Shown one piece after another: positions 1-62,089 of a DNA stretch of 62,089 nucleotides. A program made the position numbers and the translations under genes. The notes under the pieces are model-generated. The model was not told the origin of the DNA and did not search any database. It saw nothing but the letters and a program-made list of their open reading frames with translations. The stretch is from the IMG/VR virus record IMGVR_UViG_3300032243_000799, positions 1 through 62,089 of that record; one strand, given 5' to 3'. Within the stretch, counting starts at the first letter, position 1, and each line of letters begins with the position of its first letter. The stretch comes from a virus. Taxonomy: Duplodnaviria; Caudoviricetes.

Positions 1-1634
1 AACATAGCAGGCACAGTATCTCCATCACCTTCTCCTGGCACATAACCACCACTAGCAAATCCTCTTACATATCCACCACTATTTTGTCTTCTCATACCGC
101 CAAAAAAACCACTACCAAAACGAGTAATAGCAGCAGCACCTTTAAAAGCGGCTATTGCAGTTAGTGCTGGTAGTACTGTTTTAGCAGAGTCTGCTAGTCT
201 GATTAATGCACTAGCCAAATCTAATGATAATTTAACAAACGTTTGAAATGTTGAACTTTCTCCTAAAGATCGTATAAGAGCATTGAATTCTTCTCTAACT
301 TTAGTTAGTCTATTAGCAACAGATAGTTGTGCTGTAGCAGCATCTTTACTTAATGAAGACTGACCTTCTTGGGCAACCTTCAACGCCTGTTGCGCTGTTG
401 CAAACTGTTGAATAAGAGGAATAACCTTACCAATCTGTCTAAAGCCACCAAGCTCTTCAACGATTTGTGAAAACTTTAGATCTCTAGGATCTAGTTTAGA
501 TAATCCTTCGCTTAGTCTTTTAACAGCCTCATAGGGACCAACGAACTTTCCTGATAAGTCAGTTAGAACAACGCCATAATCTTTTAGAGCATCTATTGTT
601 CCTCCTCTTTGAATTCTAGTAAAAATTGTTCTCAAACCAGTAGCAATTGTTTCTGCGCTTTCACGAGTTGTTGCTCTGACGCTAGTAAAAACAGCTATAA
701 ATTCATTTAAAGCGTCCTTGCCTTCGCTAACACCTTTGCTAGCAGCAGCAAACACACCGCCGGTACGTTGAATAGCGGTAATAATATCACCAGACTCAAC
801 AGCAAACTTTGCAGAAACAGCATTGATAGATCCTAGTGCTGCTTCCAAATCCCCAGCTTTAACCCCAAACTGTCTCATCAAAGCGATACTACCTTCAACA
901 GTATCATTTAAACTATCAAAGGATGGGGCCAGCGCACTGAGAGCCAAAGCTTTTAGGGCTTTCTCTGTTTCTTTAGCACTTAAACCAGCTTGCGCTAATG
1001 TGCTAGATACTTGTATTAAATCCTTAGAAGCAATACCCATACTTGTAGATAGTGTTGTTATTGTTCTCACTAAAGGAGCTAATTGAGATAAAGAAGAATC
1101 TGTAACCTGTGCTACTCTAACAAGTTCTTTATTGAAACCAATAAATTCTGAAGTTGCCGAGCTAATAGCATTAGTAAACTTGAATATTATACCAGTAACA
1201 GTAGCAAATGCGGCAAATCGTCTAACAGCAAGAGCTGACTGTCTACCAAAAGCTTCAAATCCTTGAGTCGCCTGATTAACGTTATTATTCGCACGGTTCA
1301 TTGCTGAACCAACATTATTTACGGCACTATTAACATTTCCAATATTTCTTGGTAAATTATTTACAGAAGTACTAAAATTAGTAGTATTTCTAGCTAGTGT
1401 TGATATAGCGTTTGAAGCTGCGGCAGCAGCAGTTTGTGTTTGAGTTAATGTAGCATTTAATCTGGTTATCGACTGTTGAAGATTAATAATGTCTCTATTG
1501 GCCCTAGGATCAACCCTAACACCAACATTGACATTAATACCAGTAAGTTGCCTTCTGATATTATTTATAATTGGACCAATATTATTTGGTCCTCTAAGAT
1601 TAAGTTCTGCTGTAAGATTAAAAGATCTTGACAT
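1..1634 (-). CDS. Tail tape measure protein, N-terminal part (runs off the left edge)
   Basis: Not in the ORF track; translated by hand from ATG 1634 (MSRSFNLTAELNLRG...). Ala/Ser-rich helical protein with TP901-type TMP segments (AGLSAKETEKAL, IATGLRTIFTRI) and FASGGYVPG near the edge; follows the tail tube genes. Confidence 0.9.
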   Translation of the reverse strand, partial: MSRSFNLTAELNLRGPNNIGPIINNIRRQLTGINVNVGVRVDPRANRDIINLQQSITRLNATLTQTQTAAAAASNAISTLARNTTNFSTSVNNLPRNIGNVNSAVNNVGSAMNRANNNVNQATQGFEAFGRQSALAVRRFAAFATVTGIIFKFTNAISSATSEFIGFNKELVRVAQVTDSSLSQLAPLVRTITTLSTSMGIASKDLIQVSSTLAQAGLSAKETEKALKALALSALAPSFDSLNDTVEGSIALMRQFGVKAGDLEAALGSINAVSAKFAVESGDIITAIQRTGGVFAAASKGVSEGKDALNEFIAVFTSVRATTRESAETIATGLRTIFTRIQRGGTIDALKDYGVVLTDLSGKFVGPYEAVKRLSEGLSKLDPRDLKFSQIVEELGGFRQIGKVIPLIQQFATAQQALKVAQEGQSSLSKDAATAQLSVANRLTKVREEFNALIRSLGESSTFQTFVKLSLDLASALIRLADSAKTVLPALTAIAAFKGAAAITRFGSGFFGGMRRQNSGGYVRGFASGGYVPGEGDGDTVPAM

Positions 1635-1724
1635 TATTTAGTCTCCAATATAAACACAAAGCCACACACATTTGTGGTGGCTAGGTGCTTACTATAATTT
1701 AATAAAACTTCTTTGTAGATACAA

Positions 1725-2588
1725 TTACTCTTTCTCTGAAGTTTCAGGCTTTGTTTCCTTTTCCTTAGTATCTTTAGTAGGTGTTGTTTCGTCTGAAAGC
1801 AAAATTGGTTTACCTTCATCGTCCAAGAATGGTTGTGATTCAAAAAGATATTCTCCTGTTGTATCTACCCTGTTACCATCTTTATCAATAAAATTACCTT
1901 GTTCATCAATGAATCTGTTCGCTTCATCAATAAGTCTACCTTCCTCATCAACAAGTCTTCCTTTTTTATCAATTAAACGCAGCTTATCATCAACAAACTT
2001 ATACTTATGTAAGAATTTATTTTCTGGTAAATTCTTTTCAAAGTTATTATCTAAACCATATATCATATTAGCCAAATTTTGAGCCCCAAGTAGGGACACC
2101 GGATCATCAGCCTTATTTAAATAGTCTTCTAAACTTTTAAAGTATTTTGTATCAGTATCTTTATACACCACGCAAGCTGATACTAAATAATTAAACCTAG
2201 CATTATCTGCCTGACCTTCTGCGCTATGATTATCTAATGATGTTCTAACGCCAATAAGATCTCTGATCTTTCTTCGTGTTTCTTGCATAGCCAGAGCTAA
2301 TCTTTTGGCCTCATTTATACCGAAACCGCCCTTTGCTAGTCTTTTTTCTCCATCTATTAATTCTTTTTGCAGGGTTGCGAACTCTGCTTGTTTGTTGTCG
2401 TCCCATAAGCCCTGATCTCTTAATAAGTCATCAAGCTTTGCCCTAACAACGCTCTTACTTTTGATAGCATCAGTAAAAGCCTGATTGTATACCTTTTGGG
2501 CCTCTCTTTGATCATTTAGAGAAGGTGACTTAACTGTGAATCCAACTTCTTTACTATCTATTGTTGTGGTGAAATCTCTAGTATTCAT
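1725..2588 (-). CDS. Probable tail assembly chaperone with C-terminal xxDxxG repeats
   Basis: 287 aa ORF directly upstream of the tape measure gene; function inferred from position. Confidence 0.55.
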   Translation of the reverse strand: MNTRDFTTTIDSKEVGFTVKSPSLNDQREAQKVYNQAFTDAIKSKSVVRAKLDDLLRDQGLWDDNKQAEFATLQKELIDGEKRLAKGGFGINEAKRLALAMQETRRKIRDLIGVRTSLDNHSAEGQADNARFNYLVSACVVYKDTDTKYFKSLEDYLNKADDPVSLLGAQNLANMIYGLDNNFEKNLPENKFLHKYKFVDDKLRLIDKKGRLVDEEGRLIDEANRFIDEQGNFIDKDGNRVDTTGEYLFESQPFLDDEGKPILLSDETTPTKDTKEKETKPETSEKE

Positions 2589-2591
2589 AAT

Positions 2592-2903
2592 TTACTCCTG
2601 ATCTTTCTGGTGGTTATTTACATTAAACTTATAATTATATCTAACTTGTGGTTTATCTGATACAAGTTTTGCTATCTCATTTTGTAGTCCTCTTATCTGT
2701 TGATTACCGTGATTAAGAATATTATTCCTAACATCCTGCCACATGTTTTCGAAATGAATCTCTTTATCTGTTAATTGTTCTTCAAAATTTTTATGCTGTC
2801 CCCATAAATATCCAAAAACATTTTCAAATCTTGATAATGCTCCTATCATTGTTGTTTCTAGTTTTTTTGTTGCTGTTTGTATTATTAGGTCATTATTATT
2901 CAT
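2592..2903 (-). CDS. Hypothetical tail-region protein
   Basis: ORF re-started at MNNNDL (AAGGA upstream of ATG 2903). Confidence 0.6.
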   Translation of the reverse strand: MNNNDLIIQTATKKLETTMIGALSRFENVFGYLWGQHKNFEEQLTDKEIHFENMWQDVRNNILNHGNQQIRGLQNEIAKLVSDKPQVRYNYKFNVNNHQKDQE

Positions 2904-2919
2904 GATATATCCTTTTAAA

Positions 2920-3951
2920 TTATCTTCTACTATTTGCTCTTTGTAGAAGCTCTGATCGAACATCTGGTAAGTTTATTTCGTCTATTTCTTGTGTCTGTTT
3001 AATGACTGACTGTCTTTGTTTTACAATTCTATTTGATTCATAAGAATTAAGAGAGTATATATCTTCAACGTCCTCTTTTTCTCCAACTATAAATATTTCT
3101 TTAGCGTCTCCATGTTTGGATAAAATATCATTGGCTTTATTCTCTTTTGATGCTGCTTCAGATTTACGTTTTTGATAAATCATCCATCCTTCAAGCATAT
3201 CATCATCATTTATCACTGTTTCATCAGGAGCTTCGTGATGCTCATATACTCTATCATACATTGAGCTAATATTTAGTAAGCTTTTTTGTTCGTCTGTCAA
3301 TTCAACTGATGGTTTATTAAATATATTATTTTTATTACTATTCCAAATTGTTCTCCAGCTTTCATGTCGAGCTATCTTCTTATATTGTTCCATTGTTATA
3401 GAATAATTAGATATTTCGTTAATAATTGAACTATAAAAAGTACTATCTATTGAATTAACGTCGTTCTCAAATACTAATTGATTTGAGTCATAATATTTGA
3501 TAGTATTAATAAATATAAAATCACTTTTTTTAGTAGAAGCAGCATCTTCTAATGTTATGTAATCTAGTGAGTGTTTTCTTAGTAAAAGTTTATTTATAGA
3601 TTCTTTTATTTCTTTAATATTATCTTTGTAAGACTCTTTTTTTTGTTTATTTAGTCTGTGTTTATAGAGGTTTAATTTAGTATTTTCTAATTTTTTTTCC
3701 GTTTCACTTAACAAGTTATCATCCTCTGAATCCCATAGATTAAGTTTCTGTAAAATAATATTTAAATTATCTTTTCTAATAAATGGCTCAAATAAGTTTT
3801 CTTCTATAAATTGCTCATATAATAGTTCAGCCTCGTATTTAATAACTAAAGATGCGCTATCAACATAGTATCTACAATTATTAAAGATAAAAAATAGTTT
3901 TCCTAAACTTATTCTTTGTATAAGTAAAGAAATATTATCATGGTTGAACAT
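2920..3951 (-). CDS. Hypothetical protein, possibly tail assembly
   Basis: 343 aa ORF in the tail operon. Confidence 0.6.
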   Translation of the reverse strand: MFNHDNISLLIQRISLGKLFFIFNNCRYYVDSASLVIKYEAELLYEQFIEENLFEPFIRKDNLNIILQKLNLWDSEDDNLLSETEKKLENTKLNLYKHRLNKQKKESYKDNIKEIKESINKLLLRKHSLDYITLEDAASTKKSDFIFINTIKYYDSNQLVFENDVNSIDSTFYSSIINEISNYSITMEQYKKIARHESWRTIWNSNKNNIFNKPSVELTDEQKSLLNISSMYDRVYEHHEAPDETVINDDDMLEGWMIYQKRKSEAASKENKANDILSKHGDAKEIFIVGEKEDVEDIYSLNSYESNRIVKQRQSVIKQTQEIDEINLPDVRSELLQRANSRR

Positions 3952-3967
3952 TAATCATCTTAAAATC

Positions 3968-4093
3968 CTACTGATTGTCCGTTGTTCTATCTTTTTCTTG
4001 TATCTTTTTTTGTAGAGCTTCTATGATTCTTTGAGCATTAACAATATCTACATATAGTTTTCCTATTAAGCTAAATAAAGCTTCCTGATCCAT
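3968..4093 (-). CDS. Small coiled-coil protein (41 aa, MDQEALFSLIGKLY...)
   Basis: Strong AGGAGG SD before ATG 4093; fills the gap between larger genes. Confidence 0.6.
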   Translation of the reverse strand: MDQEALFSLIGKLYVDIVNAQRIIEALQKKIQEKDRTTDNQ

Positions 4094-4130
4094 TCTGTCC
4101 TCCTGTTTAATCTTTTAAAAATCGTCTTAT

Positions 4131-5207
4131 TCACACACCGCTAACTACTAGATAATTAAATGTCTGGAAGTTATATGTGACGGTAGCATTACCACCACCA
4201 GTATCTCCACCAGCATAATTTACTGAAGTTAGTTTATTCTTTGGCCCAACATCTATCATATAAGCAACTGATCCATCGGCCTTATTTGTATCACAAATAT
4301 ATGCTTTGAGAGTACCATCATAAAGATTACCACTAGCAGCAGCTGAACAACCAGTAGCTGTTGCAAAGTCATCAGCGTCAACGTTATCGCCTTGGGTTGC
4401 TGTGAGCTGAATTTCTGATGTTACCTCTACTGGGAAGTTAATATATCTGTAGTATGGTGATCTGCGACCAAGTTCGCTTATCGACTCTCTGCCAAGATTA
4501 CAAGTAATATTTATGCTATTAAGATGAATACCACTAGCAGCGGTTAACGTACTCATAGCAACACCACCAGAACTTGCTACTCCAGCAGCTTGTTTTGGAA
4601 TCGTTGTAAGGTCAGACAGCGCCCATCTTTTTGTAATTCTTTTTGATTCTGCAACACTAGCCTGACCAGCACCTAATATACCGCTATTAAAACTAGTAAT
4701 ACCACTACCTGTTGTCATTCCCCACTTTTTATGATTGCCAACAAGAGTAACGTCTTCTGAGAAATTACCATCACTTGTTAATTTATAGCTAACACTAGAA
4801 ACATACATACCTGTGCAAACAACATAATAAGATGCTGCTCCGCTTGCAAATGACTTAGTATCATCCCAAATACCAAGAGCAAGGTCACATCTACGATCAG
4901 CAATATTTGTTAAACTAAGATTATTACCGTCTGCAGCACTACCGTCATTAACAGCATTATAAATACATCGAGTTCCATCAAGAGCTTTGCTTAATGTTAC
5001 TTCAACATTTGGTACTTCTTCAACGTTATCATATAATTCTAGCTGACCAAGCTGATAAATTTGTTGTAGCTGAAAATTGGTTGTTAAACCAACGCTCTGA
5101 ATGCCTCTGAGAACTCTTTCTGATCCATATGTTGTTGTGCCATCTGTAGTTTTACTTGGCTTTACTTTTACTGCTTGAACAGCGTAAAAAATACGATTAT
5201 TGGCCAT
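4131..5207 (-). CDS. Major tail (tube) protein
   Basis: 358 aa, beta-rich, Gly/Ser/Thr-rich with two similar halves (IYQLGQ / ISELGR); lies between the neck genes and the chaperone/TMP genes. Confidence 0.7.
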   Translation of the reverse strand: MANNRIFYAVQAVKVKPSKTTDGTTTYGSERVLRGIQSVGLTTNFQLQQIYQLGQLELYDNVEEVPNVEVTLSKALDGTRCIYNAVNDGSAADGNNLSLTNIADRRCDLALGIWDDTKSFASGAASYYVVCTGMYVSSVSYKLTSDGNFSEDVTLVGNHKKWGMTTGSGITSFNSGILGAGQASVAESKRITKRWALSDLTTIPKQAAGVASSGGVAMSTLTAASGIHLNSINITCNLGRESISELGRRSPYYRYINFPVEVTSEIQLTATQGDNVDADDFATATGCSAAASGNLYDGTLKAYICDTNKADGSVAYMIDVGPKNKLTSVNYAGGDTGGGNATVTYNFQTFNYLVVSGV

Positions 5208-5231
5208 AATGATATTCCCTTTAAAATAGAA

Positions 5232-6188
5232 TTAAACTATAAGTTCGGATGTTAATCTAATCATACACCAAAATAAATTTGAAGTTGGATTTTTTTGAAT
5301 ATCCATAAAGGATATATTCTTTAACCAAATTTTATTCCAATGATAGTTAGTATTTTGTGCTAATTGGCCATAATTTAATCCGTTAATATTTTTTGACCCA
5401 TCAGCATTTAGTCCATATAATCCAGACTCAATAATTTTTTGATAATCGTATAGAATTAAAACTTTATCTTGTTGTAGTCTAATTATATCCATTATTGTGT
5501 TACAGTCGTTGATGTTTTCAGCATAAATATGCAGCAGGATATCTTGATCTCTGTATGAAACTAAAGAACCTAATTCATATGGGGTTGTTTTGTTCCTGCT
5601 GGTTGTTTCTATAACTATTGCTGGTAATTGAAGTCTATTATTAGATAAAATTTCATTATATTGGGCAGTAGAGTCTGGTTGAAATGTTAGTTGTTGGAGT
5701 TTTTTCCATAGATTTATATTGCTAGATATTTTACTAACTTGACACCATCTATAGCCATAAGATAGTTCAACTTTAGAGTTTGATGATATACCACTATTAA
5801 ATAAAATTTGACCATTCTCATAATCTAATTTATATGGTAGTGTTGAATTGCCTGTTGGGGCTGGATATAAAGTATTGTTTACATAAACCCCACTAATATT
5901 AATAGGGCTAGTGTTTTTATATACTATATTTGATTCCCAAACCCAATCTTTTCTAGGAGCTTGCCATACTGAGTTCTGTGGTCTTGATGGATCTTGAACA
6001 GGTTTGCAGGAACTGAAAGAAGATCCATACAATCCACTGGTTGGAACATTAACATTAACAAATCCACCAATATTCAAAAAACCAGAATCCAAAAACCCTT
6101 TTATACTCTCTTCTGCTGAGCTAATATAAAAATTATCTCTTAATGTATTAACACCATAGAATCTGGATGGGTCTTGATTACATATCAT
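5232..6188 (-). CDS. Tail terminator/neck protein (putative)
   Basis: Position upstream of the tail tube; LPAIVIE motif typical of tail completion proteins. Confidence 0.5.
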   Translation of the reverse strand: MICNQDPSRFYGVNTLRDNFYISSAEESIKGFLDSGFLNIGGFVNVNVPTSGLYGSSFSSCKPVQDPSRPQNSVWQAPRKDWVWESNIVYKNTSPINISGVYVNNTLYPAPTGNSTLPYKLDYENGQILFNSGISSNSKVELSYGYRWCQVSKISSNINLWKKLQQLTFQPDSTAQYNEILSNNRLQLPAIVIETTSRNKTTPYELGSLVSYRDQDILLHIYAENINDCNTIMDIIRLQQDKVLILYDYQKIIESGLYGLNADGSKNINGLNYGQLAQNTNYHWNKIWLKNISFMDIQKNPTSNLFWCMIRLTSELIV

Positions 6189-6829
6189 ATGTATTTCTCT
6201 ATTTCTTGTTGAATAGCTTTTTGAATAACACTATCCTCAATTCTTTCTATTCCTCTTGTAAACCAGTTATTAGATTGTGTTCCAACAAATGATGATGGCA
6301 CAGACCAATTTGTTAATGATTTTACCATGATAGCATTTCCTGTTCTTGAATTTCTACTTGGCCCAAGTTTAACCTCAAAATTCTTAACAATAGGACTTCC
6401 TCCTTCTAATAATAACCAGCGCAGCCAAGGCAAGGAATAGCCTTTACTATCATTTACAGATGCTATATCGGTCGCTATTAAACCATCTATGTCTTTGAGT
6501 CCAAGAGCCTGAATTTTTAAACCACCCCTTACGCCTCTGCTATTGAATGTTACTGGATTATATACTACCTCAACAGCTCCAGCCGCCGCATCAACAACCT
6601 TGTCTACAAAACTTGTGTCAGGTATTCCAAATTCGTAAAGTAATCGACCACTTTTTAATGACGAGTATTCTGGTTCTTGTCTTAAAGATTCTCCAATAAT
6701 TTGAGACACATTATTTTTTACGCTATTAATACTATTACGAACAGATTGATCGACATGGATAGATATTTCTTTTAATATAGCATCTCTAATAGACTTATCA
6801 TTATCGAGAAGATTTATGCTAAATTGCAT
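6185..6829 (-). CDS. Neck/tail completion protein (putative)
   Basis: 214 aa; WLLLEG motif and gene position. Confidence 0.5.
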   Translation of the reverse strand: MQFSINLLDNDKSIRDAILKEISIHVDQSVRNSINSVKNNVSQIIGESLRQEPEYSSLKSGRLLYEFGIPDTSFVDKVVDAAAGAVEVVYNPVTFNSRGVRGGLKIQALGLKDIDGLIATDIASVNDSKGYSLPWLRWLLLEGGSPIVKNFEVKLGPSRNSRTGNAIMVKSLTNWSVPSSFVGTQSNNWFTRGIERIEDSVIQKAIQQEIEKYI

Positions 6830-6830
6830 A

Positions 6831-7355
6831 TTATTTAGTCCAATTAGTTAGTATATAGTTATGGTCGCCAAGACCCATTAAAGTAGGAGCATCGGCTTTG
6901 GAATACTTCGTAGAATCATAGTTTATATTTTCTAGTAAAACCATATGAGTAGCATTATTAATTTTAGGCAACAAGTCTATTTTGCATAAAGTTTGAGCAG
7001 CTAAATTTGGTATTTGTGTGGATATTGATCCCCAATTTAGCCAGTACTTACTATCTAAAATAACCGCTATATTTACTACCTCTGTAGTTTCTCCAAGTTT
7101 TTTTCCAATCCCCATACATACTGGACATATACTCTGATCTGCAAAAGGAATATTTCCTGTTATAGTATTATATCTACCAGACGATCTATCTAATATAGGA
7201 TCGTATATACAGTTATAGCAAATTGTGTATTTGGTTGTGTCGTATTCTAAACGACAGTCTACTGTTAGAGAACCTTTTTCTAGTAAGCTATCTATAGCGT
7301 TGTTAAAAATTTGTTTAAATGAATTATTTATTAATCCAGAAAATTGATTATTCAT
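6831..7355 (-). CDS. Head closure protein (putative) with CxxC...CPxCxGxG zinc motif
   Basis: CYNC and CPVCMGIG motifs; position in the neck cluster. Confidence 0.5.
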   Translation of the reverse strand: MNNQFSGLINNSFKQIFNNAIDSLLEKGSLTVDCRLEYDTTKYTICYNCIYDPILDRSSGRYNTITGNIPFADQSICPVCMGIGKKLGETTEVVNIAVILDSKYWLNWGSISTQIPNLAAQTLCKIDLLPKINNATHMVLLENINYDSTKYSKADAPTLMGLGDHNYILTNWTK

Positions 7356-7356
7356 A

Positions 7357-7647
7357 TTAAAAACTTTCTAAACTAATTTTTTTCCACAAATTATTTGATA
7401 CACAAATATATAAATGGTTCGAATCCCATCTAATTTCTCCAGCAAGCCCATACGATCTGGAAGATGTTGGTGGACCATTTGGAGTTATCAGTGTAGCATT
7501 AGGGTTAGATGACGGACTAACAATTGAAATATCTGGAATACTATTTATCAAAACTCTGTTTGTTGATATAGCGTCTTTGCTAGAATCACTTTTGGTGATA
7601 GCAATAGTATTTGGTTGATTATTAATAATTAGTACTGGACTTGCCAT
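7357..7647 (-). CDS. Small virion/fibre-associated protein
   Basis: C-terminal GxAGEIRWDSNHLYICVxxNxWKK segment, common in phage fibre proteins. Confidence 0.5.
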   Translation of the reverse strand: MASPVLIINNQPNTIAITKSDSSKDAISTNRVLINSIPDISIVSPSSNPNATLITPNGPPTSSRSYGLAGEIRWDSNHLYICVSNNLWKKISLESF

Positions 7648-8048
7648 AAATATTCATCAAATGGTTCTGGATTTGGTATATTGCCACTAACAATAGATAT
7701 TGACCCTTTTAATAGTTTAATAATTTGCTGTCCTGCTCCTAGATACAGTTCGTTTGGCGCTTTAAGATCTAAATCGTATACAGCATTAGTAAAAGAAAAG
7801 TTGTCTATAGTAGATAATGGTAGTCTAAGAATAATTTTTCCTAGTTCTGGAATAATAGTAAAACTATAAGAACTATTTGTAGTATCTGTAAAATATGTTA
7901 TAACTGAATCTGAATTTGATGGTTTTATACTTAACCTAGCTTTCCAATTTGTTAGGTTAATAACAGATTCGCTAGAGTCCCTATAATCAAAAGAAATGTA
8001 AAAAGATGCTCCTTTATCTATAGAAAAATTATAGTCTGGTGCTGGCAT
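7629..8048 (-). CDS. BppU-like fibre adaptor, paralog of 13753-14154
   Basis: YNFSIDKGASF...INLTNWKARL...AVYDLDL...LLKGSI aligns by eye with the 13753-14154 protein. Confidence 0.55.
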   Translation of the reverse strand: MPAPDYNFSIDKGASFYISFDYRDSSESVINLTNWKARLSIKPSNSDSVITYFTDTTNSSYSFTIIPELGKIILRLPLSTIDNFSFTNAVYDLDLKAPNELYLGAGQQIIKLLKGSISIVSGNIPNPEPFDEYLWQVQY

Positions 8049-8060
8049 AAAAATCTATCC

Positions 8061-8579
8061 TTATGAATAAAAGGTTCTATCTCTAGGATCTGAATAGTAT
8101 CTAAGACTTCGTGGATCAAATTTATTACCAACGAATGGACTAAGAATTGCTCTAACGGCACTAGCATTTTGTATATCCCAATTATTTGAAAGTTCCGTAT
8201 ATGAAGCACATGGACCGCTATCTAGTAACATTCTTATACCAACCATACTTCCTGCAACACTCAAATTAGCTGGCCCTAAAGCAGCTCTTATTCCTTCCAT
8301 AGCAGCTTTGGTTCTTAAAGTGCTTTGGTCAACCAAACAGGCCGATTTCAAGCTTACTAAACTAATAAATAGGTCATCATTCGCATCCACTGGGTCTGGA
8401 GTAATAGTTAATCCAACGGGATCTATTATATAGTTATTATCTAGATTAACATCCCATTGAACATATTTTGCGGCAACCACTACCATCTGAGTAATTCTTT
8501 CATCACTATATGTTGGGTTGGCATCCCAGTCATTTATCAATGTTCTCACAATAATTGGTATTTCAATTTGCCAGCTCAT
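8061..8579 (-). CDS. Head-tail adaptor (putative)
   Basis: IVRTLIND...YSDERI N-terminus typical of gp6/gp15-like adaptors; gene position. Confidence 0.55.
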   Translation of the reverse strand: MSWQIEIPIIVRTLINDWDANPTYSDERITQMVVVAAKYVQWDVNLDNNYIIDPVGLTITPDPVDANDDLFISLVSLKSACLVDQSTLRTKAAMEGIRAALGPANLSVAGSMVGIRMLLDSGPCASYTELSNNWDIQNASAVRAILSPFVGNKFDPRSLRYYSDPRDRTFYS

Positions 8580-8649
8580 AATACGGCCTTTTAAAAAAGG
8601 TAGAGTGTCTCTGAGTTAGAATACACCTAAATGAGAAAATATAAATCGT

Positions 8650-8973
8650 TCAATTTATAGTATCAATATTAGTTGGGATTATCAAAGAAACTGCTTCTTC
8701 CCAAGGAATAACTTCTATATCTTGTAATAAATTTTGTTCTTTTGCTGCTAACCACATGTTATGTAATAAGCCGCCATTCGTCACCTCTGTAAGAATATCT
8801 CCACATAACATCAATCGACCATCTGTAAGCATGATCGGCTCTGGAACCAAATTATTGGAACCGTACTGAGCGTGAAGCTCTGCCAGACATTGAGCGAGGG
8901 GTGGCGAGAACACGAGCGCCAACTGTTGGCTATCGTTATAAGAGATCGGGAGTGTGAGGTCGGAGAGTGTCAT
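8650..8973 (-). CDS. Hypothetical protein (107 aa, MTLSDLTLP...)
   Basis: ATG 8973 overlaps the TGA of the upstream gene (ATGA coupling). Confidence 0.65.
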   Translation of the reverse strand: MTLSDLTLPISYNDSQQLALVFSPPLAQCLAELHAQYGSNNLVPEPIMLTDGRLMLCGDILTEVTNGGLLHNMWLAAKEQNLLQDIEVIPWEEAVSLIIPTNIDTIN

Positions 8974-9833
8974 GCGGGGATTCCTAGTTGGATGTCCGCC
9001 ACAAGTTTCTGAATCCTCGACTCTAGCGTTGCCAACGGCAACGCACTGCCAACGGAATACCACGCCAGCCGAGCATCGCAGAGATTTTCGGCCGATCCTC
9101 CACCACTGCGAGCAAAGACGTAGGTGGGCACATTCAGTACCGCAGGCGTCTCGGACGCTGTCGCGCTTAGTGAATCACGCGACCTGATTCGCGCCGTGTA
9201 GAGGTTGTTCGATGATCGCGTGGCCCCGAAAAAACCAGAATACGGGATCGTTGATCCTGTGATTGCAACCGACGTGCTGCTGCGCATTCGCGTATTGTGC
9301 GTCGATGTCGATCCGCTGTAGATCAGGTTTGTCGCTCCGGCGGCGGAGCTGCTGTTCCCCATGTACAGCACGTTGCCGCCAGAAACCGCGGACGATATCC
9401 ACACGGCCATGTGGTAACTATTCAGCGCGTCTTCAAGCGGGAGCCTGTTGGTACTCAGGTATTTCGTCAATTGGTTTCCTATGAGTCCCGTCCTCCGGTT
9501 GTAATCCCCGCTGACAAAGTTGAAGTTTGTCGGCGCAACACCCGTGAGCGGGACCAATATGCCAGACAACGTTCTGGCACCAATGAGGATGCAGGAGGCT
9601 TTGATGGCATTCCAGATGCCGTCGTTTTTGCAGCCGACCACAAGCGCATTGACCGCGAGCCGCACGCCAAGTTCCAGCCGCGACTTGTCGGCGGCTTCTA
9701 CGGCCCTGAGATACCGCAGCGCGTCGGCATCGTAGGCGTAGGCGTCGATCATCTCCGCCGATGTCGGCATACCCAGCAGCGGCGAAGGCATCAGTGGCGG
9801 CGCGTAACCGCTGGTCAGGATGCCGTCGTTCAC
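8970..9833 (-). CDS. Putative lectin-like virion protein (GC-rich island)
   Basis: 287 aa; YDADALRYLRAVEAAD N-terminus and beta-rich C-terminus; ATGA-coupled on both sides. Confidence 0.55.
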   Translation of the reverse strand: MNDGILTSGYAPPLMPSPLLGMPTSAEMIDAYAYDADALRYLRAVEAADKSRLELGVRLAVNALVVGCKNDGIWNAIKASCILIGARTLSGILVPLTGVAPTNFNFVSGDYNRRTGLIGNQLTKYLSTNRLPLEDALNSYHMAVWISSAVSGGNVLYMGNSSSAAGATNLIYSGSTSTHNTRMRSSTSVAITGSTIPYSGFFGATRSSNNLYTARIRSRDSLSATASETPAVLNVPTYVFARSGGGSAENLCDARLAWYSVGSALPLATLESRIQKLVADIQLGIPA

Positions 9834-10213
9834 AGATCAGCTCCAAGGGCGATTACGTCGATGGACTCAGCGTTGTGGGTTGACACCACAATCGACCACG
9901 ACGCCGACGGCAAGATGAGATTGTTGTAGGTCGTAGACACGCGAGTGCCCTGCACCGACGCACTCACAGTCGCTGCCGCGATGCTGTACTCGTCTAGAAG
10001 CCGATACGTGGTGCCGTCGTAGAGAAACACACGCACCATTCCGGCCGTTGTCGTCACGCGCGCTTTGACGATAATCTCGGCAACTCGCGTTCCGGTCGAT
10101 GCCCCGACTATCAGCGTGGCGACGGTTCCAGATCCGTCGCGGTTGGTGTTCGCGGTGGCGACGTTGGTGGCGCCGATACGCGGCGTGACGGCGAATACTG
10201 GTGAAATAGCCAT
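9830..10213 (-). CDS. Putative virion decoration protein (GC-rich island)
   Basis: 127 aa Thr/Ala/Val-rich beta protein; AGGAG SD. Confidence 0.6.
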   Translation of the reverse strand: MAISPVFAVTPRIGATNVATANTNRDGSGTVATLIVGASTGTRVAEIIVKARVTTTAGMVRVFLYDGTTYRLLDEYSIAAATVSASVQGTRVSTTYNNLILPSASWSIVVSTHNAESIDVIALGADL

Positions 10214-10240
10214 AAAAAACTCCTACTTAAAAAGAAATAA

Positions 10241-10594
10241 TTATCTAAAACTACTCCATAGATATAAATTTATTGCAGTTAGGGCATTGGTTGGCAAATC
10301 TACTGTAGATAATGTTGTGCCACTAGTAATCCTGCCCTTAGAATCGGTGGTGACTTTAGTATAGGTTCCAGATGTTCCAACACTAGTTAACGTTGGATTA
10401 GGATAACTACCTGTAAGATCTCCACCAGCCGCTCCAGAAATAGCTATAGGGTTGAGCTGAGACCATGTGCTGGATCCATCACCAACTTTTAATATCAGAG
10501 TATCTGTGGCAAATACTAATTCTCCAGTAGGAATTATTGGATTGTTTGAGCTTAAAGCACTACTTGTTCCTCTTTTTATTTGAATACTAGGCAT
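10241..10594 (-). CDS. Short fibre protein with Mtd/hyaluronidase-type N-terminal domain
   Basis: IQIKRGT...GELVFATDT...KVGDG..W motif followed by GGDLTGSYPNP and YTKVTTDSKGRIT. Confidence 0.65.
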   Translation of the reverse strand: MPSIQIKRGTSSALSSNNPIIPTGELVFATDTLILKVGDGSSTWSQLNPIAISGAAGGDLTGSYPNPTLTSVGTSGTYTKVTTDSKGRITSGTTLSTVDLPTNALTAINLYLWSSFR

Positions 10595-11081
10595 TATTTA
10601 AACTCTCCCATAACTTTATATCATCAGCATATATTTGACGAACTATAGCTTCTTGGTCAGAAGTAAGAGTTGGTTTATCTTTTTCATCTGAATTTGAAAA
10701 TATATTAATTGGCCAAGTAAGACCGAGCCATTCTGCGCATAATTCTAGTTCAGTTTCAAATCTAAAATATCTAACAAAAGACCCTATTTGTAGTGGTGGA
10801 TACATAGGACTAATTAATTGTTCTTCAATATTTAATTTTCTATGAGCTATCATTGACCTAAAACGCTCTATAGGATTACGAACAATAATAGCTGTATTAA
10901 TATTGTCTCCATTCCAGTTTTCTTGAGATGGTAAAAATGCTGCCGGATGCTTATTAGGATTGACGATAGTTATTTCGGGCCACCAAGTTTCTAAAGCTTT
11001 ATACACAAATGAGTGACTAGCGGTTCTTGGTGTCAAGTATAAAGCATTATTATTAGTTGGAGATCTTAAAATATTACCCAT
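10587..11081 (-). CDS. Sulfotransferase family 2-like protein
   Basis: TPRTASHS (5'-PSB-like) and IVRNPIERFRS (3'-PB-like) motifs, RFE, YADD tail; start set to MGNILR. Confidence 0.65.
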   Translation of the reverse strand: MGNILRSPTNNNALYLTPRTASHSFVYKALETWWPEITIVNPNKHPAAFLPSQENWNGDNINTAIIVRNPIERFRSMIAHRKLNIEEQLISPMYPPLQIGSFVRYFRFETELELCAEWLGLTWPINIFSNSDEKDKPTLTSDQEAIVRQIYADDIKLWESLNNA

Positions 11082-11091
11082 ATTTTTATCC

Positions 11092-12333
11092 TTATGTAAA
11101 GTATAACACCACCGCGCCATTTCCAGACCGCGAATCTCCCCAAAGAGTACCGCCACCGCCGCCACCATACCCAGCAGCATAATCTGCTCCATATTTGACT
11201 GTTGCCCCAGCAGAACCAAATGCTGCTGATGCTCCACAATCTTCTGTAGTTTTGCCTCCAGCTAATGCGACAGCGGCTAATAGGCCAGAAATATCTGTTG
11301 CTGGTCTACGTCCGCAAGATTGAATTGTTCCGCTATTTCCACCAACAGCACCCCCGTATTGTGCAACGCCGAAGTTTTGAGAAGAAGCCCCACCATTTGC
11401 ACCACCGTCTCCGCCGGAAAATGTTCCACCTGCTGCTGATCCACTACTAAAGCCTTTTCCTCCTCCTCCAGTAATTGTTGTTCCATTATATGTTATAGTA
11501 GTATCTCCTCCAGCATTACCTAAAATATTAGTTAATCCAATAGTATAAGAAATGGTGCCTCCAGAAATACTCCAAGTTTTATACGATACGCCACCAGCAC
11601 CAGCACTACTGTTCCAACCACCACCAGCGCCTACAGCCCAAGCTTTCATTGTTGTGGCACCGGCTGGGATTGAGTAGCTTGTTCCGGTGGTTAATAAAAC
11701 GGCTGTGGGACTATAAGCACCCGTAACCGTCAATGTTGCTGATGAAGAGGTAGAAGAGGATAAATTTGCTGATAATATACATCTATATTGATATCCATTA
11801 GCAGATAATTGAACATTTGATAAGGTTAATGTCGAACCTGTAGCTCCGCTAATATTGGACCAAGATGATCCACTATTAGTTGACAATTGCCATTGATATG
11901 ATAAAGATGTTGATGGCGAAGATGCTGTTGCTGTTATAGAAAAAGAAGTGTTTTGTGTTGCTGCTACTGAAGTATTAGATGGTTGCGAAGATATAGTTAT
12001 TAAAGGATATGTTCCAAGATCATAAGGGTCGGAAATACTACCTCCAGAAGAACTAATGGTAAAAATTCCACTAGATGAACTCAAAGTGATATTACTACCA
12101 GCTATTAAATTTTTGACAGGTAGTACTCCACTTACACTACTATTAAAATCAGTAATATTTAATGAAGTTAAATTGATAGTATTTAAACTATTCCAATTAG
12201 TTGTGCCATCTCCAATCTTCAATACTCTATTGGTAGTATCAAATCCTGGTTCGCCACTAGCCAATACTGGATTAGTGGATGTCCATGTGCTAGACGATCC
12301 TTTTCTTATTTTTATCGTATTATTAACCGGCAT
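11092..12333 (-). CDS. Fibre protein: Mtd-type N-terminus, Ig-like domain, glycine-rich C-terminus
   Basis: GEPGFDTT..KIGDG; ITISSQP...YQWQ...YQYRC Ig domain; GAGGG repeats. Confidence 0.7.
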   Translation of the reverse strand: MPVNNTIKIRKGSSSTWTSTNPVLASGEPGFDTTNRVLKIGDGTTNWNSLNTINLTSLNITDFNSSVSGVLPVKNLIAGSNITLSSSSGIFTISSSGGSISDPYDLGTYPLITISSQPSNTSVAATQNTSFSITATASSPSTSLSYQWQLSTNSGSSWSNISGATGSTLTLSNVQLSANGYQYRCILSANLSSSTSSSATLTVTGAYSPTAVLLTTGTSYSIPAGATTMKAWAVGAGGGWNSSAGAGGVSYKTWSISGGTISYTIGLTNILGNAGGDTTITYNGTTITGGGGKGFSSGSAAGGTFSGGDGGANGGASSQNFGVAQYGGAVGGNSGTIQSCGRRPATDISGLLAAVALAGGKTTEDCGASAAFGSAGATVKYGADYAAGYGGGGGGTLWGDSRSGNGAVVLYFT

Positions 12334-12334
12334 T

Positions 12335-13438
12335 TCAAGGTGTTCCTCCGTCTATAACTATACCCGATGCTAATGAATATCCCGATGCTCCCAAAATATT
12401 ATTACCTATTACAGTAGTCCCATTTAGTTTATATGTTAAACTACTACTATTTAAATTAATATTTTCACTACTTGTCCAACTAGTTGTACTATTAACCCAC
12501 TTAAATTCTTTATCGCTTGTTCCTTTTAGTGTTATACCACCACCATCAGCAGTTGTGTCTGTTGGTGAATTTACACTTCCGAGTTCAAGATTTTTATCAT
12601 CAACATTAACAATGGTACTATTTATAGTAGTTGTGGTACCATTAACTGTCAAATCTCCACTTAATGTAAGATTACGTATTCCTGTAAAATCTTTATTAGA
12701 GTCTAGAACTACTGCTTTACTGGCCTCACCAGTTCCTGGGCCACTAGTTAAATCTAAGTAATTAACTTCAGATGCTGTTGCAGTAACATCCGTTGCTCCT
12801 TGGGATAGTGTGTGGGTATGTCCACTAACACTATAATTACCACTAGGTTGTAATCCTGTTACACTAATTATAAAATTACCAGATGAGTTACTAACATTTA
12901 CATATCCACTACCATTAACATTAACATTTACTACTGGTAATAAACCACTAACAGCGCTATTAAAATCTGTAATATTAGATGCTGTATGATTATGGCCACT
13001 TAAAGAAACACCAGTTACAGCTACAGTTAAAGTATTAGCAGAATCATTATAACTTAATTGAATATTTGATCCGGCTACTAATAAATCATTAGTTCTATCA
13101 TCTATAGCTTCATTAAGGCCCGTAACATCACTAGCTTGTACTGTTGGACTATTTAAACTAATAGTAGTATTACCACTAGTGTCATTATAGCTAATGTTAA
13201 CACCACTAACCCCAACTAAACTAGATCCAATAATATCTTGTACAGATTCTGTGAGGTCTGAAGGCGATACGGCGGCATATGGTAATGAGGACCATATTGT
13301 GGATCCGTCTCCAATTTTAAATTTGCCAGTATCTGTCTCATAGCCTATTTCCCCAGCATACAAAACTTGAGTTGTCCACTGGTAGCTACCAGATCCAGCA
13401 GTACCTCTTCTTACCTGAATTCTATTTTGAACTGGCAT
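12335..13438 (-). CDS. Fibre protein with Mtd-type N-terminus
   Basis: IQVRRGT...GEIGYETDTGKFKIGDG; HxH motifs; GDLTVNGTTTTINST...DKNLELG...ADGGGITLKG. Confidence 0.7.
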   Translation of the reverse strand: MPVQNRIQVRRGTAGSGSYQWTTQVLYAGEIGYETDTGKFKIGDGSTIWSSLPYAAVSPSDLTESVQDIIGSSLVGVSGVNISYNDTSGNTTISLNSPTVQASDVTGLNEAIDDRTNDLLVAGSNIQLSYNDSANTLTVAVTGVSLSGHNHTASNITDFNSAVSGLLPVVNVNVNGSGYVNVSNSSGNFIISVTGLQPSGNYSVSGHTHTLSQGATDVTATASEVNYLDLTSGPGTGEASKAVVLDSNKDFTGIRNLTLSGDLTVNGTTTTINSTIVNVDDKNLELGSVNSPTDTTADGGGITLKGTSDKEFKWVNSTTSWTSSENINLNSSSLTYKLNGTTVIGNNILGASGYSLASGIVIDGGTP

Positions 13439-13450
13439 ACTATTCTCCTT

Positions 13451-13756
13451 TTATGGTGACCCACCATCTATGGGTATTGTAGCTAAATATGTGTCTAAGT
13501 TATCTATACGACTAACATCTAAATTTCCAGTAATAATAGTCATTGGTATTTCATTCGGTAATTGCCCATATATACTATTACTCACTGTTAAATCATAATA
13601 ATTATATCTTTCTATATCAATATTATTAATGCTATCTAAAAATGTTGCTTGTATTTCTATAGTATTAGATTCTGAATTTTCTATAGACAATGTGGCTAAA
13701 GAACTATCATTTAAATCTAGTGAGCTTCTCTCTATATCAATTATAAAATCTGTCAT
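13451..13756 (-). CDS. Hypothetical acidic virion protein ending IDGGSP
   Basis: ATGA-coupled to the upstream gene; shares its IDGGxP C-terminus with 12335-13438. Confidence 0.55.
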   Translation of the reverse strand: MTDFIIDIERSSLDLNDSSLATLSIENSESNTIEIQATFLDSINNIDIERYNYYDLTVSNSIYGQLPNEIPMTIITGNLDVSRIDNLDTYLATIPIDGGSP

Positions 13757-14154
13757 ACACAATCAATCTGTGATGTTGCTTGACTAAATCTTTTTACAAT
13801 ATTCACTGTGCCAAATAGTATTCTTGTTATTGTTTTACCTCCTCCAACGTATAACTCTTCCGGAGACTGTAGCTCTAAATCATATTTAGCCGAATTAAAA
13901 TTAAAATTATTAGTAATAGTTGCTGGTAGTAAAAAAGTTATTTTACCATTAGGTCCGTCGATACTAAAATTATATAATGTTAAATCAGTATTATCTGTAG
14001 AAAATATTTGGGTTAAATTATTATTAGTTGTCCAAACTAATCTTGCACACCAGTTTGTTAGATCTACTATATTACCATCTTTATCTTTATAGGTAAGAGC
14101 TAATCTAAAAGAGGTGCCTTGTTCGATAGGGAAATCGTACTTTTGAGCCGACAT
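13753..14154 (-). CDS. BppU-like fibre adaptor, paralog of 7629-8048
   Basis: YDFPIEQGTSF...VDLTNWCARL...AKYDLEL...ILFGTV. Confidence 0.55.
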   Translation of the reverse strand: MSAQKYDFPIEQGTSFRLALTYKDKDGNIVDLTNWCARLVWTTNNNLTQIFSTDNTDLTLYNFSIDGPNGKITFLLPATITNNFNFNSAKYDLELQSPEELYVGGGKTITRILFGTVNIVKRFSQATSQIDCV

Positions 14155-14207
14155 AATAGTTTCCTATCTAAATAAAAAGTAAGTTATCTATCTTTTATAA
14201 TACACCT

Positions 14208-14238
14208 AAAAAAAAAGGCCGGCGCAAGGCCAGCCTTT
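14208..14238 (-). terminator. Rho-independent terminator after the capsid gene
   Basis: Minus strand reads AAAGGCTGGC-CTTGC-GCCGGCCTTTTTTTTT. Confidence 0.8.
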
Positions 14239-14265
14239 CTTTATTAAGCGTTTAGCGCTTTATAA

Positions 14266-15276
14266 TCATAGTGAACCAAGTAGTACCCTACGGTTGTCGA
14301 GAACAGCAAAACCCTGCTCTGCCCAGCCATAGAAACCAGCTCTCTTCTGACGATGTAGTGTATCGTCCTCGAAGACTTGGAGCTGTTCACGAATTGGCAT
14401 AATGAAGGCATCGCTCTTACGAAGATCCAAACCAAGAACAACCTCTGTTTTTGATGGACCAAGAGTTCCACTAAGAACATTGCTATAGAATAGCTGATAT
14501 TCTTGACCTTCACCAAGTTCGTCACGATCATGTAGATTAACGCCGAAGACACGGTTAAGAGTACCGTCAGCAGCGGTATAGATCTCACGACGAGTAGTTT
14601 CGTCAACTTGATCAATACCCCAACTACGGATATCTTCCATAGCTTCTGGAGAAACGTATAGGTCAGTTAGTAAACCACGGTTATTAGAAGCCGAGTTACC
14701 GCCACCGTTTCTACGCATAACTGTCTTCATAAGAGAAACTAATCTCTTTGTGAATAAACCAGCGGATGCGTCGCTATCATAAACAACAATATTACGATCA
14801 ACAGCAGCAGCAAGAAGTGTGTGCCAGCCATCATCATTCATCTTCTTTACGAAAGAAGCCTCTAGTACTTCCATAGCACGACCAACTACGTCCCAACGAG
14901 CATCACGAGCATACTTTAGGAGATAGTCGATACTAGCGCCAATGTCATAGGTTGGAACCATGACGTAATCGCCTTCAACGTGCTTCTCTGGAATATAACC
15001 GTGGTTAGGAATAGTATAGGCAACGAAATCTTTTTCGGTGCCAGGAGCTAGAAAATCAAGAGGAAATTCTGGAGTAGCACCTTGCTGGAGCTGGATTGGC
15101 TCGAAGATATTATCTAGAATGTTACCACTTAAAACGCCTTGTCTTAGAGGAAGTTCTAGAGCCTTTGCAAATTCAGCATTAGCCGCAAGAGCCTCTTCTT
15201 TCTTAAGTGAACCAGAACGAACAAGAAGATCTGTTAATTCTGGTGTTGGTTGAAATACTTTAGTGTTACCTGACAT
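14266..15276 (-). CDS. Major capsid protein (HK97 fold)
   Basis: 336 aa with highly biased codons; gene order portal-protease-decoration-MCP followed by a terminator; C-terminal GFYGWAEQGFAVLD. Confidence 0.85.
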   Translation of the reverse strand: MSGNTKVFQPTPELTDLLVRSGSLKKEEALAANAEFAKALELPLRQGVLSGNILDNIFEPIQLQQGATPEFPLDFLAPGTEKDFVAYTIPNHGYIPEKHVEGDYVMVPTYDIGASIDYLLKYARDARWDVVGRAMEVLEASFVKKMNDDGWHTLLAAAVDRNIVVYDSDASAGLFTKRLVSLMKTVMRRNGGGNSASNNRGLLTDLYVSPEAMEDIRSWGIDQVDETTRREIYTAADGTLNRVFGVNLHDRDELGEGQEYQLFYSNVLSGTLGPSKTEVVLGLDLRKSDAFIMPIREQLQVFEDDTLHRQKRAGFYGWAEQGFAVLDNRRVLLGSL

Positions 15277-15303
15277 GTTTTTCTCCCTTTATGTATTTAA
15301 AAC

Positions 15304-15759
15304 TTAAGCAATGTTTACAGAGACTTTTGCGTAACCATCAGCGTCCTTGGAACTCAAGAACTGGCCGACCTTAACGGCATTTGTACTTGATGTGCCAATA
15401 AGACCACTTACTCCAACATAAGCGTCGTCACCAGCCGATGGTGTTGCGCCTGATACTATCATGTTGGTTGAAACCTGACCATTACGAAGTACAGTGACCT
15501 TGCCACCTAGTTGTACTTCATCTTTGTGCCAGTTGATGTGCTGTCTAGTTAGATCTAGATTCACAACGTCGTTGAGTAGTACCCCTACTGGCTTAGAGCC
15601 ACTAACAGCAGCCTTATAGGCTACTACAGCGTTGGCGTCATCCATAGAAACACCTGAGCCAGCAGTAACAACGGATACAACACCGCCTCTTTCTGCTGTT
15701 GTGTTCATGAAGAACGAAACATCTGTTAAAAGTTCAATACGATCTGGTTTAAGAGCCAT
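15304..15759 (-). CDS. Capsid decoration/cement protein
   Basis: 151 aa beta-tulip-like pattern (PVGVL...GKVTVLRNG...GDDAYVGVSG...VGQFL) directly before the MCP. Confidence 0.7.
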   Translation of the reverse strand: MALKPDRIELLTDVSFFMNTTAERGGVVSVVTAGSGVSMDDANAVVAYKAAVSGSKPVGVLLNDVVNLDLTRQHINWHKDEVQLGGKVTVLRNGQVSTNMIVSGATPSAGDDAYVGVSGLIGTSSTNAVKVGQFLSSKDADGYAKVSVNIA

Positions 15760-15761
15760 TG

Positions 15762-16394
15762 TTATTCTCCCTTATTAAGATTTTTGCCTAATCTATGACA
15801 AACAAATTCAACTAAAGCCGCCCTGGTTGTCTGAACATCAGCATCAGCGTCGCCAGCAACACCTAGATTGATGTCGTTTTCTACTTCAACGTTGTCTAAA
15901 GACTCGGTATCTGTATTATTACTTGAAGCTTTTGTTTTAGCGACACTTGCTTCTTCTTTCATATTTTCTTCTTCATCCTTAACTGCTTTTTTCTTCATAG
16001 CAGCAACAAGGATTTGAGCAAGGGCATCAAAAGCTTCATCTTCTAGATTTTCAAACTTTTCTACTGTTGCAGTAGCGGTATCTTGATCTAGACCATTATC
16101 GATTAGAGAAGCCATTCTTTTCATCTTCTTCTCTTTTTTCATCATTTCTTCTTCTTTGGTCTTATAGCCAGCAATAACTTCATTGGCAACTTCTAGTGCG
16201 GCTTTTAGATTTTTGTTCTCTTCGTCTTTACTATCTTCATCTTCTTTCATCTTCTTTGCAGCTTCGGCTGTATTAGCAGCTAGTGCATCATATGAACTTT
16301 GAAGAGTTGCAAGATCATTGTTCTTGTTGACAATTTCTGTCTCAAGAGCTTCAACCTTGGCTTGTAGTTCTGCAACTTCTTTATCTAGACTCAT
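15762..16394 (-). CDS. Nested in-frame scaffold protein (MSLDKEVAEL..., 210 aa)
   Basis: Internal ATG 16394 with GGAG SD and a GGTGTAT motif about 40 nt upstream. Confidence 0.6.
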   Translation of the reverse strand: MSLDKEVAELQAKVEALETEIVNKNNDLATLQSSYDALAANTAEAAKKMKEDEDSKDEENKNLKAALEVANEVIAGYKTKEEEMMKKEKKMKRMASLIDNGLDQDTATATVEKFENLEDEAFDALAQILVAAMKKKAVKDEEENMKEEASVAKTKASSNNTDTESLDNVEVENDINLGVAGDADADVQTTRAALVEFVCHRLGKNLNKGE

Positions 16395-17222
16395 AGTATA
16401 ATTCTCCACATTGAGGTTTGACTGATTATTAGATACACCCGATATTATTAAATTATTATTTTTTATTTCTGAATTTTGAATTTTTTCATCAGGAATAAGA
16501 TTCTTATTAAAGATTATACTATCTGGATTGGCTGGCTTATTAACAAAACCCTTTCCAGAAAACGTAATATTTCTTAATACTCTACCAATCTTATAGTTTT
16601 GATGTTCGCCGTCGCCACCATAAGCTCGTAGATATTTTGTTAAATATGCTGTTGCTTCATTTCTTGGTAAAATATGATAACTTCCATTAGACTTGTCTAT
16701 TAAACCATAATCAAAATTTTTGAAAAAACATTCCATACTAACGTATTTTTCGCCATTTTCGATTTCAGAAATCAACTGGTCGGCTCTGGCCTTAAGGTCA
16801 GGATTTGTAAAAATCTTATAAATAACAGAGCCTGTTAAAATATGAAATTTATTAGGAAGATTATTAGGATCAGTATTTTCATCTATAAGATTACCATCTT
16901 CTGTTATTGGCCAGTTTGATGTTATATGGCCAATTATAGTATTTTCATCGTGCTCTAGATTTGTTGGTTTATCTTCTGGAGTATTTCTTGCTGCCCAAAT
17001 TTCTTTACTATCGAATATATCGTCGTTTTTATTCCAAGAAGAACTAACTAAAATAGATTGAACATAGTATAAATCACTATCGTCAATAGATGCTAAGCTT
17101 TTGATATTTTTGAGTTTTCTAGTAGATGAACATGGCTCTGCAAAAGAAGCATAAGAAATTGATGCAGATGAGGATAGAAGGTTTTCGATTCCATCTAATT
17201 TTTCTTGCTCATATATTTTCAT
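15762..17222 (-). CDS. Prohead protease fused to a C-terminal coiled-coil scaffold
   Basis: NKNDD, NLEH, IIGH, VSMEC, FSGKGFVNKPANP protease motifs; acidic coiled-coil C-terminal half. Confidence 0.8.
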   Translation of the reverse strand: MKIYEQEKLDGIENLLSSSASISYASFAEPCSSTRKLKNIKSLASIDDSDLYYVQSILVSSSWNKNDDIFDSKEIWAARNTPEDKPTNLEHDENTIIGHITSNWPITEDGNLIDENTDPNNLPNKFHILTGSVIYKIFTNPDLKARADQLISEIENGEKYVSMECFFKNFDYGLIDKSNGSYHILPRNEATAYLTKYLRAYGGDGEHQNYKIGRVLRNITFSGKGFVNKPANPDSIIFNKNLIPDEKIQNSEIKNNNLIISGVSNNQSNLNVENYTMSLDKEVAELQAKVEALETEIVNKNNDLATLQSSYDALAANTAEAAKKMKEDEDSKDEENKNLKAALEVANEVIAGYKTKEEEMMKKEKKMKRMASLIDNGLDQDTATATVEKFENLEDEAFDALAQILVAAMKKKAVKDEEENMKEEASVAKTKASSNNTDTESLDNVEVENDINLGVAGDADADVQTTRAALVEFVCHRLGKNLNKGE

Positions 17223-17243
17223 ATGTATTACCTTTGTGTAAAT

Positions 17244-19427
17244 TTACTCAATAGTGTACACCAACGAATAAAAAGAGGCCTTAGCTTGTTTGAGTTCTTC
17301 TACAGACAATTCTTTGTTTAATTCATGTTTTAAATTATTTAGCCAATTTATATATGTTGCTATTATAGTATTATGATTTTTATTGTTGATATTTTCTAAA
17401 GCTTTTGATACATTTGAAGACTCTATCATTGAGAGTGGTTTGAAGCTAAATAATATTTTTGTTTTTATACTGTCTAACTCATCTGTTTCTTGCTTAGATA
17501 AACTTCTTAAGTTTTTCTTTTGATAAAAATCTAGCAGTATAGGGTTGATAATTTCGGAAATTTTATCTTGTGCTTCTGAAGCCCAAATCAATAAACTAGC
17601 GCCCGTTTGTGGTTTAAAGGTTTTACTTTTACGTTTTTGTGAATCTTTAGATAGTTTGGGCCTGCCATCGCCAGCTTCCTTGGGCAACGATTCTTGCGAA
17701 TCGTTTGCCAACTTTGTTGGGCTTTGCATAGATTTCATTTCCAGTGCTGTTTTTTCTCCAGATTTTTTCTTAGATAGTTCAAGACCAACTTGGCTCGGAG
17801 TAACCATTCCACCCTGTAAAGCTATTTTCTTAAGAGAGTTTTCAAATTCGGGATCAAACCATGGGCCGGCTTTATTAACCATTCTGCTTGATTTTCTTTC
17901 TCTGGATTCTCTATTGAGTCTTGATTTTTCCATATCTGGGTCAATACCAAACTTGGTTTGTAATAGTTCATCTGATATTAAGTTTCTATCTGCTAACTGT
18001 ACCAGCAAAGCTTTCTCTGAGTCTTCATTACTTAGATCCATTCTATCAAATTCTATTTTTGCTGGATATCTAAATCCCATTGCTTTTTGAACTAGAGCTA
18101 TTTCTCTTTCCCAGAACTGAGTAAGCAAATCTCTTCCATATTGAAGTCTTTGCGTTAATGTCTTTAATGAAATAAAGTTATTGGTTGTTCCAGCAGCGCC
18201 GAAGGTTCCTGTGAGCGTAGGAGGAATACCTAGTCCAGCATAAACAGCATTCATATGTGGAACATATTTACTTTCGCCAAGAAATTGATGGACATTAGTA
18301 TTGCTTTCAAGTAATTCAATATCTGGACCCCATACTAAATCCATAGTTCCACCACCAACATTATTCTCTAATATACTAGCAAGTTTTGCTGTTGCTGCTT
18401 TTGTCGGTGCTATCTTATGTTCTAAGCTTCCTAATTTAAAAATTCTTATATTAGAAATAGCTCCGTCTAAAGCCGCCATATCAGCGAGCTTAAGTTTTTC
18501 AATCACGGTAATATCATCCATAATTGCATATATCATAGGATATGCCCAAGCCTGCCAATCATCTTTTTTATAGTGAAAAACTACTGTCTTTTGAGGATCT
18601 AGTGGATATGCTTTTTTATTTTTTGCTGCTTCAATAATCTGAGGAGGTAATTGATTAACAATGTCTTTTTCTGCTTGTGTTTTAGGAGAGTTAATTAATT
18701 TTCTTAGATAGGCTGGTAAAACTAATTCATATTGTTTATCTTGAACAAAAGAAGATAAAGCACCGGCGGCTATCTCGACTACTACAGGATCTATGAAAGT
18801 GTATTTCCAAGGAATTTCTCTCTTTTCTACCTTGATAGTGTCTAGTTCATTTACTTGTAAATCAGGAGCTGCTATACTTTGATATAGCCTATCTGTTATT
18901 TTAATACTTAGTTTTGCCGTTTGTCTATTAATAACAATATTGCCTGTTTTGTATAGATTGTTTAAGAATCTTTCACTACGATCTTTGCCGTTTATTTTTT
19001 TGAACCAATGACGATAGAATTTTTCTATTCTTTTATTTGTGTGAACTAACTTAACTCCATGAACAGCAAAGTCTCCCATAAGATCAATAACGTTCTTTAC
19101 TAAACCCACTCTTTGATAAATGTCTTCGGCTTTTTTAAGAATAGCTTTGGTTTGGGTCGGAACAGCTTCGTCTGGCCTAAAATAATCGTAGTCTGATCTG
19201 GTTAATCCTGGTTTGCCAGAAATATTTGGACGAAGAAGAGAAAAGTCTCTGGTCATATAACCAGCAGTACTTTTTTGAACAACTGTATATTCACCAAGAG
19301 ACTCTGACGACTGACTTAGTGCTGCTCTTTTGCTATCTAAGTTATCGTCCCATGTTACATAGGCTTCTGTTTTTTCAGAATGAGTATCGGCAATAGTTTC
19401 ACTTTTTGGATATCTCTTTTTGGCCAT
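17244..19427 (-). CDS. Portal protein
   Basis: 727 aa between terminase and protease; LVKNVIDLM, AGLGIPPTL, IEFD portal-like segments. Confidence 0.8.
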   Translation of the reverse strand: MAKKRYPKSETIADTHSEKTEAYVTWDDNLDSKRAALSQSSESLGEYTVVQKSTAGYMTRDFSLLRPNISGKPGLTRSDYDYFRPDEAVPTQTKAILKKAEDIYQRVGLVKNVIDLMGDFAVHGVKLVHTNKRIEKFYRHWFKKINGKDRSERFLNNLYKTGNIVINRQTAKLSIKITDRLYQSIAAPDLQVNELDTIKVEKREIPWKYTFIDPVVVEIAAGALSSFVQDKQYELVLPAYLRKLINSPKTQAEKDIVNQLPPQIIEAAKNKKAYPLDPQKTVVFHYKKDDWQAWAYPMIYAIMDDITVIEKLKLADMAALDGAISNIRIFKLGSLEHKIAPTKAATAKLASILENNVGGGTMDLVWGPDIELLESNTNVHQFLGESKYVPHMNAVYAGLGIPPTLTGTFGAAGTTNNFISLKTLTQRLQYGRDLLTQFWEREIALVQKAMGFRYPAKIEFDRMDLSNEDSEKALLVQLADRNLISDELLQTKFGIDPDMEKSRLNRESRERKSSRMVNKAGPWFDPEFENSLKKIALQGGMVTPSQVGLELSKKKSGEKTALEMKSMQSPTKLANDSQESLPKEAGDGRPKLSKDSQKRKSKTFKPQTGASLLIWASEAQDKISEIINPILLDFYQKKNLRSLSKQETDELDSIKTKILFSFKPLSMIESSNVSKALENINNKNHNTIIATYINWLNNLKHELNKELSVEELKQAKASFYSLVYTIE

Positions 19428-19469
19428 AATTATTTAATTCTATTGTAATGGTATTGTATTATAATTGAC

Positions 19470-21506
19470 TTATACACCTTTTTTATAGATACCTTCATAT
19501 ATAGAATCATTTGCTTGTGAAGTAAACCATTCTGGCCCTTTGTACATTTGTCCTTCGTGTTGAACTAATTCTTTTACATTTCCTCCAACAACATCATAAG
19601 AGGGTGCTGTCAATGTTCTATGCATTTGTCTAGCTATCATATTTGCTATAATTAAAGCGCTATATCGATCTTTTCTTAATCTTCCCTTTTTACCATTTGG
19701 TAACTTTACTTCAGGAGTGTCCCATCGATCTCGTGCATTAGGGCCTGTGCTAGTTTGTGTCATTACAATAGTTGTAAGTTCATTTTTTAATTCTTCCAGT
19801 TCTAGTATACATTCGCTTAAGCTGTCATATACAGGATTAAGATCAGACGAAAGTATATCTTTGCCTTCTGCATCTAGAGCTAGACCCAAGCTTAAAGCAT
19901 CAAATCTGGGAAATAAAAGAACTTTATCTTCAAAATCTTTTCTAAGTCCATGATTAGCTTGACTTGTCCAGTCTGCTTTAGCAAACTGAACTAGTTCTAT
20001 AAGATGAGATCCTGACTGGCTATCAGTATCTTTTGGCTTGGCGTAGTCTATAATTGGCCATATCGGAATTTCTCCTTCTTCTAGCTTTGAAGGGTCATGT
20101 AGAGCCTCTTCTATAGCAACACCTCCACCTTGAGCATCCATTCCTATGCGTAAACAAGGAAATGTTTTCATAAGATTTCTAATTTTTCTAGCGCAAAATC
20201 CATAGAAATCATATTCTTTTACTAGTCCTGTTTTTTGTCTATCTTTAAAATTATTTCTATTTGTTGTCCAACAATATACAATTCTATTATGATCTGGTTT
20301 AACTTCTAAAATAATAATACTAAAATTATCTTGTTCACTAGCGGGATCTATTCCATAAACATATTGTGAATTTTGATTTCCTGTTGTTATTGGATCAAAT
20401 ATTATTGGTTTATTATTAATAGATACAATATTAGAATCACTAACGACACAAGCTTCAATCAAACTTCGCCTAAAAAATCCATTACTATCAGAAGTAAAGC
20501 ATGCAGCATACTCCATATTATATATTCCAGTGTGAATAGTAGCTTTAGCTCGTGATACCTGTTTGTCGTCCATGAATCCTTTAGGAATAAGTTCATATGG
20601 AACTCTTATGATTGAATAATCTTTCCAATTAAAGTTATCTGGAATATCTCCCTTAAATAATTCTGATAGTTTTTGAGTATCTCCTTTGCTTTCTATTATT
20701 GCTTTATATCTTTTCCAATATGAAGAAAAGTGCTTAAACGCATAGTCTGCTGTTCCAGTTATTATAGCCTGGTTATTTTTTTTAATTTGAACACTTTCAA
20801 GCTCATCATTCCATAAACCGACATCTGTCATGGCTTTCTTTTTAGCTTCTTCTTTAACATTTTGTATAGGATTGGCAGAAACAGCCGCGAATCCGGAGAC
20901 TACTGTTTCATAAATATCAGGAGAGATAGAAGCAAATTCGTCAGCAATAATAATATGAGCTCTTAAACCTCTGATCTTACTACCGTCGCCCATAGGAACA
21001 GCTATTGTCCAACTGTCTCCTAGTCGAATGGTGCATCTATCCACGTCTCGTCTTGGCCCATCATCATTGCCAGTAAATATGCTGCGAAGAATAGGACTGT
21101 TTCTCCAAATAGTTTCCATATATTCAAATACTAGCTTACTCTGTCTAAATGCTGCTCCAACAACAACTACTTTAGTCCCTGGATTCAGAATATTTTTAAG
21201 GGTACAATACAGACCCATCAAAAAGCTTTTACCGAAACCACGACTAGCAATAAACATTGGAAATGGTCGTGTCCAGAATTCTTGTAAAATTGCTATTTGA
21301 ATAGGATGTAATTCGATATCAAAAAGAAGCTTGCAAGTAGTACCAAAATATAAAGGATTTCTTAATATTCGTAGTAAGTGTCTGTCTGGATTTTCTATAT
21401 CTTCTTTGAGTCTATTGATCATGAGATTGCGATCAATATCAAGCATTGAAAGGTCACCAAGACCTAACCAAGCGTCTTCAAATATTTTCTTTTCTGGATT
21501 GTTCAA
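19470..21506 (-). CDS. terL: Terminase large subunit
   Basis: ASRGFGKS Walker A, IRGLRAHIIIADE Walker B, YGIDPA nuclease motif, KDRYSA. Confidence 0.92.
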   Translation of the reverse strand: MNNPEKKIFEDAWLGLGDLSMLDIDRNLMINRLKEDIENPDRHLLRILRNPLYFGTTCKLLFDIELHPIQIAILQEFWTRPFPMFIASRGFGKSFLMGLYCTLKNILNPGTKVVVVGAAFRQSKLVFEYMETIWRNSPILRSIFTGNDDGPRRDVDRCTIRLGDSWTIAVPMGDGSKIRGLRAHIIIADEFASISPDIYETVVSGFAAVSANPIQNVKEEAKKKAMTDVGLWNDELESVQIKKNNQAIITGTADYAFKHFSSYWKRYKAIIESKGDTQKLSELFKGDIPDNFNWKDYSIIRVPYELIPKGFMDDKQVSRAKATIHTGIYNMEYAACFTSDSNGFFRRSLIEACVVSDSNIVSINNKPIIFDPITTGNQNSQYVYGIDPASEQDNFSIIILEVKPDHNRIVYCWTTNRNNFKDRQKTGLVKEYDFYGFCARKIRNLMKTFPCLRIGMDAQGGGVAIEEALHDPSKLEEGEIPIWPIIDYAKPKDTDSQSGSHLIELVQFAKADWTSQANHGLRKDFEDKVLLFPRFDALSLGLALDAEGKDILSSDLNPVYDSLSECILELEELKNELTTIVMTQTSTGPNARDRWDTPEVKLPNGKKGRLRKDRYSALIIANMIARQMHRTLTAPSYDVVGGNVKELVQHEGQMYKGPEWFTSQANDSIYEGIYKKGV

Positions 21507-21957
21507 TTTCGTATACCTTTTTCATAAGAGATGTTGCCATTTTTGTAGCATTAGATGGGCATCCGCAAAATAATATTTTTATATTATGATATAACTGTAT
21601 TTCTAATATGTTCTTCAATATAAATCCTGGAGAAGTTTTTATTTTACTCCACATGTGTTTAGGAACATTAGAACCTATTGGATAGTTTAATATATCTTCT
21701 AAATCAAATTCAAAAATAAAGAATGCATATTTATAAGTTTTCATTCTTTCTATAACATCTTTAAATCTTTTTTCTGTAATATTATTGGCTATTTCGCTAA
21801 CGCTCTTCTTTCTTTCTATGCACAATAAGTCTTCGTATCCTTCAATAGAATAGTCGCCAGTATCTAATTTGCGACATGCTATTGCACATCTTTCAAATTC
21901 CCATGGCTGTTGTTCTCGTGTATCTACGATTACTTTAAATTTGTTATAGTCTATCAT
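21478..21957 (-). CDS. ERCC4/XPF-family nuclease
   Basis: VDTREQ...LDTGDYS...IERKK signature. Confidence 0.85.
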   Translation of the reverse strand: MIDYNKFKVIVDTREQQPWEFERCAIACRKLDTGDYSIEGYEDLLCIERKKSVSEIANNITEKRFKDVIERMKTYKYAFFIFEFDLEDILNYPIGSNVPKHMWSKIKTSPGFILKNILEIQLYHNIKILFCGCPSNATKMATSLMKKVYEIEQSRKENI

Positions 21958-22222
21958 GTTTTTTCTGAAAAATTATTTTTAAAAAGACACCTTCGTACAT
22001 TTCTTCCATACCCTTAATGGTCTTATGATGATCCTTACATAATGTTATTCCATTATTAACATTAAATCGCAAACTAGGACAAGATGCCCATGTTTTAATA
22101 TGATGAGCATTTAATCCTCTTTTTTTATTACATTTAGGCCATTGACACTGGTGCTTGTCTCTGGCATACACAGACTTTCTCCATTCCTTATATAGTGGAT
22201 CATGAAAATTTCTGAATGTCAT
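21944..22222 (-). CDS. HNH endonuclease
   Basis: RDKHQCQ...AHHIK...NGITLCKDHH. Confidence 0.85.
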   Translation of the reverse strand: MTFRNFHDPLYKEWRKSVYARDKHQCQWPKCNKKRGLNAHHIKTWASCPSLRFNVNNGITLCKDHHKTIKGMEEMYEGVFLKIIFQKKHDRL

Positions 22223-23186
22223 TATTTACCATATCCTTTATCAATGAAGAAAAAGTGATCTCTGGAACCCAACCAATGTTATTTTTAGCTTTATCTGAAT
22301 TGCCCATTAGATATTCTACTTCTGCTGGTCTAAATAGTTCAGGGTCTATCTCGACATAATCCTTTGGATTTAAATTAACCATATTAAAAGCTATATTTAA
22401 AAATTCCTGTATAGAATTAGTATGGCCAGTAGAAATAACATAATCATCAGGAATACTTTGCTGCATCATCATCCACATGGCCCTAACATAATCTTTGGCG
22501 TGTCCCCAGTCTCTGTGAGCTGCTAAGTTACCAAGCTTAAGAGGGCCGGAATTTTTATTATTAATGACTTGACCAATATATTTTGTAATTTTTCTAGTAA
22601 CAAAATTTTCACCACGCCGCGGACTTTCATGATTAAATAATATTCCACAACATCCGTATATGTTATATGAGCTTCGATATATTCTAACTAAATTATGTGA
22701 GGCTAATTTGGCTACTCCATATGGACTTTGTGGTTGAAAATTAGTATTTTCGTCTTGATATTTTATTCCAAATGGACTAACTGAATAATTGAATCCAAAC
22801 ATTTCGCTAGTACTAGCTTGGTAAAATTTAGTGCTTGGAGAATTGTTTTTAATAGCCTCTAATAGATTCACCACCCCAATAGTATCTATCTCTATGGTTG
22901 TTGATGGCTGCTTAAAGCTAGTGCCAACATGACTTTGTGCTGCTAGATTGTATAATTCATTTGGTTTATATTTTGATACCACAGAACAACATCCTGATGG
23001 ATCTGTAAGATCAAATTCTTCCAGAGTCAGATTAGGATGGTTGAGCAGATGGTTGATCCTCTCAAAGTTGGAAGAACTACTTCTTCTATATAGTCCAATG
23101 ACATTATAATTTTTCTCTAGTAAAAAATCTGCGAGATAACTTCCATCTTGGCCAGTTATTCCTGTTATAAGGGCGGTTTTACTCAT
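22200..23186 (-). CDS. gmd: GDP-mannose 4,6-dehydratase
   Basis: ALITGITGQDGSYL, YNLAAQSHV, FYQASTSE, SPYGVAK, NHESPRRGENFVTRKI, RDWGHAKDYV. Confidence 0.95.
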   Translation of the reverse strand: MSKTALITGITGQDGSYLADFLLEKNYNVIGLYRRSSSSNFERINHLLNHPNLTLEEFDLTDPSGCCSVVSKYKPNELYNLAAQSHVGTSFKQPSTTIEIDTIGVVNLLEAIKNNSPSTKFYQASTSEMFGFNYSVSPFGIKYQDENTNFQPQSPYGVAKLASHNLVRIYRSSYNIYGCCGILFNHESPRRGENFVTRKITKYIGQVINNKNSGPLKLGNLAAHRDWGHAKDYVRAMWMMMQQSIPDDYVISTGHTNSIQEFLNIAFNMVNLNPKDYVEIDPELFRPAEVEYLMGNSDKAKNNIGWVPEITFSSLIKDMVNNDIQKFS

Positions 23187-24000
23187 TGATAACACTCTCC
23201 GGAGTTAAAAAGGGTTTGTCAACTATGCCATCAGCATAATTGTGATAAGTTTCCATTGCTGTTCTAGCTTTGTCTGTTGCTAGTCTTAAAATTTCCATTT
23301 CTTTTCCTTCTTTTTCTCTAATATCTTCTTCTTCTAGCATTCTGATCAGACCAGCCCAGCTACTTTTGCCATCTTCTATTCTTTTGATTCGTTGTTCGCG
23401 GGTGGCCTTAAGGTCTTTACTAATTTTTTGTTGTTCGTTTAATAGTTTAGTATATTCATTGGTATAATTAGCTATACTGTTACGCGCAAAACTTAATTGG
23501 GTCTCGTTGCTTGCAAGCTTAGGTATGTCTCTTTGATCTTCGGGCTTTTCATATTCTTTATCAACTTCTTTTTGAAGCTTTTCTGTCATTGCAATATGGC
23601 GCTTTCGTTCTTTCATACTTCGATTAATAAGAATATCTATGGTAATAAATTGTTTGATTTGAAGTTCTTCAGCAGGTAAAACATCTTCTCTAAATTGTTT
23701 GACTAAACTAACCCAGGTGTCTTCAAAATATTTAAGCTCACCACTATCTTCATCAAACTGGCGTGTAATTTCTGGCCAGAATGTTTTACTATGGAGTTTT
23801 CGTTTTAATAAATCTTGTTCATCTTTTTCTTCTGATGAGAATAGGCGATTTTCCTCAATATATCTATTTATTGGAGCTTCGCTACGATTAAGATGCTCTG
23901 ATATATCGTTTATTGATAAGCTCTTAACGTTGTCTCTAATGAATTTTTCTTCATCAAGACTTAATTGTCCTCGTTTTCGGGGAGGTTTGTTTGATAGCAT
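23179..24000 (-). CDS. HTH/coiled-coil protein, candidate terminase small subunit
   Basis: N-terminal helix-turn-helix-like segment and long coiled coil; lies upstream of the terminase cluster. Confidence 0.45.
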   Translation of the reverse strand: MLSNKPPRKRGQLSLDEEKFIRDNVKSLSINDISEHLNRSEAPINRYIEENRLFSSEEKDEQDLLKRKLHSKTFWPEITRQFDEDSGELKYFEDTWVSLVKQFREDVLPAEELQIKQFITIDILINRSMKERKRHIAMTEKLQKEVDKEYEKPEDQRDIPKLASNETQLSFARNSIANYTNEYTKLLNEQQKISKDLKATREQRIKRIEDGKSSWAGLIRMLEEEDIREKEGKEMEILRLATDKARTAMETYHNYADGIVDKPFLTPESVINE

Positions 24001-24665
24001 GATTTATCTTTCATGAGTGATGATATATAGTCTTTTAATTTGTCTAAAGATGGTTTGTTTATTTTACATCCATTTTTAAGCTTTAAATATGTTTCTCTGT
24101 GTTCTGAATTGATAATATTGGTATCTAAAAAATCTATAATTTCTTTGTTTTGCAATAATTGTGCAGGATCGATGGTTGTTAGATGATGGTCAATACTTGA
24201 TGAACTATTAGAATGAATACTCTGGGGCTTCATAATGTTTTTCTTGGTTTCATTTCTGTTTGACCAAGACGCATATAGATCACAGTCATCTTTGTTTAAG
24301 TATTTAGAACATTGATTATTGGATTGTTTATATAGTTTGTCATATAGTGGACAAGTGTGACACGGCTTATCGGGCCTTTGATAATTATTTCGTTTGTAAT
24401 TAAATAGTCGATTTCTAACATGGGTCCATAAGAAATTTTCAAGGGGCCTGCTGTGGTCGTATTTCTTTAGTCCTTCCATTGCAAAAATAGCAGCCTGTTG
24501 CTTCATATCGTCAATATCATGATATCCAAATTTAAATTTGTATATTAGTCTTTTGCTAATTTTATCAAGTACTATTAAAAATTCTTCTTCACTAATTCCA
24601 TTCAATGAAGCGTCTTTAGCAGTCTTTTTTGTTTTCTTCAGTTGTATCTTCTTTTTCTTTTTCAT
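23961..24665 (-). CDS. Phage sigma70-family factor with Cys-rich insert
   Basis: DDMKQQAAIFAMEGLKKYD..RPLENFLWTHVRNRL is region-2-like; CHTC...C...C insert. Confidence 0.7.
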   Translation of the reverse strand: MKKKKKIQLKKTKKTAKDASLNGISEEEFLIVLDKISKRLIYKFKFGYHDIDDMKQQAAIFAMEGLKKYDHSRPLENFLWTHVRNRLFNYKRNNYQRPDKPCHTCPLYDKLYKQSNNQCSKYLNKDDCDLYASWSNRNETKKNIMKPQSIHSNSSSSIDHHLTTIDPAQLLQNKEIIDFLDTNIINSEHRETYLKLKNGCKINKPSLDKLKDYISSLMKDKSCYQTNLPENEDN

Positions 24666-24792
24666 TATTTAATAAGTTTGCTATACTTTGTCCTTCTGGC
24701 ATAGATAGATCTTGTGAAACATCACTAACTGATCCAACTGCTTTTGTTGATAATACAGAATCAACGGCCTTGGGTTTTTCTGACAAATTCAT
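24616..24792 (-). CDS. Hypothetical protein (58 aa, MNLSEKPK...)
   Basis: GAGG SD; first ORF of the leftward block. Confidence 0.45.
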   Translation of the reverse strand: MNLSEKPKAVDSVLSTKAVGSVSDVSQDLSMPEGQSIANLLNNEKEKEDTTEENKKDC

Positions 24793-24875
24793 AATTAACC
24801 TCTTGCTTAATAATGGTCAACATTCTATAATAAGCTGTTATACACTTTAGGCAACATTTCCGGAGAATAAATAAG

Positions 24876-25100
24876 ATGAAAAATTATAAAAAGTGGTCAT
24901 TAGACGAGCTTGAATTCATCAAGAACAATCAAAATCTACTAAATGACGAAACACTAGCATCCAAGCTGAGTGAAATGACGGGGCAAAATGTTACCCGAAG
25001 CATGATTCGTCGTCAAAGACGCAAGCTTTTAATTAAGAAGAACAGAGGTCGTCCACGAAAGATTAAGCCAATTGTGCAGAATGAAGGTGGTATTGTATGA
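24876..25100 (+). CDS. Small HTH DNA-binding protein with AT-hook-like RGRPRK tail
   Basis: KWSLDELEFIK...LASKL...IRRQRRKL; GRP motif; candidate regulator at the divergence point. Confidence 0.6.
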   Translation: MKNYKKWSLDELEFIKNNQNLLNDETLASKLSEMTGQNVTRSMIRRQRRKLLIKKNRGRPRKIKPIVQNEGGIV

Positions 25101-25396
25101 AAAAGGTTATATTATCATTAGTTTTCATGTTGATTTGGTCATCGTCAGCATATGCTGATGGATGGGTTTTTAATGGACAGTGTTGGGTTTGGGTGGTTTC
25201 TCCGCCTCCTGTGGTAATTTATATTCCACAAAATGTAACAAACTATGTTCTGGTTCCGTCAACAACAACAGTGATGGTGCCTTATGTGGTGGGAAATCGG
25301 CCAATACTAAATTATGATGATCGATTTTTTTATCAACAAACTCCTAGGATCAACGCACACTTTGGATGCTTTAATAATCCAAGAATAAATTACTAA
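25097..25396 (+). CDS. Secreted hypothetical protein
   Basis: Signal peptide MKKVILSLVFMLIWSSSAYA; Pro/Val/Tyr-rich. Confidence 0.6.
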   Translation: MKKVILSLVFMLIWSSSAYADGWVFNGQCWVWVVSPPPVVIYIPQNVTNYVLVPSTTTVMVPYVVGNRPILNYDDRFFYQQTPRINAHFGCFNNPRINY

Positions 25397-25512
25397 ACTG
25401 GCCAATTCTTATAGTGGTCGCTTACTATTTTTGGACCACCCGGTGTTTTTCTGAAAATTTCGCATAAACCTGTATAAAACAAAAAAACCCCCTTCCACCC
25501 CCGCGAACTCGA

Positions 25513-25541
25513 CGTAAGTTCTTGTGCGACAAGGGTTTACG
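25513..25541. repeat. Lone 29-bp palindrome (left boundary copy of family A)
   Basis: CGTAAGTTCTTG-TGCGA-CAAGGGTTTACG. Confidence 0.85.
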
Positions 25542-25570
25542 TTCAGTTTTACTCGAATTGCAAAATTTTT

Positions 25571-25604
25571 TGGTATGATTTTTGCCCTAGCAAACTCTGT
25601 GCCA
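25571..25604. promoter_or_regulatory. Convergent pair of sigma54-type -24/-12 boxes
   Basis: + strand TGGTATG-ATTT-TTGC; - strand TGGCACA-GAGT-TTGC; 4 bp apart. Confidence 0.55.
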
Positions 25605-25738
25605 AACCTGAGGAAAAATATGGAAAGTTTTGTCAAAATCTCTTGACATAAAAATGTGGATTTTTTGCTTGTGTTCTAAAGATAGGCCTGTATAATGTCG
25701 ATATAAGAGTTAAGAGAGAAAAAGAAAGAGAGAAAAAG

Positions 25739-25969
25739 ATGTTTGCTAACATGATCGTACTGAATACCGTTTCTGAACTGACTGAACTGCTCAATAGCGG
25801 TTCGCTTGATACTCTGGTGAACAGGGTTGCGTTTGCTGGCGATCTGCTGGCAAGAGTGAACAGGCATAATCAGATTTGCATCGATGAGGAAATCGGATTC
25901 GCTGACGATGGTGGATGGATCGAGGTTGACGAAATGGGCTATGTTGTGGATGAGGCTTATCTCCCGTGA
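25739..25969 (+). CDS. Early hypothetical protein, acidic C-terminus
   Basis: Follows TATAAT at 25691 and a purine-rich leader. Confidence 0.7.
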   Translation: MFANMIVLNTVSELTELLNSGSLDTLVNRVAFAGDLLARVNRHNQICIDEEIGFADDGGWIEVDEMGYVVDEAYLP

Positions 25970-26037
25970 ACACCTGTATAGTATTGACAACCTAAAAATA
26001 TCTGCTAGAATACACACATAAGAAAGAGAGAAAAGAA

Positions 26038-26187
26038 ATGACCATCCAAGTTCAAAATACGATTCGCCGCCTTGTTGCTCGCCACGGTTATTCGGCTACG
26101 TTTGTTCAGCATATGGGCGAGGGTATTAGCCTATACAGTATCGGTGGAATCATGTATCGTATCCGTGGTGATGGCACGATTCTCTAG
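26038..26187 (+). CDS. Early hypothetical protein (49 aa, MTIQVQNTIRR...)
   Basis: Own TTGACA/TAGAAT promoter and purine leader. Confidence 0.65.
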   Translation: MTIQVQNTIRRLVARHGYSATFVQHMGEGISLYSIGGIMYRIRGDGTIL

Positions 26188-26242
26188 TATTGACTTCTAA
26201 AGATTTCCCTGTATAATTCCGATATAGAAAGAGGAGAAGAAA

Positions 26243-26377
26243 ATGAGTTGCCCCGATACGCTGCATGATTACGAAGATTGGTTCGATGATGCTCCTGAGG
26301 CTATCGACCTTGACGAGCCAGAATGTGAGTATGAAGATTGGTTTGACGATTTTCAAGGTGAGGAGGAATTCGCATGA
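26243..26377 (+). CDS. Very acidic 44-aa protein with YEDWFDD twice
   Basis: GAGGAG SD, own promoter; translated by hand. Confidence 0.7.
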   Translation: MSCPDTLHDYEDWFDDAPEAIDLDEPECEYEDWFDDFQGEEEFA

Positions 26378-26556
26378 CTCAGGAAATTCGTGATTTGGCA
26401 AATACTCTGGGGCTTGTGGTGGCAAGCGTTTGGAACGGTTATTCAAGAAAGTGGATTGTGAGTGAACGAGACGGATACAATCCTATATTCACCACAACCG
26501 ACTACGATACGCTTGTTGAGGGGTTAAAGAGCGGCGGAAGGTTTCGCCCCCTATAG
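26374..26556 (+). CDS. Early hypothetical protein
   Basis: ATGA-coupled; GAGGAGG upstream. Confidence 0.65.
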   Translation: MTQEIRDLANTLGLVVASVWNGYSRKWIVSERDGYNPIFTTTDYDTLVEGLKSGGRFRPL

Positions 26557-26598
26557 TGGGGGATGATGTACATTTGTATACCTTATCACAAAATTGAA

Positions 26599-26680
26599 CG
26601 TAAACCCTTGTGGGATAAGGACTTACGACGAATTTTCGGCCAAAAATTTGACGTAAGTGCTTGTGGCATAACGACTTACG
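26599..26680. repeat. 82-bp double-palindrome element A1
   Basis: CGTAAACCCTTGTGGGATAAGGACTTACG + 24 bp + CGTAAGTGCTTGTGGCATAACGACTTACG. Confidence 0.92.
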
Positions 26681-26692
26681 CTCAATCCTAAC

Positions 26693-26749
26693 GCAAACAG
26701 TGTGCCGTTCAACTTTGGCACGGCTTTTGCTCTAGCAACCGGTATGCCA
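26693..26749. promoter_or_regulatory. Three sigma54-type boxes (-,+,-)
   Basis: - 26693-26707 CGGCACA-CTGT-TTGC; + 26716-26730 TGGCACG-GCTT-TTGC (perfect consensus); - 26735-26749 TGGCATA-CCGG-TTGC. Confidence 0.6.
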
Positions 26750-26881
26750 AACTAACAAAAAACGCCACAAAGTTTTGTCAAAATCTCTTGACAGAAAAAT
26801 CTTCAGATTTCTCTTGCAATCTAAAGAATCCATGGTATAATGTCGATATAAGAAGTAAGAGAGAAAGAGAGAGTTGAGAAG

Positions 26882-27106
26882 ATGGAAAAGTGTGTGAGTG
26901 TGAATGATTTTATCCGTAGCCTTCCCCGTATTGTGGAAAAGAAAGTGTGGAAGGTTATCGATGAGAATGGCAAGGTAGTGCAGGGTGTGGGTTCTACCGA
27001 TAACCGCAAGACTACTGCACAAGCGTATATTGACGCTAAGTATCCTGGTCGTGAAATGAAGTTGGTATTCTCTCATTTCAAGGGTATGATGACCCTCCCC
27101 CGATAA
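26882..27106 (+). CDS. Early hypothetical protein
   Basis: Promoter plus purine leader. Confidence 0.7.
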   Translation: MEKCVSVNDFIRSLPRIVEKKVWKVIDENGKVVQGVGSTDNRKTTAQAYIDAKYPGREMKLVFSHFKGMMTLPR

Positions 27107-27161
27107 GGGGGTTGCGGCGGCGGAAAAGTTTGGTATAATACTGGAAAGAGAAAGAGAGAAA

Positions 27162-27371
27162 GTGATGAATCGTAAGACTCTGGAAAAGATGCTGGCTGTT
27201 AGGGGTTATGCTCTGCGTGAAACGTCTGATAGAGAGGCTAGGTGGATGGTGGTTTCTACCTTGACCCATTTTCACTGGAGTTTCAAGACTTTGTCCGGTG
27301 TCCAAAAGTTTGCCTCTAACGAAAAGGATATGAGAGCATACGCCGATAAGGTTTTGGCACTGAACCCCTAA
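27162..27371 (+). CDS. Early hypothetical protein
   Basis: TTGCGG/TATAAT promoter, purine leader. Confidence 0.7.
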   Translation: MMNRKTLEKMLAVRGYALRETSDREARWMVVSTLTHFHWSFKTLSGVQKFASNEKDMRAYADKVLALNP

Positions 27372-27429
27372 AAGGGGGGTTGCGGAATCAAAAAAGTTTG
27401 GTATAATTCAACTAAAGAAAGAGAGAACC

Positions 27430-27759
27430 ATGAAAACCAAGTTTGCTATCATCGAAAACGCCAAGCGTCAAGCCCGTATGAGTTTCCTCGGAATTGCTAT
27501 TCCCTGCCAGCGTAAACTTGCAGACGGAGAGTATGGGCCGATTTGCTCTGAGAAGGTTTTGAAGTTCAATCGGACTGCTTTGCGGAATGTTGGCAAGAAA
27601 GCCAAGGAAAAGGCCGATCCCCGCTATCGTGGGGGTGATGATCTTATGATTGTGAAGGTTGGCAAGCCCGGCTCCCCCGAAAGGGTGGCTGCTCTGATCG
27701 AGCAGTATGCCGCTATCGCCGCCTATGGTGAGGAAGTCTCCCCCTTTTCGGAGGGGTGA
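27430..27759 (+). CDS. Early hypothetical protein
   Basis: 109 aa; TTGCGG/TATAAT promoter. Confidence 0.7.
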   Translation: MKTKFAIIENAKRQARMSFLGIAIPCQRKLADGEYGPICSEKVLKFNRTALRNVGKKAKEKADPRYRGGDDLMIVKVGKPGSPERVAALIEQYAAIAAYGEEVSPFSEG

Positions 27760-27779
27760 CATCCGTACACTGTCTCGGC

Positions 27780-27816
27780 TAATCCTGCGGATTTGGGCTG
27801 GTTGGGTCTAGTCAGC
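27780..27816. repeat. Family B motif copy 1
   Basis: TAATCC-TGC-GGATTT-N14-TAGTCAGC. Confidence 0.85.
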
Positions 27817-27827
27817 CAAATATTCGA

Positions 27828-27909
27828 CGCAAGTACTTGTCGCCAAAGGACTTACGACGAAATTTCGGCCGCAAATTTAACGTAAGTGCTTATCCCACAA
27901 CAACTTAGA
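27828..27909. repeat. 82-bp element A2
   Basis: CGCAAGTACTTGTCGCCAAAGGACTTACG + 24 bp + CGTAAGTGCTTATCCCACAACAACTTAGA. Confidence 0.92.
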
Positions 27910-27921
27910 ACAATATCTAAC

Positions 27922-27936
27922 GCAAAACTCATGCCA
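27922..27936 (-). promoter_or_regulatory. Sigma54-type box
   Basis: Minus strand TGGCATG-AGTT-TTGC, starting 13 nt after element A2. Confidence 0.55.
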
Positions 27937-28053
27937 TACTTGTGTCAAAATTTCTTGACATAAAAATCATAGGATTTTTCTTGCAGTGCTCAAGATAGTG
28001 TGGTAGAATGTCGATATAAGAGTAAGAGAGCAACAAAGAAAGAGAGAGTTGAT

Positions 28054-28254
28054 ATGATGAATGTTGGTGATTTTGTGACTGTTTCCTATGATAATGGGAA
28101 TATTTATTCTGGAGAAGTTATCGGTTTGAAATCTATGCTTCCTGGAGATGGTCACGAGACTGAGCGTGTCCTATTTACGCTGAGGGTTGATAATCAGTAT
28201 CGATCACTGTACGTTCACAAGTGTGTATCGTTAGAGATTGCGGTTCCGGCTTGA
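28054..28254 (+). CDS. Early hypothetical protein (SH3/Sm-like beta barrel)
   Basis: MMNVGDFVTVSY...YSGEV; promoter and purine leader. Confidence 0.65.
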   Translation: MMNVGDFVTVSYDNGNIYSGEVIGLKSMLPGDGHETERVLFTLRVDNQYRSLYVHKCVSLEIAVPA

Positions 28255-28304
28255 CAGATTAAAGTTAGCCTGTAAAATTGTCGATATAAGAGATAGAAAA
28301 GGGA

Positions 28305-28490
28305 ATGAAAATGACTAATGCAGAATATGAAACTTGGAAGAATCAATACGATAAGGAAATCGAAAATACTAAGCCTGTGGAGTTGTGCCGTACCACACAA
28401 AAGCGTAAGGTTCGTCGTGGTTCAGCAGGACGCAACTATTATGGCGAACTTCGCCGTTTTAGGGGTTATCGTGGCCCGTTGACAAATTAA
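28305..28490 (+). CDS. Early basic hypothetical protein
   Basis: Own TTGACA promoter. Confidence 0.6.
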   Translation: MKMTNAEYETWKNQYDKEIENTKPVELCRTTQKRKVRRGSAGRNYYGELRRFRGYRGPLTN

Positions 28491-28533
28491 AGTCTATGTT
28501 GTAGAATGTCGATATAAGAGAAAGAGAGCAAAA

Positions 28534-28719
28534 ATGAATCCTTCCACTACCAACGTTACGATTCACGCAACTACCATTCAGGGTATTTTTGTGACTGTAA
28601 AAAGTTTCGATGTAATCATTGAGAACGGAAAGCCGGTGATTATGTTTTTTACGGTTGACGAAAACGGCCAGCATGGTATCTTTAATCATAACCAACTGAA
28701 AAACTACATTGAGCGTTAA
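28534..28719 (+). CDS. Early hypothetical protein
   Basis: Own TTGACA/TAGAAT promoter. Confidence 0.65.
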   Translation: MNPSTTNVTIHATTIQGIFVTVKSFDVIIENGKPVIMFFTVDENGQHGIFNHNQLKNYIER

Positions 28720-28720
28720 A

Positions 28721-28834
28721 ATGAAAACGAAGAAAAAGAGCAAGCAACAGAAAGTAATGGAAACGGAAGTTAATCGGGCACTGGCTCGGGTGAAGTTGCT
28801 GGAAAAGTTGTATCTCAAGAGTAAAGGAAAGTAA
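28721..28834 (+). CDS. Small basic protein (37 aa)
   Basis: Exactly fills the gap between its neighbours. Confidence 0.5.
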   Translation: MKTKKKSKQQKVMETEVNRALARVKLLEKLYLKSKGK

Positions 28835-29161
28835 ATGACTCACACTGAAGCCGTTAGCATGGTTCGTGGTAAGCGTAACGCTAACCGTCGTAAGGTTGGC
28901 AATAATACCTATGCCGAAATTCTGTCGGATGGTAGCGTTGGTATCATGCTGCACAGTACCTATGTTGTGAAGATTCACGAAAACAATCTTTATACTCTGA
29001 ATACTGGCGGATGGTATACGCCTACCACTAAGGATAGGATTAACCAGTTTTGTCCTGCTAGAGTTTCTCAGCGTAAGGGACAATGGTATGTTTCTCGTAA
29101 GTGTGCTGATGGTTGCCGAAATGAATTTCCCTTTGTCGATGGAATGGTGGTGCAGGGATGA
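28835..29161 (+). CDS. Conserved phage early protein
   Basis: NNT...LHST...LNTGGWYTPTTKDRIN...VSQRKGQWYV pattern. Confidence 0.7.
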   Translation: MTHTEAVSMVRGKRNANRRKVGNNTYAEILSDGSVGIMLHSTYVVKIHENNLYTLNTGGWYTPTTKDRINQFCPARVSQRKGQWYVSRKCADGCRNEFPFVDGMVVQG

Positions 29162-29364
29162 ACTTAATTAATTGTGGCCTTTTCGTTATCGTAACTATGG
29201 TTGTAATGGTTTGCTTTGCGGAAATCTTTCTCATGTTGTGGGACGGGATTGACCGATATATGACTAGGCGAGCAGATTACAAGATGATGAGCCAGTATGT
29301 GGAAAACCCTGTGGTTATGATTAATGAAAAGGGTGAAGAATACTGGGTGGGTTACTCTAAATAA
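29158..29364 (+). CDS. Small membrane protein
   Basis: Hydrophobic N-terminus; ATGA-coupled. Confidence 0.6.
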   Translation: MNLINCGLFVIVTMVVMVCFAEIFLMLWDGIDRYMTRRADYKMMSQYVENPVVMINEKGEEYWVGYSK

Positions 29365-29565
29365 AAGAAAGGATTCCAGGGATGGTATTAACAATTGACG
29401 GATTTAGTTTTAGCCTTGGTTGTATTGCTACTATTTGTGCTGTTTATTTTGTAAGTGATCTGGTTTTTACTAGGGAGAGTGAAAATGAACGCGACGAATT
29501 CTGAGAGAGTTTTTCTTTTGGCATCATTTTTGCTGGGGTGTGCATTGACTATTTTGATGTTGTGA

Positions 29566-29647
29566 CCTAAACCCTTGCAACTAAAGGACTTAGGGCGAGG
29601 GAGCGGCGCCCCGCGAATCGTAAGTGCTTATGCCACAAGTACTTAGA
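29566..29647. repeat. 82-bp element A3
   Basis: CCTAAACCCTTGCAACTAAAGGACTTAGG + 24 bp + CGTAAGTGCTTATGCCACAAGTACTTAGA. Confidence 0.92.
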
Positions 29648-29659
29648 GATAATGCTGAC

Positions 29660-29674
29660 GCAAAAGCTGTGCCG
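29660..29674 (-). promoter_or_regulatory. Sigma54-type box
   Basis: Minus strand CGGCACA-GCTT-TTGC, starting 13 nt after element A3. Confidence 0.5.
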
Positions 29675-29785
29675 CAAAAATATTTCTGGTTTGGCACAGA
29701 ATTATATTTTGAATTTCTCAAAGAATCCTCTTGCGTTGGCCGATAATTAGTGTAGACTAAGAGCATCACAACGGAGAACAGTATC

Positions 29786-29974
29786 ATGTTGAACGATTTC
29801 GATGATGTGAACCGTCTGCTGTCTGAGATGCGTGACGAGGGATTGGTCGAGCCGATTGACGATTCCACCCTCAATGTCGATTTTTGGGATTGGGCCGATG
29901 TGGTCGGAATTGTGGATGAGTTTGAACCGCAAGAGATGGTTGACGAGAGCGGCGAAGTGTGGTATGTTTCTTGA
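29786..29974 (+). CDS. Acidic early protein
   Basis: GGAG SD; D/E-rich. Confidence 0.7.
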   Translation: MLNDFDDVNRLLSEMRDEGLVEPIDDSTLNVDFWDWADVVGIVDEFEPQEMVDESGEVWYVS

Positions 29975-29987
29975 GAGGAGATAGTCG

Positions 29988-30251
29988 ATGAGTCACCCAG
30001 ACCCCTTGTTCGATCCCGATAACTCTTATGAGGATGATGACATGGAATACCATGACGATAGCACAGATATCAATTATGACGATCACAACGATTTCCACGC
30101 CGATGAAAATTGGTGGGCGGATAGGGCAGAGGACGATGCCGACGAATATGATGACAATATGGATGGAGATCACGATTCATCAATGGATTCTATTGGTTGG
30201 GGAGACGATGATAGTCTGGCATATGGTGGTGTCGGTTACGAGGATTGGTGA
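29988..30251 (+). CDS. Extremely Asp-rich protein (87 aa)
   Basis: GAGGAG SD; DGDHDSSMDSIGWGDD C-terminus. Confidence 0.75.
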   Translation: MSHPDPLFDPDNSYEDDDMEYHDDSTDINYDDHNDFHADENWWADRAEDDADEYDDNMDGDHDSSMDSIGWGDDDSLAYGGVGYEDW

Positions 30252-30256
30252 TATTT

Positions 30257-30547
30257 ATGGAAACTGAAAATATCAAAAATTGGATTTCTAACTTTTTCAC
30301 TAAGGATAATAAGATGACGAAGATTGTTGTGACGCATACGGATACTTTTGGTGGCGAGCCTAATTTTGGTTGGGTGAAGCGTTACGAGTTTCCGATTAAT
30401 AGTGGGGCTTCTCAGCGTAATATTGTGCGTCGGGCTAAGTTTCTCGCCGGTATGACTGGTGTTAAGGCTGACACTTATGATTATGGTGACGGCTATACCG
30501 TTAAGCCTCGCGGATATCACCAAGTCATTTTTGTTGATTTTGAGTGA
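30257..30547 (+). CDS. Early hypothetical protein
   Basis: TDTFGGEPNFGWVKR motif; start uncertain. Confidence 0.65.
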   Translation: METENIKNWISNFFTKDNKMTKIVVTHTDTFGGEPNFGWVKRYEFPINSGASQRNIVRRAKFLAGMTGVKADTYDYGDGYTVKPRGYHQVIFVDFE

Positions 30548-30684
30548 CAATCAACTCGCCGGTGAACCTTGCGGAAATGAAAGAGTATTGGCTCGAAAAT
30601 TTTTCTCAAGTGGGTACTTGACACTTGTCGATAATAGTGTAGAATTGGTGGTATAAGGGTTTGATTTCTAACTGAAAGGGTTTT

Positions 30685-31095
30685 ATGAACGACGTAGTTT
30701 TGATTGGTGGTATTTTTGCGGCTGTGGTGTGTGGTCTTCTGGCCTTTAGCCTTTTCCATATCTATCGTGGTGTTCACGGTAGTCTGGCGAATGCTCAGGT
30801 TGGTGAGGTTTATAATTTTGAATATCTGCAACCGCATCATGGTGATCCGGTTAGGATTCTTGCTAGGGTGATTGAGCCGGTTTATACTTTGGATAAGTCT
30901 TCTATCGAGAGACTGAATCGACGCAGTGGTTATCGTAAGAACGATTCGCAGTTCAAGAGGACTAATCATCTTGTAACATGTGAGACTCCTGATGGTTCTA
31001 TCCGACAGTTTTATGCTGAACGTGCTCGTAACATTCGCAGGCCATTGCTTGCAGGGCTGCTCTTCCGTACAGGTACTGCACATCTGTTCGCGTGA
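30685..31095 (+). CDS. Membrane-anchored early protein
   Basis: N-terminal TM helix; own promoter at 30618-30645. Confidence 0.7.
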   Translation: MNDVVLIGGIFAAVVCGLLAFSLFHIYRGVHGSLANAQVGEVYNFEYLQPHHGDPVRILARVIEPVYTLDKSSIERLNRRSGYRKNDSQFKRTNHLVTCETPDGSIRQFYAERARNIRRPLLAGLLFRTGTAHLFA

Positions 31096-31123
31096 ACAAT
31101 AGTTCAGTTCGGCTAAACCCGGC

Positions 31124-31205
31124 TCTAAGTTGTTGCCCCACAACGACTTAGGGTTTGGGGGCGCCGCCGGATTCGCCGTAAGTGCTTATACCACAACGCT
31201 TTACG
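31124..31205. repeat. 82-bp element A4
   Basis: TCTAAGTTGTTGCCCCACAACGACTTAGG + 24 bp + CGTAAGTGCTTATACCACAACGCTTTACG. Confidence 0.92.
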
Positions 31206-31266
31206 TTTAAAAAGATTTTTTCAAGACTGTCCTTGACTCTATCCGATAATACTGTAGACTAAGAGT

Positions 31267-31431
31267 ATGAATACTAACTACTGCTACTCCGGATATTCGT
31301 GGCGTGTTTTTCAGCATAACCGATTTGTGGGTTATGTAGTGGCTATGAGCGAACTGGACGCTCTGCGTAAGGCCAAAGAAAAGTTTGGATCGTATCTCTG
31401 GGTAGAGCGGATTGTTGACTGTTCCACGTAA
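31267..31431 (+). CDS. Early protein (54 aa), probably leaderless
   Basis: ATG 6 nt after the TAGACT -10; its stop is the TAA of a family B motif. Confidence 0.6.
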   Translation: MNTNYCYSGYSWRVFQHNRFVGYVVAMSELDALRKAKEKFGSYLWVERIVDCST

Positions 31432-31465
31432 TCCTTCGGATTTGGCTGGTTTGGCTGTAGTCAGT
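31429..31465. repeat. Family B motif copy 2
   Basis: TAATCC-TTC-GGATTT-N14-TAGTCAGT. Confidence 0.85.
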
Positions 31466-31528
31466 CAGAAATCGGTGGTCTTGACAAGTCGTACTCTATA
31501 AGATAAAATCTTAGCAAAGGAGAGAGAT

Positions 31529-32035
31529 ATGCCTAACTGGTGTTTGAATAATTTGACCATTGAGCATGAAGATCGGTCTAAGGTTATGGAGTTTGTCCAC
31601 GCCTATAAAGAGGGTAAGGTTTGTGACCATTATCTTCCTGTACCAAAGGATGAAAAGGGCGAACTTATTACTGATGAATCTAGTTCTAATTATTGGTATA
31701 CATGGTGCATAAATAACTGGGGAACAAAGTGGGATATTGGTAGTGATAATAATGAGGTTCATGGGCTGAATCCTACAGTGGTTGGTAATCAGGCTACTAT
31801 GAGTTTTGATAGTGCATGGAATCCTCCTATTAGGCTGTATGAGAAACTGCACGAACTTGGATTTAGTGTTGAGGCTACCTATTTTGAGCCGGGTATGGGA
31901 TACTGTGGACTATTCCGAGACGGAGAAGATAATTATACTGAGTATAATAGCAAAGATATGATTCCTAAGCGTATTTGGGATGACTATAATCTTGATGAGT
32001 TTTTTAGTGATGATGAAGAAAAAGTAGAAGCATAA
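31529..32035 (+). CDS. DUF1281/YubB/Api92-like ferredoxin-fold protein
   Basis: MPNWCxN...WYxWCxxNWGTKWD...FDSAWNPP...YFEPGMGYCG. Confidence 0.8.
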   Translation: MPNWCLNNLTIEHEDRSKVMEFVHAYKEGKVCDHYLPVPKDEKGELITDESSSNYWYTWCINNWGTKWDIGSDNNEVHGLNPTVVGNQATMSFDSAWNPPIRLYEKLHELGFSVEATYFEPGMGYCGLFRDGEDNYTEYNSKDMIPKRIWDDYNLDEFFSDDEEKVEA

Positions 32036-32046
32036 GTGCGGCCCGC

Positions 32047-32128
32047 TCTAAGTTCTTTGCCCAAGGGGACTTAGGGTGGGTTTGCCCCGCCAAAATTGTC
32101 CTAACTCCTTATGCCGCAATCACTTGCA
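32047..32128. repeat. 82-bp element A5
   Basis: TCTAAGTTCTTTGCCCAAGGGGACTTAGG + 24 bp + CCTAACTCCTTATGCCGCAATCACTTGCA. Confidence 0.88.
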
Positions 32129-32156
32129 TCAAAAAATATTTTTTCAAGAAACCCTC

Positions 32157-32185
32157 TTGACAGTGCCGATAATAGATAGTAGAAT
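32157..32185 (+). promoter_or_regulatory. Sigma70-type promoter with CCGATA in the spacer (representative of a family)
   Basis: TTGACA-gtgCCGATAatagatag-TAGAAT; near-identical copies at 34972, 35721, 39872, 50027, 57138. Confidence 0.85.
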
Positions 32186-32204
32186 GGTAGAACAGGAGAA
32201 AAAT

Positions 32205-32459
32205 ATGATTGGCTTTACTAGATATTGTTTGACTGATAATGTGCGTAGGGTTGTGGAAGGTGATAATCTGACTTTTTCTGGATATACGTCTAGCGATAGG
32301 CCGTTTATTATTACGGTAAAGTTGAGTGATGCTAATGAATGGCTGAATGGTGGACTGATCCAGAGTTGCTTTCCGTATCTGGATTCTGAACAGCGTGAGA
32401 TTCTGATGACGGGTAATGATAATGAGGCTTGGGCAAGTATGTTTGGGGAGGGTGAGTAA
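32205..32459 (+). CDS. Early hypothetical protein
   Basis: AGGAG SD; LIQSCFPYLDSEQREILMTG motif. Confidence 0.7.
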   Translation: MIGFTRYCLTDNVRRVVEGDNLTFSGYTSSDRPFIITVKLSDANEWLNGGLIQSCFPYLDSEQREILMTGNDNEAWASMFGEGE

Positions 32460-32629
32460 TGAGCGATCCATATTGGACATTTCCGCAGTTTCCTGAGAAT
32501 GATAGTTGGGAAGTTCGATATTTGTGTTGGCGAGCATGTGGTGAAACTAGAGAACAAAGCACAAGACTATCTAATGAAGGCTATATGCCTGCTAGTTGGT
32601 GGATGCTTTATAGAAATGATGGGAAGTAG
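32459..32629 (+). CDS. Early hypothetical protein (56 aa)
   Basis: TAATG coupling. Confidence 0.5.
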   Translation: MSDPYWTFPQFPENDSWEVRYLCWRACGETREQSTRLSNEGYMPASWWMLYRNDGK

Positions 32630-32631
32630 AA

Positions 32632-32856
32632 ATGACTGTTAACGAACTTATTGAGCAGTTGAAGAGTTATCCTGGCGATATGAGGGTATTGACTCTTGGG
32701 TATGAGGGTGGGTTTAATGAACTTAGCCTGAGAACTGAGGATATTGTATTCAATGTGAACGATGAAGATAAATGGTATTATGGCCCTCATGAGTGTGTTA
32801 AGTATACTAATAGTGATATTAGTATGAAATGTGTGATTGTAGGGAGGGAAAGATGA
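32632..32856 (+). CDS. Conserved small phage protein
   Basis: MTVNELIEQLKSYPGDMRV...GYEGG. Confidence 0.7.
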   Translation: MTVNELIEQLKSYPGDMRVLTLGYEGGFNELSLRTEDIVFNVNDEDKWYYGPHECVKYTNSDISMKCVIVGRER

Positions 32857-33147
32857 TCTATCTTAATCTTAATGATATTGAGCGGTTGGCCGAAATTGTG
32901 GCCGAACTGGTTAAGTTGGATATGACTGTGGTTGCTGAGTTGAAGGGAACTAAGTGGAGTATTGAGGTGACTAAATGAGCAATGAAATAAACTATGGTGA
33001 TTGGTGTGATGATTGGGCTTGGTATTGTGATCCATTTAAGTATGAACGAGTAGCATCATATTGTTGTTGTCCTGAAGAAACAGAAGCTGTTCTCAAGGGC
33101 GAAGTTTGGGACGGTAAAACTAAGTATATGATTAATAGATCGGAAGG

Positions 33148-33414
33148 TTGAGTATGGAATGGATTAGTTTTTTCGGCCCACGGCGTCCTATTAATGGACA
33201 GAAGGTATACTACTTTGGGCCAGATGTTGGCGTGTGGCAGGGAAGGTATGAGATTCATAGGGATGATCCTGTTAGTGAACATATTTTAATTTGTGAAGAA
33301 AGTCCCGGTATTGTTGATAGGATGGACGCTCCATACTGGCAACCGTATGAAGGGCAACCTAAACCAGAACGACCAGTAACCGACTATCCAAAGGATTATC
33401 CGTCTTATGAATAA
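33148..33414 (+). CDS. Early hypothetical protein (DUF551-like)
   Basis: MEWISF...YWQPY pattern. Confidence 0.55.
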   Translation: MSMEWISFFGPRRPINGQKVYYFGPDVGVWQGRYEIHRDDPVSEHILICEESPGIVDRMDAPYWQPYEGQPKPERPVTDYPKDYPSYE

Positions 33415-33560
33415 AAATCAGGCTATGATTCATATTATCAACTTTCTCAACTCTCGTATGAGTGCAATGAGTAAGAGTAATGTGGATAAGGTAAAAGAGT
33501 TGATTGGACTACATGAAATTTCAGCAAGTGAACTTGTGAATAAATATGTGGAGTTAGTTC

Positions 33561-33698
33561 GTGAAAACTCTTAGTGACATTTGCGACTGTGGTAACTGTA
33601 GAGAAACGCTTTATACTGTGGATAAGTATGGGATCGTATGGAGTTTGTGCGGCGATTGTGGCTGGTGGTACATAAGTTACCGCTACATAAGCACTTAG
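33561..33698 (+). CDS. Small Cys-rich zinc-finger-like protein (45 aa)
   Basis: GTG start after GGAG; CDCGNC...CGDC; its stop TAG lies inside element A6. Confidence 0.45.
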   Translation: MKTLSDICDCGNCRETLYTVDKYGIVWSLCGDCGWWYISYRYIST

Positions 33699-33752
33699 GA
33701 CGAATCCGCGGGGCAATTGTTGACCTAACTCCTTATACCACAATACTTTACG
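33671..33752. repeat. 82-bp element A6
   Basis: CATAAGTTACCGCTACATAAGCACTTAGG + 24 bp + CCTAACTCCTTATACCACAATACTTTACG. Confidence 0.88.
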
Positions 33753-33810
33753 TTCAAAAAAATATTTTTCAAGAAATCTCTTGACTAGGCCGATAATAGA
33801 GATATACTTA

Positions 33811-33900
33811 GGAGGCAAGGCTTGGGGATAGCCACAATGATATCAAAAGAGGCTATCTGAAATGTTGGTCGAGTATGGCGGAAGCCAGCCTTGTTTCTCC
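33811..33900 (+). ncRNA. Candidate structured small RNA
   Basis: Promoter at 33781-33808 and no evident ORF; closing stem GGAGGCAAGGCT/AGCCTTGTTTCTCC, inner GATAGCC/GGCTATC and TGGC-GGAA-GCCA. Confidence 0.5.
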
Positions 33901-33937
33901 TAATCCTTCGGATTTGGGCTGGATGGGTATAGTCAGC
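33901..33937. repeat. Family B motif copy 3
   Basis: TAATCC-TTC-GGATTT-N14-TAGTCAGC. Confidence 0.85.
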
Positions 33938-33987
33938 GAAAGTCTGGTGGTCTTGACAAGAGTTGGTCGATAAGGTATAGTAGTAGC

Positions 33988-34476
33988 ATGAAACAAAACA
34001 AACTACATGGCGAAGTTCGATTTCACCTGAGTAATGGCCAGCATTATATGCACTGGCAAATAAAGGTTAAGCAGGGTGGAGAAACTGTTGACGTATACTA
34101 CGTTGACCCCAAAAAATATCAATTGGAAATGAGGGGTTGTAAGTTGTGGAATAGGCCGAATAAGGCAAAACAAGTATTTGAAGCCGGTGTGCATGATGTG
34201 AGTGGGTGGGTAAGGTGTGAGGAGGTAATGCTTAGGAAAGATTTTTATCCTGCACTACCTATTGACAATCTTGAGAAGTTGTATTATAATCCACTTCGTG
34301 ACCCACACTGGCGACGAGAAAGTGACAATAACGAATTCATTTGGGATAACTATGAGTTTGATACTCTCATTACTGATGGTAAACAGGTATATGTCCTAGA
34401 AGAACGAAACGGAAATTTTGACGGTATTTACGAGATCGAACCTAAATATACAGAAAGTTTTGGAATATATGATTAA
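33988..34476 (+). CDS. Early hypothetical protein
   Basis: 162 aa; VRFHLSNGQHYMHWQIK; near-leaderless after its promoter. Confidence 0.7.
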   Translation: MKQNKLHGEVRFHLSNGQHYMHWQIKVKQGGETVDVYYVDPKKYQLEMRGCKLWNRPNKAKQVFEAGVHDVSGWVRCEEVMLRKDFYPALPIDNLEKLYYNPLRDPHWRRESDNNEFIWDNYEFDTLITDGKQVYVLEERNGNFDGIYEIEPKYTESFGIYD

Positions 34477-34849
34477 GTTGGAACTGACGGTGCGTGAGGC
34501 TCTGAATCTGGCTACCAGTTGGGCGTATAACAACGATGTGGAACTGTACCACAAGATCGTGAACGCCTTTGAGATGAAATTGGGCGTGAACCAGAACCGT
34601 GTGGTTACTATCACGGGTGGAATGAGTACCGATAACCGTATCGCTTGTATTAAGGCTGTGAGGCTTTGGACGGGTTGGGGCTTGAAGGAATCGAAAGATT
34701 GGACGGATGGTATGGTGGGACGATACGATGAGAGCGGATTCTGGCGTAATGGTGGTAATAGGATTTCTATTACTCTTAAGACTCCCGATGCGGCTGAAAA
34801 TCTGCTGCGTGATCTGGTCGCTTTGGGTTGTGAGGGTTTTCTCTCATAG
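34469..34849 (+). CDS. Protein with ribosomal bL12 (L7/L12) C-terminal-like domain
   Basis: RIACIKAVRLWTGWGLKESKDW matches KIxxIKxVRxxTGLGLKEAKD; ends AENLLRDLVALG. Confidence 0.75.
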   Translation: MIKLELTVREALNLATSWAYNNDVELYHKIVNAFEMKLGVNQNRVVTITGGMSTDNRIACIKAVRLWTGWGLKESKDWTDGMVGRYDESGFWRNGGNRISITLKTPDAAENLLRDLVALGCEGFLS

Positions 34850-34931
34850 CCTAAACCCTTGTCCCTAAAGCACTTAGGGCGAGGGCGCGGGGCAAAATTT
34901 GACGTAAGTGCTTATGCCACAATGACTTAGA
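34850..34931. repeat. 82-bp element A7
   Basis: CCTAAACCCTTGTCCCTAAAGCACTTAGG + 24 bp + CGTAAGTGCTTATGCCACAATGACTTAGA; starts immediately after a stop codon. Confidence 0.92.
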
Positions 34932-35131
34932 ATCAATTTTGGAAATCTCAAAAAAAGATTCACGAGACACCTTGACAATGACGATACTATACTGTAGAAT
35001 GATAGAACACGACGCAAGACGCTGCCACGATGCCAACAGCATAAACCTTCATGGCACTCTTGACAAGTGGGTATCAGTAACGTATACTGGTACTGTAACG
35101 ATTGGAATGTAACCTTTTGGAGATTGTAACC

Positions 35132-35380
35132 ATGAAGAAGTTTAGTTTTGTTGTTGATGTTGTGGCTGACGAACTTGATCGTGACGGTGTTGTGGATTCG
35201 ATTCGTTCTTGTCTGACCGATGCTCTGCCGGGTGACGTTCATGCGAATGTCAAGGCTGGAGAAGTCAAGGCTTTTAGCGAGCAGGGCTATAAGGTTTGGC
35301 GGGCTCGCGTGACGGGTGTTACTGCCGAGCAGGCCGGTGATGCTCACAATGCAAAGGTGGAAGTGGAAGCGACTGCCTGA
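35132..35380 (+). CDS. Early hypothetical protein
   Basis: GGAG SD, MKKFSFVVDV... Confidence 0.7.
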   Translation: MKKFSFVVDVVADELDRDGVVDSIRSCLTDALPGDVHANVKAGEVKAFSEQGYKVWRARVTGVTAEQAGDAHNAKVEVEATA

Positions 35381-35453
35381 CTTAACTAAACTGGACTATG
35401 CCAGTATAAATAGATTTTAGGCATAGTGCGGCGGGATAATTCCCGCGTAATGA

Positions 35454-35525
35454 GGCCCCGTAGTTCAATGGATAGAATAAGTGACTTCTAATCTCTAGAT
35501 GTAGGTTCGATTCCTGCCGGGGCTA
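35454..35525 (+). tRNA. tRNA-Arg(TCT)
   Basis: Acceptor GGCCCCG/CGGGGCT, anticodon loop CTTCTAA, GTTCGAT T-loop. Confidence 0.88.
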
Positions 35526-35531
35526 TTTTTA

Positions 35532-35605
35532 GGGAGCGTAGATCAATTGGTTAGATCGCCAGCCTGTCACGCTGGAGGTTGCGGGTTCAAGTCCCGTCGC
35601 TCTCG
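35532..35605 (+). tRNA. tRNA-Asp(GTC)
   Basis: GGGAGCG/CGCTCTC, CCAGC-CTGTCAC-GCTGG. Confidence 0.92.
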
Positions 35606-35610
35606 TTAAA

Positions 35611-35692
35611 CGTAAAGTGTTGTCACTCAACAACTTAGGACGAATTTGCGGGGCCATTTTTGACGTAAGTGCTTACCCCACAACGACTTGCA
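35611..35692. repeat. 82-bp element A8
   Basis: CGTAAAGTGTTGTCACTCAACAACTTAGG + 24 bp + CGTAAGTGCTTACCCCACAACGACTTGCA. Confidence 0.9.
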
Positions 35693-35771
35693 TCAAAAAA
35701 TAATTTTTCAAGAAAACGGATTGACAGTGCCGATATTTTAGTGTAGAATCGAGAGACACGCTAGGAGAAGC

Positions 35772-36479
35772 ATGATGAAAACGGCAGACGGTAACGATAA
35801 GTTGGGTAAGGGTTGTATTGTAGTTTCGCGTCCCGTGGGTGATACTTGCCCTAGTGACTGCGATTATCTTAACAACGGATGCTATGCTGAGGCTACAGAG
35901 AATCAGTATAAAAATGCCCGTGTCGCAGGGTTCGCTAATGTTATCACGGAGAAAAACAAAGTCCGTGCTATGATTCTGGAAGCCAAGCGTCGTGAGAAGT
36001 CTATTCGCTGGCATGAACGTGGTGACTGGTTTCTCAACGGTGAACTTGACACCGACTATGTTGCTAATGTAACGTGGGCGTGTGAGAGTATTCTGGCCGA
36101 TGGAAACACTCTGCCCGATATGTGGTTTTATACTCATATCTATGATAGTCGGCTTGTATCACTGGAAAAGTATATGAATGTATATGCCAGTGTGCATGAT
36201 GATAACGATATGAAAGATGCCGCTGCACAAGGCTTCAAACTGTTCGCATGGTGTGATAGTGATATGAAAATTGCACCCAAGCGTCCTAAGAGCAAGGCAA
36301 AAGCCGAGGCTTGGCGTAAAGCATTGCCCAAACTGGTCGTGCTGAACGATGCAAAGTTTGTGGTTTGCCCCGAGATTCGTCGTGGTCGATCTGTTATCAC
36401 TTGCACCGGCACGAAAGATAGTATCAGTTGTGATCTCTGCGTAAGAGGATTAGCCAACGTATTATTTCCTTCCCATTGA
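35772..36479 (+). CDS. Gp88-like Cys-rich protein
   Basis: GNDKLG...TCPSDC...CYA...IRWHERGDW...WFYTH...CP...CDLC. Confidence 0.7.
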   Translation: MMKTADGNDKLGKGCIVVSRPVGDTCPSDCDYLNNGCYAEATENQYKNARVAGFANVITEKNKVRAMILEAKRREKSIRWHERGDWFLNGELDTDYVANVTWACESILADGNTLPDMWFYTHIYDSRLVSLEKYMNVYASVHDDNDMKDAAAQGFKLFAWCDSDMKIAPKRPKSKAKAEAWRKALPKLVVLNDAKFVVCPEIRRGRSVITCTGTKDSISCDLCVRGLANVLFPSH

Positions 36480-36529
36480 GATTTTGGTGTATATACTAGT
36501 GGGCTTTAACTCACTAGGAGATATACACT

Positions 36530-37090
36530 ATGAAACATACTAATATAAGTCAATATATAAGAGCAAATAAGGATGAATTTAAACAACATATTTTAAATAG
36601 AAAAACAGAAAAAGAATTATCTGAAATATATGGTTGTTCTAATGCAACAATCATAGCAATGAAAAAAGAGTTAAAGTTACAATCAGGAGATTTATTTAAA
36701 GAAAATAGATTTAACCATAAATCTGACATAACACACTGTAAAAGTTGTGATCAAAAAAGCAAAAAAAATACTTGTTCTAAGTGCGTACAAAAAAGATCAA
36801 ATATAGCTAAAAAAGAACTATTAGTTGAAAAGGCTGGTGGAAAATGCATTAAGTGTGGATATAAAGAATGTATAGCCGCCTTGGACTTTCATCATATTGA
36901 CCCTAAAACTAAAGAAATAAATCTTAATACAAATTTAAATATAGACATTAAATTAAAAGAAATAAAAAAATGTGTTTTGCTATGCTGTCGATGTCATAGA
37001 GAACTGCACTGGCAAGAGACTATTGACTTTGTTCAAGCAAACAGATACGCTATAGACAAGACGAAAGAAAGATTGTTTCCTGCTCACTAA
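36530..37090 (+). CDS. HNH homing endonuclease (AT-rich insertion)
   Basis: GGKCIKCGY...ALDFHHIDP...KCVLLCCRCHRELH. Confidence 0.85.
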   Translation: MKHTNISQYIRANKDEFKQHILNRKTEKELSEIYGCSNATIIAMKKELKLQSGDLFKENRFNHKSDITHCKSCDQKSKKNTCSKCVQKRSNIAKKELLVEKAGGKCIKCGYKECIAALDFHHIDPKTKEINLNTNLNIDIKLKEIKKCVLLCCRCHRELHWQETIDFVQANRYAIDKTKERLFPAH

Positions 37091-37101
37091 AAGGTATTAA
37101 A

Positions 37102-37362
37102 ATGGCTAAGTATTATATTAAGTGTGGAAGTTTGGAACTAATCTACTCTTGCAATAAAAAGCCTATGGCAGCGGCTGCTGATGCACTGTGGGAAACAAAT
37201 GAGTATGATACTCTAGATGAATACTTTTATGTAGATGAGCGTGGATTTAAAACCTATGCTAATGCTTTGCCGGATACCAAAGTTTATCCTATTGACAAAG
37301 TTATGAAAAAGGGCGGATGGACTATGGAAAAGAAAAACGACGACAATTGTGAAGGAAAGTGA
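37102..37362 (+). CDS. Early hypothetical protein
   Basis: MAKYYIKCGSL...YVDERGF. Confidence 0.7.
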   Translation: MAKYYIKCGSLELIYSCNKKPMAAAADALWETNEYDTLDEYFYVDERGFKTYANALPDTKVYPIDKVMKKGGWTMEKKNDDNCEGK

Positions 37363-37368
37363 ACTAAC

Positions 37369-37450
37369 CGCAAACCCTTGGTGCGTAAGCACTTAGGGCT
37401 AGCGGGGCCGCCCCGGCTGATCCTAAGTCCTTTAGCAGCAACAACTTAGA
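37369..37450. repeat. 82-bp element A9
   Basis: CGCAAACCCTTGGTGCGTAAGCACTTAGG + 24 bp + CCTAAGTCCTTTAGCAGCAACAACTTAGA. Confidence 0.9.
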
Positions 37451-37535
37451 GAAAAAAGATTTTTTCAAGTTTCTGCTACGGATGGTCGATAATATAGATA
37501 TGGAACGAGAGAAGGTCTTGACAAAAGGTGGAAAC

Positions 37536-37907
37536 ATGATACAATGGGTGACTGTGCTGATTACATTGATTGGTTTGGCCTATAATGGTGTAAAGGATTA
37601 TCAGAAGGGGGAGATAAAAATTCCCCAAATGCCACAAAAGCAAGTATTGACAAAACCAGTTTATCCGGTACAATACTGTGTAATGGCTTATGATCCTAAT
37701 TTAGATAGAGTTTTTTACTTACATGAAAACGGACAATGGTATGATTACGCTCCACAACAACGACGATATGAGTCCTCGCCGCAAGTACGGCAACAAAATC
37801 AAGTTGAAGGTTCGCAAGCCTTGGGAAACTCCTACGGGTCACAAGGAACATCGGGATACCGTTATGGACAATCGACCCAAGCGTCAGCGTACACGATGCG
37901 ACGTTGA
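37536..37907 (+). CDS. Membrane-anchored protein with Gln-rich tail
   Basis: MIQWVTVLITLIGLAY hydrophobic start, AGGTGG SD. Confidence 0.55.
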   Translation: MIQWVTVLITLIGLAYNGVKDYQKGEIKIPQMPQKQVLTKPVYPVQYCVMAYDPNLDRVFYLHENGQWYDYAPQQRRYESSPQVRQQNQVEGSQALGNSYGSQGTSGYRYGQSTQASAYTMRR

Positions 37908-37938
37908 CAGAAGTTGGCGAAAAGAGTATGATATGTAG
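37723..37938 (+). CDS. Basic small protein overlapping the previous ORF in another frame
   Basis: RKPWETPTGHKEHR...DNRPKRQRTR; TTGACA/TACAAT promoter at about 37648. Confidence 0.5.
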   Translation: MKTDNGMITLHNNDDMSPRRKYGNKIKLKVRKPWETPTGHKEHRDTVMDNRPKRQRTRCDVDRSWRKEYDM

Positions 37939-37941
37939 ATT

Positions 37942-38014
37942 GCCGGTATAACTCAGTTAGCAGAGTGTCAAATTTGTAATTTGAATGTCGTGGGTGCAAA
38001 TCCTACTACCGGCT
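37942..38014 (+). tRNA. tRNA-Thr(TGT)
   Basis: GCCGGTA/TACCGGC, TCAAA-TTTGTAA-TTTGA; T-loop TGCAAAT. Confidence 0.85.
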
Positions 38015-38053
38015 TTATAAGTCAAAAGAAAAAACGTATGTAAAGGAAGATGA

Positions 38054-38125
38054 TCCGGAGTGGTGAAACTGGTATCACAAACGGCTTTGGTCCGTTTATT
38101 CATGGATCGTACCCATGCTCCGGAA
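38054..38125 (+). tRNA. tRNA-Gln(TTG)
   Basis: TCCGGAG/CTCCGGA, AACGG-CTTTGGT-CCGTT; T-loop ATCGTAC. Confidence 0.82.
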
Positions 38126-38130
38126 TTAGA

Positions 38131-38202
38131 TGCCCTGTAGCACAACGGTTGTGCAAGATGCTGTTAACATCGAGGTTGTAGGTTCGAATCCTACCGGGGC
38201 AG
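38131..38202 (+). tRNA. tRNA-Asn(GTT)
   Basis: TGCCCTG/CGGGGCA, GATG-CTGTTAA-CATC. Confidence 0.9.
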
Positions 38203-38205
38203 TTA

Positions 38206-38292
38206 GGAAGAATGGCAGAGCGGTCTAATGCATCTGATTACTAATCAGAAGAAGTGTAAAAACTTCCGTGGGTTCGAATCCTACTTCTTCCG
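38206..38292 (+). tRNA. tRNA-Ser(ACT), long variable arm
   Basis: GGAAGAA/TTCTTCC with G73, TCTGA-TTACTAA-TCAGA, variable arm GAAGT..ACTTC. Confidence 0.85.
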
Positions 38293-38320
38293 TCGGAGGC
38301 TGACGTTGAGTTGCGAGTGT

Positions 38321-38392
38321 GGCCCCATAGTATAATGGCTAGTATATCGGGCTTTCATCCCGAAGATCGGAGTTCGATCCTCCGTGGGGCTA
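38321..38392 (+). tRNA. tRNA-Glu(TTC)
   Basis: GGCCCCA/TGGGGCT, TCGGG-CTTTCAT-CCCGA. Confidence 0.9.
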
Positions 38393-38458
38393 CTAAAGTT
38401 TTGGGTCTTGACAGGTCGATATTGGTATGGTAGACTGTTGGAACAAGAAAGGAAAGTG

Positions 38459-38626
38459 ATGATGAAGAACCTTCGCATCTATGATATTCTGACCGAGGAT
38501 GGTAAATCTCTGGCCGACATTCACCTATCCATACAAGAGGATTTTGATTGGTCAGACGTATTCGACAAACTGTATGATTTTACTACAGAAAATGTTCAGA
38601 GTTATTCTTATGAGGAAATTAAGTGA
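38459..38626 (+). CDS. Acidic hypothetical protein
   Basis: Promoter at 38408, AAGGA SD. Confidence 0.6.
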   Translation: MMKNLRIYDILTEDGKSLADIHLSIQEDFDWSDVFDKLYDFTTENVQSYSYEEIK

Positions 38627-38865
38627 ATAATTTTGAGATTGGTGATGTGGTTTGGTATGAGACTGGTTTTCATACTGCTAGTCGTGCTAGGATTGTTGGT
38701 ATTGGTGGTAAGGGTGTGACGAAAACCTATATTGTCCATTTTATTGATCATTCTTCCGATCAAGATGATGGTAGCGGATACAATAGAAGCCATTATTGTA
38801 ATGGTGGTATTCCTGTATCATGGCGAAAATGTAAGGCTATTGACTATATAGGGAACGAGAAGTAG
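38623..38865 (+). CDS. SH3-like hypothetical protein
   Basis: FEIGDVVWY...ARIVG. Confidence 0.6.
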   Translation: MNNFEIGDVVWYETGFHTASRARIVGIGGKGVTKTYIVHFIDHSSDQDDGSGYNRSHYCNGGIPVSWRKCKAIDYIGNEK

Positions 38866-38876
38866 AATACAGCCAT

Positions 38877-38950
38877 GGGCCTCTAGCACAATCGGCTAGT
38901 GCAAGAAACTTTTAATTTCTAGGTTGTGGGTTCGAGTCCCACGGGGCCCA
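38877..38950 (+). tRNA. tRNA-Lys(TTT)
   Basis: GGGCCTC/GGGGCCC, AGAAA-CTTTTAA-TTTCT. Confidence 0.92.
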
Positions 38951-39001
38951 CTTGACAGTTGATTTGTTTGGTGTATGATGGTGATAACGAAGGAGCAAGA
39001 G

Positions 39002-39178
39002 ATGAGATACGAAGATAACGAATCCTATAACTATGACTATGATGAGTTGGTTGAAAATGCCGACGAATTGTATACACAGGACGATGAGCCTTGGATGGAT
39101 GAATATGAGGATACTGATGATCTTCGTGAATATGATAGTTATTACCATAACGTAGCCGAAGAAATTGCTGACGATTGA
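39002..39178 (+). CDS. Very acidic, Tyr-rich protein (58 aa)
   Basis: AAGGAG SD; own promoter. Confidence 0.7.
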   Translation: MRYEDNESYNYDYDELVENADELYTQDDEPWMDEYEDTDDLREYDSYYHNVAEEIADD

Positions 39179-39282
39179 TTCTCTTCTGAATGGACGCAAC
39201 TTGGTGGGACAAGTATCTAAAAAAAGCACAAACGCTTTCTTCCTTTCTCTAGTACGTTCAAATCGTACCGTCCGTTTTTACC

Positions 39283-39789
39283 ATGAATATTCTGGAATCT
39301 GAAGTGGATGACTATCGTAAAACTTCTGATGGTAAAATTATCCAAGGTGCTAGCCACACTTGTCGTGTTCTGAATCACAAAGAACGCAATAAGATCATTA
39401 TCAAGGCAGTGTGCAACCTTCGGAAAATTAGTGATAATTTCGATAGTATTGTTTGTTGCGGCGTAAGTGGCCTCATGGTGGTTCCGCAAGTTGCTGAACT
39501 GCTGAATAAGAATATCATCATTATTCGTAAGAAGAACGAGAATTGTTATTCAGAATTTTCCATTGAGGGAGTATCACCCTTTAGGTATATTATCCTTGAC
39601 GATCTTATTTGTAGTGGCAATACTGTGCGGTATATACAACGGAGTATCAGCAGCGAATTCCCAAGGGCTAAGTGTTTAGGGTTATATTGCTATATTCCCG
39701 ACGAGTGTGCGTATACTTCCGAAACTTCTAAATTGTTTGAGCGTGACTTCCACATGCCTCTCCTAAATCCTTGCCCGACAAGGACTTAG
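39283..39789 (+). CDS. Type I phosphoribosyltransferase-fold protein
   Basis: IIILDDLICSGNT PRPP-binding loop; IVCCGVSG; IIIRKK. Confidence 0.8.
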   Translation: MNILESEVDDYRKTSDGKIIQGASHTCRVLNHKERNKIIIKAVCNLRKISDNFDSIVCCGVSGLMVVPQVAELLNKNIIIIRKKNENCYSEFSIEGVSPFRYIILDDLICSGNTVRYIQRSISSEFPRAKCLGLYCYIPDECAYTSETSKLFERDFHMPLLNPCPTRT

Positions 39790-39843
39790 GACGAGTTCGC
39801 GGGGCCGGGCTGGTCGTAAGTGCTTATCTCCCAACCACTTGCG
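39762..39843. repeat. 82-bp element A10
   Basis: CCTAAATCCTTGCCCGACAAGGACTTAGG + 24 bp + CGTAAGTGCTTATCTCCCAACCACTTGCG; supplies the stop codon of the PRTase. Confidence 0.92.
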
Positions 39844-39936
39844 ACACGAAATTTTTTCTCAAAGTTTCCGCTTGACAGTGCCGATAACATACTGTAGAAT
39901 GAGTGGAGTAGAACGAAGAACGATAACACGAAAGGG

Positions 39937-40893
39937 ATGATTATGCCTGCTGCTGTTGAAAAGATGATGTTCGTTGGTGAGACGCCGTGGCACGGTCTGG
40001 GCAATCAGTTGGATGAGGCTCCGACGATTGGCGAGGCTATTACCGCTGCCGGTCTGGATTGGGAAGTTGGTCTGAAGGATTTGCAGACCGTTGACGGCGT
40101 TCCGGTTTCGCATCGTGCGACCTACCGCAAGACCGATGGTAGCATCCTCGGTGTGGTTGGGCCTCGCTATACGCCCCTCCAGAATCAGGATGCTTTCGAC
40201 TGGTTCCAGCCGTTTCTAGATGCTGGCGAGTGCAATCTGCATACCGCTGGTTCGCTACATAGCGGTCAAAAGGTCTGGGTGCTTGCTCAACTCAACCGTG
40301 ACAATAGCGAGATCGTGAAGGGTGATGATGTCTGCAAGTTTATTCTGCTGTCGAATAGCCATGATGGCACGACTGCGATTCGCGTCGGATATACTCCGAT
40401 TCGCGTCGTTTGCGTGAATACTCTCGCGGCTGCTCACAGCAAGAGTAGTGGAAGCAAACTGATTCGTATTCGTCACACTCGTTCCAGCAAGAACAATCTG
40501 GAAAATGTGCGTGATATTATGGATAACATTAATGCTGAGTTTGAGGCGACTGCGGAACAGTATCGGTTCCTCGCGTCGAAGAATTTTAATCAGGCCGATG
40601 TTCGTCGGTATGTTAAGGTTCTGCTGGGTATAGAAGGTACTGTGGATGCGGATATTAAAACCCGCACCCGTAATATCATGGACGATATTCTGGCTCGTAT
40701 CGAAGGCCCGAAGCAAAGTGCTACTGGTGTTCGTGGAACCTACTGGGCTGCATACAACGGATACAATGAGTATCTCAATTATGCTAAGGGTCGAACCTCG
40801 GACAACCGACTCGACTCGCTCTGGTTCGGCCAGAACGCTAACGACAACGTGAAGGCACTGGAGACTGCTATGCAGTTTGCCAACGCCCTCTGA
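39937..40893 (+). CDS. DUF932 family protein
   Basis: TPWHGLG...AGLDWEV...YTPLQN...TAGSLHSGQKVW...LLSNSHDGT...TPIRVVCVNTL...WAAYNGYNEY. Confidence 0.88.
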   Translation: MIMPAAVEKMMFVGETPWHGLGNQLDEAPTIGEAITAAGLDWEVGLKDLQTVDGVPVSHRATYRKTDGSILGVVGPRYTPLQNQDAFDWFQPFLDAGECNLHTAGSLHSGQKVWVLAQLNRDNSEIVKGDDVCKFILLSNSHDGTTAIRVGYTPIRVVCVNTLAAAHSKSSGSKLIRIRHTRSSKNNLENVRDIMDNINAEFEATAEQYRFLASKNFNQADVRRYVKVLLGIEGTVDADIKTRTRNIMDDILARIEGPKQSATGVRGTYWAAYNGYNEYLNYAKGRTSDNRLDSLWFGQNANDNVKALETAMQFANAL

Positions 40894-40911
40894 TCGGTAA
40901 ACTTTAAACTG

Positions 40912-40955
40912 AGTCGCCGTAGGGGCTGCTAGAGGCTCCTGCGGCGATTCTATTT
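40912..40955 (+). terminator. Hairpin terminator after the DUF932 gene
   Basis: GTCGCCGTAGGGGC...GCTCCTGCGGCGAT followed by TCTATTT. Confidence 0.6.
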
Positions 40956-40973
40956 AGATACAGACCAACTCGA

Positions 40974-41055
40974 CGTAAGTGCTTGTGACATAAGGACTTA
41001 GGACGAGCCGGGGCCGCCAATTTAGTCGTAAGTTTAAGTGCCACAAGGGGTTACG
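40974..41055. repeat. 82-bp element A11
   Basis: CGTAAGTGCTTGTGACATAAGGACTTAGG + 24 bp + CGTAAGTTTAAGTGCCACAAGGGGTTACG. Confidence 0.9.
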
Positions 41056-41121
41056 CTCAATTCTATCAAAGAATCTCAAGTTACGTCATGTACAATCGAC
41101 GCAAGTGACGATACAATGGAG

Positions 41122-41150
41122 TGTAAGGTGTTGGTGTGTAAGGGTTTAGG
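41122..41150. repeat. Lone 29-bp palindrome (right boundary copy of family A)
   Basis: TGTAAGGTGTTG-GTGTG-TAAGGGTTTAGG. Confidence 0.65.
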
Positions 41151-41224
41151 ATAAGAATGATTTAGAGTTATGTCTAGATGACTAATTCTAAGTCTATTTT
41201 AGTTTTCATCCTATCTGTACCACC

Positions 41225-41261
41225 TAATCCTACGGATTTGCCGAACATGCCGATAGTCAGC
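41225..41261. repeat. Family B motif copy 4
   Basis: TAATCC-TAC-GGATTT-N14-TAGTCAGC. Confidence 0.85.
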
Positions 41262-41298
41262 CAAAAATCAGGGTCTTTTGTGCAGAGAGGAAATTTAA

Positions 41299-41448
41299 AT
41301 GCAAATTGATTTTAGTCCTAATGAAATGTGGAAGATTATTGATGCTATCAAGTCTTATCAAAAGGACTATGCTGTTACTGGGGCTGTTAGTAAAACTCTT
41401 AGTAATATTCTAATTAAACTTAAGAAGAAACTTAACTGTACTACCTAA
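41299..41448 (+). CDS. Small protein (49 aa) between two family B motifs
   Basis: GAGG SD; its stop is the TAA of motif B copy 5. Confidence 0.55.
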   Translation: MQIDFSPNEMWKIIDAIKSYQKDYAVTGAVSKTLSNILIKLKKKLNCTT

Positions 41449-41482
41449 TCCTACGGATTTGGCGAAGATGGCTGTAGTCAGC
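41446..41482. repeat. Family B motif copy 5
   Basis: TAATCC-TAC-GGATTT-N14-TAGTCAGC. Confidence 0.85.
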
Positions 41483-41654
41483 GAGATTAAGGAGTTACTT
41501 AAGAGTATAGTTTAAGAAGTTGATTGACCACTAATCGCCCCATGGTATAATTACACTTGTCAACGGAGCCAGTAGTCAGTCAGGGTTAAAGCCTTGGTGG
41601 AATATTGGAATCATGGGCAAAACGTAATTTTTTACTTTTACCATGAGGTGATTT

Positions 41655-41897
41655 ATGCAGAATGTTACTCTTAGTAGTGTTAACAGAGAAGAGATTCAAA
41701 GAAAGTATATTGACCACATATTAGGGTCATTAGACTTTATGGAGATCAAAGATAGATTAAGAGACTATCTTGAGATTGAAAAGCAGAAAGAATCTGATAA
41801 AGCCTTAGAGGCTGAGATTCTTCATGAGGCTCCTGATGTGTTAGTAGATAATTGGGAAGACTTTAGTGGTCCAACAACATTTACTAAAGGAGAATAA
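41655..41897 (+). CDS. Hypothetical protein
   Basis: GAGGTG SD. Confidence 0.65.
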   Translation: MQNVTLSSVNREEIQRKYIDHILGSLDFMEIKDRLRDYLEIEKQKESDKALEAEILHEAPDVLVDNWEDFSGPTTFTKGE

Positions 41898-41899
41898 TC

Positions 41900-42145
41900 A
41901 TGACTAGAACTTTTAATAGAATAATCACCTTTCATGTTCAGGGTGAAATCTACGATGATCATACTACTGCTGAAGATGTAATCAGAAATTATAATTTCAA
42001 TTATAAAGATTACAACGACGGTATTGATCAATCATACGTGCTTCTTGATCATAAGGATGCTAGAGGTCGAATCACTAAGATAACTAGACTTCCTAAGATT
42101 CATAGATGGAAGAAGCCTGATACTGAATTGTTTATTAATTTATAA
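41900..42145 (+). CDS. Hypothetical protein
   Basis: AAGGAG SD. Confidence 0.65.
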   Translation: MTRTFNRIITFHVQGEIYDDHTTAEDVIRNYNFNYKDYNDGIDQSYVLLDHKDARGRITKITRLPKIHRWKKPDTELFINL

Positions 42146-42198
42146 TATTCTTCTTTTGGATTATGGTGGGCTAATAGTTTTTCGCTATTAGTCTCACC

Positions 42199-42235
42199 TA
42201 ATCCTTTAGATTTGGAATTTTTGTAAGTAGTCAGC
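42199..42235. repeat. Family B motif copy 6 (degenerate)
   Basis: TAATCC-TTT-AGATTT-N14-TAGTCAGC. Confidence 0.7.
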
Positions 42236-42801
42236 GAACTCCGTTGGTCGATAGGCTTGCGACAGTTTGTGTGTGTTACCCTATAGTATCAGAATTTTTT
42301 TTGTGGTCAAGTGTGAATTTTTCTGATGTGGTGCAGGAGGAATAGTAATGGTTATATCTATTACTGATACTAGTTACTTAGATACAAGTTACTTAGTTAC
42401 TAAGATTCTAAAATACTAATGATCCCAACCGATGCATAATATATATGTTTATTTTTCACAGTTGTCAAGCAAACAAACCGTCTTAAAGATTTTTTTATTT
42501 TGATATGAAAATACTTGCGGCGACCAATCATGTTCCTATCATAGGTTGTGTGTTGTGTGAGGATTGAAATGATACTTAGTCCAGAAATAATCTTGAGTTT
42601 GACCCTACCATTGGTTAGTTCATCTGAACTTCTAAAGGTTGAAAAACCTATAGTCAAAATTAATGCCCCTACTAATAGAACTCCATACATTATAGATTCA
42701 GAAGATCTCTGGATAGATAGTGTCAATAGTTCAAGGACTGATAAAGTTATTACAAATAAGGATGTTGAATTCAAAATTAGAAAAGAATAAACTGTACTAC
42801 C

Positions 42802-42838
42802 TAATACTGCCCGATTGGTTTTATTGGTAATAGTCAGC
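42802..42838. repeat. Family B motif copy 7 (degenerate)
   Basis: TAATAC...TAGTCAGC with the same 29-nt offset; preceded by ACTGTACTACC as in copy 5. Confidence 0.65.
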
Positions 42839-43490
42839 GAGAATTTTATGGCCAAAAAGAAAGTTTGCAAATCAAAGAAACGATGTTCTAAAAAAGTTCT
42901 TAGTAAAGAGCCACTAGTTTATATAGAGCCCATACTTCAGAAACCAACCTTACTATCTAGAATTCTAAAATTTTTAGGATTTGAAAAATGACAATAGTAA
43001 GAAGGCAACTTTTCCCCACATTAATTCACGATGATTTTACCCGGTTTATAATATGTTCAGTAGGAATAGTTGTATGTGTGGCAATTCTTACTGGAGTCTT
43101 GAGATACTTTAATAGATAATCATGACACTAATGTTGCTATTTTGTCTCTTGCTGCTATACTATTTCCTATATATTTATCTAGTAGACATATTAGGCGGGC
43201 CAGATGAAAACTAAAGAATTTCACAAACCATTCATACAAAACCTCCTAGTAGTAGGAGTAATCACTGTACTAAGCATGGGATTTCTTAGATATTATTCAT
43301 ATAACCATATTTCTTCTCTGCATAAATCCCCACAGACATCATTTACCTCATCAATGAAACATGGTAAATAAGGGTATTTTCACGGTTTTTAGATCAGACT
43401 GTGAATTAAATTGGGCTATTTTTACTTATTAAATTTGGCCGTAGTTGAAATGGGTTAAAGTGGTCTAACGCAACTGGTCGATATTCTACC

Positions 43491-44392
43491 TTGACAACTA
43501 CTGTTGTTTCTGGTATACTGACTACTAGTAGTAATGGTAGTTTTCTTAATAATACTCGGGAAATAATGTATAAATCAATTTTGTTGACCGATAAGGAATT
43601 GGAACTTTTACACTCTATTCTGTCGTCTTATTTGACCACAAAATCGACCAAAAGCGACCATAATATAATTAATGCTCATATTCTTTTACGGGTCATTAGC
43701 AATAAAAATAGTAATGAAGCAAGAAATGAAATAGCGTTTTTTGGTAAATCGGGCTGAAATGGGAAAGAAATAGAACTATGGACTATATAACGGGCCTTAA
43801 ACCCACAAAAGTCGATTCTATTGAGCATAAAGGATACATTGTGGAACTTCATCACAATCCTATTCTCAAGTTCAAACCCTACTTGATAAGAGTATATTCA
43901 TACAATAATGATCCTTATGAGATAAGAGTAAATAAGATACAATTAGATCAATTTAATAAGATGATGGGTAATTTTGGTGGAAATGAACTAAAAGGTTTGG
44001 CCGATTTTATCAATAATTATTTGGAGAATAACTAATGAACATTAATCTTGATAAGCATGAAGTTGGCCTAATTCTTGACTCTCTGGAAAGTTACCAACTT
44101 GATATTGAGCATGGTCATGCTAGTGGGTATGAATATGCTTGGACTGAAACTGATGTGGAAAATCTGGCTAAATATCTGAATGGTATGCTGGAGAAAAATA
44201 ATGATTGATAACAAAACTCTACAAGAAATTGTTATTAAAGAATATGAAAAGTCCCAAAAGAATATTCAACCAGTATGGGTGAGTGAAGGATGGTACAAGG
44301 GTATTCCTAATTCTTTTAATTATTTTGCTTCTGGATTTGAAGCGGGCATTGAGTTTTATAAACAACAAAATATTGAGAATTCTATTCAGTAA
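43491..44392 (+). other. Cluster of small hypothetical genes (about 43491-43757, 43778-44035, 44035-44200, 44180-44392)
   Basis: Tightly packed + strand ORFs; starts uncertain. Confidence 0.55.
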
Positions 44393-44447
44393 TAATTAGT
44401 GTATTTTAGAGTATCAAAGGATTCAATTGCTCTAAAGTATTTAGAAA

Positions 44448-45134
44448 ATGACTAAAAATTCAAAATTGCTGGATGCAATAATAATAAGCGATACTCATTT
44501 AGGAAGTAGTGTTTGTGAGAGCAAACAATTATATGCTTTTTTAGGACTAATTTATACTAAAACAAATAAATTGATTATTAATGGGGATTTTTTTGATAAT
44601 CTAGATTTTCGTAGACTAAAGAAAAATCACTGGAAGATATTGTCTTTACTACGACGTATGAGTAAATATGTGGAAATAGTCTGGATAAGAGGAAATCATG
44701 ATGGTGATGCAGAAAGTATATCCCACCTAATAGGATTAGATTTTCAAAACGAATATATCTTTTCTAGCGGAAATAAAAATTTCTTGTGTTTACATGGTGA
44801 TCAATTTGATGATTTTATATACAAATATCCTAATACCACAAGAATAGCCGATTTTATGTATAGAACTATTCAGAGGTTTGATAAAAGATTTTTGCCTAAA
44901 TTTATTAAACATCGTTCAAAGACTTATCTAAGATGTAATGAAAATATGATGGAAAAATCTCGAAACTATTCAATAGATAAACAAATTGATTGTGTTTGTT
45001 TGGGCCATACTCATTATCCTTTACTTGACACAAACCATCCTATATGGTATGCTAACAGTGGATGCTGGACAGAAAAGACTTGCACTTATTTAGGAATAAA
45101 AGACGGTATAATAACTCTAGAAAAGTTTGTGTGA
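44448..45134 (+). CDS. Calcineurin-like metallophosphoesterase (LpxH-like)
   Basis: ISDTHLG, NGDFFD, RGNHD, LHGD, GHTH, NSGCW. Confidence 0.88.
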   Translation: MTKNSKLLDAIIISDTHLGSSVCESKQLYAFLGLIYTKTNKLIINGDFFDNLDFRRLKKNHWKILSLLRRMSKYVEIVWIRGNHDGDAESISHLIGLDFQNEYIFSSGNKNFLCLHGDQFDDFIYKYPNTTRIADFMYRTIQRFDKRFLPKFIKHRSKTYLRCNENMMEKSRNYSIDKQIDCVCLGHTHYPLLDTNHPIWYANSGCWTEKTCTYLGIKDGIITLEKFV

Positions 45135-45366
45135 CTATTATCATAATATGAGGTAATCAAAATGTCATATCTTAAAAAATATGGTAAACCTCGATAGTTG
45201 GGGCGACCAATGGTAGAAGATGATATGCTGTTCGATATTATAATGATTGTGGCTCTGGCTCTTATTACTTGGAGATTGTCTACTGTTAGTAATAGGTTGG
45301 AAATGAATATTATGGTTGTTCAGAGTTTACAGGCTAAAATAGACCAAATAGAAAAAACAAAATAAA

Positions 45367-46086
45367 ATGTATCGTAATAGATGGAATTATTGGAGTTGTA
45401 GTAAACTCGCAGACTCTATTAGAGGAACAGAAAAACCATTCGCTTTGGGTTTGAAGGAATGGGAAGTTTGGCATAACGAATCTAAACAAAAACACCCGTT
45501 CAGATATTATTTGGCCGAAAATGGACTGAAAACTCTACAGAATATTATTTATTTCCCTTATGATGTTTATCATACTATTGAAGTTTATATTCGTAATAGA
45601 TATATTGATAGAACTCATTTGATTAAAACAGGACTCAAACCGGGAGAATATTATGAATTTGATACCAAAATTCTTAACGGTTTGTTTAATGAACTCGTTG
45701 ATTATGTTGAGACTGAAATATCTCATACAATGAAAGTTTATCAAGACAGAAACTATCTTTTTAAGAATGGTCGCTGTAAAAGGGCCGGATTAGATCATCT
45801 TGATTGGGCTATTAACTTGACTTTTGGGTCTGATTATGGTATAAATGAGGACGATCCAGATTACAACAAACCAACTCCGCAAGCAATTTCAGCCATGATT
45901 ATTAAGGAATTGTATTTGTGGTGGACTGAAAAACGCCCCAATAGAGTTGATCCTATGAGTTTTTATGATGAAAAAGAAAGAGTAAATAGTTTTGATAAAG
46001 TTCATATGATAGAAACTCAATATCATCAAGAAGATACTGATATGTTGATTAAACTTATTACTATTCGACAGGATATTTGGTGTTAA
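45367..46086 (+). CDS. Conserved phage hypothetical protein
   Basis: 239 aa; ELYLWW...MLIKLITIR C-terminus. Confidence 0.7.
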   Translation: MYRNRWNYWSCSKLADSIRGTEKPFALGLKEWEVWHNESKQKHPFRYYLAENGLKTLQNIIYFPYDVYHTIEVYIRNRYIDRTHLIKTGLKPGEYYEFDTKILNGLFNELVDYVETEISHTMKVYQDRNYLFKNGRCKRAGLDHLDWAINLTFGSDYGINEDDPDYNKPTPQAISAMIIKELYLWWTEKRPNRVDPMSFYDEKERVNSFDKVHMIETQYHQEDTDMLIKLITIRQDIWC

Positions 46087-46090
46087 ACTT

Positions 46091-46504
46091 ATGATTAAAC
46101 ATTTTCCAGTAACAAATACTCAATACGTTATCAAACATTATTCTGAGAAGGATAATGTGCCGATCAGTTATGTTTGTACCACAGACTTCTATAAAAGTGA
46201 TCGTCCGGTAGATATTTTTTACCGATCAAATCCTCATCCAAAATTTGGTAACAAATATTTCGGAATCGCTCCTAGTTACGAAGATGATAATTATGTGATA
46301 TTTAATGCTGACAAGATTGAAAATTTCACTTTTGCTATGGTAGAAGATGACGATGGTAATTTACAATACAGTGAATATCATCATAGGTGTAAATTTTTTG
46401 ATAATGGCAACATGATTGATGGTGGGCGAGAGTATGTTCGTTCATCATTAAATCCTAAAATTTATGTGGTGCGTAATGGAGAGATGGTTAATGAAATTCA
46501 CTGA
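46091..46504 (+). CDS. Conserved phage hypothetical protein
   Basis: YSEYHH...MIDGGREY motif. Confidence 0.65.
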   Translation: MIKHFPVTNTQYVIKHYSEKDNVPISYVCTTDFYKSDRPVDIFYRSNPHPKFGNKYFGIAPSYEDDNYVIFNADKIENFTFAMVEDDDGNLQYSEYHHRCKFFDNGNMIDGGREYVRSSLNPKIYVVRNGEMVNEIH

Positions 46505-49500
46505 AACAGATATACCAGATATTAAAACTGTTTTAAATGAACAGTTCGATAGCATCCAAAAACTTAAACCTTTAATTCATCAAGGTTTACCAAATGATTT
46601 ACATTTTATATATGAAGATATACTAGATTGTAATAAAGTTATGATGGAGATAATTAATGGGCCAAGTGGAACTGTAGAGAGAATGATATGAATAAAACTT
46701 GGCAACAAAAACAAAAAGAAAGTATACAATCTGGCTATAACCGAGCCAAAGAATTAGCAAAAGAAATATGGATTGATGGAGATCATACAGGAAATCATAA
46801 TGATTTTTATTATTTTGAATGTGGATTTGTTGCAGGATTAAACTATCAAAGAAATCAAGCATTAGATAAACTGAGTGAACTTGATCAAGAATTGGGATTA
46901 CAATGAAATCATTACTTTTTTGTTTAGCGGTAATATTGTATGCCGTTGTATTTATTTTTGTGTTATTCAAAAAGGATAAACAATTATGAGAAAAATTAAT
47001 CAATTGTATATCAATAAAGATAAAACTATCGACATCAGGGTTGTATCAGAAGATAATTGGAACCATATTTCCATTTATAATGATACTATTGATAAAAGTG
47101 TGGTAGTAGAGTGTGATAATGCTCAACTAAAAGAATTGGGCGATTTCATATATAGGTGTTTGGAACATTAAGAATTTTGCAAGATGGATGTTGACACTAC
47201 CAACAACGGTATGGTATAATACGATTTGTGAGAAAAGTTTTACCAACCTTTAAGGAGTTTATGATGACACCATTTAAATTAAGTATTCTTGTCGCGGCAT
47301 TTCTAAGTTTCGCTTTAAGTACGGGATTATGGTTTAGCGGAGTTGAAAATGCAAAAGACTGTGGTTTGTTCGTAGGATTATGGGTTCCTAGTTTCCTGTC
47401 TCTAGGAAATCTGTTACTAAAAAACAGTAAAGGAGATTAACATGGAAATGTATATATTCTTTGCTGGTGTGATTATGATGTTGATTGTTAGTTCTGGTCT
47501 GGCTCTTAGTATTCTCTTTATGGGAGATCTAAATCCAGATTCTAGAAATAACCAAAGAGTAAATTATACATTGTCTGAACTTAAAGACAATAATGTTTTG
47601 AAGAAATTAGTTAATGAAGTTAAACAACACAAAGTGAAAATTGATGAACAATAGAACTATTTTTAAAGGACAATAATAAATGAGTCTAATTAAATGTTTT
47701 AGTAATGTTATTGGACATAAGGAAGCCCAAGAGATTGTTATTGATCTTAATCAGATGAAGTGTGTAGAAAGTGAAGATTTTTATATTGACTATCATAAAT
47801 CTGATATAGGAAACGATAATTATCTTATTATCGGTAATGTTATACAAGAAGATTGGGATGAACTAGATTTGGATAGTGATTTTATGACAGTAGATATTAT
47901 CTAGGAGAAAACTATGGGACAATACTTAATCACGGTTACTACTGAATACAAATATACTGTTGATGCTAATAATGAACATGAGGCTATAAGTATTTATCTT
48001 AATGATCATGATTCTTGTATTCCAACTAATCATGGGAATTTAACCATTAAGGCCGATCATATCAAGCCTGACTGAGATTTTTTAAAGATTGCTCTTGACG
48101 ATAGCCGATAAGGATGGTATACTAGCATCAACCCAATAGGAGACATTTAATGAACAATATTATTCAGAAAGATTTCTATAAAAGTGATATTTATCGTTTT
48201 GATCTTGACCAATTTATCAATGATCAATATCATTTTACAGTAAGCAATGTGATTTCTTGGGATATTATTACAACTAAGATGTCTAGGGAAGAACTCAAGG
48301 GTTTAGCCGATTTTATTTATGATACTATTAAGGAAAACAAGTCATGAACAAATTCTATAGTTTTCTAGAAAATGCAGCAAAATGGGTTGAAGGTTTTGGA
48401 TATGTTGAAACTAAAATCCCGTCTGATCCCTATCTTATTCCAGAGATGAGAATCAATAATATGTATCCATATACTTTTGAACAAACTATTAAGGTTACTC
48501 ATCATAGTAAACCCAAAAGGCGTGATGCTGCTAGAAAGTGGAATAATAACAATATCTAATTGAGTAATATTATGGATCAAACACTTCAAAATACACTATA
48601 TGAAAAATATCCCAATCTATTCTCAAATAGACTAAAATCTCCTAGAGAATCACCTATGAGTTTTGGTATAGAGTGCGGAAATGGATGGTATGAATTAATA
48701 TCATCTGTTTGTTGGAGAATATTTCAGCATGAAAAGAATATATCAGAAAGGATTCGTATCAGAACAGAAGCAGGCAAGCCCAATGACCAATCTGATCTTG
48801 ATTATATTCCAGTAAAATTTAGTCAGATAAAAGAAAAGTATGGTGGTTTAACGATCTATTATAGTGGTGGTGATGACTATGTAGATGGTGTTGTTAGTAT
48901 GGCTGGCGAATACTCATATAAAGTTTGTGAAGTTTGTGGAAACTCTGGCAAACCCAATAAGGGTGGATGGATTGTTACTCTGTGTGATAATTGCAGAAAT
49001 AAAACATGAAACCAAATCTAGAATACGATCTGTTTAAAACTGATTGGATTGTTAACAAATGTAAGAACAGTCCAACATATAGCCAGAATCTATATGCTGC
49101 ACTATGCAACAACCGTTTCATCAAAGATAATGAAGAATGGACTTGTTCATGGAGATACGCTGGTAATATACTCAGTGGATTAAATAATAAAGGCGATTAT
49201 TTAGATTACTATTGTTCTGGAATGAGAGACAATGTAAATTTTGTTGGCGAAGGTTCTGTAACGGATGAAGTTAGACTTGATTTATCTAAAATTGGATGGA
49301 GCATAGAGCATTATGAACCTAGGTTTGAGTCTGGAATTTATAGGAATGAATGGTAATTATAATGGAATGTCCTAATTGTATATCAATAGATGAATGTAAA
49401 GGAATTCACATATCCTATATAACTGATAAAGTTTACAGATCAGAATATGGATATTTTATGTTTCGTGAGGATAAAAGTGAATGGGTTTTTACTCCTCTTG

Positions 49501-51416
49501 AAAAAGATTTGGATGTTAATATTTTAATGGATCTTGCCGATATTTTAAGGAATTTCAATGAAAATTTGGAAAAAGAAAACTATAAAAGTGGTCGATGATG
49601 TTAGTTGCGATTGTTGTGGAAAAAGCACAACTATTGCTGACGACCCAGATTATGCAACCCTAGAAAGTTGTTGGGGATATGGTTCAAAGAATGATGGTAC
49701 AAAATACAGCATCGAACTTTGTGAAACCTGTTTCTTTGAGGTTCTAAACTTTATTAAAGATAAAAGACGTAGGGTTTTGGGGCCGTTTAATTATCCATAT
49801 GATAATGATCCTCTAGAGGGAATTGAATACATATGAACAATCTTACAAAAGAACAAAAGTTTATTATATTTTGGCTCTATAACAGAGTAGCCGAAAAGAT
49901 GCCATCTAATCCTATTAAGGGTGGAAACAATGATATTATAGTTGATGGAATTAATGTGACAGAAACTGTGAGAGAACTATTACAAGATAGGTTATTTGTT
50001 TAGATTTGGATTTCTCAAGAAACCACTTGACAGTGCCGATATATCCGTTATACTGTTAGTAGTCGTTGGTTCTTATATTTAAGGAGCAGATATGAAACTT
50101 GAAGTTAAGCAGAAAAATGATAAATTTGTGGTTTGTCGGGATGGTGAACTTATTCTGTTGCCTAAAACTGATGGTCATGTTATTGTGACCGAATTTACTA
50201 CTAAGCAAGATGCTGAAAGGTATATTAGTATTCTTAAAAGTTTGAAGAAGGATAAGAGATATGAATAGGTTTGATATAGAAGAACAAATATCCAAGGGAT
50301 ATAATTTCTCTCAAACTATAAAAGATGTGGGTGATGGTATTATTGATCAAAATCTATCTCAAGATGATATTGTAAATGTTCTTAACGGTTTATCAATTAT
50401 GTTAGATTTACACACATCTAAGTCTTTAGATATAATGAAACAAATTTTTAAACTTGACGAACATAGAATAGTTTGATATGATCCCTACAAAATCTTTTGA
50501 AGAATTTCTTGAACTAGTAGATAAAACCTACGACGATCATTCGTTTGAATTTCGATATGGTCAAACGGTTATGAATGTTTTGAGCGAAATTTGGCCGTAT
50601 AAGTATAGAGAACTCATAGTAGAGTATTATGACTGCTTCTATGATGACGGCATGGTTAAAATAACTTTAGATAAACTCAAAAAAGAATGGCTGAAATCTC
50701 AATAAAACTGAATCAGAATATTCAATGTGATTTGTTGTGTCACAAAATATCTTCTTTGATACAGCAAAATAGAATCACTCCTAATAGTTTATTGATAATA
50801 TCTATTAGAGAGATAGTGGACAGTGATCAAAATCTTTTGCCCAAAATAGAATTCAAAAATGAAGCATAAAATTAAACTTAAATATGATCCAGTAAATGCT
50901 AATCGTGTTAAAGAGATTAGAGAAACCCACAAAGATCAACCTGTTCTAGATTATATTCGTGAACTTTGGTTCCTTATAGAATATCAAAGAAATCTCATAG
51001 CAGAACAAACAGCCCAAATAGTCGCTCTCAAACATCAAGAGGGGTGGAAAAGATACGATAAACCCATAGAGAACTATGATCCCATTACAAGAAAATATGT
51101 TGACAAAACACCAAAATCTGGTAATATAAACTGACAGGGGTAACTTATGCTTTGGTCACTAGTAAAAAGTTGGGCAAAATCTCAGGGGTATCAAACCATT
51201 AAAGACAAAGGTGATGAGGATAAGGGTGAAAAGGTTCAGTATTATTGGTCTAAAATAGATGGCGATACTGATGCTTGTGGAGTTGAACCTAGTGTGAGCA
51301 AGTTAGCGACTGCCATATTTAACCATATTACAAACAACCAATGGGTTGATCACCAAATTCAATTCAAAGCGAACAAAGAAGAAACTAAATTTAGTATAGA
51401 CAATTATGGCTCTTAA
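46464..51416 (+). other. Dense run of about 20 small hypothetical genes, including two membrane proteins (47261-47440, 47442-47654) and zinc-finger proteins (48572-49009, 49558-49836)
   Basis: Abutting + strand ORFs with SD motifs and internal sigma70 promoters (47192, 48094, 50027). Confidence 0.6.
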
Positions 51417-51906
51417 AAATTTATATATTGATAGAGAATGGGAAACTAAAGCAATAGATAAAATCTGTGAATACATCAGGGATGATGGTTTATTTGATTT
51501 TGAACTAGATAAGATAGCGATCTTGCAGTTAAGTTATGAATATTCTGGCCTAATGGCTCAATTAATGTCTCATAAACTATCTGTTAAGGATGAACCTATT
51601 GATATAGAACCAGTAAATATTCCCTACAAAAATGAGTTTGAGCCAATTATTCATCCAGATCAACTAGACCCATATACTAAACTGATTGTTATAGATAGTG
51701 GTTGTTTAAGTGGTAATAATTTTAAAAGAATAGAGAAAAAACTATCTGATTATGGTTTTATAAAAAGAAGAGATACTTTTTTTACTTGTGTAGCCTGTGA
51801 TCTAAATAGTGTTTTCAAACCGGATTTTTGTCCTATATATTTTAATGGTGATGAACACATGGTATCGTTTTGGTGGGAAACAAAAACAAATAAGTTTGAA
51901 AAATGA
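51406..51906 (+). CDS. Degenerate phosphoribosyltransferase-like protein
   Basis: LIVIDSGCLSGNN loop; KPDF...FWWE C-terminus. Confidence 0.5.
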   Translation: MALKNLYIDREWETKAIDKICEYIRDDGLFDFELDKIAILQLSYEYSGLMAQLMSHKLSVKDEPIDIEPVNIPYKNEFEPIIHPDQLDPYTKLIVIDSGCLSGNNFKRIEKKLSDYGFIKRRDTFFTCVACDLNSVFKPDFCPIYFNGDEHMVSFWWETKTNKFEK

Positions 51907-52142
51907 ATTACGTTAAATTTATTTCAAAACCAGATGAATGGTTTGATGCTGGTACAGAAGTTTTTGACGCAACCATATGTGACTGGGGAAGAACCACAAA
52001 AAGAATATCTAAAGAAAATTATGAAAAGGTTTGGTTAAAAGCAGGTCATATATTGGGGCGAGGTTTAAAAAATGGCTTTTGGGATGAGGAACTTTGTCCA
52101 CTAGAAGAATTTGAAATATCATATACCGAGCGTGAAATATGA
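51903..52142 (+). CDS. Hypothetical protein
   Basis: WFDAGTE...DEELCPLEEF. Confidence 0.6.
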   Translation: MNYVKFISKPDEWFDAGTEVFDATICDWGRTTKRISKENYEKVWLKAGHILGRGLKNGFWDEELCPLEEFEISYTEREI

Positions 52143-52672
52143 TTACTAAGAGAAACGAAATTGGCAAATTGATGACGCAGCACAAGTATGGATACGCCGC
52201 AGAAGTTGGTGTTCAGAACGGTGTTTTTTCTAGACAAATATTAGAAACATGGGATGGTCATTTAACTTTAATAGATGCTTGGCAAAAGTTAGATAACTAT
52301 ATTGATATAGCAAATGTTGAGGATTTTCATCAAGAAATAGCATATTCTAATACTAGAATAAACACATCAGAATTTTCTGATAGAGTAAAAATAATCAAAG
52401 GAATTTCTCCAGAAATATCTGATATATTTTCTGATTGTTCTTTTGATTTAGTTTATTTGGACGCTAATCATTCATACGATGCTGTTATTTCTGACATAAA
52501 GTCTTGGATAAACAAAGTTAAAACTAATGGGTGTATTTGTGGACATGACTATTTGGACGGTAATGTTCCAGAAGGAAATTTTGGAGTTAAGAGTGCCGTA
52601 ATAGACTTTTTTGGAAAATCTCCAGATATTGTAACCAATGAAGATTGGCCTTCTTGGTTTGTTTTTCTATAG
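52139..52672 (+). CDS. Class I SAM methyltransferase (Methyltransf_24-like)
   Basis: AEVGVQNG, IDAW, DLVYLDANHSY, GHDY, GVKSAV. Confidence 0.85.
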   Translation: MITKRNEIGKLMTQHKYGYAAEVGVQNGVFSRQILETWDGHLTLIDAWQKLDNYIDIANVEDFHQEIAYSNTRINTSEFSDRVKIIKGISPEISDIFSDCSFDLVYLDANHSYDAVISDIKSWINKVKTNGCICGHDYLDGNVPEGNFGVKSAVIDFFGKSPDIVTNEDWPSWFVFL

Positions 52673-52681
52673 GAACATAAT

Positions 52682-53320
52682 ATGCAAACAAAACTAGTTT
52701 CTGTAACTCCAGATGCCGAAAAAATTATGGCCTATTGTGCCAAAGTATCAAACCCAAAAGGACAAGATAACGATAATTATGCTAAACTTTTAAAGTATTG
52801 TATAGATCACCAACATTGGTCGATTTTTGAAATGGCTTTTCTTACTTTACAAGTAGATACCAATAGAGGAATTGCTGCCCAAATTTTAAGACATAGATCG
52901 TTCACTTTCCAAGAGTTTTCACAGAGATATGCTGATACTACATTATTGGCAGAAGATATTCCTCTTTTTGAATTACGCCGTCAAGATAATAAGAATCGTC
53001 AAAATAGTATTAATGATATCGAAGATGAAATCAAGGTTAAGTGGAATTCTAAGATCAGAGAACATTTTGCTAAAGCAAAGAGTATCTATGACGGTATGAT
53101 AGCAGATGGTGTTGCTAAAGAGTGTGCTAGATTTATATTACCACTAGCAACTCCTACCAGAATTTATATGAGTGGCTCAGTTAGGTCATGGATTCATTAT
53201 ATCAATCTACGTTCCTCTCATGGTACTCAAAAAGAACATATGATGATCGCTAATGACTGTAAAGAAATTTTTATAACACAATTCCCTACTATTAGTGAAG
53301 CACTAGGATGGAGTAATTAA
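52682..53320 (+). CDS. thyX: FAD-dependent thymidylate synthase
   Basis: HWSIFE, QILRHRSFTFQEFSQRY, AKECARFILP, TQKEH. Confidence 0.95.
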   Translation: MQTKLVSVTPDAEKIMAYCAKVSNPKGQDNDNYAKLLKYCIDHQHWSIFEMAFLTLQVDTNRGIAAQILRHRSFTFQEFSQRYADTTLLAEDIPLFELRRQDNKNRQNSINDIEDEIKVKWNSKIREHFAKAKSIYDGMIADGVAKECARFILPLATPTRIYMSGSVRSWIHYINLRSSHGTQKEHMMIANDCKEIFITQFPTISEALGWSN

Positions 53321-53967
53321 TGAACAAAAAAGAATTTTTAACCAAAGTTGTAGCAGAACTGCTAGACGATGATTTTGCCATATTACTACACAGAAAAGAC
53401 AATATAGATGGATATGGCGGCTGGTTTGGTGCAGAAGATGGTGAACGAGAGTTTGTAGTTGCACTAAACAATAGTATGGGTTTTGAAACTGCCTTACATG
53501 AATATTGTCATTATCTTCAGTGGAAAAATAACCGGGTTTTGTGGGAGAAATCCGCATTAACATATGATATATTATTTGAGTGGGTAGATAAACCAGTTTT
53601 AGATTATACTGAAGATGAACTAGATCAGAGTTTACATGATATTCTTGAATTGGAACATGATTGCGAAAAATTAGCATTAAATATACTGAAAACAGAAAAT
53701 ATTTCTGATATTAATGTTGATACTTATATTAAAGCTGTTAATGCTTATCTTTGGCATTACCATATAAATAGAGAGAAAAGGATTAGGCCAAAGAAACCCA
53801 TATATACTGAAAATATTATCTCTCATATGTCTCCAGTTTTTATACTTGATCTTAACTATTATTTGGATAGAGATAATTTATCTGACTCAATGAGACACGC
53901 TCTTATGAGTGGGTATATTGATGAGAATTTGGAAAAAACTCAAGATGGTGTTGCATTTGGTCGATGA
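53320..53967 (+). CDS. HEXXH metallopeptidase-like protein
   Basis: LHEYCHYLQ...LEHDCE. Confidence 0.6.
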   Translation: MNKKEFLTKVVAELLDDDFAILLHRKDNIDGYGGWFGAEDGEREFVVALNNSMGFETALHEYCHYLQWKNNRVLWEKSALTYDILFEWVDKPVLDYTEDELDQSLHDILELEHDCEKLALNILKTENISDINVDTYIKAVNAYLWHYHINREKRIRPKKPIYTENIISHMSPVFILDLNYYLDRDNLSDSMRHALMSGYIDENLEKTQDGVAFGR

Positions 53968-53997
53968 GTGTGATATACTTTGCTCATCGGAGGAATT

Positions 53998-54906
53998 ATG
54001 AATTACGGACTTTGTTGTATATCTCTCAATCTTAAAGAGCAAGGTTTTGGTCATCAGACCATGACCTATAAAAGATTCAGTTCTCTACCAAGAGAAGAAG
54101 CGTTGTCTATTCTTGGTGAACGAATCAATAATAATCTTTTGACTACCAATGAAACAATCAAATTTTGCAGTAATCGTGGCTATGCTTATAGAGTTAGTAG
54201 CGATATATTTCCTCTCATTACTTATGACGAGGCTAATGTGTCTCTAGAGGATTTGCCTAATTATGATATTGTTCAAGATTCTTTTGATTTGGTGGCACAA
54301 ACTATTGCCGATACAAATGTTCGGGTTTCTGCTCATCCTAGTGAATTTAATAGCCTCTCCAGTCTCTCAGATAAAGTTGTTGAAAAAACCATCACAGAAC
54401 TCAATTTCTACAGCAGTTTCTTCGATAGAATCGGCTGTCCAGCAGATCATAGATCACCTATGAATCTTCATGTTCATAATAATAATGGAACCAGAGAAGA
54501 AATTGCTCATAGATTTTATTCAAACTTTAAGCGTCTTGATGAAAATTGTCAGAAACGTCTCACCATAGAAAATGACGATAAACTTAATTGCTGGAGTGTA
54601 AAAGAATTGGTTGATATTTTTCATCCAATTACTCGTATTCCAATTTGCTTCGACTATCTCCATCACAAATGCCACCCAAATAATCTTACAGAATGTGAGG
54701 CTATTAATATGTGTTGGGATACTTGGCAAACCAAACCTCTATTTCATTACAGCGAAAGTCGAGAAGGTAATAATCCAAGGGCTCATGCAGATTACGCTTA
54801 TAATAAGTTTGAGACTTATGGGCTGGACTTTGATGTAGACATGGAGTTGAAATCTAAAGACTATGCCATTGAAAAATATGAGTCCCTCTTTCTCTGTGAA
54901 AAATAA
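53998..54906 (+). CDS. uvsE: UV-damage endonuclease UvsE
   Basis: GLCCIS, YRVSSDIFP, SAHP, LTIENDDK, FDYLHH, FHYSES, RAHADY, ELKSKD. Confidence 0.92.
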   Translation: MNYGLCCISLNLKEQGFGHQTMTYKRFSSLPREEALSILGERINNNLLTTNETIKFCSNRGYAYRVSSDIFPLITYDEANVSLEDLPNYDIVQDSFDLVAQTIADTNVRVSAHPSEFNSLSSLSDKVVEKTITELNFYSSFFDRIGCPADHRSPMNLHVHNNNGTREEIAHRFYSNFKRLDENCQKRLTIENDDKLNCWSVKELVDIFHPITRIPICFDYLHHKCHPNNLTECEAINMCWDTWQTKPLFHYSESREGNNPRAHADYAYNKFETYGLDFDVDMELKSKDYAIEKYESLFLCEK

Positions 54907-55065
54907 AGGAACATAATATGAGTGGATGGCTAATAGCATTAACAGGATGTGTATATTCTTGGGTTGCTTTAGAACAATATATGAAAGGTAATTTTGGGCT
55001 GGGTATAGCATATACTGGATACGCATTTGCTAATGTTGGATTATATCTGATTGCTACTAAATAAA

Positions 55066-55524
55066 ATGAAGATTATCACAAAAACAATTCGCAAAGCATA
55101 TAGCAATTGGAATCCTAGTCCACTAATTAGATGTTATCATTATTCTGCCGCATTTGATGGCAATAAACTAATTTGTTTCACCAAAAACAACCCGATTAAA
55201 ACACACACAATGGCTCATCGTATGGGTGAGCAATTTAATATTCCCAAATATAAAGAGTTTTCCTATCCTCATGCTGAATCTCATCTTATTTCTAAATTGT
55301 TGGATCGCTATAATACCATTAGTTCTAATTGGACAATATGTGTTATGCGTATTAATCGAAGAGGATTGATTTTGGGCAGTAAACCCTGTGTTAATTGTCA
55401 GAAATTACTTAATGCTGTAGGTTTAACTGACGTATATTATAGTCTTGATGATGGCAATTTTAGTGACAACGCAGGAAATCTTTTTAAAGTCTCTGGCTTG
55501 ACTGTGCCGATGGCTACGGTATAA
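55066..55524 (+). CDS. Cytidine/deoxycytidylate deaminase-fold protein
   Basis: HAE...SKPCVNC zinc motif. Confidence 0.75.
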   Translation: MKIITKTIRKAYSNWNPSPLIRCYHYSAAFDGNKLICFTKNNPIKTHTMAHRMGEQFNIPKYKEFSYPHAESHLISKLLDRYNTISSNWTICVMRINRRGLILGSKPCVNCQKLLNAVGLTDVYYSLDDGNFSDNAGNLFKVSGLTVPMATV

Positions 55525-55544
55525 TTCTTTAAACGGAGGCAACC

Positions 55545-55763
55545 ATGAACTGTATTTACTGTAAAAATTGTGTTGGTGTTGATAGATATGAGTTTTTAAT
55601 TGAAACTGGACGCAATATTATTTGTGTAGAATGCTCTAGAGAAAATAAAGCGGTAGGGTTTATGAATTATTCCCATAAAACCGCACCAGACTTGGTTGTT
55701 TGTCCCGCCAACGCTAAAGAAAGCCTGCGTATTTTACACAGAGCAAATCGTCGCGCTAGATAA
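55545..55763 (+). CDS. C4 zinc-finger protein (DksA/TraR-like)
   Basis: CIYC...DR...CVEC; own promoter, GGAGG SD. Confidence 0.55.
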   Translation: MNCIYCKNCVGVDRYEFLIETGRNIICVECSRENKAVGFMNYSHKTAPDLVVCPANAKESLRILHRANRRAR

Positions 55764-56388
55764 TTTTATCTGATTTTCTTATGTTGTCTTTAGCCCATAG
55801 TGGTTGTAGATTTGTAAAGTGAAAACAAAGTTTTTGTTCAGACTCTAAACTTAAATCAAAACTAGCACATGGCATAATATGATCTATATGCCACTCGCCA
55901 TAATTTTTCCAACTCATACCTTTTGTAAACTGTTTTTCTAAATGAATTTTTAATTCTTCTATAGAACATCCAAGCAAATCTAATGATGTAGAATATTTTG
56001 AATTACGTTTAATGGCTTTAGTTATACGCCCCCTAAGTAATCTGACTAATCTGTAGTTTAAATCCTCATAATATTTTTTATTAGCATACAATCTATTTTT
56101 AATTTTTAAACTATCTTTATGTTTTTGTTTATATTTCCTAGCACGTTCTTTTGATTTTTCATGATTATTATAGTATGATTTTAAACGACTTTTACGAACA
56201 CTTTCTATATTATTATTTTTCCATTTATCATGAATTTTTTTGTCTTGTTTGGGGTTGTTTTGTCTCCATTCTCTATTTACAATAGTATAACAACTACGAC
56301 AATAAACACACTTGCTGTCTTTTTTAGCCTTATTATTACTGAAATCGCTCAGATCTTTTTCGATCTTACATTTAACGCACGTTTTCAT
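55756..56388 (-). CDS. HNH endonuclease, antisense insertion
   Basis: LGCSIEELKIHLE...WHIDHIMP...CFHFTNLQPLWAKDNIRK; AAGGAG SD before ATG 56388. Confidence 0.85.
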   Translation of the reverse strand: MKTCVKCKIEKDLSDFSNNKAKKDSKCVYCRSCYTIVNREWRQNNPKQDKKIHDKWKNNNIESVRKSRLKSYYNNHEKSKERARKYKQKHKDSLKIKNRLYANKKYYEDLNYRLVRLLRGRITKAIKRNSKYSTSLDLLGCSIEELKIHLEKQFTKGMSWKNYGEWHIDHIMPCASFDLSLESEQKLCFHFTNLQPLWAKDNIRKSDKII

Positions 56389-56472
56389 ACCACTCCTTGA
56401 CTTTACGAGACTATCGGATATAATCAACATACACCGATTGGATACAGAAAACAAATATTTTAGGACGCAAAT

Positions 56473-57141
56473 ATGATTAAAACCAAACTATTCGATATTG
56501 CTGTCAAAAACTCCGATCAGATTAATGAATGGTTAGAACAAAATCCAGATATAGCAATACTATCAACTAATTCGTTTTCTAATAATACTGGTTGGGGCTA
56601 TATCGTTCTCTATGACGATATGAAACCTCAAGATACAATATTTCCTCTTAAAGAAGGTGAAGTTAGATATGAATAAATTAACATGGCTTGATTTGTACAA
56701 TTTCCTGTATGAAAGAGCCAACAACGTAAATGCTGTTGGAACATTTAATTGGAATGAGCCGGTATTGGTGCATGATGCTAATACGGGTGATGAATTTCCT
56801 TGTGACACTTATTACATAAGCGATAATCGTGGCGAAAATCGTATTGTTTTGATCACAAATATCGAAAAGATTTTTCAGGAGAATTCTTAATGGATTTTGA
56901 AATTGAAAGCCTTTTATTTAAGCAAGTAGATAAACCCAAGAATCTTTTGATGACTAAAATTATTAATCTTTGGGAAAATAGATACCGTATTAATGTGTAT
57001 ATAGAAATTGAAGAAGATAATCTAATTAAACGACGTATTCACGGTAGTTATTTTTGCCACTATAGTCCCGGTAAACTTAAAATTATCCCAGATTCAGATA
57101 AAATTGGCGATTCTGAAAAATCCCTAAAGACTAGCCCTTGA
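56473..57141 (+). other. Three small hypothetical genes (56473-56676, about 56669-56890, 56890-57141)
   Basis: Coupled ORFs. Confidence 0.6.
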
Positions 57142-57198
57142 CAGTGACGATAAGTGTGTTATGCTTAGGGTGTAACGACAACCACAAAGGAGAACCAG

Positions 57199-57606
57199 AT
57201 GCCCAAGGGTAAGAAAACTTGCGATAATTGCGGAACAATGACCGGCCCGCGTGCTTTTATGTGTCCCAAATGCAACACCCCATTTGTTTTTAAAGCAAAA
57301 AGCAAAGAGACTAAAAACACAAAGATTATTAAGGACTATAACTGGAAGGAACTGGTTAAGGGTGATCGCATTAAAGTTTCATCTGGCCCGTATTATGTTT
57401 CTAAGGGCGAGTTTATTCCTATGGGATATAGGGGTCGATTTGTTGTTGAAGGTCTTGACGGCAATGGTATTCTTGCTTATGGTATTGATAAGTGTCAGGG
57501 ATTCTGTCATATTTATATGGGTGGAGATATTCAGAATAAGGAAACTGGTGTTTGGAAAACTAAGCACAAACTCTTGAAACTCAAACAGAAAGAAAACTCT
57601 GTATGA
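57199..57606 (+). CDS. Zinc-ribbon protein
   Basis: KTCDNCG...GPRAFMCPKC; promoter at 57138, AAGGAG SD. Confidence 0.7.
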   Translation: MPKGKKTCDNCGTMTGPRAFMCPKCNTPFVFKAKSKETKNTKIIKDYNWKELVKGDRIKVSSGPYYVSKGEFIPMGYRGRFVVEGLDGNGILAYGIDKCQGFCHIYMGGDIQNKETGVWKTKHKLLKLKQKENSV

Positions 57607-58270
57607 GTCTAACTCCAGAACAAAAACATCAATTTAATCGTCTTATAGACTATAGAGACGAATTAACTAATTCTCTTTTTCATATTGAACGTATTCTGAA
57701 ACATTATTTTCCAGAAGAATTTGATATTGCGTATCAACACTGGATTCCACAAATAACTACTGCTCTTTATGAAGATAAACGGTGGCTTAATCGTGGTGAA
57801 CAGACTATGCAAAATACTATCAACAGATTAATGGATAAAATTCAAGAAGAAACCGGCCAAAGTATCAAAAGATTTATATAATTAGGGGTATAATTATGAG
57901 TAAGGTTTATGCTATCGTTGATATTGATGGTTATGTCTCAGAAATGAGAAAGGCTGCGGCACAATCATTCTCTGATAATTATCATGAAAATTTGGATGAA
58001 TTTATCAGTATTGGTCAGATGATCAATTTGGTTAATAAACATTGTGTTGGTTTTGACGATCTTGACCGTCCTATGCTTGATGAAGAATCCAATAACGATA
58101 TTTATGAAGATACTGTAATTTGGTTACATAATGTTGGATTGGCTAAGTTGGCAGCACAAAATCTTGTTGAGTGTGCTTGGGACGAAGAATCCAATGAAAT
58201 GATTTTCTGGAAAGCGGAAAATAAAAATGAACCAAAAAGAAAGCGAAAAAATAAAAAGTCTCAAGGATGA
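57603..58270 (+). other. Two hypothetical genes (57603-57881, 57896-58270)
   Basis: ORF track, coupling. Confidence 0.65.
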
Positions 58271-58437
58271 AATACATCATCTTAAGGAATATCTAGTATC
58301 AGACTGTTGTAAACAATGTTCTGATATTATCAATAAAATTGAACAACATCAGCAAGAGATTCAAAAATTACAGGAAAAAATGAATTTAGAGTGAAGCGTT
58401 GACAGGTCGATGGTCGATAGGTATAATAAGACAACAT

Positions 58438-58510
58438 GGGGCGTTCATCTAATGGTCTAAGATGTCACTCTTATAAGGTGATCAAGAAAGTTCGATTCTT
58501 TCACGCCCTA
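58438..58510 (+). tRNA. tRNA-Ile(TAT)
   Basis: GGGGCGT/ACGCCCT with A73, TCACT-CTTATAA-GGTGA, GTTCGAT; promoter at 58399-58427. Confidence 0.8.
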
Positions 58511-58540
58511 CTGGTTATTTCATTAACGTAAAAGGATTTT

Positions 58541-58744
58541 ATGATTCACAGATCGAAGCACTTATCAGTATATGTTATTCTTATTGGAACTCTACTTTTT
58601 TCAGTGGGTTTTAATATTGTACAACATAAACGTATTAAAAGTCTTGAACATTTGAGTGGTAATTCTTGGGTCACTGATGTTGAGTATCAGAAGATTAAAC
58701 AAGAAATTGAACGGTTGGAAAAGAATCCTTTTAACCTAAAATAA
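58541..58744 (+). CDS. Small membrane protein
   Basis: N-terminal TM helix, AAGGA SD. Confidence 0.6.
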   Translation: MIHRSKHLSVYVILIGTLLFSVGFNIVQHKRIKSLEHLSGNSWVTDVEYQKIKQEIERLEKNPFNLK

Positions 58745-58747
58745 TTA

Positions 58748-59102
58748 GGGGGCGTAACGGTATCGATTGGATATGGAAGATTATATTAGCAAGTAGTGGT
58801 TGGTGGAAGGGCCACTTTAAAAATCTACCAAATGCTTTAACTGGCACAAATCAGTTAGCACTTGCTGCCTGACAAAAAAGGGCAGTAACAGACTGCGATT
58901 GCGAATGAGGGTAGCGATCAAAAGTCTGTCGTTAAATCCCTCTGCACTTACAATGTCCAACGGGTTGTAGGTTAAGAGAAGTTGGTAAGATTGGATTAGT
59001 CTTGTTTATTCTGTAGTCCAATTTAATTCATGAATAAAATAAACTTGTAGAAAATGTAATTAGAAATATCGCAAGAAATGGGTTCGACTCCCATCGCCTC
59101 CA
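58748..59102 (+). ncRNA. ssrA: tmRNA, tag (A)GTNQLALAA
   Basis: 5' GGGGGCG pairs with 3' CGCCTCC-A including G3:U70; GGGTTCGACTCCC T-arm; tag ORF 58843-58872 after TTAACT. Confidence 0.9.
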
Positions 59103-59158
59103 ATAAAATCCCGCCGATCTCCATATCTGGTGTATTATTAATCACCAAGGAGATATTT

Positions 59159-59710
59159 ATGATGACAAAAACTAAAATTATATGTGCTAATTGCGGTAAA
59201 CAAATAGAAAAACTAGCAGCAGAAATTAAAAGACAAAAGAAAAAGGGTAAGACTAAATTTTATTGTAATCTTAAATGTGCTGGCAGAGATAATTGTAGTC
59301 ACTTAGAACAATATCGTAAACAAACAACTGAAATCATTAAAAAATATTGCGATAATCGGCAGGATGAATATTCCCCATATAGATATCATTTTAATATAGC
59401 AAAAAGAAGATCACTTACATACAAAAGAGATTTTGATATCACACTAGAATTCCTTAAAGAACTTTGGCTATCTCAGGATGGGAAATGTGCTGTTACTGGA
59501 TTGCCTTTGGGTATTAAGTATATTCAAACCAAAAAAACAAAAAAAGACAAAACTCCATTGCAAGCGTCTTTAGATAGAATAGACAATAATAAAGGCTATA
59601 CTAAAGATAATGTTAGGTTTGTATGTTATATGTTTAATATAGCAAGAAACGATTTTAATGATAGGCAAGTTATAGATTTTTGTCAACAAGTTACGGAGAA
59701 TATTAAATGA
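59159..59710 (+). CDS. His-Me finger (HNH-like) homing endonuclease
   Basis: QDGKCAVTG...ASLDRIDNNKGYTKDNVRFVC..FN. Confidence 0.85.
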   Translation: MMTKTKIICANCGKQIEKLAAEIKRQKKKGKTKFYCNLKCAGRDNCSHLEQYRKQTTEIIKKYCDNRQDEYSPYRYHFNIAKRRSLTYKRDFDITLEFLKELWLSQDGKCAVTGLPLGIKYIQTKKTKKDKTPLQASLDRIDNNKGYTKDNVRFVCYMFNIARNDFNDRQVIDFCQQVTENIK

Positions 59711-59837
59711 GTTTCTGGAAAAAGTTTTTTAAGAAGTCTGAAAAGAAAAACCAAAAACATCACGATGAAGAAATGCAATATCTTGCTCGTCTAGAAAAAA
59801 AGATGAAAAAGTTAGAGCGTAAACTCAAAAAGAAAAC

Positions 59838-60185
59838 ATGAGAAAAGTTTGTCTCTACTGTAAGAAAAGAAAAAATAAAAAATCTTTTCCCAAACATATA
59901 TCCCATAAGGATAAACTTGACAGTAGATGCCGTTGTTGTATTAAAAAGCATACTAAGGTAAGAAACAAACTACATAAGATAGCACCACCAAAACCAATGG
60001 TTTGTGAGTGTTGTAAAAAAGTCCCAAAACAATGGGCTTTAGATCATGATCATGCTGACGATACTTTCAGAGGATGGTTATGTAAAAGATGTAATGAAGG
60101 ATTAGGAAAACTAGGCGATAATCTTGAAGGCGTTGTTAACGCTATGAATTATTTTCTTTCAAGGCCAAAAAAGAATCATGCTTAA
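59838..60185 (+). CDS. Endonuclease VII family protein
   Basis: CECC...LDHDH...FRGWLCKRCNEGLGKLGD. Confidence 0.85.
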   Translation: MRKVCLYCKKRKNKKSFPKHISHKDKLDSRCRCCIKKHTKVRNKLHKIAPPKPMVCECCKKVPKQWALDHDHADDTFRGWLCKRCNEGLGKLGDNLEGVVNAMNYFLSRPKKNHA

Positions 60186-60960
60186 AATCATAACTGCCTA
60201 TACGAAAAATTATTCTAATATCATAAATAAAACCTTCCCAATAATACAAAATTATTGTGACTATCATGGTTTTAGTTTTTGTCCATATGAAATTCCTTCC
60301 AGTTTTAATAGACCCCCAGCATGGGCAAAAATTCAGTATCTATTAACAAGCCTAGAAGATAAAACACACAAATATTTGCTATGGCTAGACGCCGATACAA
60401 CAATAATGAATCCTAGATTTGATCCTATTTCTGTCATAGATCCAAACAAGTATATATATTTATCCAAAGACTTTAATAATATCAATACCGGAGTAATGAT
60501 ACTCAAAAATAATGAATATAATACTCAATTACTATATAAAGTATGGGGAATGACTGAATTTATCAATAGCGACTGGTGGGAACAATCAGCAATAATAAAC
60601 CTTGTAGATACTAATTATAAAGATATTCAATCTTACATAAAATATCTTCCAGCAAAAGAGTTTAATGCTTATAATCCAGAATTAAATTGCGATCCACAAT
60701 TTATTGTTGATGATAATAGTTTTGTTGTTCATATTGCCGGACAACCTTTTGAATTCAAGAATTTTCAAATCGCTCATTATAGTCAATATTATAAATCTAT
60801 TTTCAAAAACAAGACAAACACTGAAGCACTACCATATTTTGTGCAAAACCTAGAAAGTTTAATGGGTCTTAAAAAATCAGCAGAATCTAATGATGTGGAT
60901 ATTTCAGATTGGTGCGACCTTCTACTATTTAGACTTGTCCAAAACCTAAGAAAAGAATAA
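60178..60960 (+). CDS. Glycosyltransferase (GT34/MNN10-like)
   Basis: WAKI, LWLDADT, INTGVMI, WEQSA, VHIAG. Confidence 0.8.
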   Translation: MLKIITAYTKNYSNIINKTFPIIQNYCDYHGFSFCPYEIPSSFNRPPAWAKIQYLLTSLEDKTHKYLLWLDADTTIMNPRFDPISVIDPNKYIYLSKDFNNINTGVMILKNNEYNTQLLYKVWGMTEFINSDWWEQSAIINLVDTNYKDIQSYIKYLPAKEFNAYNPELNCDPQFIVDDNSFVVHIAGQPFEFKNFQIAHYSQYYKSIFKNKTNTEALPYFVQNLESLMGLKKSAESNDVDISDWCDLLLFRLVQNLRKE

Positions 60961-61021
60961 ATAGGACTTGACAAGCCAGTTTTCGTAGTGTAAAATACAC
61001 GAAACACAAGGAGACTATTGG

Positions 61022-62089
61022 ATGACTCACGATTTTAATTATGTTTGGGGAATGGTTCGTGATCTTCGTGCTACAAGTAGCACAATTGATAAGGTAGGAA
61101 TTATTGAGGATTATTGTGATCGTAATTCTGAGGCTGCAAATTTTGCTAAAAAGATTCTGCTGTATACCTACCATCCTCTTTGGCAGTATAATGTTACCAG
61201 TGATAACCTAAAGAAGAAAAGTTCGCTTCGTGGAAAGCAATATAAAAATTTCTTCGATCTATTGGATGATTTGAAGAGTCGAAAGATTACTGGTCACGAT
61301 GCTATCGGGGCAGTCCATACTTTTATTGATAGTCAATCAAATAAAGACAATATCGAAGAACTCATTTATTGTATCATTGATAAGGACTTGAAAACCCGTG
61401 CTGGCGACAAGATTATTAACAAGGCTATTTCTGACCATATTCCAGAATTTAGCGTAGCCTTGGCAGATAAGTATGAGCCAAAACTTGTAGACTGGAAGGA
61501 TGGTTGGTATGTTAGCAGAAAGATTGATGGTGCTAGATGTATTGGTATTGTTGATAGTAATGGTGATACTACCTTCTATTCCCGCACGGGAAAAGAGTTT
61601 GATACTCTTGGCGTCGTTAGGGATGGTATTAAGGCTCTTAACATTACTAATGTAGTATTTGATGGTGAACTTTGTCTTGTAGATGAAGATGGTAATGAAG
61701 ATTTTCAAGGAGTGATGAAGCAACTTAAAAAGAAGGATCACACCATCCCTAATCCATCTTTTAAAATTTTTGATATGCTGACGCATGATGAATTTTATAG
61801 CAAGAAGGGTGAGAAGAATCGTCCGTATTCTATTCGTTTGGCAAATCTGACAGAGATTATGGTAAAAAATGAATGTCCATGCCTTACTCTACTTGAGCAA
61901 GAATTGATTCATAATGATGAACATTTTCAAGAGTGGGTCAAAGAAGCAGCCGATTCTTTTTGGGAGGGTGTGATGCTGAGAGCAGACGAACCGTATAAAG
62001 GTAAGCGATCCAAAGACCTACTCAAAGTTAAGAAGTTTTTTGATGATGAGTATGAAGTTGTTGACGTAGAAATGGGGCCATTTAGATAT
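61022..62089 (+). CDS. lig: ATP-dependent DNA ligase (runs off the right edge)
   Basis: Not in the ORF track; translated by hand: SRKIDGARC (motif I), FDGEL, FKIFD, WEGVMLR, KRSKDLLKVK. Confidence 0.92.
   Translation, partial: MTHDFNYVWGMVRDLRATSSTIDKVGIIEDYCDRNSEAANFAKKILLYTYHPLWQYNVTSDNLKKKSSLRGKQYKNFFDLLDDLKSRKITGHDAIGAVHTFIDSQSNKDNIEELIYCIIDKDLKTRAGDKIINKAISDHIPEFSVALADKYEPKLVDWKDGWYVSRKIDGARCIGIVDSNGDTTFYSRTGKEFDTLGVVRDGIKALNITNVVFDGELCLVDEDGNEDFQGVMKQLKKKDHTIPNPSFKIFDMLTHDEFYSKKGEKNRPYSIRLANLTEIMVKNECPCLTLLEQELIHNDEHFQEWVKEAADSFWEGVMLRADEPYKGKRSKDLLKVKKFFDDEYEVVDVEMGPFRY

Follow-up and report, generated by a model that had tools for sequence, protein, structure and literature searches.

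Among described systems, the closest to the locus considered here are the promoter-early stem-loops (PeSLs) of T4-like phages (Arbiol et al. 2010, PMC2839356; Comeau et al. 2014, PMC4122927). PeSLs are composite cassettes repeated between short early genes, in many copies within a variable early region; the array described below shares this arrangement and also the order of its parts, namely a symmetric element, an AT-rich tract, a sigma-70-like -35/-10 promoter, a ribosome site and a start codon. Here too, element and promoter are the unit that is gained at a junction. However, the PeSL element is described as a single short stem-loop, rich in GC and interpreted as a terminator, and PeSLs are proposed as drivers of insertion and deletion, whereas the present element consists of two 29-bp palindromes, 82 bp in all, with a fixed 53-bp spacing and no stem covariation, at which indels are not enriched. 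Further, judged by their large terminase, which reaches at best ~25% identity to those of Bacillus phages, the element-bearing phages are no close kin of T4.

A second parallel is offered by the stoperators of Cluster A mycobacteriophages, where the bound repressor halts elongation (PMC9283540); they resemble our elements in being tens of protein-binding sites, placed in short intergenic gaps with one orientation relative to transcription. In contrast, the present sites are paired palindromes gathered in one block, and their carriers with complete genomes (five relatives) are apparently virulent large phages in which no integrase was found. A stoperator is one asymmetric site (13-14 bp) for a monomeric repressor, and such sites are distributed genome-wide in temperate phages.

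Two further classes of sites bear comparison. CRP acts from class I sites at -61.5, -71.5, -82.5 and -92.5, and the phi29 p4 sites lie upstream of promoters A2c, A2b and A3. As in those systems, our elements present dyad sites upstream of an UP element and a -35 box, at positions that differ by whole turns; unlike them, they come as two sites per promoter, exactly 53 bp apart and with half-sites of 11-15 bp, in a unit repeated at a minimum of a dozen promoters within one block and with at least two alternative specificities among relatives. The integron attC, dif and loxP sites consist of four boxes in inverted pairs, with ~11-bp arms and 6-8 bp centres. The present elements match them in these features and in their position just 3' of genes, but differ in their invariant length, their variable centres, the lack of maintained complementarity, the lack of a tie to gene gain or loss and the failure to find an integrase in the five complete relatives or in the window. 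On the whole, they look like docking sites for a regulatory protein rather than sites for gene shuffling.

A rigid family of paired palindromes

The window, i.e., the whole 62,089-nt stretch of viral DNA that was analyzed, contains 11 doublet elements, all on the plus strand. Every 82-mer was confirmed at the start (26599 to 40974) and with the 29+24+29 bp division given in the initial annotation, as were the gene contexts reported there. The array opens with A1 (26599..26680; AT-rich spacer with a GGCC centre) and A2 (27828..27909). A3 (29566..29647) and A7 (34850..34931) begin directly 3' of the stops of the ORFs at 29455-29565 and 34418-34849, respectively, whereas A6 (33671..33752; left outer arm degenerate) and A10 (39762..39843) hold the stops of those at 33561-33698 and 39283-39789, and A8 (35611..35692) lies 5 nt past a tRNA-Asp (35532-35605). 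A4 (31124..31205), A5 (32047..32128), A9 (37369..37450) and the array's final element, A11 (40974..41055; right palindrome degenerate), complete the set. The inner-arm pattern ACTTASG-N24-CSTAASTNCTT has 17 matches over both strands, all within 26617-41033, as against none in 100 shuffles, and a position weight matrix (PWM) derived from the 11 elements returns, at 15 bits or more, these elements and nothing else in the window. A PWM of the 29-mer (0 matches in 19 of 20 shuffles and one in the remaining shuffle) retrieves the 22 expected palindromes along with two solo copies, one at the array's left edge (25513..25541, both strands) and a weak one at its right edge (41122..41150, minus strand only, 22.4 bits). 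Both scans of the window agree with the earlier statement that no element lies outside 25.5-41.2 kb.

The doublet family numbers 461 copies and is present in 115 of 117 related viral loci. The carriers, large freshwater phages that are uncultured, form a group in which the early block has a dozen or more doublets. The spacing from palindrome to palindrome is 53 bp in 461 pairs, 52 bp in 6 and 54 bp in 3, and 53 bp recurs in 281 of 284 close pairs of an independently ascertained set; likewise, a MAFFT alignment of 150 copies spans 82 columns with zero gaps. The consensus of the 29-bp palindrome is CsTAAGTCCTT-N7-AAGGACTTAsG, extended by weakly conserved flanks to T-n-G-n...n-C-n-A, and the two palindromes enclose a spacer of variable sequence with a GC-rich core. 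Among 222 doublets found via an unrelated anchor gene, the inner arms are better conserved than the outer ones, as had been claimed, albeit modestly (14.5 and 14.0 versus 12.9 and 12.9 bits), and conservation is lowest in the 7-bp centres (0.29 and 0.40 bits per position). Other lineages carry arrays of solo 29-mers, which shows the single palindrome to be the basic unit.

All five complete relatives (~230 kb) have a single element block, 17-23 kb long, with 14-25 matches per strand in each genome, all inside that one stretch; the copies within a block share one orientation, and its GC content is 0.42-0.44 as against 0.33-0.35 elsewhere.

Symmetry of double-stranded DNA or of an RNA stem

Palindromes adjoining the ends of genes raise the question of whether they act in the transcript, as two hairpins or as a single long, irregular one resembling the RNase III sites of phage T7, with the proposed effect of ending, processing or stabilizing the upstream mRNA. 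Several observations are in keeping with such a signal: the stop of a conserved gene immediately precedes the element at distance 0 in 47 of 380 cases and at distance 1 in 20; the array is poor in intrinsic terminators; single-sequence folds reach -16 to -33 kcal/mol in 10 of the 11 window copies (A6, -9.6); and the left hairpin, with G.U allowed, pairs better on the minus strand (0.825 versus 0.727). Contigs from one RNA library span A8 and A9, which fits read-through and not termination, though such contigs do not reveal where transcripts end.

However, the comparative evidence runs against a stem. Across 150 copies, two local hairpins leave 72.5% of cells paired, as against 72.7 +/- 0.3 in shuffles (equalled in 376 of 500), and a single long hairpin 73.1% as against 74.9 +/- 0.4 (equalled in 500 of 500). 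Across 387 copies, Watson-Crick frequencies equal the product of the column frequencies in all four helix models. The 24 strongest couplings by mutual information join columns at most two apart, and the few longer-range ones are internal to the spacer or to a single arm or loop, none corresponding to a stem pair; one pair of columns, 2/28, does co-vary (205 Watson-Crick pairs observed versus 150 expected). Mismatches recur at fixed places: of the 387 copies, 176 have C.C at columns 62/74 and 208 have G.G at columns 28/55. About 27% of stem cells are unpaired. Thus, the symmetry is best read as that of double-stranded DNA; both the earlier observation that compensatory changes are wanting and the argument drawn from it in favor of double-stranded sites hold on these hundreds of copies. 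Nor would independent hairpins be expected to keep an exact 53-bp spacing over a variable spacer, and neither hairpin directly precedes a U-tract. A search of Rfam with the element gave no family match at E up to 1, and the helical phasing to the -35 box described below lacks an explanation at the RNA level. Hence, we regard an RNA signal as decidedly unlikely.

A phased link to early promoters

The initial annotation had nearly all elements followed by a strong promoter. This is borne out for six of the 11, which have a TTGAC 27-40 nt downstream: TTGACT at 27 nt after A4 and 28 nt after A6, and TTGACA at 28 nt after A5, A8 and A10 and 40 nt after A7. It overstates the case for the rest: the promoters of A1-A3 are further off, downstream of A9 lie an A/T tract and a CGATAAT motif, with a degenerate -35 box and no TTGAC, and A11 has no clear promoter. 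The cassette after A5 (32129..32185, plus strand) exemplifies the arrangement, with an A/T tract, TTTTTTCAAG, N8, TTGACA, N2, GCCGATAAT and TAGAAT; equivalents follow A4, A6, A7, A8 and A10.

Across the family, a TTGAC lies within 60 nt downstream in 213 of 387 copies, with 220 occurrences downstream versus 20 upstream, and the downstream offsets cluster at 17-19, 27-30 or 38-41 (169 of 220). Orthologous junctions shift the offset from element to -35 box by steps of ~10-11 bp: upstream of family 1 it is 29-31, 39-41 or 50; upstream of family 7, 18 or 28-29; and upstream of family 44, 17-18 or 28-29. Counted from the -35 box, which lies 18, 28-29 or 39-40 bp from the element, the centre of the right palindrome falls near -68, -78 or -89. 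Common descent of whole cassettes could partly account for the three offset classes. Five promoters of the same class in the window (30618, 38408, 48095, 50027 and 57138) work without an element, indicating that the element is not required for promoter function. Between 24.5 and 43.5 kb, there are 87 promoter-like sites (45.9 +/- 7.3 in shuffles) and 8 terminator-like sites (12.1 +/- 3.3).

This link also bears on two other readings. The many copies, small fixed size and terminal inverted symmetry of the elements, and their presence or absence at otherwise orthologous junctions, recall a selfish miniature mobile element (MITE, REP or REPIN-like) spreading within the phage genome. Against such an origin, which we deem highly improbable, the copies keep to one block, one orientation and a fixed phase relative to promoters; a junction that gains an element gains it together with the promoter (157 nt versus 10-13 nt); compensations of the hairpin type are lacking; and the copies in a genome have diverged from one another instead of being nearly identical, those of the window showing 61-78% identity to one reference copy. 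The search for mobile-element enzymes was confined to tyrosine and serine recombinases. A role on DNA apart from transcription, as genome-entry landmarks, a nucleoid or partition-like organizer, decoys for host proteins or replication/nicking signals, would suit the restriction to one compositionally distinct block per genome. It would also suit the GC-rich core, often with GGCC, CGCG or GCGGCCGC-like strings, that is common to the present doublets (type A) and the type-B doublets introduced below. Yet such a role, which we consider unlikely, leaves the polar, phased link to promoters unexplained. Moreover, the distance of the block from the record ends varies among three genomes with direct terminal repeats and thus bears no fixed relation to the terminus.

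A proposed role in gene shuffling

The main idea of the initial annotation was that the elements may be tyrosine-recombinase or attC-like sites bounding gene cassettes. In its site-specific version, a tyrosine recombinase, e.g., the host XerC/D, would cut in the 7-bp centre, with modules being excised, inserted or inverted; in a weaker version, the repeats would serve as substrates for homologous recombination that shuffles modules. The geometry of recombinase core sites does resemble the 11-bp arms around a 7-bp centre. In the left half of the array, gene order and content vary among relatives (e.g., 1c-2d or 2d-1c), and one and the same gene pair, such as 3a and 3b, may or may not be separated by an element with its promoter. 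Joints between the window and contigs of co-occurring relatives lie within or at A1, A3, A5 and A8; they are ambiguous, since they fall in repeated sequence and the contigs were matched at 90% likeness. For the repeated terminator-promoter cassettes of T4-like phages, the PeSL papers propose a role of the weaker kind (PMC4122927, PMC2839356).

Nevertheless, the tests of recombinase content, centre conservation, folding, gene adjacency and indels all weigh against this idea. Neither PF00589 nor PF00239 had a match in any of the five complete relatives (controls positive in 14 of 14 and 12 of 14 genomes), and PF00589 had none in the window, in agreement with the earlier report. A crossover core is expected to agree between partner sites, yet the centres show the lowest conservation of all parts. 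Conservation of gene adjacency at element junctions (0.313) is not below that elsewhere (0.357 overall; 0.25 at other gaps of 100 nt or more). Gene gain and loss, which the proposal would have breaking at the elements, do so at chance frequency: among 461 indel events, elements occur at both ends in 40, at one end in 200 and at neither in 221, with 9.9%, 43% and 47% expected. Further, the right half of the array keeps its order and its element junctions in dozens of loci. We therefore hold recombination sites or cassette boundaries to be unlikely.

A second specificity and candidates for a putative binding protein

A different doublet, type B (CTGCCAAAATGGCAG-N14-CTGCCAAAATGGCAG), is found in seven related loci and three complete genomes, where it lies at the places that type A takes elsewhere, upstream of promoters of the same class. 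Each of the complete genomes has one type-B block of 15-20 kb on one strand, with 18, 14 and 12 copies, and compensatory changes were again absent from the type-B doublet, adding to the case against an RNA stem. The type-B spacing is 29 bp in 46 of 54 close pairs, which places the palindrome centres ~2.8 turns apart; hence, the argument made below for a shared helix face fails to extend to type B. Its promoter offsets are also less cleanly periodic (13, 23-26, 36 and 51-54).

Gene 0a (24876..25100, plus strand), always the first gene left of the array, encodes a 74-aa three-helix HTH protein, like the GcrA DNA-binding domain, with an RGRP AT-hook. Its product, suggested earlier as the binder, is plausible as a candidate general DNA-binding protein; as the specificity determinant it is ruled out, since its recognition helix is the same in type-B phages and in phages without these elements. 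Among genes tracking element type, there is one lead near the array, family 84, found in 5 of 7 type-B loci and in 0 of 52 type-A loci, a distribution confounded with lineage. When two complete genomes of type A were compared with two of type B, no gene stood out clearly as a DNA-binding candidate; at only ~52-65% median pairwise amino-acid identity, lineage-specific genes abound in this comparison.

A proposed model of paired early operators

In place of gene shuffling, we favor the first of the alternatives listed in the initial annotation, phased operators for an oligomeric DNA-binding protein. Specifically, we propose that the elements are paired operators for a putative dimeric DNA-binding protein through which early promoters are controlled or insulated, a reading to which we give about an even chance of being right. 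Each element would provide two double-stranded sites for a sequence-specific, probably dimeric, protein; as exactly 53 bp amounts to ~five helical turns, two bound dimers would share one face of the helix and could cooperate. The pair is found right after the upstream gene, and its distance to the following sigma-70-type early promoter keeps a fixed helical phase. Counting against operators, it is unusual for a simple repressor to bind at -64 to -145. Once bound, the protein would turn the promoters of the early block, which is richer in GC, on or off in concert. Because intrinsic terminators are scarce in the block, it might also act as a roadblock insulating one short transcription unit from the next, and the stoperators provide a precedent for operators with such a second role.

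Distribution of the elements

The eleven positions of the 82-bp elements (A1–A11) proposed in the initial annotation, and their division into 29+24+29 bp, hold for every copy, as do the contexts it described: stop codons precede A3 and A7 and lie within A6 and A10, and A8 lies 5 nt past a tRNA-Asp. The inner-arm pattern ACTTASG-N24-CSTAASTNCTT gives 17 matches on both strands, all within 26617-41033, and none in 100 shuffles. A weight matrix derived from these 11 copies detected no twelfth one in the 62,089-bp record, which is ~44% complete by the CheckV estimate. A matrix for the single 29-mer recovered the 22 expected palindromes together with two solo copies, at 25513 and, more weakly, at 41122, which bracket the array; 20 shuffles yielded one match in total.

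These elements are real and far more general than one window. The inner-arm pattern matches at least 117 stretches of IMG/VR viral contigs; a matrix scan among the matches listed found at least 461 non-overlapping copies in 115 of the 117 loci, 430 of them unique, with 387 copies at ≥45 bits being kept for analysis. Among the 117 loci listed, there are up to 13 copies per locus, spaced ~1 kb apart, and their orientation within a locus is almost always uniform. Five complete relatives (223–238 kb) have 14–25 matches per strand, all of them in one 17–23 kb stretch, the sole exception being a single two-mismatch stray. In two of the complete relatives, G003 and G002, the GC fraction of the element stretch is 0.42–0.43 as against 0.33–0.34 in the remainder of the genome, and the window displays the same step in composition.

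A megablast search of 26000-42000 against 50,697 phage records returned no match, and we found no close cultured relative, the best tblastn matches of the large terminase and the DUF7227 protein being at ~25–28% identity. Records of the sequencing runs in which parts of the region occur describe them as freshwater, lake water, aquaculture, aquatic or plain metagenome. The best DNA run, which may represent the source sample, contains a 0.92 share of the region's words and one metatranscriptome 0.08; as these runs were compared as contigs, transcript ends are invisible in them and uncovered parts are uninformative. A scan of hosts with one genome per species (596 Gb) recovered mostly single matches in unrelated taxa, as predicted by chance, and pointed to no host or host repeat; several copies per stretch were seen only in a few metagenome-bin contigs with discordant labels (Gammaproteobacteria, Planktophila, Alphaproteobacteria and unclassified). 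The articles searched for PeSL-type terms, early-promoter repeats and stoperators or palindromes contained no description of the element; six 11-mer arm strings returned unrelated primer-type matches only, among the matches listed.

Anatomy of the element and the level at which it is read

The elements are strikingly rigid: 150 copies align by MAFFT over 82 columns with zero gaps. Among the loci listed, neighboring 29-mers start 53 bp apart in 461 pairs, as against 6 pairs at 52 bp and 3 at 54 bp, and 33 palindromes are alone; in a second set of loci, ascertained by a protein rather than by the element, the distance is 53 bp in 281 of 284 close pairs. In the arm, CsTAAGTCCTT, the TAA and TT are conserved and the four positions between them are degenerate; the inner arms carry 14.5 and 14.0 bits of information and the outer arms 12.9 each. 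The 7-bp centers are nearly free (0.29 and 0.40 bits per position, below every other part of the element), and the 11 right-hand centers of the window are identical in two pairs only. Weak conservation extends past the 29-mer (T-n-G-n on the left and n-C-n-A on the right). The core of the spacer is GC-rich, with G38 and C44-C45 in 85–97% of copies, and a T-rich run is usual in the spacer just ahead of the second palindrome. In promoter-oriented copies, this core reads GGCGGGCC in 43 and GGCCCGCC in 12; the idea of an invertible core was dropped because the core is itself a near-palindrome.

Since all four arms are alike, the element could adopt two folds, namely two local hairpins or one long hairpin, and the data favor neither. 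In 150 copies, the local hairpins have 72.5% of cells paired, compared with 72.7% in column shuffles, and the long hairpin 73.1%, compared with 74.9%, with 500 of 500 shuffles doing as well. In 387 copies, Watson–Crick frequencies equal the independent-column expectation under every helix model, with columns 2/28 as the sole pair departing from independence. The strongest 24 mutual-information couplings join columns at most 2 apart; stem pairs are absent among the couplings, the few longer-range ones being confined to the spacer or to a single arm or loop. Moreover, mismatches are recurrent and fixed: 176 of the 387 copies have C.C at 62/74, and 208 have G.G at 28/55. Hence, the absence of compensatory changes noted earlier from the window stands, both by column shuffles and by the independence test. 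Rfam models gave zero matches on any element with E up to 1 in 25000-43500. Given the lack of covariation and the recurrent mismatches, the symmetry is therefore that of four independently conserved half-sites, which is the pattern expected where a symmetric protein reads double-stranded DNA. The exact 53-bp spacing maintained over a variable spacer likewise points to a double-stranded reading. We keep recognition of the elements as RNA, and their use as DNA organizers, as minority options.

An intrinsic terminator needs a stable GC-rich hairpin with an immediate U-tract, and the elements fail on both counts: their arms are AT-rich with fixed mismatches, and downstream of them an A-tract comes before the T-tract. 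The only 29-mers that a terminator scan flags lie at 25511 and in A1, the latter on the opposite strand. Elements of the REP/BIME/REPIN or MITE kinds have a cognate transposase, are dispersed genome-wide and change so as to preserve their hairpins, whereas those described here occupy one block per genome without compensation; a selfish-element reading is also a minority option.

Linkage to early promoters

Downstream of the 387 copies, the first 60 nt contain TTGAC 220 times, as against 20 times for the 60 nt upstream, and 213 copies have at least one such downstream occurrence. Offsets from the element end to this −35 box of 17–19, 27–30 or 38–41 account for 169 of the 220. The promoters constitute a family with the form TTTTCTMAAG, N8, TTGACA, N2-3, sCGATAAT and then a TAGAAT-like −10, and the offset classes arise by A/T-tract DNA inserted between the element and the fixed part of the promoter. 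One and the same orthologous junction shifts between classes across phages, the offsets being 29–31, 39–41 or 50 upstream of ORF family 1, 18 or 28–29 upstream of family 7 and 17–18 or 28–29 upstream of family 44. Such steps of one helical turn would be expected from a face-of-helix constraint between a bound protein and RNA polymerase. In the window, a promoter of this family lies 27–40 nt from the element in 6 of 11 cases, and five occurrences of the same family have no element. Because the promoter family also occurs on its own, the element is an add-on and not a part of the promoter.

The three left-most elements are followed by ACGCAAA and a GTGCC...GGCAC hairpin, with the promoter further off. 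More generally, left-most elements, both of the paired 29-bp palindromes (type A) and of a different doublet (type B, see below), share a conserved downstream (A)GCAAA-N4-5-GTGCC, often with a GTGCC...GGCAC hairpin and a T-run; the motif is at 26681-26725, 27910-27940 and 29648-29700, and also in the related loci L009, L010, L018, L238 and L294. In some loci, tandem GCAAAATGC repeats are found downstream of the left-most elements. The left portion of the array has another promoter-like repeat, TGTATAAT-GTCGATATAAGAG, preceded by AAAGTTTTGTCAAAATCTCTTGACA (families D6 and D8; six copies in 25677-28538, and at 25624, 26769 and 27936). CGATA recurs in both promoter classes, placed differently relative to the −10, and may be a phage-specific promoter signal.

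Other features of the record

A second family of repeats, of 50 nt each, on the plus strand at 27771, 31420, 33892, 41216, 41437, 42190 and 42793, has the form TAATCCTnCGGATTTGG...TAGTCAGC, with a 5-bp stem, a UNCG-type loop and then a second stem; it has no Rfam match. Another TTGACA promoter directly follows some of its copies (e.g., 31420 and 33892). Upstream of homologs of the early gene 6a, this repeat ends a ~100-nt conserved non-coding stretch that starts from the element-linked promoter and may represent a small RNA. A Pistol ribozyme (RF02679; 35390-35452, plus strand; 54.8 bits, with a gathering threshold of 34.5) immediately precedes the pair of tRNA-Arg(tct) at 35454-35525 and tRNA-Asp at 35532-35605, which suggests self-cleavage at the 5' side of the phage tRNA pair. 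A tmRNA (58748-59105, plus strand; 116.5 bits; tag peptide GTNQLALAA) adjoins tRNA-Ile(tat) at 58438-58511.

Among the early proteins, two small products encoded in 29786-30251 are very acidic (3a, with 19 D/E of 62 residues, and 3b, with 33 D/E of 87), a composition typical of DNA mimics or anti-restriction proteins. Gene 2d (28835-29161) matches the Pfam family Kyano_Gp96. At 37482-37938, frame 9a (141 aa) overlaps frame 9b (71 aa, 19 K/R), and both have homologs in ~30 loci; the overlap may be genuine, may reflect a frameshift or may be an artefact of a single conserved frame.

The proposed role of the elements as recombination sites

The geometry of the elements and their position after genes had led to the proposal that they are cassette sites for a tyrosine recombinase, comparable to the attC sites of integrons. 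This reading is largely refuted by the lack of an integrase match in five complete relatives, the variable cores, the pairing that is not maintained and the occurrence of indels at chance. The tyrosine-recombinase profile PF00589 has 0 matches in the window, in line with the original statement that no recombinase is encoded there; the same profile has none in the five complete relatives, with the control positive in 14 of 14 genomes, and neither does PF00239, for serine recombinases, match in these five. In attC sites, the complementarity of R''/R' and L''/L' is kept as the sequence varies, whereas the long hairpin of the elements does no better than shuffles. Likewise, partner sites of a recombinase have a crossover core in common, whereas the 7-bp centers are the most variable part of the elements.

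Gene order in the array is broadly conserved across relatives: the right half has elements at the same junctions, and the left half is more variable. Breakpoints of gene gain and loss, which were proposed to fall at the elements, show no excess there. With the proviso that the adjacency and indel counts come from crude gene calls, non-independent events and distant relatives, downstream-neighbor conservation after ORF clustering is 0.313 at 333 element junctions, compared with 0.357 at 727 other junctions and 0.25 at 253 others with gaps of at least 100 nt, and of 461 distinct "extra segment" events, 40 are flanked by elements on both sides, 200 on one side and 221 on neither, against chance expectations of 9.9%, 43% and 47%, respectively. 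Alignments of contigs from co-occurring relatives often switch inside elements, and modest homologous recombination between the repeats may occur; these switches are not decisive because the joints fall in repeats.

Of known concepts, the PeSL cassette of T4-like phages comes closest. In both systems, a symmetric element is directly followed by AT-rich sequence and an early promoter of the sigma-70 kind, a layout that recurs between early genes. A junction that gains an element here also gains a promoter (157 nt vs 10–13 nt), and this matches the PeSL pattern, in which the unit is a regulatory cassette and not a recombination site. The PeSL is, however, a short GC-rich stem-loop terminator, whereas the present element is an 82-bp double palindrome without covariation. 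PeSLs are also enriched beside indels and replacements; no such enrichment is seen here, with the relatives being far more diverged than the phage pairs that defined PeSLs and the element joints being ambiguous. The distinction lies in the structure of the element, its rigidity, its phasing and its interchangeable specificities.

A second specificity and the candidate binder

To the immediate left of the array there is always gene 0a (24876-25100, plus strand), which encodes a helix-turn-helix protein. In 80 loci gathered via this protein and not via the element (80 of 278 relatives of 0a), type-A doublets are found downstream of 0a in 49 and upstream in 0. Among the remaining loci, two have arrays of solo 29-mers and seven have, in the positions of type A, the type-B doublet: CTGCCAAAATGGCAG, a 14-bp GC-rich spacer (e.g., GCGGGCCGCGATTT) and again CTGCCAAAATGGCAG, spaced at 29 bp for 46 of the 54 close pairs. 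Type B stands upstream of the same promoter family as type A. Three complete type-B genomes have 18, 14 and 12 copies, in each case in one 15–20 kb block and on one strand; in two of them, G006 and G007, the block has a GC fraction of 0.42–0.44 as against 0.33–0.35 elsewhere. No compensated departures from pairing were found among 174 type-B 15-mers. A third kind of repeat, of ~98 nt with a TTGACA-box end, occupies the type-A/B position in five copies at L287:11001-15381. The same slots, promoters and array design with a new palindrome and spacing look like what a changed cognate DNA-binding specificity would produce, and the swap of type A for type B is hard to explain if the sequence needed only to fold.

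The interpretation we consider most likely, with middling confidence, is that the elements are paired candidate operators for a dimeric DNA-binding protein that regulates, and perhaps insulates, early promoters. The block has 8 terminator-like sites as against 12.1 in shuffles, and 47 of 380 elements start at distance zero from a stop codon; the paucity of intrinsic terminators and the stop-abutting elements leave room for a roadblock function, which might resemble that of mycobacteriophage stoperators. Like stoperators, which are present in many intergenic copies with one orientation to transcription and at which a bound cognate repressor blocks elongation, the elements are consistently oriented within loci and lie on one strand per genome.

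As for the binder, 0a has 74 residues, three helices and an RGRP AT-hook, and its structural model has a mean pLDDT of 81.8. By Foldseek, its best structural matches are to Caulobacter GcrA, in the DNA-binding domain, and to a small terminase, in the N-terminal domain, with high probabilities and TM scores of 0.81–0.86 relative to the target, but E-values of 0.3–1.2; a protein-atlas match to GcrA, with a score of 0.83, is a lead only. We rejected 0a as the determinant of specificity: its recognition helix is unchanged in type-B and array-less phages, so it cannot read the palindromes specifically. As a weak lead, the AT-hook is absent in three loci from two lineages with an element A/T fraction of 0.00–0.17 in columns 46–51, compared with 0.42–1.0 in another 17 loci, among them L042, whose variant hook the pattern missed. 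The protein atlas gave no usable match for the early gene 1c. Among genes near the array, those tracking element type furnished one lineage-confounded lead and nothing convincing, and neither did a whole-genome comparison of two type-A with two type-B phages yield a convincing candidate, because these genomes share only ~52–65% median protein identity pairwise. A host-encoded binder is possible.

Going further, we tentatively advance a broader proposal, which we rate as rather doubtful when all its parts are taken jointly: the lineages might use a swappable operator code in their early blocks for host takeover, each with one paired-palindrome specificity read by its own cognate regulator. The specificities would comprise 29-mers at 53-bp spacing, 29-mers on their own, 15-mers at 29-bp spacing and perhaps the third kind, and the array would give virulent phages the equivalent of an immunity or incompatibility group.

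Implications

To our knowledge, almost nothing has been learned of how large uncultured phages regulate their early genes. In the phages described here, each early transcription unit is marked by one sequence rule across hundreds of metagenomic contigs, and this single rule makes early host-takeover and anti-defense genes findable by position alone. The two interchangeable specificities in the same slots amount to a natural experiment for the cognate regulator, and the rigid geometry with its helical phasing offers clear testable predictions. The elements are also a cautionary case, in that a recombinase-like geometry and a position after genes come without any cassette behavior. If the swappable code were true, each phage would have a means of co-ordinated early shut-off or insulation in its own genome, and co-infecting relatives could silence or ignore each other's early genes.

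Follow-up and report, generated by a model that had tools for sequence, protein, structure and literature searches.

What does a signal of about 55 nt that recurs between early genes in an uncultivated phage from freshwater do there: is it a promoter, a terminator, a site of DNA exchange or a mark that is read in RNA? The window (the whole stretch of 62,089 nt analysed here) had been predicted to carry a shorter motif, TAATCCTNCGGATTT-N14-TAGTCAG, that was interpreted as a template-strand hairpin promoter resembling those of the N4 virion RNA polymerase, or else as a priming or nicking signal or a bipartite protein site. The descriptive part of this prediction was borne out: there are five exact copies (27780, 31429, 33901, 41225 and 41446) and two degenerate ones (42199 and 42802), all seven on the + strand, TAGTCAG lies 29 nt after the first T in 7/7 copies, and the middle base of the loop is G, T, T, A and A in the five intact copies. 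A search of the window at up to three mismatches gave six matches (0.00 expected from 100 shuffles), among which the 42199 copy has two mismatches; the 42802 copy, too diverged for that search, was recovered both by a repeat finder (family D4, seven copies of 50 nt) and by a motif profile (E 2.3e-6). A hairpin-only match at 22357 (TAATCCTTTGGATTT), with neither TAGTCAG nor the other boxes, was not counted as an eighth copy. It also holds that the TAA of the motif doubles as a stop codon in two copies (see the table), and it stops, in addition, a 13-codon mini-frame ahead of the 33901 copy.

The motif as first described was, nevertheless, too short, since the conserved element extends to about 55 nt. 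Four parts make it up: T(T/A)GTCTCnCC as the 5' box, CC-U-AAUCC/UNC/GGAUU-U-GG as a weak hairpin, TGGxy-N4-TGGxy as a core of 14 nt whose two direct repeats co-vary, and (T/C)AGTCAGC(G/C)A as the invariant 3' box. The 5' box (T(T/A)GTC..nCC), the tail C(G/C)A(A/G)A and the direct repeats that form the "N14" had been overlooked. A lone TAGTCAG box in the window keeps the same leader position in one relative (G005).

Table. Copies of the element and a lone 3' box in the window, with their immediate context.
Feature	Position	Strand	Hairpin and boxes	Core	Profile E	Context
Copy 1	27770..27820	+	Hairpin intact	GGGCT-GGTT-GGGTC	1.3e-15	21 nt 3' of the stop of ORF 27430-27759; next come a palindromic repeat unit and then a sigma70-like promoter
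Copy 2	31419..31469	+		GGCTG-GTTT-GGCTG		TAA is the stop of ORF 31267-31431; TTGACA-N17-TAAAAT promoter begins 16 nt 3' of TAGTCAG
Copy 3	33891..33941	+		GGGCT-GGAT-GGGTA	1.1e-17	At the 3' end of a ~90-nt non-coding unit with its own promoter (33781-33808); TTGACA-N17-TATAGT promoter begins 16 nt 3' of TAGTCAG
Copy 4	41215..41265	+		GCCGA-ACAT-GCCGA		Ribosome-binding site and 49-aa ORF 41299-41448 follow directly; no intervening promoter match
Copy 5	41436..41486	+		GGCGA-AGAT-GGCTG		TAA is the stop of ORF 41299-41448; TTGACC-N16-TATAAT promoter downstream, 41524-41551
Copy 6	42189..42239	+	Apical hairpin weakened (TAATCC TTT AGATTT); both boxes intact	GGAAT-TTTT-GTAAG (degenerate)	9.8e-9	
Copy 7	42792..42842	+	Hairpin lost (TAATAC TGC CCGATT); boxes intact	GGTTT-TATT-GGTAA		CGAGAATTTT, then the start codon (ATG, 42848) of a Lys-rich ORF of 47 aa
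Lone TAGTCAG box	41573..41579	+				In the leader 3' of promoter 41524-41551

The hairpin on which the original prediction was built is present in the intact copies, and its loop on the minus strand would indeed read C-GNA-G, but the N4-like role did not stand. That a phage enzyme uses a minus-strand AATCC-GNA-GGATT mini-hairpin for priming, for nicking or as its N4-type promoter is very improbable, even if all copies lie on one strand, the minus-strand DNA hairpins reach about -2.2 kcal/mol (some copies outdoing their shuffled versions) and 118 of the 127 copies with a perfect 5-bp stem have a TNC loop (GNA closed by C:G on the minus strand), in a set mostly chosen by a pattern that requires the loop T and C. 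In a sample of 33 copies drawn blind to the hairpin, the apical stem is, by our own reading, kept in 13 and missing in 20; a diverse alignment with 147 copies shows the three apical pairs unpaired in 14, 42 and 45 sequences, and RNAalifold predicted no consensus structure from it. The loop ends, expected to be fixed in relatives, vary (AGC, AAC, ACC, CCC and TAT loops, as well as the 4-nt loops TATC, TGTC and ACGG), which is the outcome that the original prediction had itself set against its N4-like reading. Besides, positions 18-19, at 11-12 nt from the loop centre and corresponding to the place of the N4 +1, belong to the core, whose sequence varies (133 distinct versions among 212 copies). 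Regarding the strand that pairs, our tally of wobble cells in the stem gives 71 G.U on the + strand against 29 A.C (that is, G.T on the minus strand), and pairing at the co-varying positions 20:27 reaches 82% of 212 copies versus 47% expected (z about 10), with GT in 62, TG in 27 and AC in only 7; such signals would fit pairing on the + strand. As RNA, the seven hairpins of the window are weak (-0.4 to -4.4 kcal/mol), and the invariant bases all fall outside the hairpin, 15-30 nt downstream of it, the boxes being invariant even where the hairpin has decayed. Taken as a whole, the motif is most likely read mainly as coding-strand sequence, probably in early transcripts, and the fallback option of a bipartite protein site agrees with these findings.

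As for gene content, neither an RNA polymerase nor the primase or HUH nuclease for which a check had been proposed was found among the window proteins (Pfam, PHROGs), and PF00940 had no match in any of five complete or near-complete relatives, in a search that also gave none in any control genome and hence has no positive control. One relative (G004) has a 3,074-aa frame that matches tape-measure families, with a frame of equal length in G005, and the three other large frames tested in G004 are N/S/G/T-rich and have no family match and no DxDGD-type motif. The only sigma-like gene of the window (23961-24662, minus strand) is present in four of the five relatives. A promoter of the phage's own sigma-like factor was discarded, as G004 lacks the gene yet has 5-6 copies of the motif, and the late-gene strand bears no copy in the window or the five relatives. 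No candidate for a motif-binding protein or nuclease was identified.

How is the motif placed with respect to transcription? Within 1.5 kb of 193 copies there are 486 sigma70-like sites on the motif strand versus 71 on the opposite one, all 193 neighbourhoods show a positive GC skew on the motif strand, and TAGTCAG occurs 377 times on that strand versus 37 on the other; the orientation of the motif follows early transcription. Upstream of it, a short early unit comes to its end, be it a small ORF, a small non-coding unit or a tRNA; downstream there is either a promoter of the sigma70 type or, directly adjoining, a tRNA, a Pistol ribozyme or a ribosome-binding site. A TTGAC-N-TAnnnT match is found within 120 nt downstream of 110 of the 201 unique copies (mode 16 nt; range 9-87 nt), and 43 of the 201 have an ATG within 25 nt and no promoter match; among the 157 copies flanked by 1.2 kb on either side, an upstream promoter match lies within 1.2 kb in 86 (median 243 nt) and a downstream one within 50 nt in 68. 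Since the transcript of a copy's own downstream promoter excludes the motif, in those 110 copies it could act only on read-through RNA. In turn, where tRNA genes or Pistol-like sequence stand directly 3' of the motif with no intervening promoter match, transcripts must pass it or start at it. Furthermore, the motif carries GAG at positions 37-39 in 15/22 copies with an ATG no more than 14 nt downstream, compared with 3/25 with the ATG at 15-30 nt and 27/110 where a promoter follows, so that the 3' end of the motif is part of the mRNA and its own GAG appears to serve as ribosome-binding site; the lone TAGTCAG box kept inside a leader in both the window and G005 speaks for the same.

A location at the 3' ends of short units, just ahead of the next promoter, is also what would be expected from a factor-dependent terminator or attenuator that ends each early unit, the hairpin and box acting as pause or release signal, and the hairpin is in fact better kept when the next gene has its own promoter (intact in 90/110 copies with a downstream sigma70 promoter) than when the gene would rely on read-through (14/43). 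In T4-type phages, the stem-loops of the PeSL (promoter-early stem-loop) cassettes were shown to terminate (PMC2839356). Nonetheless, we regard this possibility as a long shot, because the hairpin is as weak as described, a scan for terminators gave no candidate at any window copy, the boxes do not decay with the hairpin, and transcription must pass those intact-hairpin copies that precede tRNA or Pistol-like sequence without a promoter. An intrinsic terminator was rejected: there is no U-run, and the G-rich core comes after the hairpin. A canonical GC-rich terminator with a T9 run does exist elsewhere in the window, which implies that the host uses ordinary terminators.

The length of the element is fixed, with standard spacing in 142/154 copies (10 are 1 nt shorter) and conserved blocks that, as we read them, lie roughly 9-10 nt apart. 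This would suit a phage-specific type of promoter that is read as double-stranded DNA, for instance one for middle genes, with the start just downstream of the motif, where a phage factor would redirect the host RNA polymerase to the TTGG/nTGG repeats and the AGTCAGC box, and the hairpin would be a separate attenuator of the upstream unit. The lambda CII consensus, TTGC-N6-TTGC, would offer a parallel. The reading of the element as sequence, the ORFs, tRNAs and ribozyme that it precedes without another promoter match, its restriction to phages and the unequal keeping of the hairpin (a terminator-plus-promoter composite) speak for such a promoter, which we consider unlikely, although with a real chance. 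Against it, in copies with an ATG no more than 14 nt away, the GAG that appears to serve as ribosome-binding site would place the start before position 37 and the -10 in the variable G-rich core, no match was found to the spacings of sigma70, ECF, sigma54 or sigma28, and the late genes carry a different word, TTAGGTGTAT, upstream; the lack of a phage RNA polymerase in the window, the uncontrolled PF00940 search and the G004 case weigh here as well.

The restriction to phages comes from database searches. The exact 36-nt pattern is present in at least 117 IMG/VR stretches, the motif being preserved nearly letter for letter in many related phages, and absent from 50,697 GenBank phage records. 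The five relatives (131-244 kb) have 1-7 sites per genome by the strict 3'-half pattern, on a single strand and, in four of them, grouped within 6-12 kb of early region. In bacteria, the 16-base 3'-half pattern occurs in 120 stretches, only one of which (a 7.4-kb MAG contig) has the whole motif, and the motif is thus not a host regulon signal. By these searches it is a clade-specific and phage-specific element. Rfam covariance models did not match any copy, whether the cutoff was the gathering score or E up to 1, in a search that did find a Pistol ribozyme elsewhere in the window.

A different kind of evidence is given by the flanks. The upstream flank is shared and the downstream one different in 126 pairs of copies, and the reverse is true for 94; in G005, the segment between 41225 and 41446 is replaced by unrelated DNA, with homology that stops and resumes at the motifs. 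Judging from these alignments, the motif marks the borders of swappable early-gene cassettes and is the breakpoint of the swaps. Could this shuffling be the function, carried out at the DNA level by a phage recombinase or nuclease acting at the core, with the two alike 5-nt repeats as crossover or realignment sequence? The exchange of a cassette flanked by two copies would agree with it, and so would the core itself: positions 17 and 26 are alike in 185/212 copies versus 57.6 expected (strong identity covariation), the same core (e.g., GCTGCCGTTGCTGx) is found with differing flanks on both sides, and one relative has three tandem 64-nt copies. Known recombinase sites, however, have inverted arms and the core repeats are direct, no integrase or transposase was found in the window (PHROGs, Pfam), and a recombination site does not require a strict link to transcription direction and start codons. 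Moreover, the junctions are accounted for by ordinary homologous recombination between repeats of 50 nt, an argument already made for PeSLs (PMC2839356), and we hold a dedicated exchange site to be quite unlikely.

Our preferred reading, tentatively and at somewhat less than even chances, is that of a protein-recognised punctuation site in early transcripts. The host RNA polymerase would transcribe through the motif, and a sequence-specific factor, which could be an early protein of the phage or, from the host, a ribonuclease or an elongation factor, would recognise the single-stranded U(U/A)GUCUC and (U/C)AGUCAGC(G/C)A that flank the small hairpin. This factor would separate or insulate the two units, with RNA ends forming at the motif, in such a way that the hairpin would stay at the 3' end of the upstream RNA and the downstream RNA would begin just before its ribosome-binding site. 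As a by-product, the 5-7 co-oriented, near-identical copies per genome would provide crossover points to shuffle early-gene cassettes within and between phages, like PeSLs in T4-type phages. What is observed is the position, the orientation, the fixed length, the conservation, the cassette junctions and the use of the 3' end as ribosome-binding site. Against punctuation count the weakness of the hairpin, the lack of extended RNA structure, the restriction to read-through RNA in the 110 copies with a promoter of their own and the outcome for the one RNA run found, which consists of contigs and showed no starts or ends. A fixed element of ~50 bp read mostly as sequence would also suit a protein or polymerase on double-stranded DNA, and the punctuation model does not explain why the 5-nt core repeats need to be alike.

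Among known systems, N4 promoters (PMC4496689) share with the motif a small hairpin with a 3-nt G-N-A loop closed by C:G on the template strand and few, co-oriented copies in the early region, but they require the loop-closing G:C pair, the G and A of the loop, a conserved hairpin with a stem of 5-7 bp, a fixed +1 and a virion RNA polymerase of ~3,500 aa with a T7-like catalytic domain. Here, the searches described above found no such polymerase, many copies have lost the hairpin and no start base is conserved at a fixed distance. At the RNA level, the RNase III sites of T7 (long imperfect double-stranded RNA) and lambda nut (boxA with a GNRA-like boxB, present twice in a genome and right behind a promoter) would resemble it as punctuation or modifier sites between early genes where a hairpin and single-stranded boxes are read by a protein on the nascent transcript, with no likeness in sequence and no Rfam match. 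The SAS/ESAS and stoperators of mycobacteriophages (13-17 bp, 10-30 copies across the whole genome) are likewise asymmetric, co-oriented intergenic words of one phage clade, and the motif is SAS-like in lying just upstream of start codons and stoperator-like in its orientation with transcription, but those words differ in sequence and are not known to show a bipartite layout of fixed length or direct repeats that co-vary.

Close in organisation are the PeSL cassettes of T4-type phages (Arbiol et al. 2010, PMC2839356; Comeau et al. 2014, PMC4122927), which are also repeated intergenic units of a plastic early region that begin at the upstream stop codon, include a stem-loop, adjoin a strong sigma70 promoter and run up to the ribosome-binding site of a small gene without known function, and which form insertion, deletion and replacement junctions between relatives, as the motif does here. 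The phages under study belong to an unrelated lineage with terminal repeats, and their tape-measure protein indicates a long non-contractile or contractile tail and a lineage other than the T4 type. What is conserved in PeSLs is the sigma70 promoter itself, along with a stable G/C-rich terminator hairpin whose position varies (PMC2839356), whereas the motif is a separate box system of fixed length, with a weak and dispensable hairpin that is not terminator-like, a core of co-varying direct repeats, and the promoter outside the conserved block, 9-87 nt away or absent.

All seven copies of the word TAATCCTNCGGATTT-N14-TAGTCAG that the original prediction placed in the window are borne out, together with the 29-nt offset, the loop bases and the two reused TAA stop codons that it described; every copy lies on the plus strand, in the single orientation claimed, and none would be expected by chance. 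Alignment of the seven window copies, and then of hundreds from relatives, extends the element to about 55 nt, more than had been noticed, comprising a 5' box, the hairpin, a core and a 3' box. In a diverse alignment of 147 copies, numbered so that the initial T of TAATCC is 0, G-8, A2, T13, G15, T23, G24 and the AGTCAG at 30-35 are invariant, and T-7, C-1, T14, C36 and A38 are conserved in at least 90%; constraint is therefore strongest outside the apical hairpin. The length is fixed, with 142 of 154 unique TAATCC-N3-GGATT copies keeping the standard spacing to the 3' box, 10 being one nucleotide shorter and 2 having no 3' box.

Parts and copies of the motif, and other features of the window and of related stretches
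Feature	Position	Strand	Remark
5' box, T(T/A)GTCTCnCC	motif positions -10 to -1		
Hairpin, TAATCC-TNC-GGATTT	motif positions 0 to 14		
Core, 14 nt	motif positions 15 to 28		
3' box, (T/C)AGTCAGC(G/C)A	motif positions 29 to 38		
Motif copies, exact	27780, 31429, 33901, 41225, 41446	+	
Motif copy	42199	+	two mismatches
Motif copy	42802	+	recovered by repeat finder (family D4) and profile (E 2.3e-6)
Hairpin-only match	22357		all other motif parts missing
79-nt repeat family, 10 copies	25506-41053	+	e.g. 26599-26677, 27828-27906, 29566-29644, 40974-41052
Strong sigma70-like early promoters	32157, 33781, 34972, 35721, 39872, 50027, 57138	+	
Unit of ~90 nt	33781-33900	+	own promoter at 33781-33808; ends at motif copy 33901
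143-aa protein	34418-34849	+	weak match to ribosomal protein L7/L12 C-terminal domain (E 2.2e-5, just under cut-off)
Pistol ribozyme	35390-35452		54.8 bits (gathering score 34.5); ends one base before tRNA-Arg
tRNA-Arg	35454-35525		
tRNA-Ser	38206-38292		unusual anticodon ACT
Promoter	41524-41551		lone TAGTCAG ~20 nt after the -10, kept in the window and in G005
tRNA-Ile(TAT)	58438-58511		
tmRNA	58748-59105		tag GTNQLALAA; GTTQLALAA in G005
Tape-measure protein		-	truncated by contig end
Major head protein		-	
727-aa frame		-	no family match
Large terminase		-	
Sigma-like protein, 233 aa	23961-24662	-	Sigma70_r2 E 1.1e-4, below Pfam cut-off
TTAGGTGTAT before two late genes	8621-8630, 14200-14209	-	
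AAAGGTGTATAAG before a third late gene	~19,450	-	
Intrinsic terminator, GGCTGGCCTTGCGCCGGCC + T9	~14,210-14,240	-	GC-rich; before major-head-protein gene
Three head-to-tail motif copies	L148:1396-1567	+	64-nt period, followed by the palindromic repeat family
2,618-aa open frame	L119:775-8628 (G004 20775-28631)	+	downstream of the 3,074-aa tape-measure gene

The window is the entire record of this genome and represents part of a large tailed phage. The minus strand encodes structural and packaging proteins, read leftwards from about 24.7 kb to the end of the contig, and the plus strand carries small genes, read rightwards from about 24.8 kb as far as a DNA ligase gene truncated at the right end. 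It carries nine tRNA genes, one tmRNA and one Pistol ribozyme; alternative genetic codes (TGA=W, TAG=Q, TAA=Q) were rejected, as they gave no coherent long frames over 24.5-44.5 kb. No DNA-level similarity to any GenBank phage was found, and the terminase shares about 25% identity with its counterparts in Bacillus siphoviruses. IMG/VR contains five relatives of 131-244 kb, complete or nearly so, three of them with direct terminal repeats and one (G005, 153.6 kb) collinear with the window. The strict 3'-half pattern has 6, 1, 7, 4 and 4 sites in these five genomes, always on one strand per genome, and its reversed control has none in any of them. The sites cluster within 6-12 kb in four of the five, and the one of the seven in G003 that falls outside its cluster looks like a chance match. 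The part of G005 that is collinear with about 27-42 kb of the window contains its five copies (87.4-99.7 kb), and those of another relative, G004, lie at 121.4-126.9 kb. On a wider scale, the exact 36-nt pattern occurs in at least 117 IMG/VR contig stretches, and when these stretches and the window are searched with a profile of 127 unique exact copies, 305 sites emerge; the phages bearing the motif form a clade of uncultivated, tRNA-rich freshwater viruses of 131-244 kb with terminal repeats. In bacterial genomes, a 16-base pattern of the 3' half matches at least 120 stretches, about 280 being expected by chance in 596 Gb by our arithmetic, and among the matches listed only 1 in 120 has the entire motif, on a 7.4-kb MAG contig labelled Gammaproteobacteria. 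A promoter of a host regulon is therefore rejected, and the motif is a feature of phages.

The motif is co-oriented with early transcription. Sigma70-like matches lying no more than 1.5 kb from 193 copies number 486 on the motif strand and 71 on the opposite one, the GC skew is positive on the motif strand in all 193 neighbourhoods, and TAGTCAG is ten times commoner on that strand (377 vs 37); as a test of the coding strand, long open frames were uninformative (440 kb on the motif strand, 396 kb on the opposite). Upstream, open frames of at least 40 codons end at the motif TAA in 34 copies and at the TAG at +29 in 11, and many copies start 4 nt past a tRNA gene or past a conserved non-coding unit. 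Downstream, TTGAC-N-TAnnnT begins within 120 nt of the end of 110 of the 201 unique copies (mode 16 nt, range 9-87); another 43 lack a promoter match and have an ATG within 25 nt, and some lead directly into a tRNA gene or a Pistol-like sequence. Where 1.2 kb of sequence is available on either side (157 copies), a promoter match occurs upstream within that distance in 86 (median 243 nt) and downstream within 50 nt in 68.

Where an ATG follows closely, the motif itself seems to take part in translation. GAG stands at positions 37-39 in 15 of 22 copies with an ATG within 14 nt downstream, in 3 of 25 with the ATG at 15-30 nt and in 27 of 110 before promoters, so that genes with an ATG within 14 nt appear to use the 3' end of the motif as their ribosome-binding site, and this end must, for that reason, be in the mRNA. 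This bears on whether the motif is itself a promoter. A promoter for the host polymerase is not likely, because the GAG result puts any start site before position 37, and the -10 would then fall in the variable, G-rich core; a phage-specific promoter in double-stranded DNA is a possibility that we consider unlikely. To our knowledge, none of the familiar consensuses (sigma-factor, DnaA-box, Chi, ops, boxA), compared by eye, suits every copy.

The early region has further features of its own. The seven strong early promoters share in their spacer a conserved (G/T)(G/C)CGATAA block (TTGACNNNNNCGATAA, 7 matches vs 1.25 expected), with TCAAAG or TAAAG immediately 5' of the -35, which looks like an overlapping flagellar sigma28-type promoter of what we take to be the consensus TAAAG-N15-GCCGATAA. 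The 79-nt units, often found immediately upstream of early promoters, each contain two palindromes, CGTAAGTnCTT...AAGnACTTACG, about 53 nt apart with a G+C-rich spacer between them, and may be operators or sites of double-stranded RNA processing. The word (G/C)CGAGTATGGC of the ~90-nt unit is kept across relatives in its nucleotides and not in its reading frame, so the unit resembles a small RNA or leader more than a peptide-coding segment. The Pistol ribozyme is placed as if it trimmed the 5' leader of tRNA-Arg, and in relatives a Pistol-like sequence lies 12-15 nt past the motif with no promoter match between them.

The original prediction had read the motif as a C-GNA-G triloop hairpin on the minus strand, a template-strand promoter like those of the phage N4 virion polymerase. 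The part of it that stands is pairing. In the 147-copy alignment, 78.2% of the stem cells are paired, compared with 73.6% in shuffles, a level reached by 0 of 500 of them; thus, pairing is selected in part of the motif family, with stem variants such as AACCC/GGGTT, a U-A top pair and re-registered loops of 4 nt. The invariant loop ends did not stand: the TNC loop is found in 118 of 127 perfect-stem copies, a count biased by the choice of most copies with a pattern demanding T and C, and the others have AGC, AAC, ACC, TAT or CCC. The apical part of the hairpin is, furthermore, dispensable. Its three pairs are unpaired in 14, 42 and 45 of the 147 sequences, RNAalifold predicts no consensus structure, and, by our reading of the listing, the hairpin is kept in 13 of 33 unique copies sampled with it left free. 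It is intact in 90 of 110 copies followed by a promoter vs 14 of 43 followed by an ATG, a contrast to which common ancestry of the copies may contribute. The stem can be extended to CC-U-AAUCC / GGAUU-U-GG and is weak, the seven window copies having folding energies of -0.4 to -4.4 kcal/mol when treated as RNA and of 0 to -2.3 kcal/mol when treated as minus-strand DNA under an energy model that grants GNA loops no bonus. By our own tally, its wobble cells amount to 71 G.U on the plus strand vs 29 potential G.T on the minus. Moreover, PF00940 was found in 0 of 5 relatives by a search run without a positive control, and the 3,074-aa frame of G004 matches tape-measure families, a frame of equal length being present in G005. 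The other large frames tested in G004, rich in N/S/G/T and devoid of family or PDB matches, also speak against such a polymerase, although this is suggestive only. An N4-type hairpin on the minus strand is thus scarcely credible. N/S/G/T-rich composition is common in tail fibres; one such frame of G004, 2,618 aa long and unmatched by sequence in PHROGs, Pfam and the PDB, probably encodes a tail fibre.

The core is not a spacer: it holds the direct repeats TGGxy at positions 14-18 and 23-27, and the two vary together. Among 212 unique copies, positions 17/26 are identical in 185 (57.6 expected from column make-up), 18/27 in 137 (59.7 expected) and 16/25 in 199 (142.8 expected), with the neighbouring 19/28 at chance level (64, 56.2 expected). 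There are 133 distinct cores among these copies, so the identity does not come from a handful of lineages. The same core (for example GCTGCCGTTGCTGx or GGAATTTATGGAAA) occupies corresponding places of the copy series in G001, G003 and G004, and the same core sequences also occur elsewhere with other flanks and other hairpin variants, which argues that the core is kept as part of the motif and does not drift freely. Standard or wobble pairing of positions 20/27 is seen in 82% of copies vs 47% expected (z about 10), with GT in 62, TG in 27 and AC in only 7, an asymmetry that fits pairing on the plus strand.

What keeps the two repeats alike? A third segment pairing with both was rejected, close by as well as in the rest of the window. 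Complements of the one repeat or the other show no clear enrichment within 200 nt (38 vs 24.3, 17 vs 19.0, 15 vs 19.9 and 12 vs 15.4 in controls), nothing between -80 and +120 covaries with positions 17, 18, 26 and 27 beyond their own neighbours, and no complementary site elsewhere in the window exceeds shuffled controls. A long-range helix between UCUC of the 5' box and GAGA at the 3' end was likewise discarded, as it shows no covariation. Nor are the repeats codons or start sites: the frame with NTG at 22-24 stays open for a median of 16 codons vs 13 in another frame, and a downstream ATG in that frame, found in 15 of 57 near copies, is not enriched; from these frame tests, the motif encodes no protein start or conserved peptide. 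The layout, 1.5 copies of a 9-nt unit (TGGxy-nnnn-TGGxy), resembles prime-and-realign, jumping-back and telomerase-type templates. Under such a scheme, a polymerase (an RNA polymerase, a primase or an unrecognised phage enzyme), positioned by the invariant flanking boxes, would make or hold a 4-5-nt product on the first repeat, which would then re-pair with the second, 9 nt downstream. RNA:DNA hybrids are about 9 nt long. No variation in copy number of the 9-nt unit was observed. We regard a realignment template as highly improbable, albeit one that, in a double-stranded DNA phage, would be a novel type of site for initiation or slippage. The identity covariation is a robust observation, accounted for neither by the punctuation reading favoured below nor by its rivals (phage-specific promoter, recombination site, attenuator, N4-type hairpin).

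The flanks of the motif are exchanged around it. Taking at least 75% identity over 46 nt as alike and less than 45% as unlike, 126 pairs of copies from different stretches have similar upstream and dissimilar downstream flanks, 94 show the reverse, and in 54 both flanks are alike; a single type of downstream flank, a promoter, occurs with 8 different upstream types, and a single upstream type with 7 different downstream ones. Between the window and G005, homology continues 13 nt beyond copy 41225 and restarts within copy 41446, the 49-aa ORF between them being replaced in G005 by about 440 unrelated nucleotides. Whole copies may also follow one another in tandem, three in the related stretch L148 and two in L149. 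A dedicated recombination site would be at home at such junctions, yet we hold it to be quite unlikely as the function of the motif.

Does the motif, then, end transcripts? A canonical terminator was rejected, there being no U-run, a weak stem and a negative terminator scan at every copy, and a factor-dependent attenuator is very unlikely. The window contains an intrinsic terminator with a T9 run, from which it follows that the host polymerase uses ordinary terminators. Recognition by the sigma-like protein, whose gene heads the late operon and is 58-75% identical in four of five relatives, was also rejected: a different word, TTAGGTGTAT, stands before late genes, and G004, which has no sigma-like gene, still keeps the motif. 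Both TTAGGTGTAT and AAAGGTGTATAAG are candidate late promoters.

The reading that we tentatively favour, judging from sequence patterns, is that the motif might punctuate early transcripts, being read mainly by sequence on the plus strand to separate or insulate early units, and acting secondarily as a seam for cassette exchange. Contigs of one RNA run, which contains relatives of this region, and of three DNA runs, aligned to 24,600-44,500, showed no starts, ends or usable joints at the motif. If so, a single, nearly invariant signal of 55 nt would punctuate early transcripts across a clade of large freshwater phages and, at the same time, serve as the seam at which early "host-takeover" genes are exchanged, providing a sequence handle on early-gene cassettes and their borders in metagenomes. 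The factor reading the boxes would represent a new sequence-specific RNA- or DNA-binding activity, and selection for the identity of two short direct repeats, not explicable by base pairing within a single strand, would point to a mechanism as yet undescribed.

The motif has no counterpart in Rfam, which holds no family for it, or in GenBank phages, and the best 15 of 584 full-text matches in the literature on TAGTCAG in phage promoters contained nothing relevant; its sequence, its layout and the covariation of its direct repeats are new. By type, it can be grouped with other intergenic repeats of regulatory character in the early regions of phages, such as PeSL, SAS, stoperators and processing sites. 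Like the promoter-early stem-loop cassettes (PeSLs) of T4-type phages, as these are portrayed in PMC2839356 and PMC4122927, it sits at cassette junctions, and it would offer a second, independent instance of the PeSL principle, by which regulatory repeats drive modular shuffling.
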